Assembly (NCBI GenBank): GCA_963662285.2
Contig: CAXXMV010000002.1
Span: forward strand, 480,001-544,000
Length of the DNA stretch: 64,000 bases
From: a bacterium
GTDB lineage: Bacteria; Hinthialibacterota; Hinthialibacteria; Hinthialibacterales; Hinthialibacteraceae
Direction of reading: 5' to 3'
Part shown: one piece after another, positions 1 through 64,000 of the stretch
How the letters are laid out: each line of letters begins with the position of its first letter
How positions within the stretch are numbered: the first letter of the stretch is position 1
The notes under the pieces: model-generated
The model's database searches: none
What the model saw: only the letters and a program-made list of their open reading frames with translations
What the model was told of the DNA's origin: nothing
Position numbers and translations under genes: made by a program

Positions 1-1
1 T

Positions 2-112
2 TTGATTGGCGGCGGCGCCATGTTCTTCTGGACATGTTCGCGGCTGCATTGGATGTTCCCCAAAAGTGATATGATTGAAGACGATATTTCTTTTGATGAA
101 GAGGAAATTTGA
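2..112 (+). CDS. 3' end of a CDS entering the window (probable membrane protein)
   Basis: Open frame from position 2: LIGGGAMFFWTCSRLHWMFPKSDMIEDDISFDEEEI*. It stops 18 nt before the next gene. Confidence 0.6.
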   Translation: MIGGGAMFFWTCSRLHWMFPKSDMIEDDISFDEEEI

Positions 113-130
113 TAAAGGAATGAAGCGGCT

Positions 131-2023
131 ATGACTCAATCAGAATCAAAAACAAAGCTTCGCTCAATGCGGGCGCTTTTTTTACGGCTATTGCCAATTA
201 TATCTGTAGTATTGATCGATGTGTTTTTTCTGGCTTTGCTTGATAACCTTTTTTATAACAAAAAACGGGCATTGATCCTTGAACCTTCCGAGCAGCTCGA
301 AGAGATGCTGGCTGCTATTGAACCTATCCGGACCGTGTTGAATAATCTACCGCAAACCGACCAGGAAAGAAGGAAAACAAATGCGTTGGAACAGATCGAA
401 AAAAAAGCGCCGTCCATCCTGGAACAAGATAATCCCTGGTTTCGGGTTCGAATAACAGATGTGGATAATCAGATTGTTTACCTTTGTGAGAATAAAGAGA
501 AAAGCAAGAATTTTAATGATAGTACAAACTGTTTGATATCGCGCTCCTTCTGCGCCATTTCCACCACGAAGATGAAAAATCCCGTCTTGAATATAACTTT
601 TTTTTACGCCACTCCGCGAGGATGGCCTGACATAGAACGCATGGTGATCCGGTATTGGATTTACGCCATTATGTTTATCGTCGCCAGTTGGATCATATAC
701 GTCATCTTATTGAATAAAGTTCTTCTGCCACTGGAGAGGGTCGGGGCCGCGATTGATCAGATGATCCAATCGGATGGCGTAGCCATGATTTCACACCCGA
801 AACATGCAATTGAAAAACAATTTAACCGACTGGCTCAAAATCAACGAGAGACCTTATTTGGTTTGGAGATCGAACGAATTGTAGATTCGCTCCATACTTT
901 TTCTGATGATTCGGTGGTAGTCGATAAATTTCTGTTAAGCGTCTCACAAGCGGTTAAGAAAATATATCCTATTACTAAAGTGTTTATTTATGGTTATCTT
1001 GATGACGAGAAGCGTTTTGTTCCATTAAATTCTGAATGCGCCTCTGGAGATATTCAACTTTGGCCTGAATCTGATAAGTCTATCCAAAAAGCGGCCAATG
1101 GTTTTTGCGCTATCTCTCTGCAAGTGGGCGATACTTTCGCTGGCGGTTTGCAATGCCCGGTTGATCAGATGAAAAGTGATGCTAACGGATTCGAGATAAT
1201 GGCGCGGGAAATAAAGAAACAAGCGGAGAACGGTTTAGCCCGCGCTTTCACCCGGAGCCGCACCCTAACTGAAGAACGCAATCGTTTTGGAATCAACATT
1301 GCCACCAATATGGGGCATGACCTGACTAACATCATTGCTTCCGGTAAATGGGACCTGGATACAATCCAGCGTTCGCAAAATCTTGGTATTGTAAAAATGG
1401 ATGAGAAGAAAGGCGCCTTTTTTTTGGAGGCGGTGGAAGGCTTAAAGAATAATCTGCATTTTCTTCAGGAGATGGTGGATATTTACCGTTCTTTCGGATA
1501 TACCCGCAAACCAAGATATGAATCTGTTAATATTAATGAATTAGTTAAGCAGGTTACCAGATTATTTAACCGCTCAACATCACAAAAATTGAGCATTAAT
1601 CTGTTGGATTCTGAACCTGTAACCATGCTGGCTGAACCACGCCTTTTACGCATGGCGCTCTTCAATCTATTCGCCAATGCCGCACAGGCCATCCGCCGCC
1701 ATGATCCCCATCAACTTGGCGACATTACTATATCCTTCAAGCAGCAATCTAATGAAACGGTTGTTTTCTCGGTATGCGACAATGGCCCCGGCATCCGTAG
1801 ACCTGATGGTGAACTGATGGATGATTCAGAGATTGTCGGCGTCTTCCAATCCGGCTACTCCACCAAAGGAGATGGCAGCGGTGGGGGATTGGGTCTAGCC
1901 TGGGTGAAATCGATTGTGGAAGATTTTCATAATGGTTCTATTAAAGTTTGCAACCGTACCGAAGGGGGAGCGCAGTTTACTTTTATAATGCCCCTCAATT
2001 CCGGACAAGATGTTGAGGATTAA
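131..2023 (+). CDS. Membrane-bound sensor histidine kinase
   Basis: Two TM segments and a HAMP-like region. H-box MGHDLTN, N-box LFNLFANAAQA, G1 DNGPGI, G2 GGGLGL. Confidence 0.9.
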   Translation: MTQSESKTKLRSMRALFLRLLPIISVVLIDVFFLALLDNLFYNKKRALILEPSEQLEEMLAAIEPIRTVLNNLPQTDQERRKTNALEQIEKKAPSILEQDNPWFRVRITDVDNQIVYLCENKEKSKNFNDSTNCLISRSFCAISTTKMKNPVLNITFFYATPRGWPDIERMVIRYWIYAIMFIVASWIIYVILLNKVLLPLERVGAAIDQMIQSDGVAMISHPKHAIEKQFNRLAQNQRETLFGLEIERIVDSLHTFSDDSVVVDKFLLSVSQAVKKIYPITKVFIYGYLDDEKRFVPLNSECASGDIQLWPESDKSIQKAANGFCAISLQVGDTFAGGLQCPVDQMKSDANGFEIMAREIKKQAENGLARAFTRSRTLTEERNRFGINIATNMGHDLTNIIASGKWDLDTIQRSQNLGIVKMDEKKGAFFLEAVEGLKNNLHFLQEMVDIYRSFGYTRKPRYESVNINELVKQVTRLFNRSTSQKLSINLLDSEPVTMLAEPRLLRMALFNLFANAAQAIRRHDPHQLGDITISFKQQSNETVVFSVCDNGPGIRRPDGELMDDSEIVGVFQSGYSTKGDGSGGGLGLAWVKSIVEDFHNGSIKVCNRTEGGAQFTFIMPLNSGQDVED

Positions 2024-3146
2024 CTTCATTCTTCAGAAACCGCCAATATGACGCTATCACCAAGGCTGCCAGGATTAATCCCCCAATGATCGACTGCGGC
2101 GCGAAAGCGGTTAATAACCATATAGCCGCAATTATGATCCCTGCCGAGATTCTGTTTTTCTCAATAAATACAGTCAATCCAACTCCCGCCGCAATTATGA
2201 TTGCCGGGAATACATAAAAAGGCAACCGGAAATAATCGGTAGCTATTATCATGGGCAAGATAACGATAATGATATGCACAATGAATGCCAAGGAGATTCT
2301 GCGTGGTATTCGTATTAGGCCGATTGCTGCAAGTCCCCATAAACACGGCAAGGTTTCACGATATATCCTGATATCAAATAATGCTTTGAAACCCTGCTTT
2401 TGGAAAATCAAAGAATATTCCTGGCTATTGATATCCAACGATCTGCCTGCAATTTTCGCCCATACTTGATAATCACTTATTAACGGCCATATAAATCGAA
2501 TAATTAAGACAAATAAGATAGCGGGTAAAACGCATAGGCTGATTGTCCGCAATGAGTTAAAACACTTCTCCTTGTTAAACCATAAGATCATCAGAACGGG
2601 GATAATGCTAAGCGATTCGGGACGATTGAGCGCTCCTAATGCAAGAGAACACATGGTTACGCCAAAATTTCCCGTTATCATCCCTATGAATAACAAGATT
2701 AAGAGCCAATAACTCATAGGATCGATATACCAGAAATTGGCGATAATAAACCGGGATGATGATGCCAGGTAAAAAGCAGGCAGCAAGGCTAACGCCCAAT
2801 ATAATGGAACGTCAAATAAACGAAGAGCAAGAACGAGCAATGTTCCACATATAAAAAATGAGAAGAATGAGATGGTTCGAAAACTTACGCCGGTATCCAT
2901 TGGTAAATGTGAAGCCAATACTGGCGTCAGAATTCTAGCCCCATATGGGAAAGCGTTAAAACTATATGGCTCTGTAGCCATGGTTTTATAAATCATGACT
3001 GGATTATCATTTTCAGGCGTGATATAGGCAAAGACTGAAGATGATAATATAAAAGAAACCAACAATGCCATGCAGACATCCCAGCGGCTAATGCGTTCTA
3101 CGCTTGTTGAAGCAATAGAATAATTTATATCTTGCAGAAAATTCAT
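1995..3146 (-). CDS. Polytopic membrane protein, possible GT-C-fold glycosyltransferase
   Basis: About 10 hydrophobic segments; PY..RIL.P, YIDP and NRPES motifs. Confidence 0.6.
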   Translation of the reverse strand: MNFLQDINYSIASTSVERISRWDVCMALLVSFILSSSVFAYITPENDNPVMIYKTMATEPYSFNAFPYGARILTPVLASHLPMDTGVSFRTISFFSFFICGTLLVLALRLFDVPLYWALALLPAFYLASSSRFIIANFWYIDPMSYWLLILLFIGMITGNFGVTMCSLALGALNRPESLSIIPVLMILWFNKEKCFNSLRTISLCVLPAILFVLIIRFIWPLISDYQVWAKIAGRSLDINSQEYSLIFQKQGFKALFDIRIYRETLPCLWGLAAIGLIRIPRRISLAFIVHIIIVILPMIIATDYFRLPFYVFPAIIIAAGVGLTVFIEKNRISAGIIIAAIWLLTAFAPQSIIGGLILAALVIASYWRFLKNEVNPQHLVRN

Positions 3147-3148
3147 GG

Positions 3149-3862
3149 TTATTTATTTTCAATAAAAATCAATTTTTCTAAAATTAATTCCATAGGACTG
3201 GGTGAGGTAAAGTAAAAATAAAAATATTTCGCCCTATCCCAGGGAACTTCAAATTTTCCTGGTTTATAATATTTACTTGGAATCGAAACCATGTAAGCCT
3301 CTGTATTGATTCTTGGAGTCATTTGTACGCTAAATGTTGATGTAATGTTTATTGTTTTATCGGGTGGAATGTCTGTGAAACCATAAGTTATGGTTGGGCT
3401 TCCTTTGTATTGTGAGCATGTGGTTAAACCTAAATTCTTTGCACCGGGGAGTATTTTGAAAAAATCTGTGGATATATAAAAACCTACAGATTCATCAGGA
3501 ATCATGTTGAACCTTATCCCTTCCTTATCCTTCTCAAATCTCACTTTCTGTTTGGAACTCGCTGGTCCTAAATGAAATACTTGTCCCATGGATTTTTGCG
3601 GAGGATGGGTAATTCTTTGTATCAAATCATCATTTAATATTCGTGGCCGAATTGTATATCCCCGGTAGAAAAAAATGAGCAGCGCTACAAAGAGAAGATT
3701 AGTTATTACCCGACCGGATTTATTGATAATCCCAAAAAATTCATCCTGTGATATAAACGGATGACGCCCCCAGAGGATTAATCTTTTCGATGAGGAATCC
3801 ATTGATGTAATAGCATTATTGTGATGATCACATGATGCGATTTTTTTCCGTCTTTTAGCCAT
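3149..3862 (-). CDS. Hypothetical single-TM protein
   Basis: 237-aa ORF with one hydrophobic segment, 2 nt from the next gene. Confidence 0.6.
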   Translation of the reverse strand: MAKRRKKIASCDHHNNAITSMDSSSKRLILWGRHPFISQDEFFGIINKSGRVITNLLFVALLIFFYRGYTIRPRILNDDLIQRITHPPQKSMGQVFHLGPASSKQKVRFEKDKEGIRFNMIPDESVGFYISTDFFKILPGAKNLGLTTCSQYKGSPTITYGFTDIPPDKTINITSTFSVQMTPRINTEAYMVSIPSKYYKPGKFEVPWDRAKYFYFYFTSPSPMELILEKLIFIENK

Positions 3863-3922
3863 AAGAAAACTTTTAGAAGAGAATTATTCCCTGCTTAAGA
3901 ACAACCTGGTAAAATGAATAAT

Positions 3923-4984
3923 TTATTTCGCTAATTCATATTTTAACATATCTATTTCAGGTATGGGCATGGGATCTTGTTTATATAAATATGCCAGATA
4001 AGTCGTGGCGAAATCGCCTAAACTGATCAAAGAGACCATGCGCGCTAATAAACTATTGCCTTCTGATTGTATTTCGGTAACGCTTTGATTGTGTGAATCA
4101 AAGATCGTTTTCATGACCTTGAAACGCTTTTTGGTTTGTTTGTGGTATCCCTTATCCAGCAGAAATACAATGGACAGTTTACAGACGCCAGCTGCTGGAT
4201 GCGAATAACCCAGGATTTCGTTATGGTTCATTTCTGGAATAACAGAATTATGCGCGAATGATTTTGTATTTTCATTAAATTGCGCACGCCAACGGGCAGC
4301 GACTGGCTCGAAAGCGTCTTGTCCTGCATAAATTACCGGAATCGAGCCATGAAGATTAATGGCTAATTGTTTAGCGGGATTGGATGATGCCGGAATTTCA
4401 AAGCAATTGGCATTGATGGTTTGCTTCAGAACCTTGTACATATTCTTGATGGCGCCGCTCTGGTCGGGAAGCAATCCCCATCGTTCGAATAATACAAGCA
4501 GCGGCATTATAGAATAACCAAGCGCCGTTCGCGGAGCATAACCCGCCGGAATTTTTACAAATGGATAGCCGTCACGAGAGCATAACCGCCCCAGTGAACC
4601 GCCAGTTGTAATAGCCGCGATTTGAGCTTCTTTTATCCGCGCTTCGCGATAACAGGAGAGCGTCTCTTCGGTGTTGCCCGAGTATGAACCTGTGATAACC
4701 AGGGTTCTTTTTCCCACATATTGAGGCAACGTGTAATTGCGTACAATTTCAATAGGAACGGGAGAATCAGCCGAGGCGTAAGAACGTATCAGATCTCCTC
4801 CAATTGCCGAACCCCCCATCCCGCAGATAACAACATTATCGAATTTTTTCAGTTTGGGCATATCACAATTACGGGCTAATTCTTCCGCATGAGAACATTG
4901 TTGATAGAAAAGTTCCGCAGTATCAAGGATTCCACTGGGATCTAACTGCTGTCGAGTTGTAGAACTATCCAGAAAATCGTTCAT
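3923..4984 (-). CDS. Bifunctional phosphoglucose/phosphomannose isomerase (SIS domain)
   Basis: GMGGSAIGG, SYSGNTEETL, TTGG, PRTA, QFNENTK and PEMNHNEI motifs. Confidence 0.92.
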   Translation of the reverse strand: MNDFLDSSTTRQQLDPSGILDTAELFYQQCSHAEELARNCDMPKLKKFDNVVICGMGGSAIGGDLIRSYASADSPVPIEIVRNYTLPQYVGKRTLVITGSYSGNTEETLSCYREARIKEAQIAAITTGGSLGRLCSRDGYPFVKIPAGYAPRTALGYSIMPLLVLFERWGLLPDQSGAIKNMYKVLKQTINANCFEIPASSNPAKQLAINLHGSIPVIYAGQDAFEPVAARWRAQFNENTKSFAHNSVIPEMNHNEILGYSHPAAGVCKLSIVFLLDKGYHKQTKKRFKVMKTIFDSHNQSVTEIQSEGNSLLARMVSLISLGDFATTYLAYLYKQDPMPIPEIDMLKYELAK

Positions 4985-5151
4985 TTTGGTTAAGTCCTCT
5001 ATAAGGATTAGGTATAAACGTCATCATCCAAATCACACGAAAAAAACTCATTATCGTCAATTACTCTAATCGTCTAACAAAGCATGAACAAGGTTGAATA
5101 CCTCAATATGCGTGGCAAAAATCGTTCTACTAGTCTTTTTATACTATATAT

Positions 5152-6336
5152 TTAATCGTGAAGAGTAATAAATTCTCTTAAATTCGATTCCAGTATCAGC
5201 TCCAGTTCTGAAAAATTCTCTTCTTTTGTCTCTGTAAAAAGAAAACCGAAAACAGGATACTCCTTAAAATCCATTTCCCGTAATTCCAGTGGTTTATTAA
5301 ATCCGGACAGCAATAGTTTATAGTCAAATGATTCAATTAGGCTTCCTTCAAACCCGGTGGAGTTATCCAATACAATAATGCTATAAAGCAAGCCAGACTT
5401 ATTTTTTAGAATTTCCGCCCAATCGGGACGTTTTTGATAAAAATAATATTCATAAGGATTAAATCCATACGAGAAGTACGTCATATCAGCCGTTGAACAC
5501 AAGCCGCCGAATCTCATCGGATTGATCTCTATGGGTAAAACAGAACCTTTGCTATCACGCCTGATTTCAACATGGACCGGGAAATTTTTCAGATCAGCCA
5601 ATTTTCCAATTCCTCGCAGATACTCAGAAAACTCTTCAAGGTTGTTTAATATAATTTCTCTTGATGAAATATAAACCCGGTCGCTTACATCATGGTCTGA
5701 AGAAAAAATATGCTTATAAATATTAAGTATTACGGGTTCTCCAGCGGCATCGTAGTAGGCGTCTATAGCGAATTCCTCTCCCTCAATATTCTGCTCGATT
5801 ATAAAGGAATTAGTATCCAGGACTTCAGTGGGATATAAATTTTTGGCGCCCCGCATCTCGGAACAGATCGATTTTTTTACTTGCTCCCATTCTTCCACTT
5901 TAGAAACTTTATATACTCCCATACTGAAGAATCCGGTTGCAGGTTTTATAATGAACGGCATAGGCAATTCTTCAACCGATAAATCATCCAGTTCATCCAG
6001 TTGCATTTCCTTGAAGAAAAAATCGGGATGCATTGGCTTTATTAAAGTCCTGAATTTCGCCTTATCCTTAAAGAGAGCAATTTTTCGGAGTAGATCAGTG
6101 AATTGTAGATTACGGGATATCCAACCAATAGAATTTTCGGAATTAGTATATATTTGCACCGAATCTGAATCTCTTATTTGTTGAATCGCGCTTTTTTCAT
6201 CAAGAAGATCCAGCCCATCATCCAGTTTCAGTTCATTATTAACATCTGTTTGAAAAACAGCAAATCCATTGTGTTTAATCGTCTTTTTAAGAAAATCTGA
6301 AACGAAAGGCTTATCTAACAAAATCATTTTGCGCAA
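5152..6336 (-). CDS. ATP-grasp domain protein
   Basis: KDKAKFR, PFIIKP..GFFSMGV, IIEQNIEGEEFAID, HVEIR and PIEINPMRFGG motifs. Confidence 0.85.
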   Translation of the reverse strand: MRKMILLDKPFVSDFLKKTIKHNGFAVFQTDVNNELKLDDGLDLLDEKSAIQQIRDSDSVQIYTNSENSIGWISRNLQFTDLLRKIALFKDKAKFRTLIKPMHPDFFFKEMQLDELDDLSVEELPMPFIIKPATGFFSMGVYKVSKVEEWEQVKKSICSEMRGAKNLYPTEVLDTNSFIIEQNIEGEEFAIDAYYDAAGEPVILNIYKHIFSSDHDVSDRVYISSREIILNNLEEFSEYLRGIGKLADLKNFPVHVEIRRDSKGSVLPIEINPMRFGGLCSTADMTYFSYGFNPYEYYFYQKRPDWAEILKNKSGLLYSIIVLDNSTGFEGSLIESFDYKLLLSGFNKPLELREMDFKEYPVFGFLFTETKEENFSELELILESNLREFITLHD

Positions 6337-6403
6337 TCACCTCGTTGTATCACAGTTTACACGGATTAAAACGTCATTTTGAAAATTACTCTAGCCGGGT
6401 AAA

Positions 6404-6444
6404 TACAAAAACCCGGGATGTCTAATCGGCGGACATTCCCGGGT
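6404..6444 (-). terminator. Rho-independent terminator after the DUF5610-like gene
   Basis: On the minus strand: stem acccggga-atgtc...gacat-cccgggt followed by ttttt. Confidence 0.6.
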
Positions 6445-6470
6445 ATATTTTTCGTTTATGCTTATTAATG

Positions 6471-7148
6471 CTATCCAACTATATCGAGTTCCCCTTTGCT
6501 TTGGGAAGAAATTTCCTCTGCTACATTCTTGGTTGCTTCTTCCTGTATTATCCCATCATTGAAATGAGATAAACGGAATTCTTCTAAACCAGTTAAAACC
6601 AGATTGTAGGTTTTCTTGATGTTCTCTCCGATATCGCCTAAGTCGTCAAATGATCCGAGAATTTTTTCGGCTTCGTCAAAGCCTGTTTTGATGGCTTCTC
6701 CAATCATGGTTGTAAACTGGTTGGCTTGATCACCTTCCGAATCATCAGGATGATTCAGTTGATAAGCGCTGAAGAAGTTTGTTGCAAAATCAACAATCCT
6801 GGATGCCGTGTTTTCCGGGCTAAAGAATTCTACAAGTTCTTGAGCGGATGCATCTTCAGGAGGAAGCATGGCTGAATTTGCAATTTCTTCCTCTTCACTG
6901 CTTAGTCCATAGTATTCCTGTAATTGCAGTTTGACCTGATCATAAACTGTAGCAACTGAATTTTGTAAAGCTTGCAGGTCTCCATTCAAATCAAATTGGA
7001 AAGATGCACTGTCTTTAATTGATGAACTTTTGAATTCTGGACTCAGTGACTCAACCAAAGAGGCGTTTTTGTCCTTGCTTACCTTGCTGTTTTGATTAAA
7101 CAAAGTAACTGGTCGCTGTAAAGGAATAGAATTTATTGGATCAATCAT
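6471..7148 (-). CDS. DUF5610-like protein (start re-called at ATG 7148)
   Basis: FFSPENTASRIVDFA...GFDEA..ILG...IKKTYNLV pattern; GGAGGTG RBS upstream of 7148. Confidence 0.75.
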   Translation of the reverse strand: MIDPINSIPLQRPVTLFNQNSKVSKDKNASLVESLSPEFKSSSIKDSASFQFDLNGDLQALQNSVATVYDQVKLQLQEYYGLSSEEEEIANSAMLPPEDASAQELVEFFSPENTASRIVDFATNFFSAYQLNHPDDSEGDQANQFTTMIGEAIKTGFDEAEKILGSFDDLGDIGENIKKTYNLVLTGLEEFRLSHFNDGIIQEEATKNVAEEISSQSKGELDIVG

Positions 7149-7206
7149 GTCTTTCACCTCCCTCTCAGTATTTATGTTTTCTTCTTGAGAGAGAAACCCA
7201 CGACTA

Positions 7207-7233
7207 TTATCGGCAAATTCCATCTAATCTTTA
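7207..7233 (-). promoter_or_regulatory. Sigma-28 (FliA-type) promoter
   Basis: Minus strand reads TAAA-gattagatggaattt(15 nt)-GCCGATAA, an exact consensus. Confidence 0.85.
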
Positions 7234-7343
7234 AAAGTAATTTTATTTAATAAATAAACCACTGATATATATACACTTAAAAAAATCGCAAACATGTTTA
7301 TGTTTGTATTATACACAATATTCAACTAGATTGAGGATAAATA

Positions 7344-9050
7344 TCAGGATTGCTTAATACGTAATAATTCGTTGATGATGTCGGTTCTGATGCCATCCAA
7401 ACGGTTTTGTTTATCAAGCCATCCGTTGCGAACCGACTCGAAAGGACGGCATAAAATCGAAGAAATAGTCGGCATGAAATCCTCAAACCATAAATCTCTG
7501 AATTCTTCTTCACCCTCTCTCAAAGCGCGGCGGGCGCCATTGGCGTACATAAAGACCAACCACAACAAGTAAAAGATCACTAGAAATACTACGCTCTGCA
7601 AAAGCGCTCCCGCTCCGAAGAGAGATATGATCAGCGAGAATGCCTCGCCGATACCACTCAGGGAAAATAATGAATTTTCTGATTTAGCAATATGCAAAAA
7701 AATTGGCTGGACTATCGGGAACCATATTAACGGCAAGAAAACCAATGATTTACGCCAGACGCCCGGTTTGGGGAATGAAGCAGAAATCCGCTTAACCACT
7801 TTTTCTTCATACATCCCAAGCATTCTTACAAACGAGTTGTTTACAGGTGATGAGTAATTGGGCGCTTCTTCAAGATAGGCTGATAATTCAGGATAATGCT
7901 CTTCCGTCTCAACCCTGATGTTTTGCAGCAGGGTGGAAGCGGATTGTCCGCCCTGGCGCAGCAGGTCGCGCGGTTTTTCTGAAAGGGCGTCATCACCCTT
8001 AATCGATAAGCGACCGCCTATGAAAGAGACCAATCCGGCCAATGGATGAAAGATGAGCCTTAGAATCGGCCAATTTTGCACACGCTCAAAGAATAAACCA
8101 TGACTGATGCGGTGCTGAATGGAACTAAGCGACAGGATGCGCCGCCAAACCGTTTCAAAATATTCCTCATCAAAATATTTACCCAGCGAATCGGCGATAT
8201 CATCCAATGCCAGGTCGAGTTGGTTGATTTTATCAGAAAGCGAATAGTAATTATTCAGCCTTACCAGATTCTTTTCAAACTCAGTGCGTAAATTATCAAC
8301 CTTGGCCTTGATAATCTCTTCCTGGGAATGGCGCCGGATCAGTTTGTCATAGAGCCGGTGATATTCATAACGATCCGTATGCAGGGTGGATATTAATAAC
8401 AAGCGGTCGCCTGTCGGCGCGGGGATATTGCGTCGGCTGCATTCATCCTGCAGATACTGGAGAACTTCCCTTCTGGCCGTCTCCAGGTCGACGCGCCCAT
8501 CCAGTTGATCAGTTTTGTTAAGGATAATCAGATAGTTATCATGACTTTGGGCTACCGCCTCCAGTTGATCGACGAATTCATGGTCGCCGTATTTGCGCGG
8601 CGTAATAACCCAGACCAGGCCTTGCAGACTACGGCTTAACCTTTTGACATCGTCACGGTGTTCTTCAAAGCGACTGTCATAATCGGGGAAATCGACCAAT
8701 ACGACATTACGCAGCACGTCATGTTGATGAGCGGCGTATTCAATCCGACCTGACATATCTTTGGTCAAGCGTTTTTGCAGTGAAACAAGATCGGATTTAT
8801 GGCAATAAGCTACCGCCCGGCTGGTGCCTTCATCCAGGATATCCGTATCGATAGATATGCGGGCGCCTGCTAACTGGTTGATCAGCGATGTCTTACCGAC
8901 ATCCTTACCTCCGATGATCCCATAGAGAAACAGTGAATCTTCATCGGCTTCTCCGGTGAGATATTGCAATGTAAGCGGCGCCTGATCCGTTAATCGGGCC
9001 AGTTCCAGGTTTAATTCATCTAATTCTGTACGTAAATCGTCAATTTTCAT
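7344..9050 (-). CDS. Dynamin-like/YfjP-like GTPase with C-terminal TM segments
   Basis: G1 GGKDVGKTS, G3 DFPD, G4 NKTD; helical stalk and a hydrophobic C-terminal hairpin. Confidence 0.8.
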   Translation of the reverse strand: MKIDDLRTELDELNLELARLTDQAPLTLQYLTGEADEDSLFLYGIIGGKDVGKTSLINQLAGARISIDTDILDEGTSRAVAYCHKSDLVSLQKRLTKDMSGRIEYAAHQHDVLRNVVLVDFPDYDSRFEEHRDDVKRLSRSLQGLVWVITPRKYGDHEFVDQLEAVAQSHDNYLIILNKTDQLDGRVDLETARREVLQYLQDECSRRNIPAPTGDRLLLISTLHTDRYEYHRLYDKLIRRHSQEEIIKAKVDNLRTEFEKNLVRLNNYYSLSDKINQLDLALDDIADSLGKYFDEEYFETVWRRILSLSSIQHRISHGLFFERVQNWPILRLIFHPLAGLVSFIGGRLSIKGDDALSEKPRDLLRQGGQSASTLLQNIRVETEEHYPELSAYLEEAPNYSSPVNNSFVRMLGMYEEKVVKRISASFPKPGVWRKSLVFLPLIWFPIVQPIFLHIAKSENSLFSLSGIGEAFSLIISLFGAGALLQSVVFLVIFYLLWLVFMYANGARRALREGEEEFRDLWFEDFMPTISSILCRPFESVRNGWLDKQNRLDGIRTDIINELLRIKQS

Positions 9051-10740
9051 AATTATCAGCGCAAGTTTTCAGCGCATTAAGCAATGGGTCTTTGGCTTCC
9101 AGCGAAATTGCCCGGCGGGCGCTTTGCAACCGATGGATATCGTTCATTAATGTCTCGCGGATTACGTCGCGCACCTGTTGTTGAAATGAGCGTTTGGTTT
9201 TTTCAAATTTCCCCAGGGGCAGAAACTTAAAAATACTGGGTACGAATACCCATGTTCCAAATCCGGGAATGGTCAAAACGTCGGCGATCAATACCGCCGC
9301 CACCACCACCACCAAAAAAGGTTCGTTTTTCAAAGAAGCGGATATAGTGTCGGAAGATATCAAATCCCGGCAATTCTGTTCAAAGGTCTCAACGATTTTT
9401 TGGATATCTACGGCGTATTGTGGTTCATCTTCTTGCTCACTGAGTCCGTAAGAAGCAAAGGCTTCCTTAAACAAACATGAGTCTGGATTCTTTTGAATGG
9501 TATACCTGATGGTTTCCCGATGATCGGAAAGACGCGATATTACCTCTTGATCCAGTTTTGCCTTATCGAGCCGTAAAAGTTGCGATACCACTTCATCCCG
9601 TTTGTTACCAAAAGCCATTTTGAAACTGCGTCTCAATGCCCCGGTAGAGGTTACCCGCTTAAAGAATCGCATCAGATTGCTAATGCTGAACCTTTTAAGC
9701 CCAAGATGCTCCAGCACTTGCTGCGCCTCTTCATTCAAAACGCTCTGAATTGAAATGGGCTTTTCGCTGGATAATTGCTCTTGAATAACCTTTTCCACCT
9801 GTCTCTCAAGATCATAGAACACCCGGTTGCGGCGCTCATTCTCTTCGACAATCTTTTTAGCCGCAGGCGCCATCTTTTTCTTAACAGGACCAATAGAGGC
9901 ATGATTGCCGCTTAAGGCTAAATCGTCGCGGAAACGCAGGAATTCAATTTCATTATCGAAATGCAATTTACTGCCCATATCCGGCAGGACATGAATGGTA
10001 TCAACTCCGAAGAAGGTTTTTACATTTTTTAGATCGGGATGATCTAAATCGATGCGGTCTCTGCCCCGGTTATTGATAACGCAAAGCCGCCGTTGCTGGA
10101 ATTTCTTGGATAAGGCGACCGGCGCCTCATAATCACGGTGATAGAGCGTCTCTTCATCAACCACGAAAACTACCGTGTCCAGCCAGGGCAGCAGCGTTAA
10201 CGCCAGAAGATTATCGTTCAGAGACCGGGTGGTATTGATATCGGGCAAATCGAACAGGACGATTTTGCTCCACTCGCCATTCGAGGTCAAAAGCCAGCGG
10301 ATCGAACCAGGCGCTCCGGCTTCTGACGAGGCCTGATCCAGGGAGATGATATCCCGCTGCCATCCGGGCAGAAAAACTGGAACGAAACTATCTTCGATAT
10401 CCCGCACTGATTGCACGAATTGTTCTGAAGACAGCAAAACCGGACCAGCGGTATTATGCGCCTTCCAGCCAGTAATACAGGCCGCTTTGCCCAGCAAACT
10501 GTTGAAAATAGTAGATTTACCAGTCCCAGTACACCCGATGAAACCAACCAGCGTGGCGCGGTCATCTCCCAAACGCTCCCGGCATACAGCCAGCATCACC
10601 ATATCCAGCAATTGCCCGACATCAGCAATCGGCATGGATAGAGATTTCAACCGCTCCGCAGAGAGGGCGATAGTTTCCAACGCAGATTGGTCTGATTTAG
10701 TATTGTTCATATATTTTTCTTTATATATCATATACGACAA
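9040..10740 (-). CDS. Dynamin-like/YfjP-like GTPase (first of a tandem pair)
   Basis: G1 GCTGTGKST, G3 DLPD, degenerate G4 (NNRG), hydrophobic hairpin near the C-terminus; overlaps its partner by 11 nt. Confidence 0.8.
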   Translation of the reverse strand: MSYMIYKEKYMNNTKSDQSALETIALSAERLKSLSMPIADVGQLLDMVMLAVCRERLGDDRATLVGFIGCTGTGKSTIFNSLLGKAACITGWKAHNTAGPVLLSSEQFVQSVRDIEDSFVPVFLPGWQRDIISLDQASSEAGAPGSIRWLLTSNGEWSKIVLFDLPDINTTRSLNDNLLALTLLPWLDTVVFVVDEETLYHRDYEAPVALSKKFQQRRLCVINNRGRDRIDLDHPDLKNVKTFFGVDTIHVLPDMGSKLHFDNEIEFLRFRDDLALSGNHASIGPVKKKMAPAAKKIVEENERRNRVFYDLERQVEKVIQEQLSSEKPISIQSVLNEEAQQVLEHLGLKRFSISNLMRFFKRVTSTGALRRSFKMAFGNKRDEVVSQLLRLDKAKLDQEVISRLSDHRETIRYTIQKNPDSCLFKEAFASYGLSEQEDEPQYAVDIQKIVETFEQNCRDLISSDTISASLKNEPFLVVVVAAVLIADVLTIPGFGTWVFVPSIFKFLPLGKFEKTKRSFQQQVRDVIRETLMNDIHRLQSARRAISLEAKDPLLNALKTCADNYEN

Positions 10741-10845
10741 TTCATTAAAATTTATTTTAGAGTTTTTTCACACCCATCCAGACATTTTTTTTGAAATTGT
10801 TTTGTTTTGGGGAGGAGAATGGAATTAACTTTAATTGGGGTTGTA

Positions 10846-12471
10846 TTATTTCGTTGTGCGCTTGGAGCGGATGGATTGGGCTTTTGCTTTATACTCTTGG
10901 GCTTCGGCTTCACGTCCGGTGTGCATTAGGAATATAGCAAAATTCTCATATACAATTGCTAAAGTAGGATGATCATCAGGCAAGATTTTTTCAAATATCT
11001 TTCTACACCGTAAAAAAAATGGTTCCGCCTTATCATACTCGCCTTGGGCGTAATAGAGTCCCGCCAAGTTGTTAAGATCAGTAGCCAGATTTGGATGATC
11101 TTGTCCTAAGGCTTTCTCATGAATCTCAATGGCCCGTAAATAAAGCAGTTCGGCCTGCTCATATTTGCCTTGGGCGCTATAGAGACTCGCCAAGTTGTTG
11201 AGGTGAATAGCCAAACTTGGATGATCTTGTCCTAAGGCTTTCTCATGAATCTCAATGGCCCGTAAATAAAGCAGTTCGGCCTGTTCATAGTTGCCTTGAG
11301 CACGATAGAGTCCCGCCAGGTTGTTAATATCTATAGCCAGCCTTGGATGATCTTTTCCTAAGACTTTCTCATCAACCTCAAGGGCCCGTAAATAAAGCGG
11401 TTCGGCCCGTTCATATTCACCTTGGGATTTATAAAGTAACGCCAAGTTGTTGAGATGAGTCGCGAATTGTGGATGCTCTTTTCCTAAGGCTTTCCCATCA
11501 ATCTCAATGGCCCGTAAAAAAAGCGGTTCGGCCTGTTCATATTTGCCTTGGGCGCGATAGAGTTCCGCCAAGTTATTGAGATGAGTCGCGAATTGTGGAT
11601 GATCTTTTCCAAAGGCTTTCTCAACAATCTCAATGGCCCGTAAAAAAAGCGGTTCGGCCTGTTCATATTTGCCTTGGGCATAATAGATTAACGCCAAGTC
11701 GCTTAAATTTTCACCTGAATTAGGAGCATCCGGTTTTTGCAGATAGGATTCAGGTAATTGCTCGAGCATCCATGAACGAAGTTCTCTGGCTTCCAACATT
11801 GCGCCTGCATCATGGAGTGATTTGACTGCTGGAATAACAATTTGCCCTAATATCTCGTTGAATGGAGCATCTTGCTGAAGGGCGATAGCAAAGCGCTCCT
11901 TCAAGTAATCAGTGCGCTTTCGTGCTTCATCAATATTCCCGGTTGGTTTATCAATGGGCTGAAGCATCGATTGCATTTCATAAGATGGAGCAACACTTTC
12001 AGTAAGATGCAAACGTAATACGAACCACGAATCCAGATCCGGCGCGGTGCGAACCAAGTTATCAATGTAATTATCTGAAACCCACCAGATTTGGCGGATG
12101 GAATCTTTAGCTAAATTCTCGCGGTTAAAATTCAAAGCGCGAAGATAATCTTCCATTGGATATTTGGCAACTATAGGGTTTGGGAAACCTGTTATTGAAA
12201 CTACCCCGGAAGAGATGGCGCCTAATTTATCAAGCAGTATACGGGTGAAATCTGAGGGTGACTCATCGGTTGGAAGATGAATCTCATGAAAATCAATGTT
12301 ATCTTTCTGCAGCTGGTTGCGCAGCCGATCTACTAGCTGCATGCGGGAGAATTCAGAAAAATACTGCACTCTCGAAAAGCCTTCATCAGCCCGTTGACAC
12401 CATATTTCCAGGCGGCGAAATATATCGGCTATCGATCCTTCAGCAGGGAGGATTGCTTTATCTTGTTCCAC
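10846..12471 (-). CDS. Tetratricopeptide repeat protein (42-aa kinesin-light-chain-type TPRs) with an N-terminal alpha/beta domain
   Basis: Repeated HP.(F/L)A..LNNLA.LY.AQG.YEQAE.L.LRA.EI; N-terminal LNFNRENL...IWWV...APDLDSW. Confidence 0.9.
   Translation of the reverse strand: MEQDKAILPAEGSIADIFRRLEIWCQRADEGFSRVQYFSEFSRMQLVDRLRNQLQKDNIDFHEIHLPTDESPSDFTRILLDKLGAISSGVVSITGFPNPIVAKYPMEDYLRALNFNRENLAKDSIRQIWWVSDNYIDNLVRTAPDLDSWFVLRLHLTESVAPSYEMQSMLQPIDKPTGNIDEARKRTDYLKERFAIALQQDAPFNEILGQIVIPAVKSLHDAGAMLEARELRSWMLEQLPESYLQKPDAPNSGENLSDLALIYYAQGKYEQAEPLFLRAIEIVEKAFGKDHPQFATHLNNLAELYRAQGKYEQAEPLFLRAIEIDGKALGKEHPQFATHLNNLALLYKSQGEYERAEPLYLRALEVDEKVLGKDHPRLAIDINNLAGLYRAQGNYEQAELLYLRAIEIHEKALGQDHPSLAIHLNNLASLYSAQGKYEQAELLYLRAIEIHEKALGQDHPNLATDLNNLAGLYYAQGEYDKAEPFFLRCRKIFEKILPDDHPTLAIVYENFAIFLMHTGREAEAQEYKAKAQSIRSKRTTK
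11020..11700. repeat. 126-nt coding tandem repeat (TPR units)
   Basis: gccaag/gccagg recurs at 11063, 11189, 11315, 11441, 11567 and 11693, exactly 126 nt apart. Confidence 0.9.
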
Positions 12472-13873
12472 CAGCCACGCTCCCTGAGTCTGCTCTATCC
12501 AATTCTTCTAGATCCGCCAGCAGATCAACCACCAGGGGATGAACGCCATACCACCCCTCGCCGTTAAATTCCTGAACCGCACGGGCGCGCAGCAGCGAAT
12601 GCATTACTTGGTTAGTAATTTTCGTGTCAGGTTTCCCATCATATATTTTGATTAATTGATCGACTTTATCCTTTAAAGAAATTGCCACTTTATCATAAGA
12701 ACTTTCTCCAAGACTCCGTCGATACTCTATTCTCTTATTGTTGATTGACTTGGTTACATCATCTTCAGAAATTGTTTTCACATTCCTCATAATGGCATTA
12801 TCAGTTGCGTACATAACCATCGAAAAGAGGTCGCGCAGATTACCACCCGATGCTGTGATAAGACGGGCAATCTGTCCATCATCAAATAATTTTGCATCCA
12901 TCCGGGCTTCTAAAATTGACTGGATTGCCTTGCGTCCAGCATCATGAACTCTATGATCTTTATCAAAAACAGGAATATCCGGTATACAGAATGGTTTATC
13001 CAGAAGCGATTCAGCCTGTCCTGAATAAGCCAGCGTGACTGGAATAGTTGCAATTATGTGAATGCTCAGGTTCTTTAATATGTTTGAATAAGTGATGAAG
13101 AAATCTTCAACTCGCGCAATGGGAATCCCCGATTTATCGAAATCCTCACCGATAATAAGCCATTCTTTTTCAATAACTTTGTAGAGCAATGCATTGCATT
13201 CATCTAATAACCTATTGGCGAGATTCAGGATCTCAGATATACGGTTTAAGCGGTATTCTACAATTTCCTTCTTCCGGTCAGATGAATATTTCATCTCCCC
13301 CTTTGTCACCGCGAATAATCCTAACACATTAGCCCAAAGCGAACCACCTTCAGCGCCTGCGCCTGCTTCTATGCTCCCAGCGATTCTCGTATCTTTTTCT
13401 AGGGTAACTTTCTCTAAAGCAAACCAATTCAAAACATCGGTCAACAAATTATCCGATAGTTTTTCTTTTGATTTGTTTTCTTTTAAGATTTTTTCGGTCT
13501 GTTCAGCCGTTTCGATCATAATCAACAGCAAAACATCAAACGGCCGGAAACTGACTGGATCGAGTTCATTTGTCACGCTGAAGCGGATCACTTCATACTT
13601 TTCTTCAATACCAAAAGCCAGTTTTGTAAGTTCGGTCGATTTCCCAACTCCAGGATGACCAGCAACTAGGCACTTAAACCGGGAACCCTGAAACGCGCGG
13701 TTCAATCCCAAACTAATACGTTTAACCTTATCTTCACCACGGACATCATTGACCGCACCACGATAAAATGCGTCGAACTCCTCATGCCCGGTTAATGGTT
13801 CAGGAGAAAAATTTTTGAAAACATCATTCAGGTTATCAGCTGGTTTCCAGATTTTGGTTTTATTATTCATCAT
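12458..13873 (-). CDS. P-loop ATPase (AAA+/STAND-related)
   Basis: Walker A GHPGVGKST, Walker B IIGEDFDK, SGGNLRDL, C-terminal WYGVHP; overlaps the TPR gene by 14 nt. Confidence 0.85.
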   Translation of the reverse strand: MMNNKTKIWKPADNLNDVFKNFSPEPLTGHEEFDAFYRGAVNDVRGEDKVKRISLGLNRAFQGSRFKCLVAGHPGVGKSTELTKLAFGIEEKYEVIRFSVTNELDPVSFRPFDVLLLIMIETAEQTEKILKENKSKEKLSDNLLTDVLNWFALEKVTLEKDTRIAGSIEAGAGAEGGSLWANVLGLFAVTKGEMKYSSDRKKEIVEYRLNRISEILNLANRLLDECNALLYKVIEKEWLIIGEDFDKSGIPIARVEDFFITYSNILKNLSIHIIATIPVTLAYSGQAESLLDKPFCIPDIPVFDKDHRVHDAGRKAIQSILEARMDAKLFDDGQIARLITASGGNLRDLFSMVMYATDNAIMRNVKTISEDDVTKSINNKRIEYRRSLGESSYDKVAISLKDKVDQLIKIYDGKPDTKITNQVMHSLLRARAVQEFNGEGWYGVHPLVVDLLADLEELDRADSGSVAGGTR

Positions 13874-13942
13874 TTTTCTTAAAAACAGATTTTTAATATA
13901 CTCATGAGTTTAAGCATACATATATAAACAGTACAAATCAAT

Positions 13943-13980
13943 AAAAAAAGGTGGATCGAAGCGCTTCGTCCACCTTTTTT
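13943..13980. terminator. Bidirectional rho-independent terminator downstream of thiC
   Basis: aaaaaaaggtggatcgaagcgcttcgtccacctttttt. Confidence 0.85.
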
Positions 13981-14006
13981 GGTTCAAATATTGATAACTG
14001 ACTGCA

Positions 14007-15497
<1,491 letters not shown>

Positions 15498-15507
15498 TTA
15501 TTGACTC

Positions 15508-15597
15508 CGTCGCTTTCCTCCGCCGGCATGACCCGGATCAGGTTCGAGGGGTATCTCTTCGGGATTCTCAGGGCTGCATAGCCCACCCCCAGCGATA
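15508..15597 (-). ncRNA. TPP riboswitch
   Basis: Minus strand: atcgctGGGGGTG...CTGAGA...ACCCctcGAACCTGATCCGGGTCATGCCGGCGGAGGAAagcga, directly upstream of thiC. Confidence 0.95.
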
Positions 15598-15607
15598 TCT
15601 AAGTTAC

Positions 15608-15637
15608 ATTATATCTTCCATGACATTTTCCTGTCAA
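15608..15637 (-). promoter_or_regulatory. Sigma-70-type promoter for the TPP riboswitch/thiC transcript
   Basis: TTGACA-18 nt-TATAAT, about 10 nt upstream of the riboswitch. Confidence 0.8.
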
Positions 15638-15692
15638 TGAAGCGTCCCGCTAAGCAGGAAAAGCCATTGGCATGATAACCGCCATAAACATT

Positions 15693-16229
15693 CTACATTG
15701 TCTCGCTATTCAACTGCAAAATATTTGTGCGATAGATTTTGCGGATTTCCAACAGGACGTCGCGGTGGTTGTAATAATCGGGATAGGTCCAGGGCAGTTT
15801 ATGAAAATCATCCCTGGAGAAGGTCATGGTCACCTCGGCGTATATCCCCTGATCCAGGTAGATGCGCTGACTGAAGTTCTTGGTGCTGGCCAGCACCAGA
15901 TTGGCCGCCCCGATATATCCGGGGTCAAGATTGATGGTTCGCTTGCCATTAACCGACTGTACATCTTCGCACTGATTGGAGAGAACTTTCAGATGAACCA
16001 GTTGATTAGGATTGATCAAATCACGCAAAGATACATAACGCCGGATCAGATCAGCCCCCATCTCCCGCTCATAATATCCCGTTTCAACGAACGGAAATTC
16101 AGCGCTCCTATAATCAACCGGGCTGAAGCGCTGCTCGATTTTGCTCAGCGCCATCTCGATATCTTCAGGTCGTTTATACAAAAGACCAATTATCGGTTTT
16201 ACCAAATCCGGTGATGAAATTTCGCCCAA
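15693..16229 (-). CDS. DUF4416 family protein
   Basis: YYEREMG, INLDPGY, LVLASTKNFSQRIYL, GIYAE and LPWTYPDY motifs. Confidence 0.8.
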   Translation of the reverse strand: MGEISSPDLVKPIIGLLYKRPEDIEMALSKIEQRFSPVDYRSAEFPFVETGYYEREMGADLIRRYVSLRDLINPNQLVHLKVLSNQCEDVQSVNGKRTINLDPGYIGAANLVLASTKNFSQRIYLDQGIYAEVTMTFSRDDFHKLPWTYPDYYNHRDVLLEIRKIYRTNILQLNSETM

Positions 16230-16358
16230 GGCAATCTCCTTAAGTTTCTTATGAAGACAAAAATAACCAACTTTGATATTCCGAAGGTTTCATTCGCCAA
16301 ACTAATATAATTATGATAAGATTATTGTAACCACATTGTTAAGAGAACGCAAAAAACC

Positions 16359-17648
16359 ATGATCACTCGCATTCAGGTAATGAATTATAAATCGTTGCGG
16401 CGTCTAGATATACCGATGAGCCGCTTCCATGTCCTGGTTGGGCCAAACGCCAGCGGCAAAAGCGCCTTTTTGGATGTACTATCCTTCTTGCATGATTTCA
16501 TCTCAAAAGACCTCGATTACGCTGTAGAAAAACGAACCGACAATTTCTTCGATCTGGTTTGGGGAAGAGGAAACCAAGGCAACAGTTTTGAAATCACCAT
16601 AGAACTGGATATCCCATCTAGATTTGTAAATGAACAGGATATTAAAGGCATAGCGCGATACGAATTATCGGTTCATTTTAATGACGAAAAGAATGAATAT
16701 GAAATTGCTGAAGAAAGATGTTTTCATAAGAAATCAATGCCTTTTGAATTATACAATGAAATTATATCGCCCTCATTTATTACCAGCGAAGATCAAATCA
16801 ACAAACCTAGATTGATTAAAATCAATCGTAAATATCACGAAAATAAATTGATTAATGAATATGAATTGGAACAGGGATTAGAAACAGGATGCTTTATTTT
16901 TTCTGGGAAATGGAAAACATCAGGTTTAACAATTCCTCCAGATGAGCAATATGAACCATCTTTTCATTGGATTAAAAGAATCCTATTGCATGATATTAAC
17001 GTGTATAATTTCAATTCATTGAAATTCAAGGAAGCGTGCAAACTTGGAACGGGTATTTTTCTTGAATCTGAAGGCTCTAATCTCCCTTGGGTAGTCAAAG
17101 AATTCAAAAAGAAGAATCCTGATTATTTCAATAATTGGCTTACACATATCCAAACATCTTTGCCCGATCTTACCGATATACGCGCTTTCGTCCGTCCGGA
17201 AGACAGGCATTGTTATTTAATGCTCAAGTACAAAAACGGCGTTGAACTTCCTTCCTGGGCTGTTTCAGATGGTACATTACGCCTACTAGCATTAACCCTG
17301 CCCGCATACCTACCCGATAACCAAGGCGTCTATATGTTCGAAGAACCAGAGAATGGCATCCATCCGCAAGCCATCGAAACGGTGATCGATTCACTCAAAT
17401 CTTTCTACAATGGACAGGTTTTGATCACCACCCATTCACCATTAATTCTAAGCCTGGTTAAACCGGAAGATATATTGTGCTTTTGGAGCGATTCAGAAAA
17501 AGGAACCCAAATCACAACCGGGGATAAACATCCAGTGTTGCAGGAATGGAAAAAGAACAAAGACGCCAGCCTGGGCGTCCTCTTTGCATCAGGGATTTTA
17601 GACGGCGAGTGGGGTGACGATGAAAGATCTAGTAGTGCTGGTCTCTGA
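16359..17648 (+). CDS. ABC-type AAA_21 ATPase, MADS MAD3-like
   Basis: Walker A GPNASGKS, signature VSDGTLR, Walker B MFEEPENGIHP, H-loop TTHSP. Confidence 0.85.
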   Translation: MITRIQVMNYKSLRRLDIPMSRFHVLVGPNASGKSAFLDVLSFLHDFISKDLDYAVEKRTDNFFDLVWGRGNQGNSFEITIELDIPSRFVNEQDIKGIARYELSVHFNDEKNEYEIAEERCFHKKSMPFELYNEIISPSFITSEDQINKPRLIKINRKYHENKLINEYELEQGLETGCFIFSGKWKTSGLTIPPDEQYEPSFHWIKRILLHDINVYNFNSLKFKEACKLGTGIFLESEGSNLPWVVKEFKKKNPDYFNNWLTHIQTSLPDLTDIRAFVRPEDRHCYLMLKYKNGVELPSWAVSDGTLRLLALTLPAYLPDNQGVYMFEEPENGIHPQAIETVIDSLKSFYNGQVLITTHSPLILSLVKPEDILCFWSDSEKGTQITTGDKHPVLQEWKKNKDASLGVLFASGILDGEWGDDERSSSAGL

Positions 17649-18249
17649 TAAAAATATGCGTTTTGCATTATTAAGCCTTTTGAAAAGACCTCAATCCTTG
17701 GAAATACGCCCAATTAGATACGATATACCCTCCAATTACCTTCAAAACGATCCCGGCTGCCTAAATAAAAGTCATGAGTTCCTAAGGTCTCAACAGCGAT
17801 TATACAAGCATGGATTAGTAATTTTTGATCATGATGGATGCGGCAAAGAAAAATTTAGCAGAGAAGCAATCGAACAATCCGTTGAACAAAGGTTGCAACA
17901 AAGCGGCTGGGAAGGCAAAGCGGCGGCGATTGTTATTGATCCCGAACTGGAAAATTGGGTTTGGAGCGCATCTCCCCATGTGGCGGACGCTTTAGGCTGG
18001 CAAAACCGTAACGACGAATTGAGGAACTGGTTAGAAGAGGAAGGTTATAAATTCTCTGAACATCATAAACCCAATAATCCCAAAGAGGCCGTAGAAGCTG
18101 CCTTGGAAAAAGCATACTATCCCCGTTCTTCACATATATATGCGCAAATCGCCGATACAGTCAGTCTGCAAAATTGCACAGATCCCGCATTTCTGAAACT
18201 AAAAACCACTCTTAAAACTTGGTTTCCCATAGAAAACAAAATAGTATAA
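17620..18249 (+). CDS. TOPRIM-like partner of the ATPase, MADS MAD4-like
   Basis: MKDLVVLVSDKNM..AL, FDHDG, IDPELENWVW and PKEA motifs; overlaps the end of the ATPase gene. Confidence 0.7.
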   Translation: MKDLVVLVSDKNMRFALLSLLKRPQSLEIRPIRYDIPSNYLQNDPGCLNKSHEFLRSQQRLYKHGLVIFDHDGCGKEKFSREAIEQSVEQRLQQSGWEGKAAAIVIDPELENWVWSASPHVADALGWQNRNDELRNWLEEEGYKFSEHHKPNNPKEAVEAALEKAYYPRSSHIYAQIADTVSLQNCTDPAFLKLKTTLKTWFPIENKIV

Positions 18250-18260
18250 GAAATAATAAT

Positions 18261-18289
18261 TTGACATTTTTCGCTATTTCCCATATACT
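18261..18289 (+). promoter_or_regulatory. Sigma-70-type promoter of hicBA
   Basis: TTGACA-17 nt-TATACT. Confidence 0.75.
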
Positions 18290-18319
18290 TCAGGATGAAT
18301 TTACTAACTTAAAACATTT

Positions 18320-18577
18320 GTGAGCCAAGATATGATTCGCCAATTTACCGTCTTTTTTGAGCCAATAGCAGAAGGTGGATATAATGTGATTGTTCCCTCA
18401 ATCCCGGAAATCTGCACCTTTGGCTCAACCTATGAAGAAGCTAAAGCAATGGTCTCAGACGCGATCCGCTGTTATTTGGAAAGTGCTTTAGAATTGGGCG
18501 AAGAGATTCCATCTGATGTTCATCTTACCCATGAACCGCGCAAGGAATGCGTGTCGATTGAACTAGCCGCACATTGA
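18320..18577 (+). CDS. hicB: HicB family antitoxin (short form)
   Basis: EGGY.V.VP..P...TFG.T.EEA......AI..YLE......EEIP. Confidence 0.9.
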   Translation: MSQDMIRQFTVFFEPIAEGGYNVIVPSIPEICTFGSTYEEAKAMVSDAIRCYLESALELGEEIPSDVHLTHEPRKECVSIELAAH

Positions 18578-18804
18578 TGCCTAAACTCCCTATTCTTAAA
18601 CCAAAGCAAGTTGTCCAGGCTCTGAAACGAGCTGGTTTTGTTGTTCATCACCAAACTGGAAGCCACGCTCGACTCGTCCACGGCGCCATCTCGGAACGAA
18701 AGGTCACTATTCCCATCCACGACAAAGACATTCCTAAAGGGACGCTTGCTAATATAATTCGGCAATCCAGACTAACGATAGATGAATTTCTTGAGTTGCT
18801 ATAA
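18574..18804 (+). CDS. hicA: HicA family mRNA interferase toxin
   Basis: L.RAGF....QTGSH..L, VTIPIH.KDIPKGTL..II.Q. Confidence 0.92.
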   Translation: MMPKLPILKPKQVVQALKRAGFVVHHQTGSHARLVHGAISERKVTIPIHDKDIPKGTLANIIRQSRLTIDEFLELL

Positions 18805-18840
18805 AAGGGATACTAAAAATTATTCGGGTGGACTACAAGT

Positions 18841-20496
18841 TTGGTTTTAAAGCAAAAGCAAAGTAAAAATCTCATCATGGCAAGCTATATTTCTTCATCC
18901 TTAAAACAAAAACTATTTCTAATCATCCCCGCTATCATTCTGCTGGTGGTATCGTTGGCGGTTGAGTATTCCGTAATCCAGCAGACCGGTCGTTCGGCCT
19001 ATCCCATAGACGATCCATACATCCACATGGCTATGGCGCGGCATTTTGCGCAAGACGGGGTGTTCGGCGTTTCCAAGGCTGGATTCAGCGCATCATCATC
19101 TTCGCCATTATGGACCCTGCTGTTAAGCGCTTCATTTATCGTGATCGGAGTCCATGAATCTCTGCCTTGGTTGTTAAACCTGTTTTTTGGATTGATACTG
19201 GCGTTTATATTGACGCGCATGTTATCAGAGCGATTGCAATCTTCATGGGCGGCGGCGTTTTTGTGCATCGCGATTATCTTTGTTTTACCGCTGCCAACCC
19301 TGGTCGCCCTCGGCATGGAGCATACTCTTCACATTTTGCTCATGCTGTTGATCATGGGATTTGCCTGCAAATCGTTGCTGAACCAAGATGATGCATCGAC
19401 GGTGATTTTGGCCTTATTGGTTATGCTTTCGGTAATGGTCCGGTTCGAGTCGGTCTTCGTGGCGGCGCCATTGGTTATGATAGGATTATTCGCAAGAAAA
19501 TGGCGCTTGGTATTAATCGTAATCGCAGCCTGCGCGGGGCCTATCCTTATACAGGGTATAATCAACATCAACCAAGGTTGGTTCTTCTTTCCATCTTCGG
19601 TGATGCTAAAAAGCGTGATTCAAGGCAGCGGCTGGGAGAAAATACTCGACGTCCCGGATCGTCTATACGGCCAACTACTGGGTACGCCGCATTTGACGGT
19701 TTTATTCATGTTTTCCATTGCGGCTCTGTTAAGTGCGTTACACCGTTCCGGTTCTATCATAAACCGCGACTCCATCTGGAGCCTTACTTTTTTAGGCGCC
19801 GTCATACTTCATTGCTCTTGCGCTTCGACAGGATGGTTTTACAGGTATGAAGCGTACTTGATAACAATTGGCTTGATAGGATTAACGCCATTAATCAGGG
19901 AAACATTTATCGCCCTGCGGGGAAAATGGCGTAATATCCAATCCACCAGCGAGAGATATCTTTTTGGCGGCGTATTATGCGGACTGGTCATTCTAAGCCC
20001 TGCGCCATTTTATAAGAATATCCTCTCGATCCGCTTGTTGGTTCCCGCAGCGCGTAATATGTATCACCAACAGTATCAAATGGGGCTTTTTCTGCGCGAG
20101 TATTATCAAAACCAAGCCGTGCTGGCTAATGATATTGGAGCGATCAATTTTCTGGCTGATATCGATTGTCTTGATATTATGGGATTAGGAAGCCTTGAGC
20201 CGATCCAAGCCAGAATGGTGGGAACCTGGAGTCCACGCATATTGCATTCATGGTGTATGCTGCGCAAGGCGCCGGTTGCCATGGTTTATGAAAGTTGGAT
20301 TAAAAATGTTCTCCCGTCAGTATGGATCAAAGTAGGAGAATGGACCATTACTGAAAAGGTTTCGGTGGCGGATTCTACAGTCAGTTTCTTTGCTATTATC
20401 CCACAACATGCCGAAACGCTTTGCGCCAATCTGAAAGAATTTGAAGCCAGGCTGCCGGATGGAGTGATATTGAAACTAATTGATAATCAACCATGA
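18841..20496 (+). CDS. Polytopic membrane protein, probable GT-C glycosyltransferase
   Basis: First-loop DDPYIH, SSSPLW, GME, RFE, RY and C-terminal NDIGAI...DIMGL. Confidence 0.7.
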   Translation: MVLKQKQSKNLIMASYISSSLKQKLFLIIPAIILLVVSLAVEYSVIQQTGRSAYPIDDPYIHMAMARHFAQDGVFGVSKAGFSASSSSPLWTLLLSASFIVIGVHESLPWLLNLFFGLILAFILTRMLSERLQSSWAAAFLCIAIIFVLPLPTLVALGMEHTLHILLMLLIMGFACKSLLNQDDASTVILALLVMLSVMVRFESVFVAAPLVMIGLFARKWRLVLIVIAACAGPILIQGIININQGWFFFPSSVMLKSVIQGSGWEKILDVPDRLYGQLLGTPHLTVLFMFSIAALLSALHRSGSIINRDSIWSLTFLGAVILHCSCASTGWFYRYEAYLITIGLIGLTPLIRETFIALRGKWRNIQSTSERYLFGGVLCGLVILSPAPFYKNILSIRLLVPAARNMYHQQYQMGLFLREYYQNQAVLANDIGAINFLADIDCLDIMGLGSLEPIQARMVGTWSPRILHSWCMLRKAPVAMVYESWIKNVLPSVWIKVGEWTITEKVSVADSTVSFFAIIPQHAETLCANLKEFEARLPDGVILKLIDNQP

Positions 20497-20514
20497 GCCA
20501 GGTCTCTGCAACAT

Positions 20515-23500
20515 TTAAGGCGTATACCGGTATTTGTTATTCTTATGCGTCTCTTCATCGACGATTTCATCGGGATCGATATTGATTTCCAGATACTCGA
20601 TATTGGCCGGTATTTTGATGCCGCCGAAAGCTTGAAAGTCTCCAGATTTAATGCTGTATAGTTTGGGCAGCCGGATAGTTTCGGTTTTTTGTTGGTCGGC
20701 TTGTTTAAGTTCTAATTCAATAACGATTTTCTCTGCATCGCTCTCGCCCTGGTTGAGCGTTTCAAAGTAAACTTGAAGCCGTTTGCCCGACTCAATTGAC
20801 CTGACATTCACTTTAGTCGCGTCGACAATTAAATCAGCCTTCTTACGAATATATAAATCGCTTTCAATTGTATTATTATCAGGGTTCTCTTCTTTGATAC
20901 GATTATACTGATCCAGAATCAATTGTAATCGATTCTCTCCTGCATTGTCTGTCGGATCCCACCGAACCTGAACTGACGCTTCTTCCCCTGGATTAAGTTG
21001 TTCGATCAGGTCTCCTGTTGACCCAACGGTTACGGTCAGCATCTTTTTTTGATCTCTTTTAGTAACGTCGTATCCCTGGATAGAAATTCGGGATGCCCCT
21101 GCCTTCCCCTCATTACAAACCTTGGCTTTGAGAAATACGGTTTCTCCAGATCGAGGAGATTTGGGCATGAAATAAAGCGATTGAGGAACAAAGTGTAATT
21201 CCGGTAGACATCCAGTCGATGGCTCAATCAATGATGCTGGGTTGATATTATTGGCCATCATAACAGCGCCATGAGAAACCTTGATCCGGTTTTCACTCAT
21301 GCTAGTTAAATCAATACCAATTTTTCGTATGTCATATTCATTATTTGTAGGAATTTTGAATATCCCGTCAACAGTTTGTGTCTGTCGGTTGAATCGGTAA
21401 GTTTTAGGGTCTGGCAGGATTTCCATATCATTCTCCGCCCAGATTTCATACCTGTTCCTGACGCTGTTAGTATCCGATGGATTCCATGAAAAATCGATTT
21501 GGTCTTCCCGTTTTGCAGCCACGCCTTCTATTTTTTCAAATACAGGAAACTGAATCGTAGGATCGCCCAGTATTGCAAATTGGTTTACCGGTTCAAAAAA
21601 TGAACTGTTGCAGAATCCATAGAGATTGGCGGCATAGAATATCTGTCCAAGAGTTGAGAACTGATCCTCAAAGGCGGCGTGATGCATCCCACGGGCCAGA
21701 ACAATATGATCAGTGGGATACCCCCGACCAGTCGCCCCGACCAAAGCAATCGCCCCGCCGTTTTTGAAAGTAAGCAGGTCTTCGCCAATCGAGATATTCC
21801 ATTTGTCGCGGGGATAATCAAACTTGGCGGTTTCACAAGTGAAGCCCCACAGAATAGGCAGTTTGCCCTGGTTTGTCAGTTTACGGACATCAGAGTATTT
21901 CGAACCGCCTCCGAAAAACATACGTTCATTGCCCAAAACATTGGGCGCCCCATGCCCGAAATAATTCCACAAAAAGACGCCCTGATTAACAATATCGATT
22001 ATATCATCAGTGGCCTCCGGGCTGGTTTTAGCGCGCATTTGCGCCCGCAGCCGTTCCGGTAAATAAATATTATCAACCAATGGGTAATCAGCGATATGCC
22101 GCTGTAACATGCGGAATTCTGGTGGTATCCAGTCTTCTACTAATTCTTCAGAATATTTCTCGAAAGTATGATCCGTCAAGACGAAAACTTTGTTGAGCCA
22201 CGGCCCCAACGTCGGCTTGGTTTTGTAGCGGATAGTTTTATCTATCAATACTTTCAAACCCTCAGCAGACCGAACCGGCCACCGGGCAATGATGCAATCA
22301 GATAATACATCCTGGGGATCATCATTACGCACGAACCAATTTTCCACGGCGTATTTTTCATTTTCACGATAACCGGGAATATAATTATGAACGTTATTTT
22401 TATATCTTCCCCAATAATCCCATGTGGCGTCGCCGACCAGCAGAACATAAGACGCATGGGGGCGCTCCCAGTTGTGATAAGCAAATCTTAGAAAATCACG
22501 GATATTGTGTGGAGACATCCGCCCATCGCCGAAGGTATCGTCGATATCCTCGCGTGCTGCATGGCGTACGCGGTAACCGGCATCGCCCAGCGATTTCTCG
22601 AATGGACTCAGCGTCGACAGCCAGTCTCGCGGCGATATGATAATCACATCTGCACTTTGCAAATCGGTTAGCAGGGGATTATTCGCCAATAAATTGTTGA
22701 CTGGAGTAAAGGTGACATCCGAAATAATAGTATTGTTGGATTGTGCGAATAATCGCCATTGGCTTGGTTCATCTGGCAATTCGACGGTCGTGTTTTTTCC
22801 TTGAACCAGACCAATATCTTCGGTTTTCAAACCATCGTTTCGTATTAACCACAAGCGTTCAGTCTCAGGCGCAAGTGAAATAACTGGATGTCCGGTTGGA
22901 TTCCAATATGGCTTGGTTGAAGGAATGAGTTTTGTTTTAACCTTAAATTCAATCCAGTCCAGAAAAATGCCATTATCCGACCTGGAAGAGCTAGGTTCAA
23001 AATCAAGGTTTAAGGTTAATGAATTGGTTCCATCTCTTAAAACATTTGGAGCGATAAGAATATCTGCTCTGAATAATCCCGTCTTGGTACGTTCGATCTC
23101 GCAATCAATCTGCTTCCTATTTAGTCGCATAGAAAGAGCATCAGTGGCAAGCGAGATATATGATTTATTGGTTTTAATCACAATAGAGGCTGTAGCCGGT
23201 TGAATAACGTCATTCCGGGGAAGAGTAAACTCAATGCTCTTGCTGGAATCTGTTATAAAATCATGCCACATCCAATAATTGGCCTGTTTTTCGGTTTTAT
23301 CTTCACCCGATATAAATATGTTATCTTCTTCCAGCCTTATATGCTGCTCCAGCGTATCCGCGCCATTGGGATTATCCATGCCTTTATGAAGCGGCATGGC
23401 AATATGGCGCTCAGCAATAGAAGCCAGCCATGCCACCGAATCAGGCGAGTAGGGCGATGATGAAGCAGGCGTGTAGTATTGAATAACATCTCCGGTTTCG

Positions 23501-24318
23501 ATATTCCCATCCGATTTATAGCGCCCGTTTTTATCTATAACAGTGAATGGGATTGCGGTTCGGTCTCGAAATAACGCCAAATGATTGTATGAGATATCTT
23601 TATCAGGTTTATTACTGGCAAAGAATTGGATAACAGGTTCTGCCGGAATACTGATAACGCCATGAGAACGCGTTTGAATTTTTAATGCCGGCGTCTGGAA
23701 ATAGGGCGCCTTTTCAACCAGTGGGATAACTGACTTTGCTTCTTTCAAAGGCGGATAATTAATAATGAGTTTCCGGGCAATGTCATCTAAGGATTTAGGC
23801 AAATCTACAAACGGTTTGTCATCCAGTTTACTAAAAATAATTGCAACTTCGCCGCTGGGATATTTGATGAAGGCATTTTCACTTATCGATTTTGGCAGTT
23901 TCCTGGCGCTTAAATCGATTGAGAAGGCAGCCAGGCGTGAACCGGCCAGCAAACCTATTTCGCGCAGATTGATCCGGGGCAAAATCCATTTTTCATGATT
24001 GAGTCGAATGTTGGTCTGGTCGCCCGCCGAAATGGCGCCATCTTCCTGCTGCGCTTCCCATGTGAAACTGGAGATAGAATAAGATGCAGACGAAATTGGT
24101 CCCGGCGCAAAAAACAATATACGTTCGTTCTGCGCATCGCTCACGACAGCGTCCCAAGTCAGAACAATTTTATCTACAGTATTTTGCTTGATTGAAATAA
24201 TGGGAGAGAGTAAGGCCTCTTTTGATTCGGCTAGGTATGAAGAAAGTATAATAACTAACGACCCTATAACACAACAGACATTATTAAGTATTCGCATTAT
24301 TGAACCTAAAAAAAACAC
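20515..24318 (-). CDS. C25 family (gingipain/PorU-like) cysteine peptidase with C-terminal CARDB/Ig domains
   Basis: Signal peptide; YVLLVGDA, catalytic NYFGHG (His) and FTCET (Cys), GGAIA, ILGDP; CARDB-like ends (E..NN). Confidence 0.85.
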   Translation of the reverse strand: MFFLGSIMRILNNVCCVIGSLVIILSSYLAESKEALLSPIISIKQNTVDKIVLTWDAVVSDAQNERILFFAPGPISSASYSISSFTWEAQQEDGAISAGDQTNIRLNHEKWILPRINLREIGLLAGSRLAAFSIDLSARKLPKSISENAFIKYPSGEVAIIFSKLDDKPFVDLPKSLDDIARKLIINYPPLKEAKSVIPLVEKAPYFQTPALKIQTRSHGVISIPAEPVIQFFASNKPDKDISYNHLALFRDRTAIPFTVIDKNGRYKSDGNIETGDVIQYYTPASSSPYSPDSVAWLASIAERHIAMPLHKGMDNPNGADTLEQHIRLEEDNIFISGEDKTEKQANYWMWHDFITDSSKSIEFTLPRNDVIQPATASIVIKTNKSYISLATDALSMRLNRKQIDCEIERTKTGLFRADILIAPNVLRDGTNSLTLNLDFEPSSSRSDNGIFLDWIEFKVKTKLIPSTKPYWNPTGHPVISLAPETERLWLIRNDGLKTEDIGLVQGKNTTVELPDEPSQWRLFAQSNNTIISDVTFTPVNNLLANNPLLTDLQSADVIIISPRDWLSTLSPFEKSLGDAGYRVRHAAREDIDDTFGDGRMSPHNIRDFLRFAYHNWERPHASYVLLVGDATWDYWGRYKNNVHNYIPGYRENEKYAVENWFVRNDDPQDVLSDCIIARWPVRSAEGLKVLIDKTIRYKTKPTLGPWLNKVFVLTDHTFEKYSEELVEDWIPPEFRMLQRHIADYPLVDNIYLPERLRAQMRAKTSPEATDDIIDIVNQGVFLWNYFGHGAPNVLGNERMFFGGGSKYSDVRKLTNQGKLPILWGFTCETAKFDYPRDKWNISIGEDLLTFKNGGAIALVGATGRGYPTDHIVLARGMHHAAFEDQFSTLGQIFYAANLYGFCNSSFFEPVNQFAILGDPTIQFPVFEKIEGVAAKREDQIDFSWNPSDTNSVRNRYEIWAENDMEILPDPKTYRFNRQTQTVDGIFKIPTNNEYDIRKIGIDLTSMSENRIKVSHGAVMMANNINPASLIEPSTGCLPELHFVPQSLYFMPKSPRSGETVFLKAKVCNEGKAGASRISIQGYDVTKRDQKKMLTVTVGSTGDLIEQLNPGEEASVQVRWDPTDNAGENRLQLILDQYNRIKEENPDNNTIESDLYIRKKADLIVDATKVNVRSIESGKRLQVYFETLNQGESDAEKIVIELELKQADQQKTETIRLPKLYSIKSGDFQAFGGIKIPANIEYLEINIDPDEIVDEETHKNNKYRYTP

Positions 24319-24357
24319 AAAGTAGAAAGTTAAGTAAACGAATTTTCGCCAATCTCT

Positions 24358-24729
24358 CTAGCGGGATATCAGTTCCCACCCTACAGGAATTTTTCCTTGG
24401 GCAAGCGTATCGTAAGCGAGCTCATCAAATATGCGTTCGTCATTTTCGTCAACCAGAAAAAGTCGCTCGCCTATTTCAATATGATCATCGTCACCGAAGG
24501 GAGAAGCTAATTCGCTGTGCCATAATAGCATTCCATGAAGCGTCTCGAATCCCTTGCTCATTAAAGACTCAGGCGCATCTTGTTCATAATAATCCTGCAA
24601 AGCAAGCATCAGGGGCGATTCAGTATCTTCCAATTCTCCATAGAAGAAAAAGTTCGCATTATCCATATGCGAACGCAACAGAATTCCTTCTTCGTCGACA
24701 AGGAAAATTTCAACCTGGATATCCATCAA
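24358..24729 (-). CDS. Small acidic hypothetical protein
   Basis: 123-aa ORF with protein-like composition, co-oriented with its neighbours. Confidence 0.65.
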   Translation of the reverse strand: MMDIQVEIFLVDEEGILLRSHMDNANFFFYGELEDTESPLMLALQDYYEQDAPESLMSKGFETLHGMLLWHSELASPFGDDDHIEIGERLFLVDENDERIFDELAYDTLAQGKIPVGWELISR

Positions 24730-24924
24730 TTCTACAATCCTTCAATCAATATCAAATGATATTGCTATTACTATTACGCTTAACAAAATGTCTATATTCA
24801 AAATTCTTTCGCATTCATATAAGCCTGCTTTTCCGCTTATATGATGAACGAATTATGCAAGATTCAATTATAGACGAATGAAGGATAATTTGCCGATAGA
24901 TAGACCGCAGTAATTATTCGGATA

Positions 24925-25407
24925 TTAATTGGTTTCTACTTTCACTTGGGCGATGCCTTTTCTTTCGAAATCCAGTTTCCGGGCGGCGGCGCGGGAAACA
25001 TCTATTATACGACCTTTTGTGAATGGACCCCGATCATTGATGCGCAGGTAGACGGATTTCCCGTTTTCAAGGTTGGTGACTTTGACGTTTGTATCAAATG
25101 GCAGCGTCGGATGAGCGGCAGTCATTTCATACATGCTATATTTATCTCCGCTAGCGGTTCGCTTGCCATGAAATTGTCGGCCATACCATGAAGCCTGACC
25201 AACTTCTGCATTACTACTGACTGTCTGCGTATGGGTTGTCTTTGTCGGTTGAGATTTAGCAGTTTTATTATTGCCAATGCCAAATGTGGGGATGGGAATC
25301 GGAATCCGGACAACTTTAAAACCGGCGCAACCCGTCATGGATAGCAGAAATGCGCTTAGTATGATGATATGTATTATAAGTTTATTTGATTTTTGTATCT
25401 TGTTCAT
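24925..25407 (-). CDS. rlpA: Septal ring lytic transglycosylase RlpA family lipoprotein
   Basis: Lipobox MTGC; GQASWYG..FHG..TASG, TAAHPTLPF, RINDRGPF and IIDVS motifs. Confidence 0.93.
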   Translation of the reverse strand: MNKIQKSNKLIIHIIILSAFLLSMTGCAGFKVVRIPIPIPTFGIGNNKTAKSQPTKTTHTQTVSSNAEVGQASWYGRQFHGKRTASGDKYSMYEMTAAHPTLPFDTNVKVTNLENGKSVYLRINDRGPFTKGRIIDVSRAAARKLDFERKGIAQVKVETN

Positions 25408-25451
25408 TACCGGACTCCATCTTTGGTATGAATAATATTTTGAAAACCACT

Positions 25452-25574
25452 CTAGCAGTATGATCAGTTTCTTTTGTCAGGTAGTCTTCCGTAATTCCCC
25501 CTCACCCTAGTCCTCTCCTGGGGGGGAGAGAGGGTACGAGGTCGCCCGACAAAAGGAGTTGGTCAGAGTACTAG
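25452..25574. mobile_element. MITE-like element with imperfect terminal inverted repeats and an internal CCCTC hairpin
   Basis: 30-nt arms at 25452-25481 and 25545-25574 match 22/30. Both ends are CTAG. Internal ccctcaccctagtcctctcc...ggagagaggg. Confidence 0.6.
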
Positions 25575-25730
25575 TTGGGATATCTTAATCTTAACTATAT
25601 TTCTGTGACTATTTTTTTAATGATAAATCTTTCTTTCTAAGATATATTTTCGGATGCGACAAATTATACTTTAGCAAATATAATTCCCTGGAATTCAACA
25701 TTATCAATAAATCAAATTCGGATGGATGCA

Positions 25731-26162
25731 TCAGCTGGATTGTAAAACCGCCGGTGGATGAGCGCGATTAACAATAAACGTAATAGCATTGCCTTTGTCG
25801 TTGAATTGCAATTCATGGGTGAATTGCTGAATAAGATAAACGCCACGCCCTGATGTCTTGTGGAGATAGGGTTCCTGCGTGGGGTTAACAAGAGTTGTCT
25901 GGTCGAAGCCATCACCTTCGTCTTGCACAGTAATTGCAATTTGAGATCTATCACAAAGAGCAATAATGTGTATTACCTTGCCTTCATCACGCTGGTTTCC
26001 ATGGATTATCGCATTAATTAATGCTTCATCCATCGCCAAGCGCAAGCAGAAACAAGAATCGCCATCGTATCCCAACTCGCTGGCGCATTCCAATATTTCC
26101 TGCTCTACAGAGTAGATTGCATCGACTTTGCTCTTGATACGAAAATCGAGTCTAGTTGCCAT
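25731..26162 (-). CDS. RsbW-like anti-sigma factor / Ser-Thr kinase (HATPase_c_2)
   Basis: LAMDEALINAIIHGN, DEGDGFD and SGRGVYLI motifs. Confidence 0.88.
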   Translation of the reverse strand: MATRLDFRIKSKVDAIYSVEQEILECASELGYDGDSCFCLRLAMDEALINAIIHGNQRDEGKVIHIIALCDRSQIAITVQDEGDGFDQTTLVNPTQEPYLHKTSGRGVYLIQQFTHELQFNDKGNAITFIVNRAHPPAVLQSS

Positions 26163-26363
26163 AACAATTGAACCAGTCAAAGCCAACCGACGAGCCTAAA
26201 ATTTATACTATGAATATATTAACAAATACATCGTAGAAGTCCCAATGCAACCCGTCAAGAGAAATTTTATCTTTCTTTTGTACAGAGGATTACTCATTCC
26301 TTAATTAAGTACAATCACCTGTCACAATATGTTCATATAAAACAGTATATTATGCGCAAATAT

Positions 26364-27338
26364 TTAATTGCCCACCAACTCTATATCTGCATGAACCATC
26401 ATGTCAACCAAATTATCAAATTTAACTTCCGGCGTCCATTGTAGTTTCTCTTGCGCTTTTTGCGCATTTCCAATAAGTGTAAACACTTCCGCAGGTCTGA
26501 ACAATTCAGCGTCTATTTCAATATGTTCCTGCCAATTCAGTCCTACAGAAGTGAAAGCCCGCTCCACAAATTCCTGCACTGAATGGGTTTCTCCTGTAGC
26601 AATAACAAAATCTCTTGGTTCATTCTGCTGGAGCATTAACCACATCGCTTTTACATAGTCTCCCGCGAATCCCCAATCTCTTTTGGCATCCAGGTTTCCC
26701 AGTTTGAGTGATTCCAGATTTCCCAGTTTTATATTCGCTACGGCGTTGCTGATTTTTCTGGTGACGAATTCAAATCCACGCCGGGGGCTTTCATGGTTGA
26801 ATAAAATTCCCGATACGCAAAACAGGCCATAAGCCTCTCGATAATTGCGGGATAGATGATGACCTGCAACCTTTGAAATTCCATAAGCGGATCTGGGATT
26901 GAATGGAGTGGATTCATCTTGGGGCATGATATCGGCGTTACCAAACATCTCGCTTGAACCAGCGAAGTAGACTTTACACTCTGGAACCAGTTCTTTTATG
27001 GCGGACAATACGTAATGCGTACCATTTATATTTGTATTGATTGTCGAAAATTCATCTTCAAACGAATAACTCACAAAACTCTGCGCCGCCAGGTGATAAC
27101 ATTCATCAGGCCGTATTTTATGAACTACATGAAATATACTGGCATAACTGTCGAGCGCTCCTGCATGTAGGTGGAGGCGATCTTTGAATGACCTGATGCG
27201 CCATAATCTATGAACCGGATCCTCCAATGCAACCCGCCTGATAAGTCCATGAACCTCGTATCCTTTTTCGAGTAGCAATTCCGCCAGATACGATCCATCT
27301 TGACCTGTTATACCCGTAATAAATGCTTTTTTCGCCAT
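26364..27338 (-). CDS. gmd: GDP-mannose 4,6-dehydratase
   Basis: ITGITGQDGSYLA, LAAQSFV, SSEMFG, YGISK, LFNHESPRRG and RDWG motifs. Confidence 0.96.
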   Translation of the reverse strand: MAKKAFITGITGQDGSYLAELLLEKGYEVHGLIRRVALEDPVHRLWRIRSFKDRLHLHAGALDSYASIFHVVHKIRPDECYHLAAQSFVSYSFEDEFSTINTNINGTHYVLSAIKELVPECKVYFAGSSEMFGNADIMPQDESTPFNPRSAYGISKVAGHHLSRNYREAYGLFCVSGILFNHESPRRGFEFVTRKISNAVANIKLGNLESLKLGNLDAKRDWGFAGDYVKAMWLMLQQNEPRDFVIATGETHSVQEFVERAFTSVGLNWQEHIEIDAELFRPAEVFTLIGNAQKAQEKLQWTPEVKFDNLVDMMVHADIELVGN

Positions 27339-27708
27339 TATAATAACATAAATCCTTTCAGATATTACAAATACCTAAGACTGGAAAATACTTATACTCT
27401 CCAGCAATTGTAAGCATAAATCCAATGAAATCAATCCAAAGAGAGATGCCTTCACCTGCTCATTTTATTGCAATTTGATAGAGTTGTAATCTAAAACATA
27501 TCATTTTGTAATTAAACGTATGGAAACATTGACCGCAAATATATTGATAATTAAATTCTATCTTCGTAAACTAATGAAAATAAATGACTTAAATCTCTCC
27601 ATGAATAATATGATTAAAATTAGTGGTTATGGACTAGAAATTGCTAATTAATATGTTAATTAATGCAACTTTTTTATAATGCTGATATCATACGGTTGAG
27701 GAAGCAAA

Positions 27709-27906
27709 ATGAATATACCAGTTCGAGTTAACCTAAAAAGCATTCTAACCACGTCAGTAGTTCTTATGGTGTTACTCTGTTCCACTGCTTTTGTTAAATC
27801 TCTTCATCATAAAGCCCTGGATCGAGCTATCCGTGATGCTCCAGAGCGCGTAATGCAGTATTCAAAATCATTTCATATTGATTTTAGAGATATAACAAAT
27901 CCGTAA
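27709..27906 (+). CDS. Small hypothetical membrane/exported protein
   Basis: GAGG RBS and a hydrophobic N-terminal segment; 65 aa. Confidence 0.5.
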   Translation: MNIPVRVNLKSILTTSVVLMVLLCSTAFVKSLHHKALDRAIRDAPERVMQYSKSFHIDFRDITNP

Positions 27907-27910
27907 CGTC

Positions 27911-28750
27911 TTAGATTAGATCAGCGAATTCGTTATGACTGCGGGTAAACGCCCAGTACCCTAGCATGAAGGATCCAACTGAGATGCAGGCGAATATCCC
28001 CCAGGTAGATAGTGAAGGCCATTCACCGAATAAAACTAGATCGTGGTTGATCATAATCATATAAGTTATGGGATTGGTATACATGATTTTTTGAAGGTAG
28101 GGATGTTTATCAAGATACTCAACCATGTAAAACATGGGAGCAGCCCACATCAGAATCATGGTTGCAGTCGATACTAATGGACCAATATCCCTGATATAGG
28201 TATTCATCGTAGAAAATAAGAATCCCACACCAAGCATAAATATTATTTGCAGAACAAGCACGATGGGAAAAGCAACCATAGTAACCGGGATTGTATGATT
28301 AACAATCAACAGGGCTATTAATAGAATAATAGTACCAATTAATTGATTAACTACGCCGGATAATGTGATATATGTCGGGATAACCTTAGCCGGGAAGCAG
28401 ACCTGTTTGATCAGGTGACCATTATCAACGATACTGGTAGTAGACCTGACCAGCGCTTCCTGAAAAGCATACCAGGGCAGCAAACCGCAAAAAATGTAAA
28501 AAGCAAAATCCAGGGTTTTAGGTTGATCACCTAATTTGGATGGTTGTCCCGGGAACAGTATTCCAAATACAACCGTATAAACGGCCAGCAGAATGAGGGG
28601 ATTGATTACCGACCAGAAAAAGCCCATCGCCGAGCCGACGTATCTCGCTTGCAGGTCGCGGCGCAAGAATTCCCATAACAAATGACGGTGAAATAAAATA
28701 TGTCCTATACGCTTCTTCATAATTATATCAATAATAATCCACTGGCCCAT
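27911..28750 (-). CDS. ABC-2 polysaccharide export permease (Wzm-like)
   Basis: RDLQARYVGSAMGFFWS.INPL, GLLPW, IRDI, NP and terminal EFADLI. Confidence 0.9.
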   Translation of the reverse strand: MGQWIIIDIIMKKRIGHILFHRHLLWEFLRRDLQARYVGSAMGFFWSVINPLILLAVYTVVFGILFPGQPSKLGDQPKTLDFAFYIFCGLLPWYAFQEALVRSTTSIVDNGHLIKQVCFPAKVIPTYITLSGVVNQLIGTIILLIALLIVNHTIPVTMVAFPIVLVLQIIFMLGVGFLFSTMNTYIRDIGPLVSTATMILMWAAPMFYMVEYLDKHPYLQKIMYTNPITYMIMINHDLVLFGEWPSLSTWGIFACISVGSFMLGYWAFTRSHNEFADLI

Positions 28751-28907
28751 TATCGCAAAGGATAAGGTATAGGTTGATTATATCTAAGAGAAGAAACTGA
28801 TGTTATCACCTAACCGGAATTTATTATACTGGATATAATTCATAACTTATTATCTTGTTGGAACTATATTCTTAAATATCAGAACAATACCAGGGAGGAA
28901 CGAAAAA

Positions 28908-31832
28908 ATGCTGTATCGGACTACACTTATTGTTGCTTTTTGCGTTTTTTTCTTTTGCGGGCAGTTGTCTTATAGCGCTATAGAACTTATTGACCAACCG
29001 GAGAAACCCGCTCATATTGTCGGAACGATTTATACAATCGCTCAACAATCTCCTATCATCGAGCATGTCACTGGTTGGGGTTCATATTTGTATTTATCGG
29101 TGCGCTATTTGAATGGAGATCAGAAACTAGAAGTATGGGATGTGCGTGATCCGGCCCATCCGGTCTTAAGCGATTCTCTGGATTTTGGCAATCTCGTTTC
29201 TCAACCCACCAATCATTGGAAATTCCCCAGCGTCAATGTATTTGATGATAAAATTGTAGTCCGGTCAAATTTCCAGGATTATGTTTACTATCATGCGCCG
29301 GATGGACAACTAATCCTATCAGGTTCTCATGATTTTGCGGCTTCCATAGGTGAAATAAAGAACAACGAAGAATCTCTTTTTATGAGTTCTGCGTCCAGTT
29401 ATGGTACATTTTTTGGCCGATTATTTGATCCTGGTGACGTATTGCCTGAAGAAGAATATGGATACTTAATTCTTAATTTCACCAATCCGGAAAATCCGTT
29501 TGTATCCACTCTCGTTCCCCCGAGTTCTAAAGAAATTATGCAGCAACAGTTTGGCGGTCACCTGACCGGTTCATTAGAAAATAATCCCGCTGTTATTCAT
29601 ACTAATGGAAACCAGATTTCGATTAACGCCCGCAAAGTTAAAGCTGATAGCCACATCGATATCTTTTGGGAACCGCATCTACCAGAAATTTTCAATATGG
29701 AAACCCTGGACCGCACTGTGCGTTCCCAGATCGACCATATTGTCGGACAACAATCGTCTATCGAACTGCTTTCTAGCGTAATAGACCAATTTTTCGATTC
29801 CCTTGAGATCGAAGATTCGCTAACTATAGAAGATTCCATTCTCCGTGGTTACCAGCAAAATGCTGAACTGGCATCCATTTTTGAGGATTATGACATTGAC
29901 TTGGATCAAAGCGTACGGGTTGCAATAGAAAAGGTTATTTCCTTTCACATGACGCTTGATCTGGAAAAAGAGTTATCCAAAGAATTATTCGGTCCGGTAT
30001 TATCGAATTGGACTGATAATCTATTTATTTTGTCTACCAACGGCACGCGGGATGACCTGAAAACCTCAATAACCAGTATCCTGAACGATGGACTATCAAA
30101 AGAGACCGTCGCCCGTTTTATTCTGGATAAATTTATTGCGCCCTATGTCGATGTTCCCGATTGGATGTATTGGACTATGGATGACATAGTTGACCAGATT
30201 GTTAATTCTGTACCGGGAGAAATAATTAGCGCAAGTATCTATGCAGCAAATCAAATGCTTAACGCTGATGGATTTCTAGAATTTGCATTAAGTCTCGTCC
30301 CGCCAGCAGAAAAATTCTATTTACCAGCGGGTTTTCCTGAAGATTGCCGGGATGTATTGGAATACGCCTTTTACGAATATGGGGCCAAATTGGATCGCGA
30401 AGGTCTCGCTTTTATGGAAATGTTTAAGTTCTATGAGTATTACAACGGCAACGAGAACTACTTGGATTTCAACCAGGAATTTGCCGACGCCGTGGCATAT
30501 ATACAGGATAATTTATCCGATTCAGTAGTGGAAACTATTGAACCTTTCATGTCCTCTTTATCCTTCATCGGGGATATCCAGGAGCGCCTGGAAGCATTTG
30601 CCAGTGGGTTTTCTTGCAAAGAAACTATTTCATTAGCCATTCGGGATGCGGTTATAGCCCGGCTGGTTGATGCCGAAATCAATGTTGATATGTCTCTTCG
30701 CGATGTGTTGAAAGAACATAGTTTATACCTCGACTGGGCGGATATTAGTGGAGATGCAAGCGGTGGTATAGCCCAAGTAAATGATTTCATTCAGGTATTA
30801 CAGGACGATTTGAATGAATCGCAGACCTCTATCCGCTCTCTGTGGAATGAAGGCAAACATTATCCCATCCGGATTGAAGAAGCTTGCCGCAAGGTCCTTG
30901 CGGAATCTTTAGAAGAAGCCTGGGGAGAATTGGATCTCGATAATCCTATGATAACATCTCTTAGGGGATTTCTTGGCAATCATGTGGATTACCGCTGGAC
31001 CTTCGGGCAAGGTATGGATGACCTAATGAAAGATTTCGCTTTTAGTTGCTTAAGCGAGTATCCCCCCTTTCTAGATAACCTTGGCCTTTTCAAGCGAGCG
31101 CAAGATGGAGATGTAATTGCGAGATGGCAGATTACTTTCCAGATTGCTAAAACCATTGCTGCTTCAAATCCATTTACTGAGGATAAAGCAATTAGTTATG
31201 AAATCATCGAGACAGCGCTCGAAGAGGCCTATGAGAAAGCCATTACCAATATTATTAAAGCTTTACTCATGGAGTTTGCCCAGGTTATGATGGGTGATAT
31301 GTTCGGAAGTTTTTCAACATGGGCTACCCGGACAGACCCCATATCTATGACCTTTGACGCCGCAGAACTTACTTCGTTAGATTCAGTGAGAAACGAATCC
31401 TTTGTATGGAAAAAGCAAGCCGGATTAGTCGCTAGAGAATCATGGGATTACTTACATGCTCGCAAACTATCTCTGACCCTGTTCAATCCCGATAATCCCA
31501 TTGAAAGCAAGCAGGAAATTATCTTTGATGGATGGGGCGGCGTTGATTATATTCATTTCCATCAGGGTAATGTTCTCGTCTGTGGTTCAATGTACGAAGG
31601 ATACGGCGTCTGGCCTACCGCCATGCTAGCGTCAATTTCCAAAGACCGTGTTGAGATTAACCGACTTCGGGCTTTCGGACTCGCTTCCTCCGAAGGCTTG
31701 ACCAGCGTCAACCATAACGCCCACCTGGTGTTTTACGGACCAGCGGGAATATTTCTGGTAACCAACCCGCTAACCGTATCTCCTGCGCAACAAATACCCG
31801 ATACGGGTATTTGTGACTGGATGTGTTACTAA
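28908..31832 (+). CDS. Large secreted hypothetical protein (LVIVD-like N-terminus, acidic helical core, C-terminal W-x-x-Y motif)
   Basis: GGAGG RBS, signal peptide, YLYL...LEVWDVRDPAHP; ends TGICDWMCY. Confidence 0.75.
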   Translation: MLYRTTLIVAFCVFFFCGQLSYSAIELIDQPEKPAHIVGTIYTIAQQSPIIEHVTGWGSYLYLSVRYLNGDQKLEVWDVRDPAHPVLSDSLDFGNLVSQPTNHWKFPSVNVFDDKIVVRSNFQDYVYYHAPDGQLILSGSHDFAASIGEIKNNEESLFMSSASSYGTFFGRLFDPGDVLPEEEYGYLILNFTNPENPFVSTLVPPSSKEIMQQQFGGHLTGSLENNPAVIHTNGNQISINARKVKADSHIDIFWEPHLPEIFNMETLDRTVRSQIDHIVGQQSSIELLSSVIDQFFDSLEIEDSLTIEDSILRGYQQNAELASIFEDYDIDLDQSVRVAIEKVISFHMTLDLEKELSKELFGPVLSNWTDNLFILSTNGTRDDLKTSITSILNDGLSKETVARFILDKFIAPYVDVPDWMYWTMDDIVDQIVNSVPGEIISASIYAANQMLNADGFLEFALSLVPPAEKFYLPAGFPEDCRDVLEYAFYEYGAKLDREGLAFMEMFKFYEYYNGNENYLDFNQEFADAVAYIQDNLSDSVVETIEPFMSSLSFIGDIQERLEAFASGFSCKETISLAIRDAVIARLVDAEINVDMSLRDVLKEHSLYLDWADISGDASGGIAQVNDFIQVLQDDLNESQTSIRSLWNEGKHYPIRIEEACRKVLAESLEEAWGELDLDNPMITSLRGFLGNHVDYRWTFGQGMDDLMKDFAFSCLSEYPPFLDNLGLFKRAQDGDVIARWQITFQIAKTIAASNPFTEDKAISYEIIETALEEAYEKAITNIIKALLMEFAQVMMGDMFGSFSTWATRTDPISMTFDAAELTSLDSVRNESFVWKKQAGLVARESWDYLHARKLSLTLFNPDNPIESKQEIIFDGWGGVDYIHFHQGNVLVCGSMYEGYGVWPTAMLASISKDRVEINRLRAFGLASSEGLTSVNHNAHLVFYGPAGIFLVTNPLTVSPAQQIPDTGICDWMCY

Positions 31833-31876
31833 ATCAGTTATTAACAAGATATAATCGTTTATTAACGCGTTAAGTA

Positions 31877-31911
31877 TTCGAAAAAGCCAATCTTTATCTG
31901 GCTTTTTCGAA
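31877..31911. terminator. Rho-independent terminator
   Basis: ttcgaaaaagcca...tggctttttcgaa. Confidence 0.7.
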
Positions 31912-32197
31912 ACGCGAATAAGAATGTTATTATGCCTGACGCGCTAGACGAAATTTTGCCTGCACAAAATAGGAATAGCAACCTAAATATTGCTCATCGT
32001 GGTTTAACAGATGACTATTGATTTGGACGAGAGGATATGATATAAAGGCAATATCGTTATCTATATAAGATTGATATTTTCGGAAGATTTTTTCCCGTTG
32101 GATTCAAGAATTGGTCATTTGGAGTGGATGGATTGTTTCATTAAGATAGTGACTTTGTTTGAGCCGATTGGTTGTAATTACATATTGGAGGAGAACG

Positions 32198-33427
32198 ATG
32201 TCAGTCGTCACTTTTTTCTGTGGCTCATATTGTAATGGGAAAGATATCGCTAAGCGCACAGCGCAAGAACTGGGATACGTCTTCACCAAAAAAGAGATTC
32301 TTGAGAACGCTTCAGCTCAATACCAGGTTTCCTATGATAAACTGGAGCGAGCGTTGCATGGGGCCACTTCTTTACTGAATAGCGTGACTCAGGAGCGGGA
32401 AAAATGCGTGGCTTATATTAAAGCCGCTTTAGCAGAGTATTTAAAAAAAGACGGTTTTGTCTATTGTGGTTACGCCGCCCATCTATTGCCTAAAACGCTT
32501 AATCATGTTCTCCGGGTTTGCGTCGTCGCGGACCGCGACTATCGGATCAGGCAGGCCATGGAGATCAGTTCGCTGACTGAAAAACAGGCCGTTCAACAGA
32601 TCGAACGCGATGACGAACTGCAGTGTCAATGGACCCAATATCTGTTCGATACCGGTCCGTGGGATCGAAAACTATACGACATCAAGATACCTCTTCATAC
32701 CATGAGCGTCGACGACGCCGTTGCGTTGATTTGCGAAAACGTCCGGAAAGAGACGCTTCAAACCACCATTGCTTCGCAGCAGGCCGTCGACGATTTTATC
32801 CTCTCCTCGAAAGTGAATATCGCTCTGATCGAAAAAGGTTACATTGTTGATACGAGCTGTGATGCCGGGCAGATTATCATCACGATCAACAAATTCACCT
32901 GGCGTTTGGAGCGGATGAAAGCAAAACTCACCGAAATTGCTCATACCGTGCCGGGTGTAACCGATGTAGTAACCCGCATCGGGCCTCATTTCGACCGTCC
33001 CCGGATTTCTCCACTCGACTTCGAAGTTCCTTCTCAGGTGTTGTTAGTTGACGATGAGAAGGAATTTGTTTTGACTCTATCCGAACGCCTTAAGATGAGA
33101 CAAATTCCATCTCAAGTGGTTTACGATGGGGAAGCCGCTCTGTCGTTCGTCAAAGATGAAGAACCGGATGTGATTGTGCTAGACTTGAAGATGCCGGGGA
33201 TACAGGGAATGGACGTTTTACGACAGGTAAAGCGGGATCATCCCAACATCGAAATCATCATTCTAACAGGGCATGGTTCTGAGAAGGACGAAGAACTGAC
33301 CCGCGACCTGGGCGCCTTCGCATACTTACAGAAACCGGTTGATATCGATAAACTGGCCGAAACCATGAAGGCCGCATACGAAAAAATTCAAAAGCAAGCA
33401 ATCTCACAGTCAGATACCGAATCCTGA
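32198..33427 (+). CDS. Cytidylate-kinase-like domain fused to a response regulator receiver
   Basis: N-terminal Cytidylate_kin2-like region; C-terminal LLVDDE...LDLKMP...LTGHG...KP; GGAGG RBS before 32198. Confidence 0.85.
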   Translation: MSVVTFFCGSYCNGKDIAKRTAQELGYVFTKKEILENASAQYQVSYDKLERALHGATSLLNSVTQEREKCVAYIKAALAEYLKKDGFVYCGYAAHLLPKTLNHVLRVCVVADRDYRIRQAMEISSLTEKQAVQQIERDDELQCQWTQYLFDTGPWDRKLYDIKIPLHTMSVDDAVALICENVRKETLQTTIASQQAVDDFILSSKVNIALIEKGYIVDTSCDAGQIIITINKFTWRLERMKAKLTEIAHTVPGVTDVVTRIGPHFDRPRISPLDFEVPSQVLLVDDEKEFVLTLSERLKMRQIPSQVVYDGEAALSFVKDEEPDVIVLDLKMPGIQGMDVLRQVKRDHPNIEIIILTGHGSEKDEELTRDLGAFAYLQKPVDIDKLAETMKAAYEKIQKQAISQSDTES

Positions 33428-33453
33428 TTCGCATAGGGCTATCATCCAACCTC

Positions 33454-35181
33454 ATGAACATTTGGCAATGGCTGTGGAAAAAAATTATTCTGGATGGAGA
33501 ATTGGAATCTCTCGAAGGTGGAGATCAAGTCGTACGTTACCACCGTCTGTGGCGCCGTTCTGTTCTGATGCTGTCGACATTTTGCCTGCTTCCGTTGTTT
33601 ATCATGACCGCTGCGAATTACTATCAATACCGCCAGGCAATGCATCAGCAAATGATTCAGCCGATTTATCGGCAAACGTCTAATATGAAGCGGTCATTGG
33701 CTTTTCTGTTGGAAGAACGGCGTTTTGCGCTGAATTTCCTCGTCCGGGAAAGATCGTTTCAGGAATTAACCGATCAGAAGAAATTGGGGGAGACGTTGAA
33801 GCATCTCACCCAGACGTTTGGTGGTTTTGTCGATCTGGGCTTGATCGATTCCAAGGGGCATCAGATTTCCTATGCTGGTCCCTATGATCTGATGGGCAAG
33901 AATTACGCCGAACAGGACTGGTTCCATGAACTGGTATTACGGGGGGCCTTGGTCAGCGATATGTTCAAGGGGTATCGGAATTTTCCTCATTTTGTTATCG
34001 CTGTGAAATGCGACGATCATTCCGAATCGTTTTTCGTATTGCGTGCTACTGTGGATATGGATATTTTACACCAGAGAATCCGGGCGCTCTCCCTGCCGCC
34101 ATCCAGCGATGCGTTTTTGATCAATCGTGATGGCGTTTTCCAGACCCCATCGCGCTTTTACGGGAACGTCATGGAGCAATGCCCATTTGAAATCCCTCCT
34201 CTCTCCGAATCGACCGAAATTATCGAAGACGCCTTTCTTGACGATCACCCATACATTTTAGCCTATTCCTATATTCAACAATCGCCATTCATATTCATAG
34301 CCATATCCGATCCTTCAGAGTTGCAAAAAAACTGGTTTGCTTTACGGCGCGAACTGCTTGTTTTCTTGATCATCAGCATAATCATTATTTTGACCTTGAT
34401 TATTGCCACCTCCACTTATCTGGTGTCACGGATTCGCGATGCCGATCAAAAACGGAATCATCTGTTTCACGAAATGGAATACACCAATAAAATGGCGTCT
34501 ATCGGTCGGCTCGCTTCCGGCGTGGCGCACGAAATCAACAACCCACTGGCTATCATCTATGAAAAAACCGGTCTGCTTAAAGACCTGCTTTCTATGGATA
34601 ATGACTTTCCCCATAAAGACCGGATTATTCGTTTCGCCGATTCGATAACGTCTTCCGTCGAAAGGTGCCGGACAATTACCCATCGAATGCTTGGTTTCGC
34701 TAAACATATGGATATACAGATGGAATCTGTCGATTTGACTCTATTAATTCAAGAAGTTCTTGGGTTTTTGGAAAAAGAGGCGCATTATCGTAAAGTTACA
34801 ATTTCTATTAAAACGTCAGATGATTGCCCCATGATCCAAAGCGACCGTGGACAGCTGCAACAGGTTTTCCTCAATATTATCAACAACGCCTTTGCTGCTG
34901 TCGTCGATGGTGGACGAATCGATATCGAGTTGAAATCTGTGGATCAATCCAATGTGTCAATCACGATTATTGATAACGGGTCCGGTATTCCAAAAGAATA
35001 TCTCACACATATCTTCGAGCCGTTTTTTACGACGAAAAAGAATTATGGAACCGGTTTAGGATTGTCTATTACCTATGGAATCGTAGCGAAACTTGGAGGG
35101 CGGATTACGGTTGATAGCATCGTCGGCGAGGGAACGACCTTTACAGTAACCTTGCCTGTAATGAAAACAATTATTGGTTGA
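33454..35181 (+). CDS. Sensor histidine kinase with periplasmic Cache-like domain
   Basis: Two TMs; GVAHEINNPL, NIINNA, DNGSGI, FEPFFTTK and GTGLGL motifs. Confidence 0.93.
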   Translation: MNIWQWLWKKIILDGELESLEGGDQVVRYHRLWRRSVLMLSTFCLLPLFIMTAANYYQYRQAMHQQMIQPIYRQTSNMKRSLAFLLEERRFALNFLVRERSFQELTDQKKLGETLKHLTQTFGGFVDLGLIDSKGHQISYAGPYDLMGKNYAEQDWFHELVLRGALVSDMFKGYRNFPHFVIAVKCDDHSESFFVLRATVDMDILHQRIRALSLPPSSDAFLINRDGVFQTPSRFYGNVMEQCPFEIPPLSESTEIIEDAFLDDHPYILAYSYIQQSPFIFIAISDPSELQKNWFALRRELLVFLIISIIIILTLIIATSTYLVSRIRDADQKRNHLFHEMEYTNKMASIGRLASGVAHEINNPLAIIYEKTGLLKDLLSMDNDFPHKDRIIRFADSITSSVERCRTITHRMLGFAKHMDIQMESVDLTLLIQEVLGFLEKEAHYRKVTISIKTSDDCPMIQSDRGQLQQVFLNIINNAFAAVVDGGRIDIELKSVDQSNVSITIIDNGSGIPKEYLTHIFEPFFTTKKNYGTGLGLSITYGIVAKLGGRITVDSIVGEGTTFTVTLPVMKTIIG

Positions 35182-35187
35182 CGAATT

Positions 35188-35562
35188 ATGAAATCTTATA
35201 GCGTCTTACTTGTCGATGACGAAGCGGAACTGGTCTATACCCTGGCCGAACGGCTTGTATTCCGGGGGATTGATACAGCTGCGGTTACAGATGGAAATGC
35301 CGTTTTAAACATCTTGGATCAACGGGAATATGATATCATTGTTTTGGATGTCATTATGCCTGGTTTGAATGGGATTGAATTGATGAAAACGATTAAGCAG
35401 AATCACCCCAAAATCCAGGTTATCCTTCAAAGTGGTCGGGGTACACAAGAAGAGAGTATAGAAGGTTTGCGCGAAGGCGCATTCGATTATCTCGTTAAGC
35501 CTGTCGATATCGACATGTTAATCAAGAAAATGGATCAAGCCATGGAATTATCAAATCGGTGA
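35188..35562 (+). CDS. Single-domain response regulator
   Basis: LLVDDE, LDVIMPG and KP motifs. Confidence 0.92.
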   Translation: MKSYSVLLVDDEAELVYTLAERLVFRGIDTAAVTDGNAVLNILDQREYDIIVLDVIMPGLNGIELMKTIKQNHPKIQVILQSGRGTQEESIEGLREGAFDYLVKPVDIDMLIKKMDQAMELSNR

Positions 35563-35569
35563 CTGTAAT

Positions 35570-36229
35570 ATGGTTTTGAATGATGGGAATATTTATTACG
35601 GCCAGATGACAGCTAGTATTTCGCACGATATTAATAACGTTCTGGCGATAGTGAACGAACTGGCCGGCCTTCAAAGCGATCTGCTTTACGCGCTTGAAGA
35701 CGGAGGTGATATTGATCCTCAACGGTTTGCAAAAGCTGCAGAAGACATTCAAAAACAAGTGCAGCGGGGCAAGGCAATAATCAATCGCTTAAACCGCCTG
35801 GCGCACAGTGTTGATGATCCAATCTCTGAATTTGATCTGATGACCGTTCTCGTAGATACAGTGGAAATCGCCCAACGGCTGGCCGCAATCCGGGGAGTAA
35901 AACTTAATTGCAATCAGGATAATCAGCTTACCGTCAACAGCAATCGTTTTATTGTTCAACAAGGAGTGTTTGCTTGTCTTGCAATAGCTTATTCGTCTTT
36001 AAACGCTGGCAGTGCAGTCAATATTGATAGCGGGATTTACGAAGCGGTGGTTGAGATTCGCATGACCTCCGATTCTCCAGGCAACGCTGAAAACCTAGGT
36101 GACCGTCTTCTAGTCTTGTCCCGCATGATTGATATAATAAAAGGTAAGGTTGAACAGGTTATGCTCGGTGGTGATCAGTTATCCTTGGTGCTTTCCTTTC
36201 CTCATCACATTACTGCATTAACCGGATAG
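35570..36229 (+). CDS. Degenerate histidine kinase-like protein
   Basis: H-box ASISHDINNVL is retained, but no recognisable N, G1 or G2 boxes. Confidence 0.7.
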   Translation: MVLNDGNIYYGQMTASISHDINNVLAIVNELAGLQSDLLYALEDGGDIDPQRFAKAAEDIQKQVQRGKAIINRLNRLAHSVDDPISEFDLMTVLVDTVEIAQRLAAIRGVKLNCNQDNQLTVNSNRFIVQQGVFACLAIAYSSLNAGSAVNIDSGIYEAVVEIRMTSDSPGNAENLGDRLLVLSRMIDIIKGKVEQVMLGGDQLSLVLSFPHHITALTG

Positions 36230-36278
36230 TCGGGATCAACCGCTTGCATTCGTTCATATATCAAAATGGAGTCTGGCG

Positions 36279-36710
36279 ATGACGCAAACCAAAGTGTTGC
36301 TAGTTGATGACGAAATCGATTTCACAAAAGTGCTCTCTCAACGCCTCGAAGCCAGAGGTCTTGACGTTGATATTGCAGAAAACGGAGTCCGGGCATTGGA
36401 GATGGTCCAGCAGGATAATTATGATATTATTCTTCTCGATTTGCGTATGCCGGAAATGGATGGTTTAGAAACCTTGAAAAGGTTACGGGAAGAACGGCCA
36501 GACTTACATGTGGTTTTGCTAACCGGCCAAGGCGATCTGAAGAGCGGTGTTGAAGCGATGAAACTGGGCGCGACCGATTTTATGGAAAAACCAGCGGATA
36601 TCAAAGAAATTATGGAAAAGATCAATGATGCCAAAACGCAAAAAGCCATCCTGGCCGAAAAGATCGTTGAAGAAAGCATTCAACAAATATTAGGAACAAA
36701 AGGCTGGTAA
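36279..36710 (+). CDS. Single-domain response regulator
   Basis: LLVDDE, LDLRMPEMDG, LTGQG and KP motifs. Confidence 0.92.
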   Translation: MTQTKVLLVDDEIDFTKVLSQRLEARGLDVDIAENGVRALEMVQQDNYDIILLDLRMPEMDGLETLKRLREERPDLHVVLLTGQGDLKSGVEAMKLGATDFMEKPADIKEIMEKINDAKTQKAILAEKIVEESIQQILGTKGW

Positions 36711-36740
36711 AACAGGCCTTTCTTTGGAAGGATTAAACTG

Positions 36741-37274
36741 ATGGAAACAAAGCGGGCTAAAGACTTGATGATTCCACTGGAAAAATACCCGCATATTCCT
36801 TGCTGGTATACTCTCTTGCAAGCGATGGAGGAGATGGAAAAGCACCAGATTGAATTTCATGGACGAAAATCGTTGCCACGAGCCATGCTGGTTTTCGATC
36901 TGGATTCCAGTCTCAGAGGCATCATTCGTCGACGTGATATTCTTCGCGGTCTCGAGCCGGATTTCCTAACGGCCAATCCCTTTCAATACAGCAAGAAATT
37001 GTTCGACGTTGAGATCGACCCCAATCTGATTAACTTATCCTATGATAATATGATCGATGAATTTAAAAAACGGGCTGAACGACCCGTAACCGACGTAATG
37101 CTGCCTTCTGAAGTAACTGTCAATTACATGGATCACATTATGAAAATCATCTACTTGATCGTTAAGAACAATCGCAGCCTACTCCCGGTTATCAAAGACA
37201 ACCTTGTCGTCGGGGTTGTACGTTCGGTTGAAGTCTATCGTGAGATCACGCATGCATTTATGAAAAACGAGTAA
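36741..37274 (+). CDS. CBS domain protein
   Basis: AKDLMIP, LRGIIRRRDIL, VTDVM and LPVI....VGVV motifs. Confidence 0.85.
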   Translation: METKRAKDLMIPLEKYPHIPCWYTLLQAMEEMEKHQIEFHGRKSLPRAMLVFDLDSSLRGIIRRRDILRGLEPDFLTANPFQYSKKLFDVEIDPNLINLSYDNMIDEFKKRAERPVTDVMLPSEVTVNYMDHIMKIIYLIVKNNRSLLPVIKDNLVVGVVRSVEVYREITHAFMKNE

Positions 37275-37404
37275 CCGCAATCCTAAAGATATATGTATAA
37301 ATATGTTATTATTCAAATCACTTTAATTCAATTAAACAAATGGGATGAATGTCCAATTCATAGGGAACCAATACAGTCATAGTATACGAGAGACCTAAAC
37401 GCCA

Positions 37405-38910
37405 ATGAAGAATAATCATTCTCAAGCAGGTTTTTCCTCTTCCTCCAGGACGTATTTAAGCGTAAAAGTTAAACGTTTTGATTGGAAACGATTGATTTTT
37501 ATATTAACGGGACTTGTTTTGTATTGGATAGTTAGTTGCTGTGATCAATTGCCCGATGCAATCGATCCTCAAGGGGAGGTATTTCAACTTACCAGTGAAG
37601 GACGGGGGGCGTTAGCGCTTTTTTTACTCACCGCGACGTGGTGGGTTTTCGAAGTTATTCCCATTGGCGTTACCAGTATTATGGTTGGAGTAATGCAATC
37701 GCTGTTTGGCATCCGAGACGCTTCGACCGCCTTTAACGATTTCATGGATCCATCGGTCATGTTCATTTTCGCGTCTATCGTGATCGGTCTGGTGTTCACC
37801 AAAACGGGACTGACCAAACGTATGGCTTACAAAATGCTGACCCTGGTCGGGGAACGCACCAGTATGATTTACCTGGGTTGTTTCGTATTAACGGCGTCGC
37901 TTACGTTAATCATGGCTCATACCGCAGTAGCGGCGACAGTCTTCCCTTTGTTAATGGCCATCTACGCGCTGTATAAAGAGGACGATAAACCGACCCGTTT
38001 CGGTAAAGGTTTATTCATAGGTATGGCATTTACCGCCGGAGCAGGTAGTATTATCACCTTGCTGGGCGCGGCGCGAGGAGCGGTCGCCATCGGATTCTAC
38101 CGGCAAATGACAGGTCAGGAAATTTCTTTTTTCGAACTGAGTTATTATATGTTTCCCATTGGTTGGGTAATAGTTCTTCTGCTCTGGGGATTTTTCATGA
38201 TCTTTTACCGGCCCGAACGTAGTACTATTCCAGGACTTCGCAAACGGGCGCAATCCTTATACGCCAGCCTGGGACCAGTTTCGTTTATCGAAATCCTTAC
38301 TTTGGGAATCGTCACTTGCACGGTTTTAACCCTCAGTTTTAGGTCGTTCATCCCCACTTCGTATGAGATCAATAAAACAGCGATTATTCTGGTATCGACG
38401 GTTCTTTTTTTCCTCTGTAAAATATTAACGGTTGAGGATCTAGAACAAATTCCCTGGAATATCATTCTTCTTTTCGGCGGAGCGATGAGTATAGGGTATT
38501 GTCTGGATCAGACCGGAGCAGCCAAGTGGCTGGCCGTCCATTGGCTGGGAATGTTCCAGGAATCGCACTGGTTTATTTTTGTGTTGGGAATCGCCTTCTT
38601 CGTTTTAGTGATGACAAACCTGATTATGAATGTAGCGGCGATAGCCATTACGATTCCCGTCGCCATGGCTATTGCGGAGTATTTGCATGTTGCGCCCGAA
38701 ATCATTTTGTTCGCCTGCCTGGTGACGGCGGGTATGCCGTTTCTATTCCTGATTGGGGCGGCGCCTAACGCCATCGCCTACGAAAGCAAGCAGTTCACTT
38801 CTGGAGAGTTTTTCCTCGCCGGAATTCCCGCCAGCATCTTGTTGATGATTGTTTTGGCGGTTTTTATATGGTTTATTTGGCCGATGATGGGCATGCCGAC
38901 TACGGTATGA
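37405..38910 (+). CDS. SLC13/DASS family anion:sodium symporter
   Basis: WWVFEVIP, HTAVAA, IPWNIILLFGG, NVAA and APNAIAY motifs. Confidence 0.92.
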   Translation: MKNNHSQAGFSSSSRTYLSVKVKRFDWKRLIFILTGLVLYWIVSCCDQLPDAIDPQGEVFQLTSEGRGALALFLLTATWWVFEVIPIGVTSIMVGVMQSLFGIRDASTAFNDFMDPSVMFIFASIVIGLVFTKTGLTKRMAYKMLTLVGERTSMIYLGCFVLTASLTLIMAHTAVAATVFPLLMAIYALYKEDDKPTRFGKGLFIGMAFTAGAGSIITLLGAARGAVAIGFYRQMTGQEISFFELSYYMFPIGWVIVLLLWGFFMIFYRPERSTIPGLRKRAQSLYASLGPVSFIEILTLGIVTCTVLTLSFRSFIPTSYEINKTAIILVSTVLFFLCKILTVEDLEQIPWNIILLFGGAMSIGYCLDQTGAAKWLAVHWLGMFQESHWFIFVLGIAFFVLVMTNLIMNVAAIAITIPVAMAIAEYLHVAPEIILFACLVTAGMPFLFLIGAAPNAIAYESKQFTSGEFFLAGIPASILLMIVLAVFIWFIWPMMGMPTTV

Positions 38911-39046
38911 CCTTTTAAGATTCGGATCAAACCATAAATATCGTAATAAACACGCTTTCTGGATATTGCGTACTCGCATGGAATTGATCTTTGCCTGATC
39001 ATCTACAATTATTGATGCGGACAATTAAACAATCTGTTGACGCATC

Positions 39047-39166
39047 TCAAACAATTCCCTTATGATCTGATTTTTCTCTCTTTTCTTTCCGCTTCTCTTT
39101 TGGGGTTTGCTTGCTCTTTTTCTGTACTTCTCGTTTGCCTTTATCTCTTTTTCCCTTGTCACCCAT
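39047..39166 (-). CDS. Small Lys/Arg-rich protein (39 aa), absent from the ORF track
   Basis: AAGAGG RBS, then MGDKGKRDKGKREVQKKSKQTPKEKRKEKREKSDHKGIV*. Confidence 0.65.
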   Translation of the reverse strand: MGDKGKRDKGKREVQKKSKQTPKEKRKEKREKSDHKGIV

Positions 39167-39465
39167 TATGGCCTCTTTTCTTTTCTAGAAATTACTTAAG
39201 CTAATAAATATATAGTTCTTATATCCCTATGTTCATTATAGCCGTATATTGAAATTATTACTATTTATATTAGTTTGGGCATTAAGATCAGGGAAAAATC
39301 ACAATTAATGACTACGTAACAAGAGGATTTAATGGATAAATAAACTCTAACAACGATTGATTCCACCTTACGAAATAGAAGGTTTCCCTTATTTTAAAAA
39401 GATAAAGGCAATCTGCTTGGATCGTATATTGGAAGGCTACTACTGTTTTCAAGATGATATACATT

Positions 39466-39924
39466 TCACAAAAGTAGTAGTTCATGCAAAGCAAGTTCTT
39501 TAATGCGGTTGGCTAGCAGGGGGATTTCTTCTTCGACTTTTGGCGAAAATCCTTCACCCAATCCAAAATCCTCTCCGCATATAGCTGAGAGGAATGCTTT
39601 TGGTTGTTTACCATATAGGCTTTGTGATAATGATAGTAAAACTGAGGGATTTATATGATGGGTGAATGCGCTGGAAGTGATGGTCTCGGCTTCCAGTTCT
39701 CTTATGGAAGATGCGCCAGGTTCTCCGCCTTCCTCTGCATCAACGAATATAACAACTCTAGCCCGGCTTAATTCTTCCGCCAAATCGGGAGTTAATTGGT
39801 GATAGGCGTCGGCTTCAATATGGTCATTATACAGATTTTTTTCTATCCACTCCACAATTTCCCAACCGGCGCCATCATCTCTCCTTAGCGGATTGCCATA
39901 CCCTATAATCAAGACGTTCGGCAT
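39466..39924 (-). CDS. hoxW: Hydrogenase maturation protease
   Basis: GYGNPLRRDDGAG, HQLTP, FVDA and HH motifs; follows hoxH. Confidence 0.9.
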   Translation of the reverse strand: MPNVLIIGYGNPLRRDDGAGWEIVEWIEKNLYNDHIEADAYHQLTPDLAEELSRARVVIFVDAEEGGEPGASSIRELEAETITSSAFTHHINPSVLLSLSQSLYGKQPKAFLSAICGEDFGLGEGFSPKVEEEIPLLANRIKELALHELLLL

Positions 39925-41348
39925 TAGTCTCTTTGAACCTGATCGACAATAATTCCATCTCTATCAATCAGTTGAATCTGCATCTGCATTTTTCCAAGTG
40001 AATGAGTTGAACAGCTTAAGCATGGATCGAAGGCGCGAATCACTGCTTCAACGCGATTCAACATTCCTTCTTTAAGTTTATTGCCATCCACAAAGTGCTT
40101 GGCTACTTGCAGGACGCCGCGATTCATAGCCAGGTTATTGTGTCCGGTTGCTATAATCAGGTTGGCATGAGTCATTAAACCATCTTCGTTTACTTTGTAA
40201 TGATGAATCAATGTACCGCGCGGCGCTTCAGATATTCCGACGCCTTCCAAATTATTCGTCCCGGCGAATGCTCTGACGCGCTTGCTTAAGATATCAGGAT
40301 CTTCGAGCAGAATTTGTATTTTTTCCAAGGCGTAAAGAATCTCAATTAATCTCGCATAATGATAATGGAACGAACTAAGCACTACGCCGCGTCCTAAGGC
40401 GCGAAATTCAGCCCATTCCTGGTTGGCTAATGGAGTGCCGCAACTTTCGATTACATTAAGTCTGGCTAATGGTCCAACGCGATAGATTCCTTCTGGATAT
40501 CCGGTTGGTTTATAATAAGGGAATTTCAGGTATGTCCAGGGTTCAACCGCTTCGCCAATATAATCTGAATACTTACTGGCTTTTTTCATATCGGCAACAA
40601 TCCTACCCGATGCATCAACAAAGCGTAGTTTGCCATCGTAGTGCGCCAGTTCGTTTGCCGGATTGACTAATGCCATAAAGAGCGAAGGGAAATTAGCAAA
40701 AGTTCTGGTCTCTTCATGGTAATCATCCAGCGACCGCTTAAACCATTCCAGGGTTTTTTGTATAACGGTTAGCGCATCGGGAATTCCATCAAGAATATGG
40801 TCGCGTAATTCAACCGACAAAGGCTCGTTAACGCCTCCAGGAACCACCCAGGCGGGATGGATTCTTTTGCCGCCCAGCGACTGAATAATTTCTTGTCCGA
40901 ATTTTCTTAAATAAACGCCGTCTTTGGCGATTTCTGGAAATTTATTAAGCAGACCAATGACATTACGGTCTTTGGGATCAGCGTCCATTCCCAAGAGGAA
41001 ATCAGGTGACGACAGATGAAAGAAACTCAAAGCATGGGATTGTACGATCTGAGCGAGATTCATCACTCTTCGTAAATTGGCCGCCGTCTCTGGAATGGAG
41101 ACCGCTAATATTGCGTCGCACGCTTTGGCGGAAGCCATCAAATGACTTACCGGACAGATGCCGCATATTCGAGCCATCAAAGAAGGCATTTCTGCAAATG
41201 GACGCCCTTCGCAAAATTTCTCGAACCCACGAAACTGGGTTACATGAAACATGGCGTCATCAACATGTCCCTCGTCATTGAGATGAATGGTGATTTTGGC
41301 ATGTCCTTCAATGCGTGTTACGGGATCAATTACGAGTTGCTTCCCCAT
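39924..41348 (-). CDS. hoxH: Bidirectional NiFe hydrogenase large subunit (group 3d)
   Basis: TRIEGH, L1 RICGIC, EAPRGTL, L2 DPCLSCSTH plus a cleavable tail. Confidence 0.96.
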
Positions 41349-41359
41349 GCTCTCTTCTC

Positions 41360-41893
41360 CTAAAGGCCAAAGCGTGTTATATCGCTCAGGTCGGGAATTC
41401 GTCCTTCAATCAGTTCACATAAAGCGTGATATATAACATCCGCCGGCGGAGGGCATCCTGGTATGAATACATCCACCGGGACAATCTCACGTATTGGGCG
41501 GGCGCGAGGCAGCAATGCGGGAATCAAGGTATTGGGATGCATAGGATTTAGGTCGGCGTTCTCTTCATAGGCTCGTTCCATAATCGCTGGTACGCCGAAT
41601 TGATTCCGCATAGCCGGGACGTTAGCCGTAACAGCGCAGTCGCCCAATGCTACAAGAATTTTGCTCCTCTTGCGTAACTTTTGTATTTTTTTCAAATCAT
41701 CTTCATTACTGACCGCTCCTTCAACAAGGGCCAGATCAAGATTTTTGGGAATGGACTTAAAATCAACCAGTGGACCATAGAGAATATCAATATTTTCGGC
41801 CAAATCAATCAGGCGTTCATCTATATCCAGCAGCGACATGTGGCAGCCGGAGCAGCCATCCAGCCAAGTGGTTGCAACACGCAGTTTTGTCAT
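41360..41893 (-). CDS. hoxY: Bidirectional hydrogenase small subunit
   Basis: [16 protein letters not shown] and PGCPP motifs. Confidence 0.95.
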
Positions 41894-42612
41894 TCCTTTT
41901 CCTCCCGCATGATCGTCAAATAGGGCAAAAATTCTTGCTGTTTGGCCATTTCAGACGCCGACTTTCCTTTTTCAACCAATGCGCCGGTCGGACAGACATG
42001 GACGCACTTCCCGCACCCGGTGCAGGTTTCTGACGTGCCCCAGGGCTGATTCAGGTCGCAAATAATTCTGGTATCAACGCCGCGTCCCATCACATCCCGC
42101 GTATGAGCGCCTTCAATCTCAGCGCATACTCTTACGCAACGGGTGCATAAAATGCATCGGTTATGGTCCATGATAAACCGGTCATGCGAGGCGTCCACTT
42201 CCAGATTGGGGAAACGGTATGGGACGTGAATATGGGTCATACCCAGTTTTTGGGTTAGAGACTGTAACTCGCAATGACCATTTGATACGCAAACCGAGCA
42301 GACATGATTCCGTTCTGAAAAAATCAATTCAAGAATAGTGCGTCGATAACGAGTCAGGCGATCTGATTTAGTAATTATCTGAACGCCTTCTTCTACTTTA
42401 GTGACGCATGCCGGATAAAGTTTAGGACGACCGGCAATCTCCACCATGCACAACCGACAGGCGCCGACTGGCGTTAATCCATCGACATGGCACAAAGTAG
42501 GGATAAAAATACCGTTTTCCTTCGCCACAGTGAGAATCGACTCGTCTTCACGAGCGCTCACATCACGGTCATCAATCCGGAATGTAAATATGCGAACCTT
42601 AGAGCTCATCAA
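41890..42612 (-). CDS. hoxU: Diaphorase Fe-S subunit
   Basis: IPTLC, GACRLC, HVCSVC, CILCTRC and [10 protein letters not shown] motifs. Confidence 0.95.
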
Positions 42613-42620
42613 TGGTCTCC

Positions 42621-44240
42621 TTAGGCTGTTTTAACCGCTTCGGCTACTTCAACCAATTTAGATTCATATTCCTTGCGGAAAAAGCGCAGCGTACTGATTA
42701 CTGGATTCGGCGCCGTCTGCCCTAATCCACAAAGACTTGTGTTTTTAACGACTTTGCATAATTCTTCTAATAATTCCAGGTCGTTGCGAGATGCCTTGCC
42801 TTGAGAAATCCGGTCAAGAAGGGTGTGCATCTGGTCAGTGCCCACACGGCAGGGGACGCATTTGCCGCACGATTCCGACATACAGAATTCCATGAAATAT
42901 TTAGCTACATCCAGCATGCTGGATGATTTATCCATGATAATCATACCGCCTGAACCCATTATCGATCCAAGTTTAGACAGCGAATCATAATCAACCGGCG
43001 TATCCAAATGTTCTTCAGGGATGCAGCCGCCAGACGGCCCCCCGGTCTGAACCGCCTTAAAGGGCTTATCACCGGGAATGCCTTCGCCAATTTCGAAAAT
43101 TATCTCTCTAAGCGACATGCCCATCGGCACTTCGATTAGGCCGGTATTATTAATACAGCCCGCCAGAGCAAAGACTTTAGTGCCCTTGCTTTTTTCAGAG
43201 CCGATTTCTGAAAACCACTCTGCGCCATTACGGATAATTGGAGCAATATTGGCGAATGTTTCGACATTATTAATTAAAGTTGGTTTGCCCCACACGCCTG
43301 ATTCAGCTGGATAAGGCGGCCTGGGTTTGGGTGAACCACGATGTCCTTCAATTGAGGCAATTAAAGCTGTCTCCTCACCACAAACAAACGCGCCTGCTCC
43401 CAAGCGAACGTCAATATGAAAGCCGAATGGCGTTCCCATAATGTTCTTGCCCAACAAAGCAAGCCGCTCAGCTTGCCTTATGGCTAAACGCAGTCGCTTG
43501 ATGGCGAGGGGGTATTCTGCGCGAATATAAATATATCCATGATCCGCACCCACCGCGTAAGCGGCCAGCGCCATTCCTTCTAAAACCCGGTGCGGATCGC
43601 TCTCGAGAATGCTTCGATCCATAAAAGCGCCCGGATCGCCTTCATCTGCATTACATACAATATATTTTTGGTTGCCGAATGCTTTTGATACGGTGCTCCA
43701 TTTCAATCCGGTGGGGTATCCGGCGCCTCCACGCCCACGAAGACCGCTGGCGAAGATTTCTTCGATCACCTCGCTGGGGCTCATATTAGTCAGCGCTTGT
43801 ATCAACGCATCATAACCGCCAACGGCAATCGCGTCTTCGATCTTTTCTGGATCTATCACGCCGCTATTTTCCAGAACGATCTTCTTCTGCTGTTGGAAGA
43901 AAGGAATCTTCATGGAGCATTTTAAGCGCTTGACTGGCTTGCCGCCTAAATTCTTCACAATATCTTCGGCGTCTTTTTCAGTTACGTTTTGATAAAGCGT
44001 CTTGCCTTCATCAACAGTCAATAAAGGCCCTTTCGAGCATAATCCCAAACATCCGACTCCTTTAACTTCACATGAATCTTGCAGTCCCTTATTTTTGACT
44101 TCTTCCGCTATAGAATTCAGAACTTTATCACTGTTAGCGGATAAGCAAGCGGCGGCGGTGCAAACGCAAATGTGATGTTCTTTCTCTTTATGCGCTTTTT
44201 GGTGTTCCTCGGCAATGCTCTGTATTTCTTCAGGATTCAT
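42621..44240 (-). CDS. hoxF: Diaphorase flavoprotein (NuoF-like)
   Basis: [28 protein letters not shown] and [10 protein letters not shown] motifs. Confidence 0.95.
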
Positions 44241-44736
44241 CGCTCTTCCACCTTTGAACTCGTTTAACTACTTCATCTGGTTTCAAATTGCCTATAACTT
44301 CACCATCAAACACGGCGACAGGAGCGAGTCCGCAAGCTCCGACGCAACGCGCAGTAATCAATGATACCTTGTTATCTGGAGTGGTCTCTCCAGGCTTTAA
44401 CTGAAACTTTTCTTCTATTGCATGCAAAATCTTGGGAACCCCTTTTATATAACAGGCGGTTCCGGTGCACAACACGCAAGTATGTTCGCCGGGTGGCTTC
44501 ATACTGAAATAATGATAAAAAGTAGCAACACCATAAACCTGAGATAGAGGAACTCGTAATGAAGCAGAGATAAACTCAAAGGCCTCTTCATCCAGATACC
44601 CAAACACCTCCTGTACTGTATGCAGCGTCTCGATAAGCGAGCTTGCTTTATGTCCGTGACGTCGCATTGCAGCGCCAACCATTTTCCAGCGCTTATCATC
44701 TGTTGGTGGAGAGGGTTTGGAAAAATTTGTATGCAT
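44230..44736 (-). CDS. hoxE: Diaphorase 2Fe-2S subunit (NuoE-like)
   Basis: GVATFY, CTGTAC and CVGACGLAP motifs. Confidence 0.95.
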
Positions 44737-45109
44737 AGTGTGCTCCTTCCAAATATATTGTTCACAAAAAACTACGTATTACGAGGGCAGACTAAATATT
44801 CAATATTAATAAAACTAGGTTCTTCAGAAAAAACATATTTTAATAGAGTATTTTACATAATTAATGATGTTCACGTTCGTGCTTAAAAAAATGCGGTAAA
44901 AAATAGCTTTTTCTAAAATCAGGCGCGATAATAAACAAAAGTAATTATTTTAGAAATCCGTTCTAGATCGATAAAATAATGATGATCAAGCACTGATAAC
45001 CCTATAATATTATTCTATTTGCTTCTAAAAAAATGCCAAACCCTATGGATAAATAAAATTAAATATAATTTAATCGATTTTCCTGGAGATATGATTAACC
45101 GGAATTTCT

Positions 45110-46219
<1,110 letters not shown>

Positions 46220-46285
46220 TTACCTTTCATCAAGGGGGTAATGGCCTAAAGTCTGGTTGAATTGAATTATGAATTTATTGAGGAT

Positions 46286-47671
46286 TTACAACAAGCCGTA
46301 TTTTTTGCCTTTTTCACGAATTGTCTTTCGACTGGCGCCGGATATCTGAGATGCTTTTGATATATTACCATCCACTTCTTCAAGAAGATCTGCTAAATAG
46401 CGTCGCTCGAAAGTTTCCACCGCCGCGTAAAAGGGCGTTCCCAGGCTGGCCTGGTTTTGGTTTAACAACGCTGGTTTTGGCTCTACATTGGTTGACGAGT
46501 GCCCGATCATCAGATCTCTTACTTCTACTGTATTTCCTTCCGCAAAAACCACAGCCCGGTCTACTACGGTTCTCAGTTCTCGAACGTTGCCCGGCCATGA
46601 ATGCATCATCATCGCATCAATAGCGCCTGAACTGAATGAACCGGGGATTTGGTCATAATGCACTGCGTTCAATTCTAAAAAATTCTGCGCCAGTATAGGA
46701 ATATCCTCCTTACGTTCACGCAAGGGAGGTATCTCGATCACAAAACCGGCAAGACGGTAATAAAGGTCTTCACGAAATTGTCCGGTATCAACCAGTTTTG
46801 ATAGATCGGCGTTAGATGCAGCTAAAACGCGAACATCAATCGAAACCATATTATTTTCTCCCAGGCGGCGGACTTTCTTTTCTTCAATTACCCGAAGCAG
46901 ACGAGACTGAAGGTAATGAGATGAATTACCAACCTCGTCTAAAAGCATTGTTCCACCATGGGCTGTTTCGATCATGCCAATACGGTCAGCGGTTGATCCG
47001 GTAAAAGAACCTTGTTTATGACCGAAGAGTTCACTCTCCAGTAAAGTATCTGAAAGCGCCCCGCAATCGATGGGGACAAAACGTTTGGCGGCGCGGGTAC
47101 TGGAAAAATGTATGGCATTAGCAACAAGTTCCTTGCCGACTCCGCTTTCTCCCTGAATCAATACAGAACTGTGCATCCGGGACATACGGGGTATTAGTTT
47201 GAATATACGCCGCATGGATGTGGATTTCCCGATTAAACCATGAAAAGTATGAGAGTTACGATCCCCATCACGTACAAGAACCCGTTGTCGAATGCGATCA
47301 ATATTAAAGATAATATCCTGTGGTTCCACAGGTTTGATCAGATAATTGAAGGCGCCGCATCGCATTGCTTCAACAGCGCTGTCAACTGTTCCATAGCCAG
47401 TGATAATCATCACTTCGGCGTCCGGTTGGATTGCTTTCGCTTCCCGAAGCAGGTGGACTCCATCCAAGCCGGGCATGGAAAGATCGGTTAGGATCAGATC
47501 ATATGATTGACGTTCTATCGTATCGAGGGCTTCCTCTCCATTATAAGCCACATCGACAGTGTTGCCCTCACCCACCAGCAAATCACTGAGAGTCGATACC
47601 ATATCCGGTTCGTCATCTACAACCAGAACCTTTAGAGCGATGTCATCCAGAACTTCCACCATGAAAACCAA
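46286..47671 (-). CDS. Sigma-54-dependent response regulator (NtrC family)
   Basis: Receiver domain, GESGVGKE, ESELFGH..GSFTGS, FREDLYYRL, WPGNVREL and an HTH. Confidence 0.93.
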   Translation of the reverse strand: MVFMVEVLDDIALKVLVVDDEPDMVSTLSDLLVGEGNTVDVAYNGEEALDTIERQSYDLILTDLSMPGLDGVHLLREAKAIQPDAEVMIITGYGTVDSAVEAMRCGAFNYLIKPVEPQDIIFNIDRIRQRVLVRDGDRNSHTFHGLIGKSTSMRRIFKLIPRMSRMHSSVLIQGESGVGKELVANAIHFSSTRAAKRFVPIDCGALSDTLLESELFGHKQGSFTGSTADRIGMIETAHGGTMLLDEVGNSSHYLQSRLLRVIEEKKVRRLGENNMVSIDVRVLAASNADLSKLVDTGQFREDLYYRLAGFVIEIPPLRERKEDIPILAQNFLELNAVHYDQIPGSFSSGAIDAMMMHSWPGNVRELRTVVDRAVVFAEGNTVEVRDLMIGHSSTNVEPKPALLNQNQASLGTPFYAAVETFERRYLADLLEEVDGNISKASQISGASRKTIREKGKKYGLL

Positions 47672-47775
47672 CCCATTATTACAAATGATATTATCAGATT
47701 TTCAAAATCCAAAATTCAGTGTGAGTTTCGTCTTGTATTAACTTTTTGCCTACTCATCATTCTTTCGTCCGTTTA

Positions 47776-48690
47776 TTAACTTACGGCTCGTTCTCTAATG
47801 GAATGATTTTTATTTTCTAAAACAGAACCCTTCTCTGGACAAGGTTTCAGAGAAGGAAGACACACGCAAAATTGACTCCCTTTACCCACCTGGCTTGTCA
47901 CGGTTATGTCTCCACCCATGTCTTGAGCCAGGCTGCGGGCGATAGTCAAACCCAAACCGGTTCCCTGATCGCTTTTCTTTGATGTATAAAATTGATCAAA
48001 AATCCTGTCAATAAAATTCTTCGGAATGCCGCAGCCAGTATCACTGATGCTTATTTTGATCCCTTTTCCGAAAGGTTCGATCTGTATAGTAATTACTCCA
48101 TCGTCATCAATACTCTGGATTGCATTCAAAATCAGGTTCAACAGACATTCCTGAAGAGAATGACAATCGACAAGAAAAAAGGGTATTGAACTATAGTTTC
48201 GCTCTAATCGTATAGAACGCCATTCTAATTCTTTAGAGAATAATGTGAGAAGATTATCCACTGCTTTATGGATATCCATCGCTTCTTTTTTCCCGCGTGG
48301 AACAGAGGAAAGGTTAAGCAAATTATCAATGAATTCTCTTGCTCGAATAACGCTGCGCGTAATTACTTCAAGATTCTTATTTATATGTTCATCATCTTGT
48401 TTCAGAGCGCGATCAATATTGAATGCGGCCGTGCGGATCATCCCCAAAAGGTTGCGCATTTCATGGGCGACGCTTGAAGAAAGCTGGCCAATAGCCGCCA
48501 TCTTCTCCATCTGGGTTAGATGCAGAGGCAGCGAATTAAGATTTATTGAATCGTTGTTCGCAACTGTTGATGTGTTATATTCTGGTAATTGATCCACTTT
48601 ATTGTTTATAAGAGCCTCTTTCTGAATCAATATATGGTAAAATGATATTGTTCTTATTGAAATGCCGGGGATACTGGCAAATCTCTTCAA
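47776..48690 (-). CDS. Cytoplasmic histidine kinase with no evident sensor domain (start uncertain)
   Basis: VAHEMRN, NLILNA, DTGCGI and GTGLGL motifs. Confidence 0.85.
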   Translation of the reverse strand: MKRFASIPGISIRTISFYHILIQKEALINNKVDQLPEYNTSTVANNDSINLNSLPLHLTQMEKMAAIGQLSSSVAHEMRNLLGMIRTAAFNIDRALKQDDEHINKNLEVITRSVIRAREFIDNLLNLSSVPRGKKEAMDIHKAVDNLLTLFSKELEWRSIRLERNYSSIPFFLVDCHSLQECLLNLILNAIQSIDDDGVITIQIEPFGKGIKISISDTGCGIPKNFIDRIFDQFYTSKKSDQGTGLGLTIARSLAQDMGGDITVTSQVGKGSQFCVCLPSLKPCPEKGSVLENKNHSIRERAVS

Positions 48691-49486
48691 AATGATAATG
48701 AAATATATGAACTTTACTATTCCGCAAGTTATATAAAAAACAAGTACTGTTAGAAAAAGGGGGATTTTTAATATTTTCCGTCGAATTTATAGCCGCAGAA
48801 AACTTTACATAATTTTGACATTGCAGTCAATATGCTATTTATCCATCCCCATTACCATACATTTGTACTTGCGTTACTTTAGTATATGAATTAATAAGTG
48901 TCAACAGTTTTCTTTTCAATGATTTACAGGCATTAACTTCATATAAATAATCAATACTGGAACAAGCGCTCCATCATAATGGAGCCTTATTGTTCTACAA
49001 TCGACGCAATACATTGTTTTATCAATACTTATATTCGGAACCATATGCCCATTATTTAATGATTGTAATTGCTGTGGGCTATTAAGACCGCTTAACAAGT
49101 ATAGTTAAAATAAAGATTTATCTTTATTGATGGAACGAGTGGGACAGGAACGGAATAAACAGACCACTTGGTGCGTCCAATAACGCAATATCATTTTATT
49201 GGATGTTTTGCTTCCGAAATGCCTTATTATTTTTATGTATTAAATATTTACATGGAATCTCTACGATATTTAGTATTTACATAAATTACAGATTTGTATC
49301 CATGTCTATAATACCGGAAAATATTGGGCTTTTACGTATGCTGAACAGGACGAAATTAGTAATATAGCCGTTATAATGTCTTTCAATTCATTTTGATGGA
49401 CAACCAAGACCATTACTAGAGCTGGTAATAAAATTATATTCGTAGGCTAAGAATGTATTTTTATGCGCCGCTCAAAAGGAGCTATT

Positions 49487-50089
49487 ATGAAACGCTGGAT
49501 GTGGATTCTCCTATTTATTTTAGGATTTTTTCTGTTGGTCGGTTTTTGGACAGTCTCTACTATCATCGGAACCTATAATAATTTGGTAACTTTGGATCAG
49601 GATGTTGATGCGACATGGTCACAGGTAGAGAACCAGTTTCAGCGCCGGGCTGACCTGATTCCTAACCTGGTTCAAACCGTCAAAGCTTATGCAGAAAAAG
49701 AGGAAGCGATATTTACTCAAATTGCCGATGCTCGTTCCAGGATCGGATCGGCGCAATCACGCGTTCAACGTGAACAGGCTGAAAGTGAAATGAGCGGTTT
49801 TCTGTCGCGTTTATTGATGATAACTGAAAACTATCCTCAACTTAAATCCAATCAGAACTTTCTGAGTCTGCAAGCTCAGTTGGAAGGGACAGAGAATCGT
49901 ATATCGACTGAACGCCAGCGCTATATCCAAGCCATCAAACAATACAACCTTGCGGTCAAGATATTCCCAGGACGCCTGATTGCCGGATTCTTAGGATATG
50001 AATCACGCGAGTTTTATGAAGCGTCGCCTGAAGCCCAAACAGTTCCCAAAGTTGATTTTGGAAACACGGATACAACTAAAAAGGAATAA
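49487..50089 (+). CDS. lemA: LemA family protein
   Basis: QRRADLIPNLV, ENYPQLKSN and EGTENRI motifs; AGGAG RBS before 49487. Confidence 0.95.
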   Translation: MKRWMWILLFILGFFLLVGFWTVSTIIGTYNNLVTLDQDVDATWSQVENQFQRRADLIPNLVQTVKAYAEKEEAIFTQIADARSRIGSAQSRVQREQAESEMSGFLSRLLMITENYPQLKSNQNFLSLQAQLEGTENRISTERQRYIQAIKQYNLAVKIFPGRLIAGFLGYESREFYEASPEAQTVPKVDFGNTDTTKKE

Positions 50090-50096
50090 ACATAGT

Positions 50097-50137
50097 TCGA
50101 GGGATTTGCATAAAGAATCATTATGCAAATCCCTCGA
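50097..50137. terminator. Hairpin between convergent lemA and cotH-like genes
   Basis: tcgagggatttgcataa...ttatgcaaatccctcga, a 17-bp perfect stem. Confidence 0.75.
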
Positions 50138-50195
50138 TAGCGGCTAACAAAAATTATTGGAACTTAAAAGTTTTAACGTATGTTATGTTGAGTAT

Positions 50196-52721
50196 CTAAT
50201 ACAACGACCAATTACTGACTGGCGTTTGCAATACAGTACTTAAATACTCCCGGCGCAAGCGTACGAATGTACGAAGAGTTTCGTAGGATTCATTAATCTG
50301 GCTTCGACGATCATCTCGCTCTCCACCCATTTGCTCTTCGAGCAGCAGCAAATCTGCCAGCAGAAATTGCTCAATCTCATCAATTTTGCTATACATCCGC
50401 TCTTCACTGAACGAATTATTGAATTCATGTGTTAAGCGATCAATATACTCCTGGTGTAAAACATTATTGTTGTGCAATCTACCTGTTACAGGACCAGTGG
50501 AGCGTGAGGCATGAGCGGCCTGTCCATTAAGCGGGAAATTAACCGGCATTTCTGCAAACATATGATTTGAATCAGTGTATCCCCATGTTTTATCTAAATC
50601 CCACGGAATTATCTCCCATTTTTGGGTATCGGGATCGAGGTACATCCAGTTATTGTTATGGAAACCATCCCAGTTGCTTGATAAAACTGAAGCTACGCTA
50701 TATGCCAAAAATTCATCGATCACTAAATTAGTGGTTAATGCTTCATAAAGTTCATCCTGATCTCTAGGTTTAAGCGCTATGGCCAATGCATCAATACTGT
50801 CAGTTCCATTTTCTAGATTGGTATGCGGTTCCCACAGCGGATTGACATAGTTTCGTTTAAATAAATCGGCATCGGGATTTCGGTCATTCATTTCCAAAAA
50901 GCGCTCGTTAATTTGTTGTATTAACAATTGCTGAGTTTGATATCCGTCGGTAATTACGCGGAACCAATCCGTGCGGGGAGACGGGATGCCGAATTCCCAG
51001 AAAAACCAAAATCCGAAATCTTCGCGATGCGGAGTGCTGGGTCCGGCAGTTGTGCTGCCAGATGGACTCTCTGGCAACATATTCAAAGTCCGGTCGCCAC
51101 GGAACTCTTCACCTTTCAGGAATTTAAGTTTATTTCCATTCCTGGAGGGATAGATCAGCGCCCCATCGAACACAAGAGGATGTTCTTCACCAACCGGCAA
51201 AATCACGGCGCCGCTTACATTGCGGCTCATTTCCGTCAATTTGGTTTGCCCCATGTTGTATGGCCAAAGAACCGGTAATAAAGATTGAATTTCTCCATCA
51301 TAAACAAAGTATGATTCGAAAGGTCTGAGAGTTGTTACATACGGTAAAGTCAATGGAGAACCATCATCCAGAGTGACGATAGCATTGAATCGAACCAGCG
51401 TTTGAGAATCCACAGGAGGAATTTGCGCCTCAAATGTAACAGTATCAATATCTTCCGCTAACCAGTTCATTACAATCCGGTTAAGTTTATCCTCCCCGCC
51501 GCTGGTTCTTTCACCTTCTAACAGATAAACGCCAGTACCATATGAACGGCTATCCAAGTCGCTGGTTAATCCGACTAAAGCTATTGTATTTTTGCCATTC
51601 TTCAGCAAACCGCTTGAATTATCAATTTGATACAATTCGGGTGTATTTAAGTCGTGACTTTTGGTTGCGATAGAATCGTGGGTCACTATTTCAGGAACAT
51701 TCTCACGGGCTACTTCAACGCCATTCAAGTAGCACACAAATCCTCCAGAAAAAAATACATACAAATAAGTGTTCGCTAATGTATCCGCATCTGGAATGGT
51801 AAACTCGCGGCGCAGGTAGACAGTTGAGTATTTACTCCTCATATCTATTAGTTGCGTAGATATCATATTGTTACCACCGTAACCATGCATTCCATTTCCC
51901 TGCTGCCAGGAAGAATCATCAAATTCAGGTTTTGTCCAATCTTTTCCTTCCGATGGTTCTTCTAAGCCTTTAGCATACCGGAACCTATCAAATCCAACTA
52001 CATACATCTCGGGTTGATTTGAGTTACCGCCAGTTCCCTGAACGGCTTCTTCCCACTGCAAGGTCACTGAATTAATGATGCTCGCTCCATCGAAATTCAA
52101 ACTAATTGTTACGTTATCCTTTGAAGTTGGATGTTCAGGAGTTATGTCGTGCGCAATGATCATAGGGCGGGGTTTGGCGTTGATTACTGAATTAACTGCT
52201 CCCGGAGTTCCATCACTCATCCATGAAGCCCGCCAACTATGATGGTCATCGGCAGGTAAATCCCATGAAATTCGTTCAAGAGTTGATCCATACCCATCAG
52301 AAGTTCTCGGCCAGGGTGGATTATCGTTATACTTAAGTTCCTCCACCACTGTTCCATCAGGTCGAACCAGGGTTAACCGTTCGCCGCTATTTGATAATAA
52401 ACCCTCATATGGTCCTAGAATGGATGAAGGGTTGCCTCGCCAGGTTCTTTGTTCAGGATCACGCGCCAAGATTAAATATTTCCCTGATTCCAAGACGGTC
52501 GCATCCGGGAAAGTAAAAGTAATGCCTTTGGTGAATTGATACCCCGATAGATCGATTGATTCCGGGCCGGGATTATACAATTCAACAAACTCGCGAAGAG
52601 AACCAGCCGTATATTGTACGTCAGTCGGGTTGTAACTAATTTCGTTAATCACTACATCCGCATATACAGCAAAGAAACTCACGCACATAAATAACGCCAG
52701 GCAAAAAAATCTTTTAATCAT
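50196..52721 (-). CDS. Secreted lamin-tail-domain / CotH kinase family protein
   Basis: Signal peptide from MIKRFF, VVINEISYNP...EFVELYN (LTD), NWDGFHNN and IPWDLD (CotH); ends TPVSNWSLY. Confidence 0.85.
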   Translation of the reverse strand: MIKRFFCLALFMCVSFFAVYADVVINEISYNPTDVQYTAGSLREFVELYNPGPESIDLSGYQFTKGITFTFPDATVLESGKYLILARDPEQRTWRGNPSSILGPYEGLLSNSGERLTLVRPDGTVVEELKYNDNPPWPRTSDGYGSTLERISWDLPADDHHSWRASWMSDGTPGAVNSVINAKPRPMIIAHDITPEHPTSKDNVTISLNFDGASIINSVTLQWEEAVQGTGGNSNQPEMYVVGFDRFRYAKGLEEPSEGKDWTKPEFDDSSWQQGNGMHGYGGNNMISTQLIDMRSKYSTVYLRREFTIPDADTLANTYLYVFFSGGFVCYLNGVEVARENVPEIVTHDSIATKSHDLNTPELYQIDNSSGLLKNGKNTIALVGLTSDLDSRSYGTGVYLLEGERTSGGEDKLNRIVMNWLAEDIDTVTFEAQIPPVDSQTLVRFNAIVTLDDGSPLTLPYVTTLRPFESYFVYDGEIQSLLPVLWPYNMGQTKLTEMSRNVSGAVILPVGEEHPLVFDGALIYPSRNGNKLKFLKGEEFRGDRTLNMLPESPSGSTTAGPSTPHREDFGFWFFWEFGIPSPRTDWFRVITDGYQTQQLLIQQINERFLEMNDRNPDADLFKRNYVNPLWEPHTNLENGTDSIDALAIALKPRDQDELYEALTTNLVIDEFLAYSVASVLSSNWDGFHNNNWMYLDPDTQKWEIIPWDLDKTWGYTDSNHMFAEMPVNFPLNGQAAHASRSTGPVTGRLHNNNVLHQEYIDRLTHEFNNSFSEERMYSKIDEIEQFLLADLLLLEEQMGGERDDRRSQINESYETLRTFVRLRREYLSTVLQTPVSNWSLY

Positions 52722-52981
52722 CTTATACTCCATCTTGATTTGAGTTATTAGAATAATTCTGGTGGAGAACAATGTAATCATTCTCTGATTACTTAAACGT
52801 GTTTCTTCTCATATATATACGAATATAAACTGTAAATTGTTCAATAAAAAAAATTATTGAACAATTTACCTATATAGTTTGTTGAATGAATTTAAGAAAT
52901 GGATTTGTTCTACTATTGCATGAATATATAATAAAAATAGTATACTAATTCACTTACATGGAAATTTTCATATACGTAATT

Positions 52982-53007
52982 CGGGGCGTGGATTAATCCA
53001 CGCCCCG
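52982..53007. terminator. GC-rich palindrome after sucC
   Basis: cggggcgtggattaatccacgccccg. Confidence 0.65.
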
Positions 53008-53035
53008 GTTAACAATAATCCTTGTTAAAAACTAA

Positions 53036-54199
53036 CTAATTTGCATTAATCGCCGCGACTACTTTCTCAGCCGCCTCGCCCAATCCACTTGCCACGATGA
53101 ATGGAAAATCAGCTTTATTGAGGATATCACGCGCTTCTTTGGCGTTGGTTCCTTGAAGCCGCGTCACTACGGGCATGTTAACCTCAACCTGCTTCATGGC
53201 TTCTACAATACCACTGGCGACGCGGTCGCAACGGACGATCCCGCCGAATATATTTACTAGCACTGCTTTGACGTCTTTATCTTTCATCAGGATGCGAAAA
53301 GCCGCCGCTACCCGCTCGACGCTGGCCGCTCCCCCTACATCAAGGAAATTGGCCGGCATTGATCCGGCCAGTTTAACCATGTCCATAGTAGCCATTGCCA
53401 AACCGGCGCCGTTGACCATACAGCCTACGTTGCCGTCTAGTTTGATATAGTTTAGGTTATGCATAGACGCTTCTACTTCGAGCGGCTCTTCTTCGGTCAA
53501 GTCGCGCAGCTCATGAAAATCCTGGCGGAACAAAGCGTTGTCATCCAGATTAATTTTGGCGTCTAGCGCGATTACGCGTCCATCGTCTGTTACAATTAAT
53601 GGATTAATCTCCACCAACGAAGCGTCACAAGCAGCGAAGACATTAAACAATTTTACCAGAAAATTCATGCATTCCTTAGCTTCTTTACCTCTTAATCCAA
53701 TACCGTAGGCCAGATTCTTGGCCTGAAATGGTAAAAGGCGTCCCAGGCATGAAATATGCGCTTTAAGGATTTTCTCAGGAGATAGAGCGGCAACTTCCTC
53801 AATCTCCATGCCGCCTTCGGATGAAGCCATAACAACTGGGCTCTCCGTCGTACGGTCGATAACAATACCGAGATAGAGTTCTTTGGCGATAGGTAGACCT
53901 TCTTCAACCAAAACCTTTTTAACTTTTTTGCCTTCTGGTCCGGTCTGATGGGTAATTAGCGTCATTCCTAGAATATTATTGGCGATTTGACCAGCTTCTC
54001 TTGGGGAGTTGGCTATTTTTACTCCACCGCCTTTGCCTCGTCCACCTGCGTGGATCTGTGCTTTAACCACCACTTTGTCTGATCCCAATAGATAAGCTAT
54101 GCGCTCAGCTCCATCAGCCGTCGATACAATCTGACCTCGAGGTATAGGAACATCGTATTTGCGCAGAATCTCCTTGGCTTGATATTCATGAATTTTCAT
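53036..54199 (-). CDS. sucC: Succinyl-CoA ligase (ADP-forming) beta subunit
   Basis: MKIHEYQAK, KAQIHAGGRGKGGG, EINPL, NGAGLAM, NFLDVGG and NIFGGIVRC; AGGAG RBS. Confidence 0.95.
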   Translation of the reverse strand: MKIHEYQAKEILRKYDVPIPRGQIVSTADGAERIAYLLGSDKVVVKAQIHAGGRGKGGGVKIANSPREAGQIANNILGMTLITHQTGPEGKKVKKVLVEEGLPIAKELYLGIVIDRTTESPVVMASSEGGMEIEEVAALSPEKILKAHISCLGRLLPFQAKNLAYGIGLRGKEAKECMNFLVKLFNVFAACDASLVEINPLIVTDDGRVIALDAKINLDDNALFRQDFHELRDLTEEEPLEVEASMHNLNYIKLDGNVGCMVNGAGLAMATMDMVKLAGSMPANFLDVGGAASVERVAAAFRILMKDKDVKAVLVNIFGGIVRCDRVASGIVEAMKQVEVNMPVVTRLQGTNAKEARDILNKADFPFIVASGLGEAAEKVVAAINAN

Positions 54200-54303
54200 T
54201 CCAGAACTCCTTTCACCAACCGTCAGCGTGTTATGCAAAATGATGTTCATATTTATGATATAAAACGAACATCATTTTGTTAACCGCTCTTGCCAACACC
54301 GGA

Positions 54304-56976
54304 TTATTTTGAATCCGGTTTTTCGTTCTCATTTATTGTATCATTACTATCTTTTGTAATTTCTTTGAGTTTCGACTCAATTTCTATTAGTTGATCTTCT
54401 AATTCTTGATTTTTATCTTGTAGTTTATCTATTAGCCCGGCGTTTTTGCCAGATAAATCGCTCTCGTGGTCACGGCGAATTTCAGAAATAGCTCGTTTCG
54501 CCTCGTTGCGAATGTTTTCCTTACCATCATTACTCTCGATCCATTGCAATTGAGAGATGGCGTCTTCATGGCCTAATGATTGTAAACCGGAAACTGCTGC
54601 GCTTCGGATAGATGGTGAAGATGATTTCAAGTAGTTCAAAAGCAGATTCAAGGCGCTTGATTGATTTTTCTTGGTTTCACCCGCCAATCGACCTAATCCC
54701 CTGATAGCGGTTGTGCGTAAGTCTCTATGATAAGGGTCTTTAGAGAAACTTTCCAGGTCGCTGAATACTTGTGGTTCTTTGAGGTCTACCAGCGTATTCA
54801 AAATTGAGGATTGCATCTGATGTCTCCATGAATTGCGTTTTAATCCTGATTTTAATACTGAATAGACCTTCTCCGGTTTTAAGCGGGCCAGCGTTCGCAC
54901 GGCGCTGGATGCCACGCTATTGCTGGGATCATTTTTTATTATATCGATCAACACATTAATTACTTCTTTATCTTTATAAAACCCCCGCAGGGAATTTACA
55001 ACCTTACCCCTCACTTTTGGCTCATTATCTTTTAGTAGAGACAACAGGGCTTCTTTGGCTTCGGCGTCTCTTTCTTTGCCCAAAACATCGATGGCTTCGA
55101 GCCGCACGCGGAGGTATGGATCGTTTTTAGCAGTTTTCAGCAGCGCCTCCCGGACGGTTTTATTCCTGCGGTCGGTCAATTTTTGAACCGCACGGATACG
55201 GATAATAATGGTTGAACCGTTTTCCAGGTCATAGAGCAGCATATCCTGTGATTTTTCATGCTCTTGTTCCATCAATGCCCGTAGGCGGTGGTTTAGATTG
55301 ATGCTTTTAGGGGCATTAGGGCAATCGATGAAGATGCTCTCGTCTTTTTTGGTGATTTCAATCTTCTTCTCAATGGTTTGGTCTTCAGTGCGGATTTCAA
55401 TTTCCAATGGAAATGCGAAAGCTGGTTTTCCTTCTTCCATCTTCTGGGTCTGTTTCAGCGTCAATTTGACCTGCTTGCTTTCTGGCAGCCATTGGTGTTC
55501 GATTTTCAAAACAGGGTGTCCGGGGCCATAGACCCATTGCTCAAAAAAGCGGTCCATTGACCGTCCTGTAACTGTTTCAAACGATTCCATTAGATCATCG
55601 CTATCCACCAGACCGGGCGCGTTTTGATTGAGGTAATGGTTCAAACTCTTGCGGAACAGATCGTCGCCCAGCTGATGCCTTAGGATATGCAGGACGCTGG
55701 CGCCTTTAGGGTATGAATGACTGTCGAACATCTCTCCGGCGTCTTCAAACTGGTTAGATACTATAGGGCGCGTGTAACTCCGCGCTTCGCCGAAATAACT
55801 GCTCATTTTGTTCATCATAGCTTCCAGGTAAGCGTCTTCTCCCTTGGTATGCTCAACCCAAAGAGCATCTGAAAGTGTGGCGAATCCCTCGTTGAGCCAT
55901 AATTCGGGCCATGACTGGCAGGTGACCAGATCGCCGAACCATTGGTGAGCCAGTTCGTGCATGATCAGCCCTTCCATGTCATTATCCTGCCGGGCGTTCT
56001 GATCCATTACAATCCATTCATGCATGGTGGTGGCCGTGGTATGCTCCATGCCTCCAGCGTGAAAATAACGCACGGATGACTGGGCGTATTTTTCGTAGGG
56101 ATATGGATAATCCAGGTAGTTGCTGAAAAACTCGATCATATCCGGCGTCATGCCCATGCTGGGGCGGGCATCCTTTGCTTGACCTTTGGCTACGTAATAT
56201 TCAACTGGTTTGCCGCGCCATTCGTCGCGTACAATATCAAAATGCCCTACCACCAGACTGATCAGGTAGGTCACATGGGGTATTTTCTGTTTCCAATGAT
56301 CGGTGCGCCAGCCGCCTTCAGTTTTAGAATCGATCATCAGGCCGTTGGAGAGGGTGACGAAATCCTTGGGGACGCTGACAAAGACTTCGGTAGTCATGCG
56401 GTCGTTGGGGTAGTCGCCGCATGGGAACCACGATGAAGCGCCGAATGGTTCTGACAGGGTGTACATCTGGTCGGCTGTTTTGGGGGCTGATTGTTTTTCA
56501 TTGGAAAAGAACATGCCTCCACCGAAGCGGCCGCCGACATTCAGTACATTGGCTTCATAGGATACTGATAAGGTTATGTCCTCACCCATCGCCAAAGGCT
56601 TGTCGAAATTTATATAGATGGAATTATCCGAATATGTCCAATCAAGTTTCTCCGCTAATGAACTGTTGACCTCATTGATAGTCATGTCATAAGCGTCGAG
56701 CCGAACTGAGGTTACATTCTCATGAATGGGTTGCAACTGGTAATGAGCCGTTCCTTCGACTGATTGTTGATCCATCAGTATCTTGATCTCAAGTTTAAGA
56801 TGCTCAAAATCAACCGTACGGTCAGGACGATAGTGGCGTGGATATGCGCCATCGGTCATCTTGGCTGGAAACAAGGCGTGATTGTGCGCCATGTCTCCCG
56901 CATGAGCCGCAACTACTCCACCAAAAGCCAACAAAGCAAGCAATAAACCAGCGATACAACGAGATAGTCGAGACAT
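54304..56976 (-). CDS. Secreted M1 family aminopeptidase with HEAT repeats
   Basis: Signal peptide; GGMEH, HELAHQWFG...WLNEGFA and SYPKG; C-terminal HEAT repeats and coiled coil. Confidence 0.92.
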   Translation of the reverse strand: MSRLSRCIAGLLLALLAFGGVVAAHAGDMAHNHALFPAKMTDGAYPRHYRPDRTVDFEHLKLEIKILMDQQSVEGTAHYQLQPIHENVTSVRLDAYDMTINEVNSSLAEKLDWTYSDNSIYINFDKPLAMGEDITLSVSYEANVLNVGGRFGGGMFFSNEKQSAPKTADQMYTLSEPFGASSWFPCGDYPNDRMTTEVFVSVPKDFVTLSNGLMIDSKTEGGWRTDHWKQKIPHVTYLISLVVGHFDIVRDEWRGKPVEYYVAKGQAKDARPSMGMTPDMIEFFSNYLDYPYPYEKYAQSSVRYFHAGGMEHTTATTMHEWIVMDQNARQDNDMEGLIMHELAHQWFGDLVTCQSWPELWLNEGFATLSDALWVEHTKGEDAYLEAMMNKMSSYFGEARSYTRPIVSNQFEDAGEMFDSHSYPKGASVLHILRHQLGDDLFRKSLNHYLNQNAPGLVDSDDLMESFETVTGRSMDRFFEQWVYGPGHPVLKIEHQWLPESKQVKLTLKQTQKMEEGKPAFAFPLEIEIRTEDQTIEKKIEITKKDESIFIDCPNAPKSINLNHRLRALMEQEHEKSQDMLLYDLENGSTIIIRIRAVQKLTDRRNKTVREALLKTAKNDPYLRVRLEAIDVLGKERDAEAKEALLSLLKDNEPKVRGKVVNSLRGFYKDKEVINVLIDIIKNDPSNSVASSAVRTLARLKPEKVYSVLKSGLKRNSWRHQMQSSILNTLVDLKEPQVFSDLESFSKDPYHRDLRTTAIRGLGRLAGETKKNQSSALNLLLNYLKSSSPSIRSAAVSGLQSLGHEDAISQLQWIESNDGKENIRNEAKRAISEIRRDHESDLSGKNAGLIDKLQDKNQELEDQLIEIESKLKEITKDSNDTINENEKPDSK

Positions 56977-57131
56977 GAACCATACCCTCCAAGTATAAAG
57001 TGATGCAAGGATTATAAACCTCAAAGGCTAAGGCGGGAGGGCGGATGGCTTTGTGTTGTTGATATTTGGATTAACCGGGGTGGTGGATAAAAGGAGAAAG
57101 TGGTTTTTTACGCTCATTAAGTCAATATAAT

Positions 57132-57169
57132 GCAAAAGGGGTGCGTGAAAAATCACGCGCCCCTTTTGC
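57132..57169. terminator. Rho-independent terminator
   Basis: gcaaaaggggtgcgtga...tcacgcgccccttttgc. Confidence 0.8.
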
Positions 57170-57178
57170 TATGGGAAC

Positions 57179-59590
57179 TTATTGCCAAATGCCAATCTTG
57201 GCAGTTTGAGCCGATTCTTGCGCGGATTTAAATTCTTCTAGATAGGTCGTATCTTTCGATGACTGGATATAAACCGCGTATCCTAGTTCAACCAGTTTTA
57301 CATTGATATTGCGCTGATTGATGAAAAGATATACCTGTTTATTGTTGATCGATTTATCCGTATCAACAAATTCTACATATATTTCTTTCCCTTGAAGCCA
57401 TTTTTGCAGGAATTTGATCAATTCGCTATAAACGGCTTTGTTTTCAACCGGGAATTCTATATCTACCAGGCGAACGGTTTCTTCTTTTCCATTAATGATA
57501 ATCTTTATTAAACCATCCTCCATTACATTAAGTATTGTGCATTTGATGGATGATGGAATTATTCCCGGACCGGGTATTAATACATCGCCTGTATTTTCAT
57601 GGATAGACCAGTCATTAACGGGAACAGACATGCCAGGATCATTATCCTGATTCTGGGGCGGTTCGCCAACGGCATAATCAGATACTCCATCAGGCAATGG
57701 AACTGGTTGTTTGATCGTTTCTCCTTCTCCTCCTTCATTGCGTATGATGTAATCTACGGCGATAAAAGAAGTGTAGTTGGTTAACATGTTGTATTTTAAT
57801 CCAAGTTCGATTACCGCGCTGGCATTGTCGGGAAAACCCATAGCCCCATAGTCGTAATTGGTTTTGGCATCATAATCAGACAGCGTTTTTATGCGATGTC
57901 TGGCCCACAAATAGCGCAGGGCTTTATTGGATTCGTTCTCTAACTCAGGGCTTAGTTCATAGGTTTGTTCAAAAGGTCCATTACCGGTAAAACCTGATAC
58001 GGTGATTGATCCGGTTGGCTCGCCAATATATTTTCCAAACGCAATGATTGGCCGTTGAGTGAAAAGATCGGGAATAGCAGGCGGTTCGATATCATAGACC
58101 TCTAAGTCGCTGAAATTGATTTCTATTTGAGAAAGAACCGGATTTTGGATGTATTTTTGGAATTTAGTTATATTCTCATCAACTTCACCGGGATTGGTAA
58201 TAAAGAATGGTTCGCCTCTTCCAGCATAGGCCATGCCTTCAATGATGAAACGGTTGACGGATGTTCCGATTCCCAATGCGAATAAATTTGATAGGTTCAG
58301 TTTGTTACGGATCAGGTCGAAGGCCTCGTATTCAACTGTGACATAACCATCAGTGATGACAACAGTGGATCGTGCGATATCCTCAGATTGATGGGGGAGG
58401 TTGAAGGTTCTCTCCAAGGCTGGCAACAATCGCGTACCTCCCCCGCCGTACAAATTTCCTATACGTGTGATTGCATCATTAATGTTTGCCGGAGTGGCCG
58501 GGACTGAGGAATCGTACAATACCATGCTTCCGCCGGCGAATGTCAGCACATTGAAATAATCTGTAGGGCGTAACTCTTCAAGTAGTCCGAATATCAGTTG
58601 TTTGGCAGTATTCAGAGGGTATCCACTCATCGAACCGGAAACATCCAGCACGAAATTGTAATCCCGTGGTGGAATGATTGATTCAGTGATTTGATCCGGG
58701 GGTTCGACCATAACAAGAAAGAAATTCTCGTCTTCATGGCGATAAAGCAGAACGCCGGATTGAATGACGTCATCCTGTAAGTTGTAGCGCAGGATATAAT
58801 CCTTGGTTCCTGCTTTTTCTGTTGCATTGAGAATTATATCGGCCTGATACGGCGTCTCGTATTGGACATTGATGTCATGCATAACGGATGTGACGCTTTT
58901 GATGGGAATGCCGGATGAAATCGAAGCCGTAATGTTGTAATCGAATAAACTGTCTTCGCCCTCATGGGTGTATGGCGTTTCGATATATCCCTCTGAATCG
59001 TGAGAGCCTTCCGCAGGCGTTTCTGAATAACGCGGCCCGACCACGGTGGGATAAACGAATTCATACGTTCCATCTTCTGGAACCAGTAGTTCAACATAAT
59101 GAAGTTCGACGACGATCACATCGCCGGGCATGATATTGGCAACGCTCATCTGGAATACATTGGGACGTTGCTGTTCGAGAAGAGTGACGCTTTTTCCTTC
59201 GTCTTTGGCTTCATCGTATTCCTTTTGAGCCTGCTTTTTCTCGCGGATTTCCGCTTCGATCAGCCGGTCGCCGATTCGCATACTCATGGCGTGGACTGCG
59301 GCGCGGGTGGATGCCGGGAACACATAAATAGCCTCAATGGGGCGCGTTCCTTCGTTGGCGTAGGTCTGCTTGACGCTGACCGCCGCCATCACCCCGGCGA
59401 TTTGTGAATCTACCTCACAACTCTTAAGCGGAAGCTGATCCAGGGTTGGATCATCACTTTGAACATAGAAAAAAGGCGATAGGGTTTTATCTTCGTTTTG
59501 AACTTCCTGGGCGCTGGTATTCATTGCGGTGAGACCAGAAACTAAACAGGCGAGCAAAGTAATCAGGCAGATTGAACGGTTGGATTTCAT
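57179..59590 (-). CDS. Secreted VIT + vWA domain protein with a C-terminal thermonuclease (SNase)-like domain
   Basis: Signal peptide; EAIYVFP (VIT), MIDAS DVSGSM...TDG, YTSFIAVD; then EETVRLVDI...NINVKLVELGYA...AQ..KIGIW (SNase). Confidence 0.85.
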   Translation of the reverse strand: MKSNRSICLITLLACLVSGLTAMNTSAQEVQNEDKTLSPFFYVQSDDPTLDQLPLKSCEVDSQIAGVMAAVSVKQTYANEGTRPIEAIYVFPASTRAAVHAMSMRIGDRLIEAEIREKKQAQKEYDEAKDEGKSVTLLEQQRPNVFQMSVANIMPGDVIVVELHYVELLVPEDGTYEFVYPTVVGPRYSETPAEGSHDSEGYIETPYTHEGEDSLFDYNITASISSGIPIKSVTSVMHDINVQYETPYQADIILNATEKAGTKDYILRYNLQDDVIQSGVLLYRHEDENFFLVMVEPPDQITESIIPPRDYNFVLDVSGSMSGYPLNTAKQLIFGLLEELRPTDYFNVLTFAGGSMVLYDSSVPATPANINDAITRIGNLYGGGGTRLLPALERTFNLPHQSEDIARSTVVITDGYVTVEYEAFDLIRNKLNLSNLFALGIGTSVNRFIIEGMAYAGRGEPFFITNPGEVDENITKFQKYIQNPVLSQIEINFSDLEVYDIEPPAIPDLFTQRPIIAFGKYIGEPTGSITVSGFTGNGPFEQTYELSPELENESNKALRYLWARHRIKTLSDYDAKTNYDYGAMGFPDNASAVIELGLKYNMLTNYTSFIAVDYIIRNEGGEGETIKQPVPLPDGVSDYAVGEPPQNQDNDPGMSVPVNDWSIHENTGDVLIPGPGIIPSSIKCTILNVMEDGLIKIIINGKEETVRLVDIEFPVENKAVYSELIKFLQKWLQGKEIYVEFVDTDKSINNKQVYLFINQRNINVKLVELGYAVYIQSSKDTTYLEEFKSAQESAQTAKIGIWQ

Positions 59591-59933
59591 GACAGCATTC
59601 CCTCTCTTGTTTTAGAGTGCTTTTCATAAACATAATTTTATAAATAGCTCTATGCACGTCACTTTTTCAACGGTTGGTTTTGGCAATTTATTACAGGTAC
59701 GGATCAAACAATTTCAATACTGATAAACTCCGGCTTTACCATTAAAACAATATCACGGGAAATTAAATTCATCTGCAATAATAGTAATATATATTAAAAA
59801 TATGCACCATGTATTTTGTATTTATTTGTAAATAGTGCGTTGATTTGTGTTGGATGGAAGGCAGACAGGAATAATTTCCTTCTTTGCGTCTCGACCGATT
59901 GATTTTACGCCGGACGTGCTTTATTTTAGAAGC

Positions 59934-61214
59934 ATGAGACATCAATGGAGTATGCTTCTTCTGCTTGCAGTCATGACATGCTGCATTGCCGCTGTGCAAT
60001 GCCAGGCTCAACCGACGTCTGCAACCGCCGCAACCGTCGACGTCGTAACTCCCGCACCGACTATTACTTATACGCCGACTGTAATCCCTGAACCGAGTCT
60101 TACGCCCAGCGCTATCTCTGATGCATATCCAGCATTAAAGGTGGAAATAGCCGGGCAGGTGGTTGAGGTGACTCCGGTCTCCGCCCAACAAATCCTTCAA
60201 TTTCAACAATGGGAAAAGCAGAACGCCGATGCTTCTTGTAGATCCAAACTTGCGTGGTGTGGTTTTGCGGGCGCCATAGTAGCGCTTGGAATAGCTTTAT
60301 CACGGTCGATTAGCCACTACAATCAAGTTCACGAGCAGATGATGACATCTTTCCGCGAGCGGCTCTTCTCCAAAGACCCCGGAGCAGTAATAGCCGCCGC
60401 CATGAGTTTGTCCGCTTATCCCCGCGAGGCCATCTGGCTGGTCATGCGCTTTGCTGAAGAGCATAAGCGGGAGAAACTTGAAGGCATTTTTTATAAAGAC
60501 CCGCACCAGATTAAACAGGCCATCCAGGATGCCATGTCCAATATGTCAAAACGGTATACATGGTACTGGAAACCGCCATTCAAAATCCGGGGCGCCCGCT
60601 TGGATGGTAAGACCATTTCCATTGATATTGGCCCGATAAATTTAAATAACGCATACATGGTTGGCGGTGATTTCAGTGGAATTGGCCTAGAAGGAGCCAA
60701 ACTTAATTCCGCCAATCTGCAGGACGCCAAACTTAGGAGTGCCAAGCTACAGGACGCCTACCTTGCTTTCGCCAAGTTGCAGAAAGCTTACCTTGGTTTC
60801 GCGAAGTTGCAGAAAGCCTACCTTTGTGAAGCCAATCTGCAGAAAGCCAACCTTAATTTCGCCATTCTGCAGAAAGCCAACCTTTGCAAAGCCAATCTGC
60901 AGGAAGCCTACCTTAGTGATGCCGAACTTGGTTCCGCCAACCTAAATGGCGCAAATCTAAGAAAAATAAAACTCCAAAATGCAGAATTGGAGGATGATTA
61001 CCTTAGTTATGCTAAAAACATGGGCGCCATTTTGGATGATGAACAGAAACAAAAGGTATTAGAATGGGAAAATGACCATACCGATGCCCCTTGGTTGAAT
61101 ACGATCCCTTGTTGGTGGGTATATCGGCGTGATGAAAATAGGAGAAGTAAATTACAAAACGACTGGGCTGAAGAGATGGGGGAATATATTGATAAGATCC
61201 GAGAAGAAAAATGA
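59934..61214 (+). CDS. Membrane-anchored pentapeptide repeat protein
   Basis: Signal-like N-terminus, Thr/Pro linker, one TM and A(N/K/Y)LQ(K/D) pentapeptides. Confidence 0.85.
   Translation: MRHQWSMLLLLAVMTCCIAAVQCQAQPTSATAATVDVVTPAPTITYTPTVIPEPSLTPSAISDAYPALKVEIAGQVVEVTPVSAQQILQFQQWEKQNADASCRSKLAWCGFAGAIVALGIALSRSISHYNQVHEQMMTSFRERLFSKDPGAVIAAAMSLSAYPREAIWLVMRFAEEHKREKLEGIFYKDPHQIKQAIQDAMSNMSKRYTWYWKPPFKIRGARLDGKTISIDIGPINLNNAYMVGGDFSGIGLEGAKLNSANLQDAKLRSAKLQDAYLAFAKLQKAYLGFAKLQKAYLCEANLQKANLNFAILQKANLCKANLQEAYLSDAELGSANLNGANLRKIKLQNAELEDDYLSYAKNMGAILDDEQKQKVLEWENDHTDAPWLNTIPCWWVYRRDENRRSKLQNDWAEEMGEYIDKIREEK
60711..60950 (+). repeat. 30-nt coding tandem repeat (pentapeptide pairs)
   Basis: About eight units of the type gccaatctgcagaaagcc(a/t)acctt. 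Confidence 0.85.
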
Positions 61215-61231
61215 CAGCGTAGGTGCTCGTT

Positions 61232-61360
61232 ATCAACCCTCACCTAACCTCTCCCAATCTTGGGAGAGGGATGCTTGAGCCACAGTTTTATTTTACAACT
61301 AGTGATATCCCAAAAGCCCCTCTCCCCCAAGCCTGGGGGAGAATTCAAGAGGGGGTTGAT
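61232..61360. repeat. REP/MITE-like double-hairpin element
   Basis: Hairpins cctctccca-atct-tgggagagg and tctccccca-agcc-tgggggaga, bounded by atcaaccc/gggttgat. Confidence 0.7.
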
Positions 61361-61523
61361 TTCGATAACCTTATCCGTTTCATCCCGAAAGTTTATACAT
61401 ATTGATTAACGCAGAAGAAAAAAACTGTCTGAATCATGATACCCAGGATGAAAAGATGCACATGATGGGCACCCTGGATAATCAGATTATCCAAATAGAA
61501 AACAAGAAAAAACAGATTACTAT

Positions 61524-61703
61524 CTATTCTCTGTTTTTTTTGCTTTCTAAATCCTTATATTGTTCATAAACATTGACATATTCACCCTTTTTCCATTCAG
61601 GCCATTTATCAACTTGATCTGCGACTTTTTTGATATGATCAAGAAAATCTGATGATTTTGTTTTAGTTTGACCGTGATTTGGGTTATTAGTATCATTTAC
61701 CAT
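61524..61703 (-). CDS. Small hypothetical protein (59 aa), absent from the ORF track
   Basis: GGAGG RBS; MVNDTNNPNHGQTKTKSSDFLDHIKKVADQVDKWPEWKKGEYVNVYEQYKDLESKKNRE*. Confidence 0.65.
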   Translation of the reverse strand: MVNDTNNPNHGQTKTKSSDFLDHIKKVADQVDKWPEWKKGEYVNVYEQYKDLESKKNRE

Positions 61704-61902
61704 TTTTAAAATCCTCCATATTTTTCAGTAATACTTTTACTGCAAATTCTTCTCTATTCTAACGCCAAAACAAATAGTCATAAAAAATAAGTCAAAGAAA
61801 AAAATTTAAACTTAAAAACCTTCATTCTATAAACCATCAATAAAACCACTCCTGCCTGTTAGGTTCGATGCTTTGAAGTGATAGAATCTCAAGCATACAA
61901 TT

Positions 61903-63729
61903 ATGAGTTACTTAGACCAGAATATAAAATTTCTTAAGCTGTGTGATGAGGTATTGGCGCAACGGGTGGCCAGTGATGAAAATGACGCCCCCATCGCATT
62001 GCAGGCAACCGAAGCGGGGCCGCCCACTCTGGTCGTGCAGAATGCTGACCAGGCCTATGCCCTGCATCACCCCGAAGACCCTATTTTGCAGAGCCGCGAT
62101 TTTCTCGATGCGATAGAGAATTGGAAGAAATCGCGCAATATCGCCATAATCGGCGGGGGGCTGTGTTATATTCCATTCTTGATCTATCAGGCCCAGAAAC
62201 GGCTGCGTAATTTGATCGTACTCGAACCGTCGATCAGCGTTTTCCGTGCGGCGATGCATGCGGTTGATATGACTCCGCTGCTACGCGATTCGCGGGTCCG
62301 TTTTGTAGTCGGTTCCCAGCCGGGGCTGGTTTATAATTCCCTGCTGCCTATGGTGGTCGAGTTGACCGCTAATCCACTGACCGCCATTGAGGTTCCATCC
62401 ATCAGCGCCGTATTTCCCGACTGGACCAAGTCGGTCAAGCAGCAGTTGATGGAAGTGATGCAGTTTGGTCAAAGCGGTTTGCAGACCAAGTTTAAGGACG
62501 GGCCGCTGACCCTGAGCAACCTTTTCCAAAACCTGCCGCTCATCGCCGAGTCTGCGGGATTAAGCGATTTGGGTGAGTCCCTCAAGGGAGTTCCCGCCAT
62601 CATCGTGGCCGCCGGACCTTCGCTGCAAAAGAATATTGAACAACTGCGCGAGGTGAACGATGATTTCCTGGTCATCTGCACCGATACCGCCTTCGAGACA
62701 TTACGCCGCAAAGGAATTAAGCCACACGCGGTCATCACGGTTGATCCGACTGAACTGAATCTCAAGCATTTCCCCGATGCGTGTTATGATGAGACGGTTT
62801 TGTTGTTTGATCCTGAAGCGCGTCCCGAAATCGCCCGGAAATTCAGTCGCCGCATGACCTTCATGACCGACAAACATCCATTTTTCGAGCATATAGATAA
62901 GAAACTGGGGGGCAAGGGCATTGCTCCCAAAGCCAGTATGGTATCGCAGGCTGGATTGTACGCCGCGCACTTCCTGGGCTGCGACCCGGTAATTCTGATC
63001 GGTCAGGACTTGGCGCTCGATCCACAGAGCGGCCATACCCATAATCCCGAAACCGCCTATTGCCGCACGGCGCAATTTGTGGAGGACGACCGCGACCATA
63101 TCGATATCCCTATCCCCTCCGGCGACCAAAGCATTTCGCGCGAAAACCTGTTTTGGGTGGAGGGCGTCGATGGCAAACCAGTTCCGACCATGCAGAACTT
63201 CATGGTCTATATCAGGTTGTTGGAAAAAGACGCGCATAATCTTCCCCTTCAAATCGTTGACGCCACCGAGGGAGGCGCCAAGATTAAGGGAACCGAGATT
63301 ACGACTCTGGCTGAAGCCATGAAGACCTACCGGAAATCCGGCGCCAAGGTTTCAGAGGCCTTTCAAACAGCTCACATTTCCGGTGATGACGCCCAGTCGC
63401 GTGCGCAAGATTTAATCAATTCATTAAAGAAAATCCTTATATCACGGGTGGATATCGCGCGTGATGCATTGAAGCAGCTGGAAGATTCGCCCGATATGTC
63501 TTTGCCAGTAATCAACAAAGCCATAGAGAGTTATCAGGAAAAAATATTCGCTGATCCAGTAGCCGAATACCTGATAGAATACGGCGCTCCACGGGAATTA
63601 TTCGAATTTATGAAGATGGGACCAGCCCGCGCAACTGACGATGAAGAACAAAAAAGGTCGCTGGAACGCTGCAGAATCTTGCTGGAAGCAGTAAAACAAG
63701 CGGCGGATCGTTTGCTTGAATATATGTAA
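61903..63729 (+). CDS. Motility-associated factor (Maf)/DUF115 family glycosyltransferase-like protein
   Basis: LHHPEDP, GGGLCY, AIIVAAGPSL.KN, CTDTA, VDP, GQDLA and DATEGGAKI motifs. Confidence 0.85.
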   Translation: MSYLDQNIKFLKLCDEVLAQRVASDENDAPIALQATEAGPPTLVVQNADQAYALHHPEDPILQSRDFLDAIENWKKSRNIAIIGGGLCYIPFLIYQAQKRLRNLIVLEPSISVFRAAMHAVDMTPLLRDSRVRFVVGSQPGLVYNSLLPMVVELTANPLTAIEVPSISAVFPDWTKSVKQQLMEVMQFGQSGLQTKFKDGPLTLSNLFQNLPLIAESAGLSDLGESLKGVPAIIVAAGPSLQKNIEQLREVNDDFLVICTDTAFETLRRKGIKPHAVITVDPTELNLKHFPDACYDETVLLFDPEARPEIARKFSRRMTFMTDKHPFFEHIDKKLGGKGIAPKASMVSQAGLYAAHFLGCDPVILIGQDLALDPQSGHTHNPETAYCRTAQFVEDDRDHIDIPIPSGDQSISRENLFWVEGVDGKPVPTMQNFMVYIRLLEKDAHNLPLQIVDATEGGAKIKGTEITTLAEAMKTYRKSGAKVSEAFQTAHISGDDAQSRAQDLINSLKKILISRVDIARDALKQLEDSPDMSLPVINKAIESYQEKIFADPVAEYLIEYGAPRELFEFMKMGPARATDDEEQKRSLERCRILLEAVKQAADRLLEYM

Positions 63730-63805
63730 ATCCTTTATTTTGCATGATTTATGTATTTATATTGATTCATTGCAAAAAAAAGTTAAAAAAAAATAAAAAA
63801 AACTC

Positions 63806-63835
63806 TTGACATGCGTCACATTTATCAGTTAAAAT
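63806..63835 (+). promoter_or_regulatory. Sigma-70-type promoter with an A-rich UP element
   Basis: A-tracts followed by TTGACA-18 nt-TAAAAT. Confidence 0.6.
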
Positions 63836-63897
63836 ATGTATACCATTGTGAGTACAGATTTTACCTGGTAGATTTTCTCGACCAAGAAAAATTTGCA

Positions 63898-63925
63898 GGA
63901 AAAGGCCGCGAGAGCGGCCTTTTCC
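63898..63925 (+). terminator. GC-rich hairpin with GAGA tetraloop
   Basis: ggaaaaggccgc-gaga-gcggccttttcc. Confidence 0.7.
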
Positions 63926-64000
63926 ATGTCTGGAGTTATTTTAAGTTATCTTTTATCTGAGCATTAATTATGCTAGGATGTTTATATAATGTTGTTATAA

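Follow-up and report, generated by a model that had tools for sequence, protein, structure and literature searches.

Three proteins encoded in one stretch of bacterial DNA, 64,000 nucleotides long and referred to here as the window, carry variants of the same nine-residue peptide, and the question is whether this peptide is a protein-sorting signal. The copies had been pointed out in a preliminary description of the DNA, and all three were found in the ORF translations at the positions given there. A 974-aa protein to which no Pfam family was matched (28908..31832, forward strand) ends in T-G-I-C-D-W-M-C-Y (31803..31832 with the stop codon). A secreted protein with LTD and CotH domains (50196..52781, reverse strand; Pfam LTD 8.7e-19, CotH 5.8e-29) ends in T-P-V-S-N-W-S-L-Y (50196..50225, reverse strand, with the stop codon). 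The third copy, V-P-V-N-D-W-S-I-H, lies at 57599..57625 on the reverse strand and forms residues 656-664 of a secreted VIT/vWA protein (57179..59590, reverse strand; Pfam VIT, VWA_3 and SNase). Its sequence and position were as described, but its supposed C-terminal placement was wrong: about 139 residues follow it, and it is preceded by the VIT-vWA body and a linker and followed by a SNase domain at the C-terminal end (residues 705-803 by Pfam). The signal peptides attributed to all three proteins were seen as signal-peptide-like N-termini, judged by eye. A recoded stop codon as the source of the tail was rejected, as all three stop codons are found after it. For the 974-aa protein, the ESM Atlas gave a weak lead to LVIVD beta-propeller clusters with a score of 0.80, which is under the reliable range.

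The genome to which the window belongs (7.29 Mb, 92.5% complete) was scanned with our own crude scripts. A set of 5831 greedily selected longest ORFs, made without a dedicated gene caller, was used as the gene set and 14860 overlapping ORFs as a shadow set; signal-peptide-like (SP-like) N-termini were likewise assigned by a crude script of our own and not by SignalP. The C-terminal pattern proposed in the preliminary description matched 83 of the 5831 ORF-genes and one of the 14860 shadow ORFs. The enrichment among secreted proteins that it had proposed to test was also found: [DN]W..[YFH].{0,2}$ is matched by 83/1831 SP-like genes and by 13/4000 of the rest (odds ratio 14.6, Fisher p 1.9e-29). 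Tryptophan at position -4 occurs at 5.9 times the background in SP-like genes (166/1831) and at 1.5 times in the remainder. A refined pattern, [VIL]..W.[LIVMFC][YFH].{0,2}$, picked out 146 of the 5831 genes but just 9 of the 14860 shadow ORFs, and 130 of these 146 tagged genes have SP-like N-termini according to the crude predictor. With a profile at a threshold of at least 8 bits, 185 genes and one shadow ORF were retrieved. The excess of the tag is about 40-fold over shadow ORFs and about 17-fold over shuffles. It is also strongly positional, as 89 of 93 matches to T.[VI]..W.[LIVM][YFH] lie no more than two residues from the C-terminus, and shuffled proteins gave 5.6 matches anywhere.

The core of the consensus first proposed, x-[PG]-[VI]-x-[DN]-W-[SM]-x-[YH], was recovered in these tails, but its [PG] position, which is not conserved, was not. 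A better form is therefore T-x-[VI]-x-[DNE]-W-x-[LI]-[YFH]-COOH. The hydrophobic positions -7, -4, -2 and -1 are conserved, T(-9) is kept in 94 and D/N/E(-5) in 102 of the 146 tails, and histidine is the final residue in 22. The central residue is tryptophan in the 146 tails by definition, and the profile adds rarer variants with F or Y. Information content is confined to nine positions, in agreement with the length of about nine residues given earlier; a turn rich in P, G, E and D precedes them, often with a hydrophobic beta-strand before the turn. The tagged proteins have no transmembrane (TM) helix after the tail, as had been stated. In 125 of the 146 cases the protein ends with the last, aromatic tag residue, and in the other 21 one or two residues follow, mostly E or D. 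Internal copies are very rare in the genome, the VIT-vWA copy being among them. Because of the extended tails and the few conserved internal copies, a free carboxylate on the aromatic residue is not strictly needed, which fits peptide docking.

At the nucleotide level, of the 146 27-mers that encode the tag, 144 occur only once, the mean identity within the set is 0.52 and every synonymous codon is represented; the sequences thus describe a tail selected as a peptide. A DNA repeat or cassette was rejected on the ground that 144/146 coding sequences differ, and an N-glycosylation sequon on the ground that N-W-S is just one among many variants.

Orthologues were compared for four protein families. 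The 974-aa family has matches in 10 of the phylum's 34 other genomes, and the tail is present in 11 of 11 closed C-termini. All ten orthologues keep T-x-[VI]-x-x-W; nine end in Y, one of them with one extra E, and the tenth ends in W-M-I-R-R, and the linker before the tag varies. In a family of 440-aa proteins the tail was found in 8/8 members with V and W invariant. Among the best 120 CotH homologues from the database, 94 carry the strict tag, 12 a loose variant (106/120 in all) and 14 none. Eight of the CotH homologues end just before the tail site, and one (P0239) has a T9SS CTD (PF18962) at the site where others bear the tail. The internal tag of the VIT-vWA protein is kept as [VA]-[PVG]-[VI]-x-[DN]-W-x-[LI]-[YH] at the same place in 7 homologues of 47-53% identity, which have different C-terminal modules after it. 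Of 120 VIT-vWA homologues, 15 end in a hydrophobic helix plus basic tail and 97 in other modules. In these homologues the tail site appears positionally equivalent to known anchors, namely the CTD in P0239 and the hydrophobic helix with basic tail of the VIT-vWA homologues. Tag-poor genomes yielded no orthologues of the 440-aa family and the VIT-vWA protein, or distant paralogues only.

The carriers are diverse. In a sample of 60, 83 different Pfam families were identified with at most five carriers per family, including papain, S9 peptidases, beta-lactamase-fold hydrolases, CBM9, LamG, LRR, WD40 and CotH. A search for an existing model had been recommended: no NCBIfam family occurs in more than two of the 60 carriers (E <= 0.01), and no shared Pfam or NCBIfam model covering the tail was found among them. 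The tail is placed about three linker residues behind the last folded domain. An AlphaFold2 model of the LTD/CotH protein, built from 84 sequences, has a mean pLDDT of 96-98 before the tail, then 63 and 51 over the tail, and a short helix at 835-840; a second model, of two beta-sandwiches (pTM 0.82), has pLDDT below 50 for residues 433-441 and again a short helix in the tail. The tail is thus predicted to lie outside the fold as a flexible, helix-prone segment, and in such a helix V(-7), W(-4) and Y(-1) would share one face.

We judge, with somewhat better than even confidence, that the nine-residue tail acts as a signal that is read in trans and serves secretion or attachment to the cell surface; we infer the secretion or anchoring role together with the binding in trans and its effect. 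About 150-185 carriers per genome would be exported by Sec and reach the periplasm with the tail behind the last folded domain. There an envelope component would bind the tail, and the bound protein would be directed across, or held at, the outer membrane or cell surface. The localisation of the carriers is predicted from the crude signal-peptide script and the domain types. Genome searches identified no receptor, translocon or processing enzyme for the tail. Several giant proteins, among carriers of up to 2900 aa, bear the tail themselves, and no repeated 'receptor' scaffold was seen in the giant proteins of the genome inspected.

Several known signals share features with the tail. Like the T9SS CTD, it is a C-terminal, TM-free signal on Sec-exported, unrelated enzymes and adhesins of a diderm, used lineage-wide on dozens to hundreds of cargo proteins per genome. 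It is much shorter, as the preliminary description had said, with 9 conserved residues against a folded CTD of 70-100 residues, and 47 comparison genomes with a true PorU have no tail. Searches with TIGR04183/PF18962 gave 0 CTD matches in the genome, a weak negative as the 14 control genomes were also silent. SprA/Sov and PorV were not found in the 92.5% complete genome with TIGR04189, PF14349 and NF033710, for which controls were silent or sub-threshold. The missing CTD match, the conservation of 9 residues and the missing SprA/PorV led us to reject T9SS CTD cargo.

A panel of tripartite C-terminal sorting domains comprising LPXTG, PEP-CTERM, PGF-CTERM, GlyGly-CTERM and MYXO-CTERM is described in the abstracts of earlier reports (10.1101/2023.06.07.544157; PMC11980579). 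The tail resembles such signals for sortase, exosortase, archaeosortase, rhombosortase or myxosortase in being a short, lineage-restricted C-terminal motif on tens to hundreds of unrelated secreted proteins per genome. In tripartite signals, however, a TM helix and a basic cluster come after the motif, whereas the tagged proteins end at the motif or one to two residues later. A sortase-type signal of this kind was rejected for lack of the TM helix and basic cluster and of a shared curated model. With the OMP beta-signal, or Y-x-F (BAM, DegS), the tail shares an aromatic last residue on an exported protein, but the beta-signal has alternating hydrophobics and the tail a non-alternating pattern that accepts H last. 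BamA of the same genome ends F-H-F-S-F-G-Q-S-F, and because the hydrophobic positions of the tail are -7, -4, -2 and -1 as against the F-x-F-x-x-x-S-F of BamA, the tail is not an ordinary BAM signal. Beta-barrel carriers, which the preliminary description had named as a possible objection, were not what we found; the domains are soluble enzymes, lectin-like domains, repeats and propellers. A T1SS C-terminal signal, which serves one-step export without a Sec peptide, was rejected on the 130/146 carriers with SP-like N-termini (crude predictor).

Other roles for the tail were weighed against recognition for secretion or attachment. One that we consider unlikely would retain the attachment half of T9SS without the translocon: a PorU-related C25 enzyme would cleave the tail and link the new C-terminus to a surface glycolipid. 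The window does encode a Peptidase_C25 plus CARDB protein of 1267 aa (20515-24318, reverse strand) whose best NCBIfam match is the T9SS sortase PorU (NF033707, E 7.9e-57), residues 347-926 matching model positions 159-734 of 1095; its score of 192.6 bits is, however, far below the PorU family cut-off of 420. Genes for a GDP-mannose 4,6-dehydratase and an ABC-2 permease lie between the C25 gene and the tagged 974-aa gene, and C25 proteins, typically in forms of about 1250 and 1820 aa, occur in 35/35 genomes of the phylum. Against this, the genome searches turned up neither PorV nor SprA nor any CTD cargo, and CTD matches in the phylum come from 4/35 genomes, with nearly every match on a short contig of a fragmented assembly. 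Outside the phylum, 108 of the 271 genomes compared have PorU-like matches (E <= 1e-10) and none of these carries the tail, so the PorU-like enzyme is not tail-specific; the tag-poor genome G028 has C25 proteins as well. No leaving-group residues follow the tail, and cleavage would need to be upstream of it. It is similarly improbable that the tail is an interfacial membrane anchor, an amphipathic turn of V, W, L and Y that would insert in the outer membrane or the inner-membrane outer leaflet with no receptor. Trp and Tyr are typical interfacial residues, both AlphaFold2 models have a short helix detached from the fold, and the hydrophobic positions are spaced i, i+3, i+5/6. Nine residues with four hydrophobic side chains would nevertheless be weak for proteins of up to 2900 aa, the conserved polar T(-9) and D/N/E(-5) point to specific recognition and not partitioning, and a purely physical anchor is not expected to be strictly limited to one phylum.

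With its hydrophobic or aromatic C-terminus and S at -3, the tail is reminiscent of PDZ ligands and of the Y-x-F signal by which OMPs activate DegS. It might therefore be a tag read by PDZ proteases or chaperones of the periplasm (HtrA family, CtpA/Prc-like S41) in maturation, turnover or stress signalling rather than in sorting, which we regard as quite improbable. The genome has four HtrA-type proteases, one CtpA-like S41, a tricorn-like S41, RseP, a beta-helix-PDZ protein and a small PDZ protein, none of them GspC-like. Because these form the ordinary housekeeping set of most bacteria, they do not explain a phylum-specific tag. The free hydrophobic C-terminus that a PDZ ligand requires is present in 86% of tails; the other 21 of 146 have one to two residues after the tag, and some copies are internal and conserved there. 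A role in degradation or stress is also hard to square with about 3% of genes, with giant adhesin-like proteins and with retention in orthologues. That the tail has no function in trans, being a domain cap, a legacy of common descent or of recombination of a DNA cassette, or simply chance, is hardly credible. The beta-strand and turn before the tail make a hairpin with the last strand conceivable, but the tail stands behind helical (CotH) and beta-rich domains of 83 families, is detached with low pLDDT in both models, differs in coding sequence as described above, and exceeds the shadow and shuffle controls by the factors already given.

If the tail is recognised in trans, the most likely route, which we propose tentatively and by analogy, would be a secretin/type IV filament (T2SS-like) system in which the tail docks on a pseudopilin-type receptor. 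The aromatic tail would dock on the pseudopilin as the N-terminal T4bP secretion signal of TcpF/CofJ does on a minor pilin. As far as described in PMC9565799, that signal is a short aromatic peptide of about 11 flexible residues with a critical aromatic, which docks on the pilin for secretin-dependent export of a Sec-exported protein encoded beside the pilin genes. The tail is likewise flexible according to the models and centred on an aromatic, with its genes found beside pseudopilin genes more often than expected. The T4bP signal differs in being N-terminal and family-specific, with one substrate per system encoded in the pilus operon; the tail is C-terminal on about 150-185 substrates, 19 of 146 tagged genes adjoin a pseudopilin, and its pilin binding is hypothetical. 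A more specific version, in our view rather doubtful, is that a T2SS-like/type IV filament here has, in the tail, the first linear signal for export or display known for such a system; the tail would dock on one of roughly 100 GspG-like pseudopilins or a partner of them, with passage through one of about eight secretins or display on a fibre. If true, the filament would be a pilus-based counterpart of T9SS or of the cellulosome.

The genome holds 8 secretins and about 111 prepilin-type GspG-like paralogues. Among the 146 tagged genes, 19 (13%) have a pseudopilin as immediate neighbour; for the 1606 other SP-like genes the number is 76 (odds ratio 3.0, p 1.8e-4), and random gene sets gave 5.2 +/- 2.1. 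In 16 of the 19 pairs both genes are on the same strand. A module of tagged gene, pseudopilin and CbiX-like gene is retained across 8 genomes from 4 families. A second genome, G021, has pseudopilins beside 3/16 tagged genes, which is not significant alone. Two-component systems and Gfo/Idh/MocA-like and FGE-sulfatase-like genes, named by eye, also recur as neighbours and were set aside as general features of secreted-enzyme loci. Pseudopilin expansions (38 to 103 or more matches) and secretins (3-9) are present in the tag-poor genomes G028, G026, G029 and G033 too, so neither tracks tag abundance; the query for the pseudopilin count kept the N-terminal helix without the last 31 residues and counts pilin-type genes in general. 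A complex prediction for one tagged protein and its operon pseudopilin (score 0.01, mark 0.32) neither supports nor opposes binding.

The taxonomic range of the tail was determined with a codon pattern, which gave 82 matches in the window's own genome against 4 for the reversed control. Across the phylum, 34 of 35 genomes have 4-82 matches. The family of the window's genome contributes 19 further genomes with 20-77 matches each; its sister families in the order have 7-41, and families f4 and f5 have 4-27. The 271 genomes from other families stay at background with 0-8 matches, which does not exceed the control. By this count the tail is restricted to one small phylum, probably Hinthialibacterota/OLB16. 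Within 400 kb of the tag-poor genome G028 (358 ORF-genes), W at -4 occurs in 0/40 SP-like genes and one small ORF has a tail-like end, ORF calling being unreliable at 65% G+C. A full-text literature search returned no description of such a tail, and in the paper naming the phylum, supplementary files excepted, 'C-terminal' and 'sorting' have 0 occurrences each (PMC9324843).

About 3% of genes across an uncultured phylum bear the tail, which has the look of a so far undescribed address label for secretion or for attachment to the surface. Time and again, short C-terminal tags have pointed the way to new sorting machines, among them sortase, exosortase, rhombosortase, myxosortase and T9SS. If the tail is a sorting signal, it would belong to a recognition system not yet described in polysaccharide-degrading bacteria of lakes, sediments and wastewater reactors. 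It also allows the exoproteome or surface proteome of the phylum to be predicted by a one-line rule, and the number of tags per genome, which ranges across the phylum from 1 to 82 pattern matches, is a clean variable for phylogenetic profiling in search of the partner. The preliminary description had associated similar tails with Sumerlaeota/Hinthialibacterota; for Hinthialibacterota this agrees with the closest named CotH homologues, which come from 'Candidatus Hinthialibacter antarcticus'. Because the tail picks out Hinthialibacterota contigs, it can be used as a binning marker; some of the contigs bearing it are labelled 'Omnitrophota' or 'bacterium'.

Two ORFs of the window end in a nine-residue tail centred on a tryptophan (W at -4, counted from the C-terminus). 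The 974-aa protein (28908-31832, plus strand) ends T-G-I-C-D-W-M-C-Y-stop, and the protein with Pfam LTD and CotH domains (50196-52781, minus strand) ends T-P-V-S-N-W-S-L-Y-stop. The preliminary description listed both, together with V-P-V-N-D-W-S-I-H in the protein with Pfam VIT and vWA domains (57179-59590, minus strand), and all three stretches were found in these ORFs. The last one, at residues 656-664, is not a terminal tail, being internal and followed by approximately 139 residues that include an SNase domain at 705-803. A signal-peptide-like N-terminal segment was seen by eye on all three proteins, in agreement with the earlier claim.

The genome containing the window (G000; 7.29 Mb, 8 contigs, 44% G+C) was used for estimating the excess over chance. 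All ORFs of at least 60 aa were extracted (n = 20691), from which a greedy non-overlapping subset of 5831 was treated as genes, while the 14860 overlapping ORFs, having the same composition, were used as control. Signal peptides were called by a crude script, giving 1831 of the 5831 genes as signal-peptide-like, a class in which membrane proteins are certainly included. The regular expression of the preliminary description, '[VI].[DN]W..[YFH].{0,2}$', matched 83 genes versus 1 control ORF. An enrichment among signal peptide proteins had been anticipated and was recovered with the crude script: '[DN]W..[YFH].{0,2}$' matched 83 signal-peptide-like versus 13 other genes (odds ratio 14.6, p 1.9e-29). 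Within the signal-peptide-like genes only, the composition of the last 12 positions showed W(-4) at 5.9 times, V(-7) at 2.1 times, T(-9) at 2.0 times and Y(-1) at 2.1 times background, and the consensus after refinement was T-x-[VI]-x-[DNE]-W-[SEM]-[LI]-[YFH]. The expression '[VIL]..W.[LIVMFC][YFH].{0,2}$' covers 146 genes (130 signal-peptide-like) versus 9 control ORFs. A profile trained on these 146, and hence circular for them and not for the control ORFs, found 185 genes versus 1 control ORF at a score of at least 8 bits, adding variants with F or Y replacing W, or ending in Q, K, E or N.

The position of the motif is narrowly fixed. Across the gene set 'T.[VI]..W.[LIVM][YFH]' has 93 matches, of which 80 are found at the very end, 8 one residue off and 1 two residues off; shuffled proteins gave 5.6 matches in total. 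The aromatic residue is the last residue in 125 of the 146 tails, and the remaining 21 carry E (8), D (4), N (3), Q (2), K (2), EE (1) or Y (1) after it. Information content is limited to the nine positions from W-5 to W+3. T(-9) is found in 94/146 and D, N or E(-5) in 102/146, neither being imposed by the definition. P, G, E and D abound in the three residues preceding the tail; further upstream the sequence is hydrophobic, resembling a last strand. Of the tag-coding 27-mers 144/146 are distinct, their identity averages 0.52 and every synonymous codon is in use, which shows that selection acts on the peptide and not on a DNA element.

A random sample of 60 carriers, drawn from the 112 carriers of 250-800 aa, was scanned against Pfam and NCBIfam. 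The sample matches 83 Pfam families, none of them in more than 5 carriers, including CBM9, LamG-like, beta-helix, beta-lactamase-fold, WD40 and other propellers, LRR, S9 and papain peptidases, esterases, a phosphatase, CotH and FG-GAP. Judged by these domain types, the carriers would fit an extracellular or cell-surface location. No NCBIfam family was common to more than 2 of the 60, so the search for an existing NCBIfam model, suggested previously, gave no shared one. The tail is also found on 7 of the 40 longest ORFs listed (1607-2906 aa). LRR (internalin-like) paralogues at G000:C2:1810512-1814469 and C3:221729-223369 have a longer end in common, Y-S-P-Q-N-N-x-D-P-Y...T-x-[VI]-x-[DN]-W-M-x-H, and in one of these paralogues a second copy of the tail lies about 25 residues from the first. 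Two more proteins of this genome carry an internal plus a terminal copy. Several giant proteins (1656-2388 aa) encoded in one cluster at G000:C8:1017932-1054799 have another recurrent end, ...G-x-x-[YF]-[PA]-G-[STE]-[LI]-F-x-x, which may be a second C-terminal signal.

Many homologues keep the tail. The 974-aa protein was matched in 10 of 34 other genomes of the phylum, and T-x-[VI]-x-x-W is kept in all 11 closed C-termini of the family, the window's own included; ten end in Y (one plus E) and one in W-M-I-R-R, and the 10-15 residues ahead of the tail vary freely. In a 440-aa two-beta-sandwich protein the tail is present in 8/8 genomes from four families, with invariant V and W columns. Among the best 120 database homologues of the CotH half, 94 have a strict tail, 12 loose variants and 14 none; of these 14, eight stop just ahead of the site, two add a few residues beyond it and one (P0239) has a T9SS CTD (PF18962). 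The internal copy of the VIT-vWA protein is kept in 7 homologues (47-53% identity), ahead of differing C-terminal modules. Elsewhere in this set of 120, the C-terminus is formed by a hydrophobic helix with a basic tail in 15 homologues and by TonB_C-like, ankyrin or other modules in 97. This family (P0001-P0120) exchanges its C-terminal module after a linker, the modules being a transmembrane helix with basic tail, TonB_C-like, ankyrin, FlgD-Ig or SNase, and the motif is found at the junction only in homologues of this lineage.

Structures were predicted with AlphaFold2. The model of the 440-aa family (8 sequences, pTM 0.82) has pLDDT below 50 at 433-441, i.e. the tail, with a one-turn helix at 435-438. 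For the window's CotH protein (84 sequences, most of them tailed) the mean pLDDT is 91.5; block values drop from 96-98 to 63 and 51 at the end, and a helix is predicted at 835-840. The low values in both models place the tail outside either fold. In helical form it would have V(-7), W(-4) and Y(-1) facing the same side.

The taxonomic range was determined using a codon pattern, T-x-[VIM]-x-x-W-x-[hydrophobic]-[YFH(L)]-stop, which captures about half of the tails. It gave 82 matches in the window's genome versus 4 for the pattern read backwards, with the tail directly preceding all three types of stop codon. The phylum is represented by one class with 35 genomes. In the 19 other genomes of the family 20-77 matches were found (controls 0-5), in the two sister families of the order 7-41, and in families f4 and f5 of the class 4-27, f5 being tag-poor in part. 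The sole genome of the deep family f6, G028, has 1 match versus 1 control. This genome (G028:C1:1-400000, loci L117-L136) has 65% G+C versus 44% in G000 and almost no tailed proteins, despite having pseudopilins, secretins and C25 peptidases. In 271 genomes (at least 85% completeness) of other families the pattern gave 0-8 matches, indistinguishable from control; 47 of them have a true PorU and are thus T9SS-bearing. 'Candidatus Hinthialibacter antarcticus' supplies the closest named CotH homologues (62% identity), some others being labelled 'Candidatus Omnitrophota bacterium' or 'bacterium', and on the named ones the phylum is most likely Hinthialibacterota (OLB16), a lineage in which the preliminary description had placed similar tails.

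Known signals were compared with the tail. It is too short for a T9SS CTD, no CTD, SprA or PorV was found in G000, and CTD matches occur in only 4/35 genomes of the phylum. A tripartite sortase-type signal was rejected because nothing follows the motif. The signal peptides on the carriers (130/146 signal-peptide-like by the crude script) likewise led to the rejection of a T1SS signal. The preliminary description had considered that the carriers might be beta-barrels ending in a BAM beta-signal. This did not hold, as the carriers are not barrels and the hydrophobic pattern does not alternate; BamA here has a classical F-rich end. No description of the tail was found in Pfam, in NCBIfam or by full-text literature searches.

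The motif is real and abundant. It is C-terminal, modular and flexible, is selected as a peptide and is restricted to a single small phylum. We lean towards the tail being a signal recognised in trans, which would sort or retain Sec-exported proteins, close to the secretion or anchoring signal originally proposed. A tail without function in trans is very improbable. Two other readings are equally unlikely. In one the tail would be a direct interfacial membrane anchor, and in the other it would undergo a PorU-like cleavage and attachment reaction. The window encodes a PorU-related protein of 1267 aa with Peptidase_C25 and CARDB domains (20515-24318, minus strand; best NCBIfam match PorU, E 7.9e-57, 192.6 bits, cut-off 420), and C25 proteins, for the most part about 1250 or about 1820 aa long, are found in 35/35 genomes of the phylum, but genomes outside the phylum often have PorU-like matches too (108/271). 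Recognition by PDZ proteases is slightly less probable still, the PDZ proteins of G000 being an ordinary set.

For recognition in trans, the leading candidate mechanism is a secretin/pseudopilin route, which we put forward tentatively, as rather unlikely by itself. G000 has 8 secretin genes and 111 prepilin-type genes. The products of most of the latter are about 200 aa long, GspG-like at the N-terminus, and end in a common S-N-G-x-x-S-x-G-D-I (for example loci L074-L078). A pseudopilin is the immediate neighbour of 19/146 tagged genes, versus 5.2 +/- 2.1 in random gene sets and 76/1606 other signal-peptide-like genes (odds ratio 3.0, p 1.8e-4), and in 16 of these 19 cases both genes share a strand. 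Synteny across 8 genomes of 4 families was seen for a three-gene module, made up of a tagged gene, a pseudopilin and a CbiX-like gene. In G021, another genome of the phylum, 3/16 tagged genes adjoin a pseudopilin gene, which is in the same direction and not significant. Against this route, pseudopilins and secretins are numerous in tag-poor genomes too. A precedent is the 'T4bP secretion signal' at the N-terminus of TcpF and CofJ (PMC9565799): this peptide is flexible, depends on an aromatic residue and docks on a minor pilin trimer, the proteins being exported through a secretin; the tail differs in being C-terminal. We place the tail with the C-terminal sorting tags; should the machinery prove unrelated to known ones, it would be categorically new.

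At G000:C2:1837348-1840248 and loci L079-L085 the module consists of the tagged 440-aa protein, the pseudopilin and a CbiX-like protein with a signal peptide, and its GspG-like pseudopilin ends G-G-W-x-x-[HY]. The GspG-like expansion is phylum-wide, with 38 to at least 103 matches per genome.

Elsewhere in the window (16359-18804, plus strand), a 211-aa gene and then two small ones (85 and 76 aa) come after a gene for an AAA_21 (AbiEii-like) ATPase; by eye, the small pair may be a HicB/HicA-type antitoxin-toxin system. An operon at 39466-44736 (minus strand) encodes a NiFe-hydrogenase large subunit and a NuoF-like FMN / 4Fe-4S subunit, in keeping with PMC9324843, which reports an NAD-coupled group 3 hydrogenase for Ca. 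Hinthialibacter.
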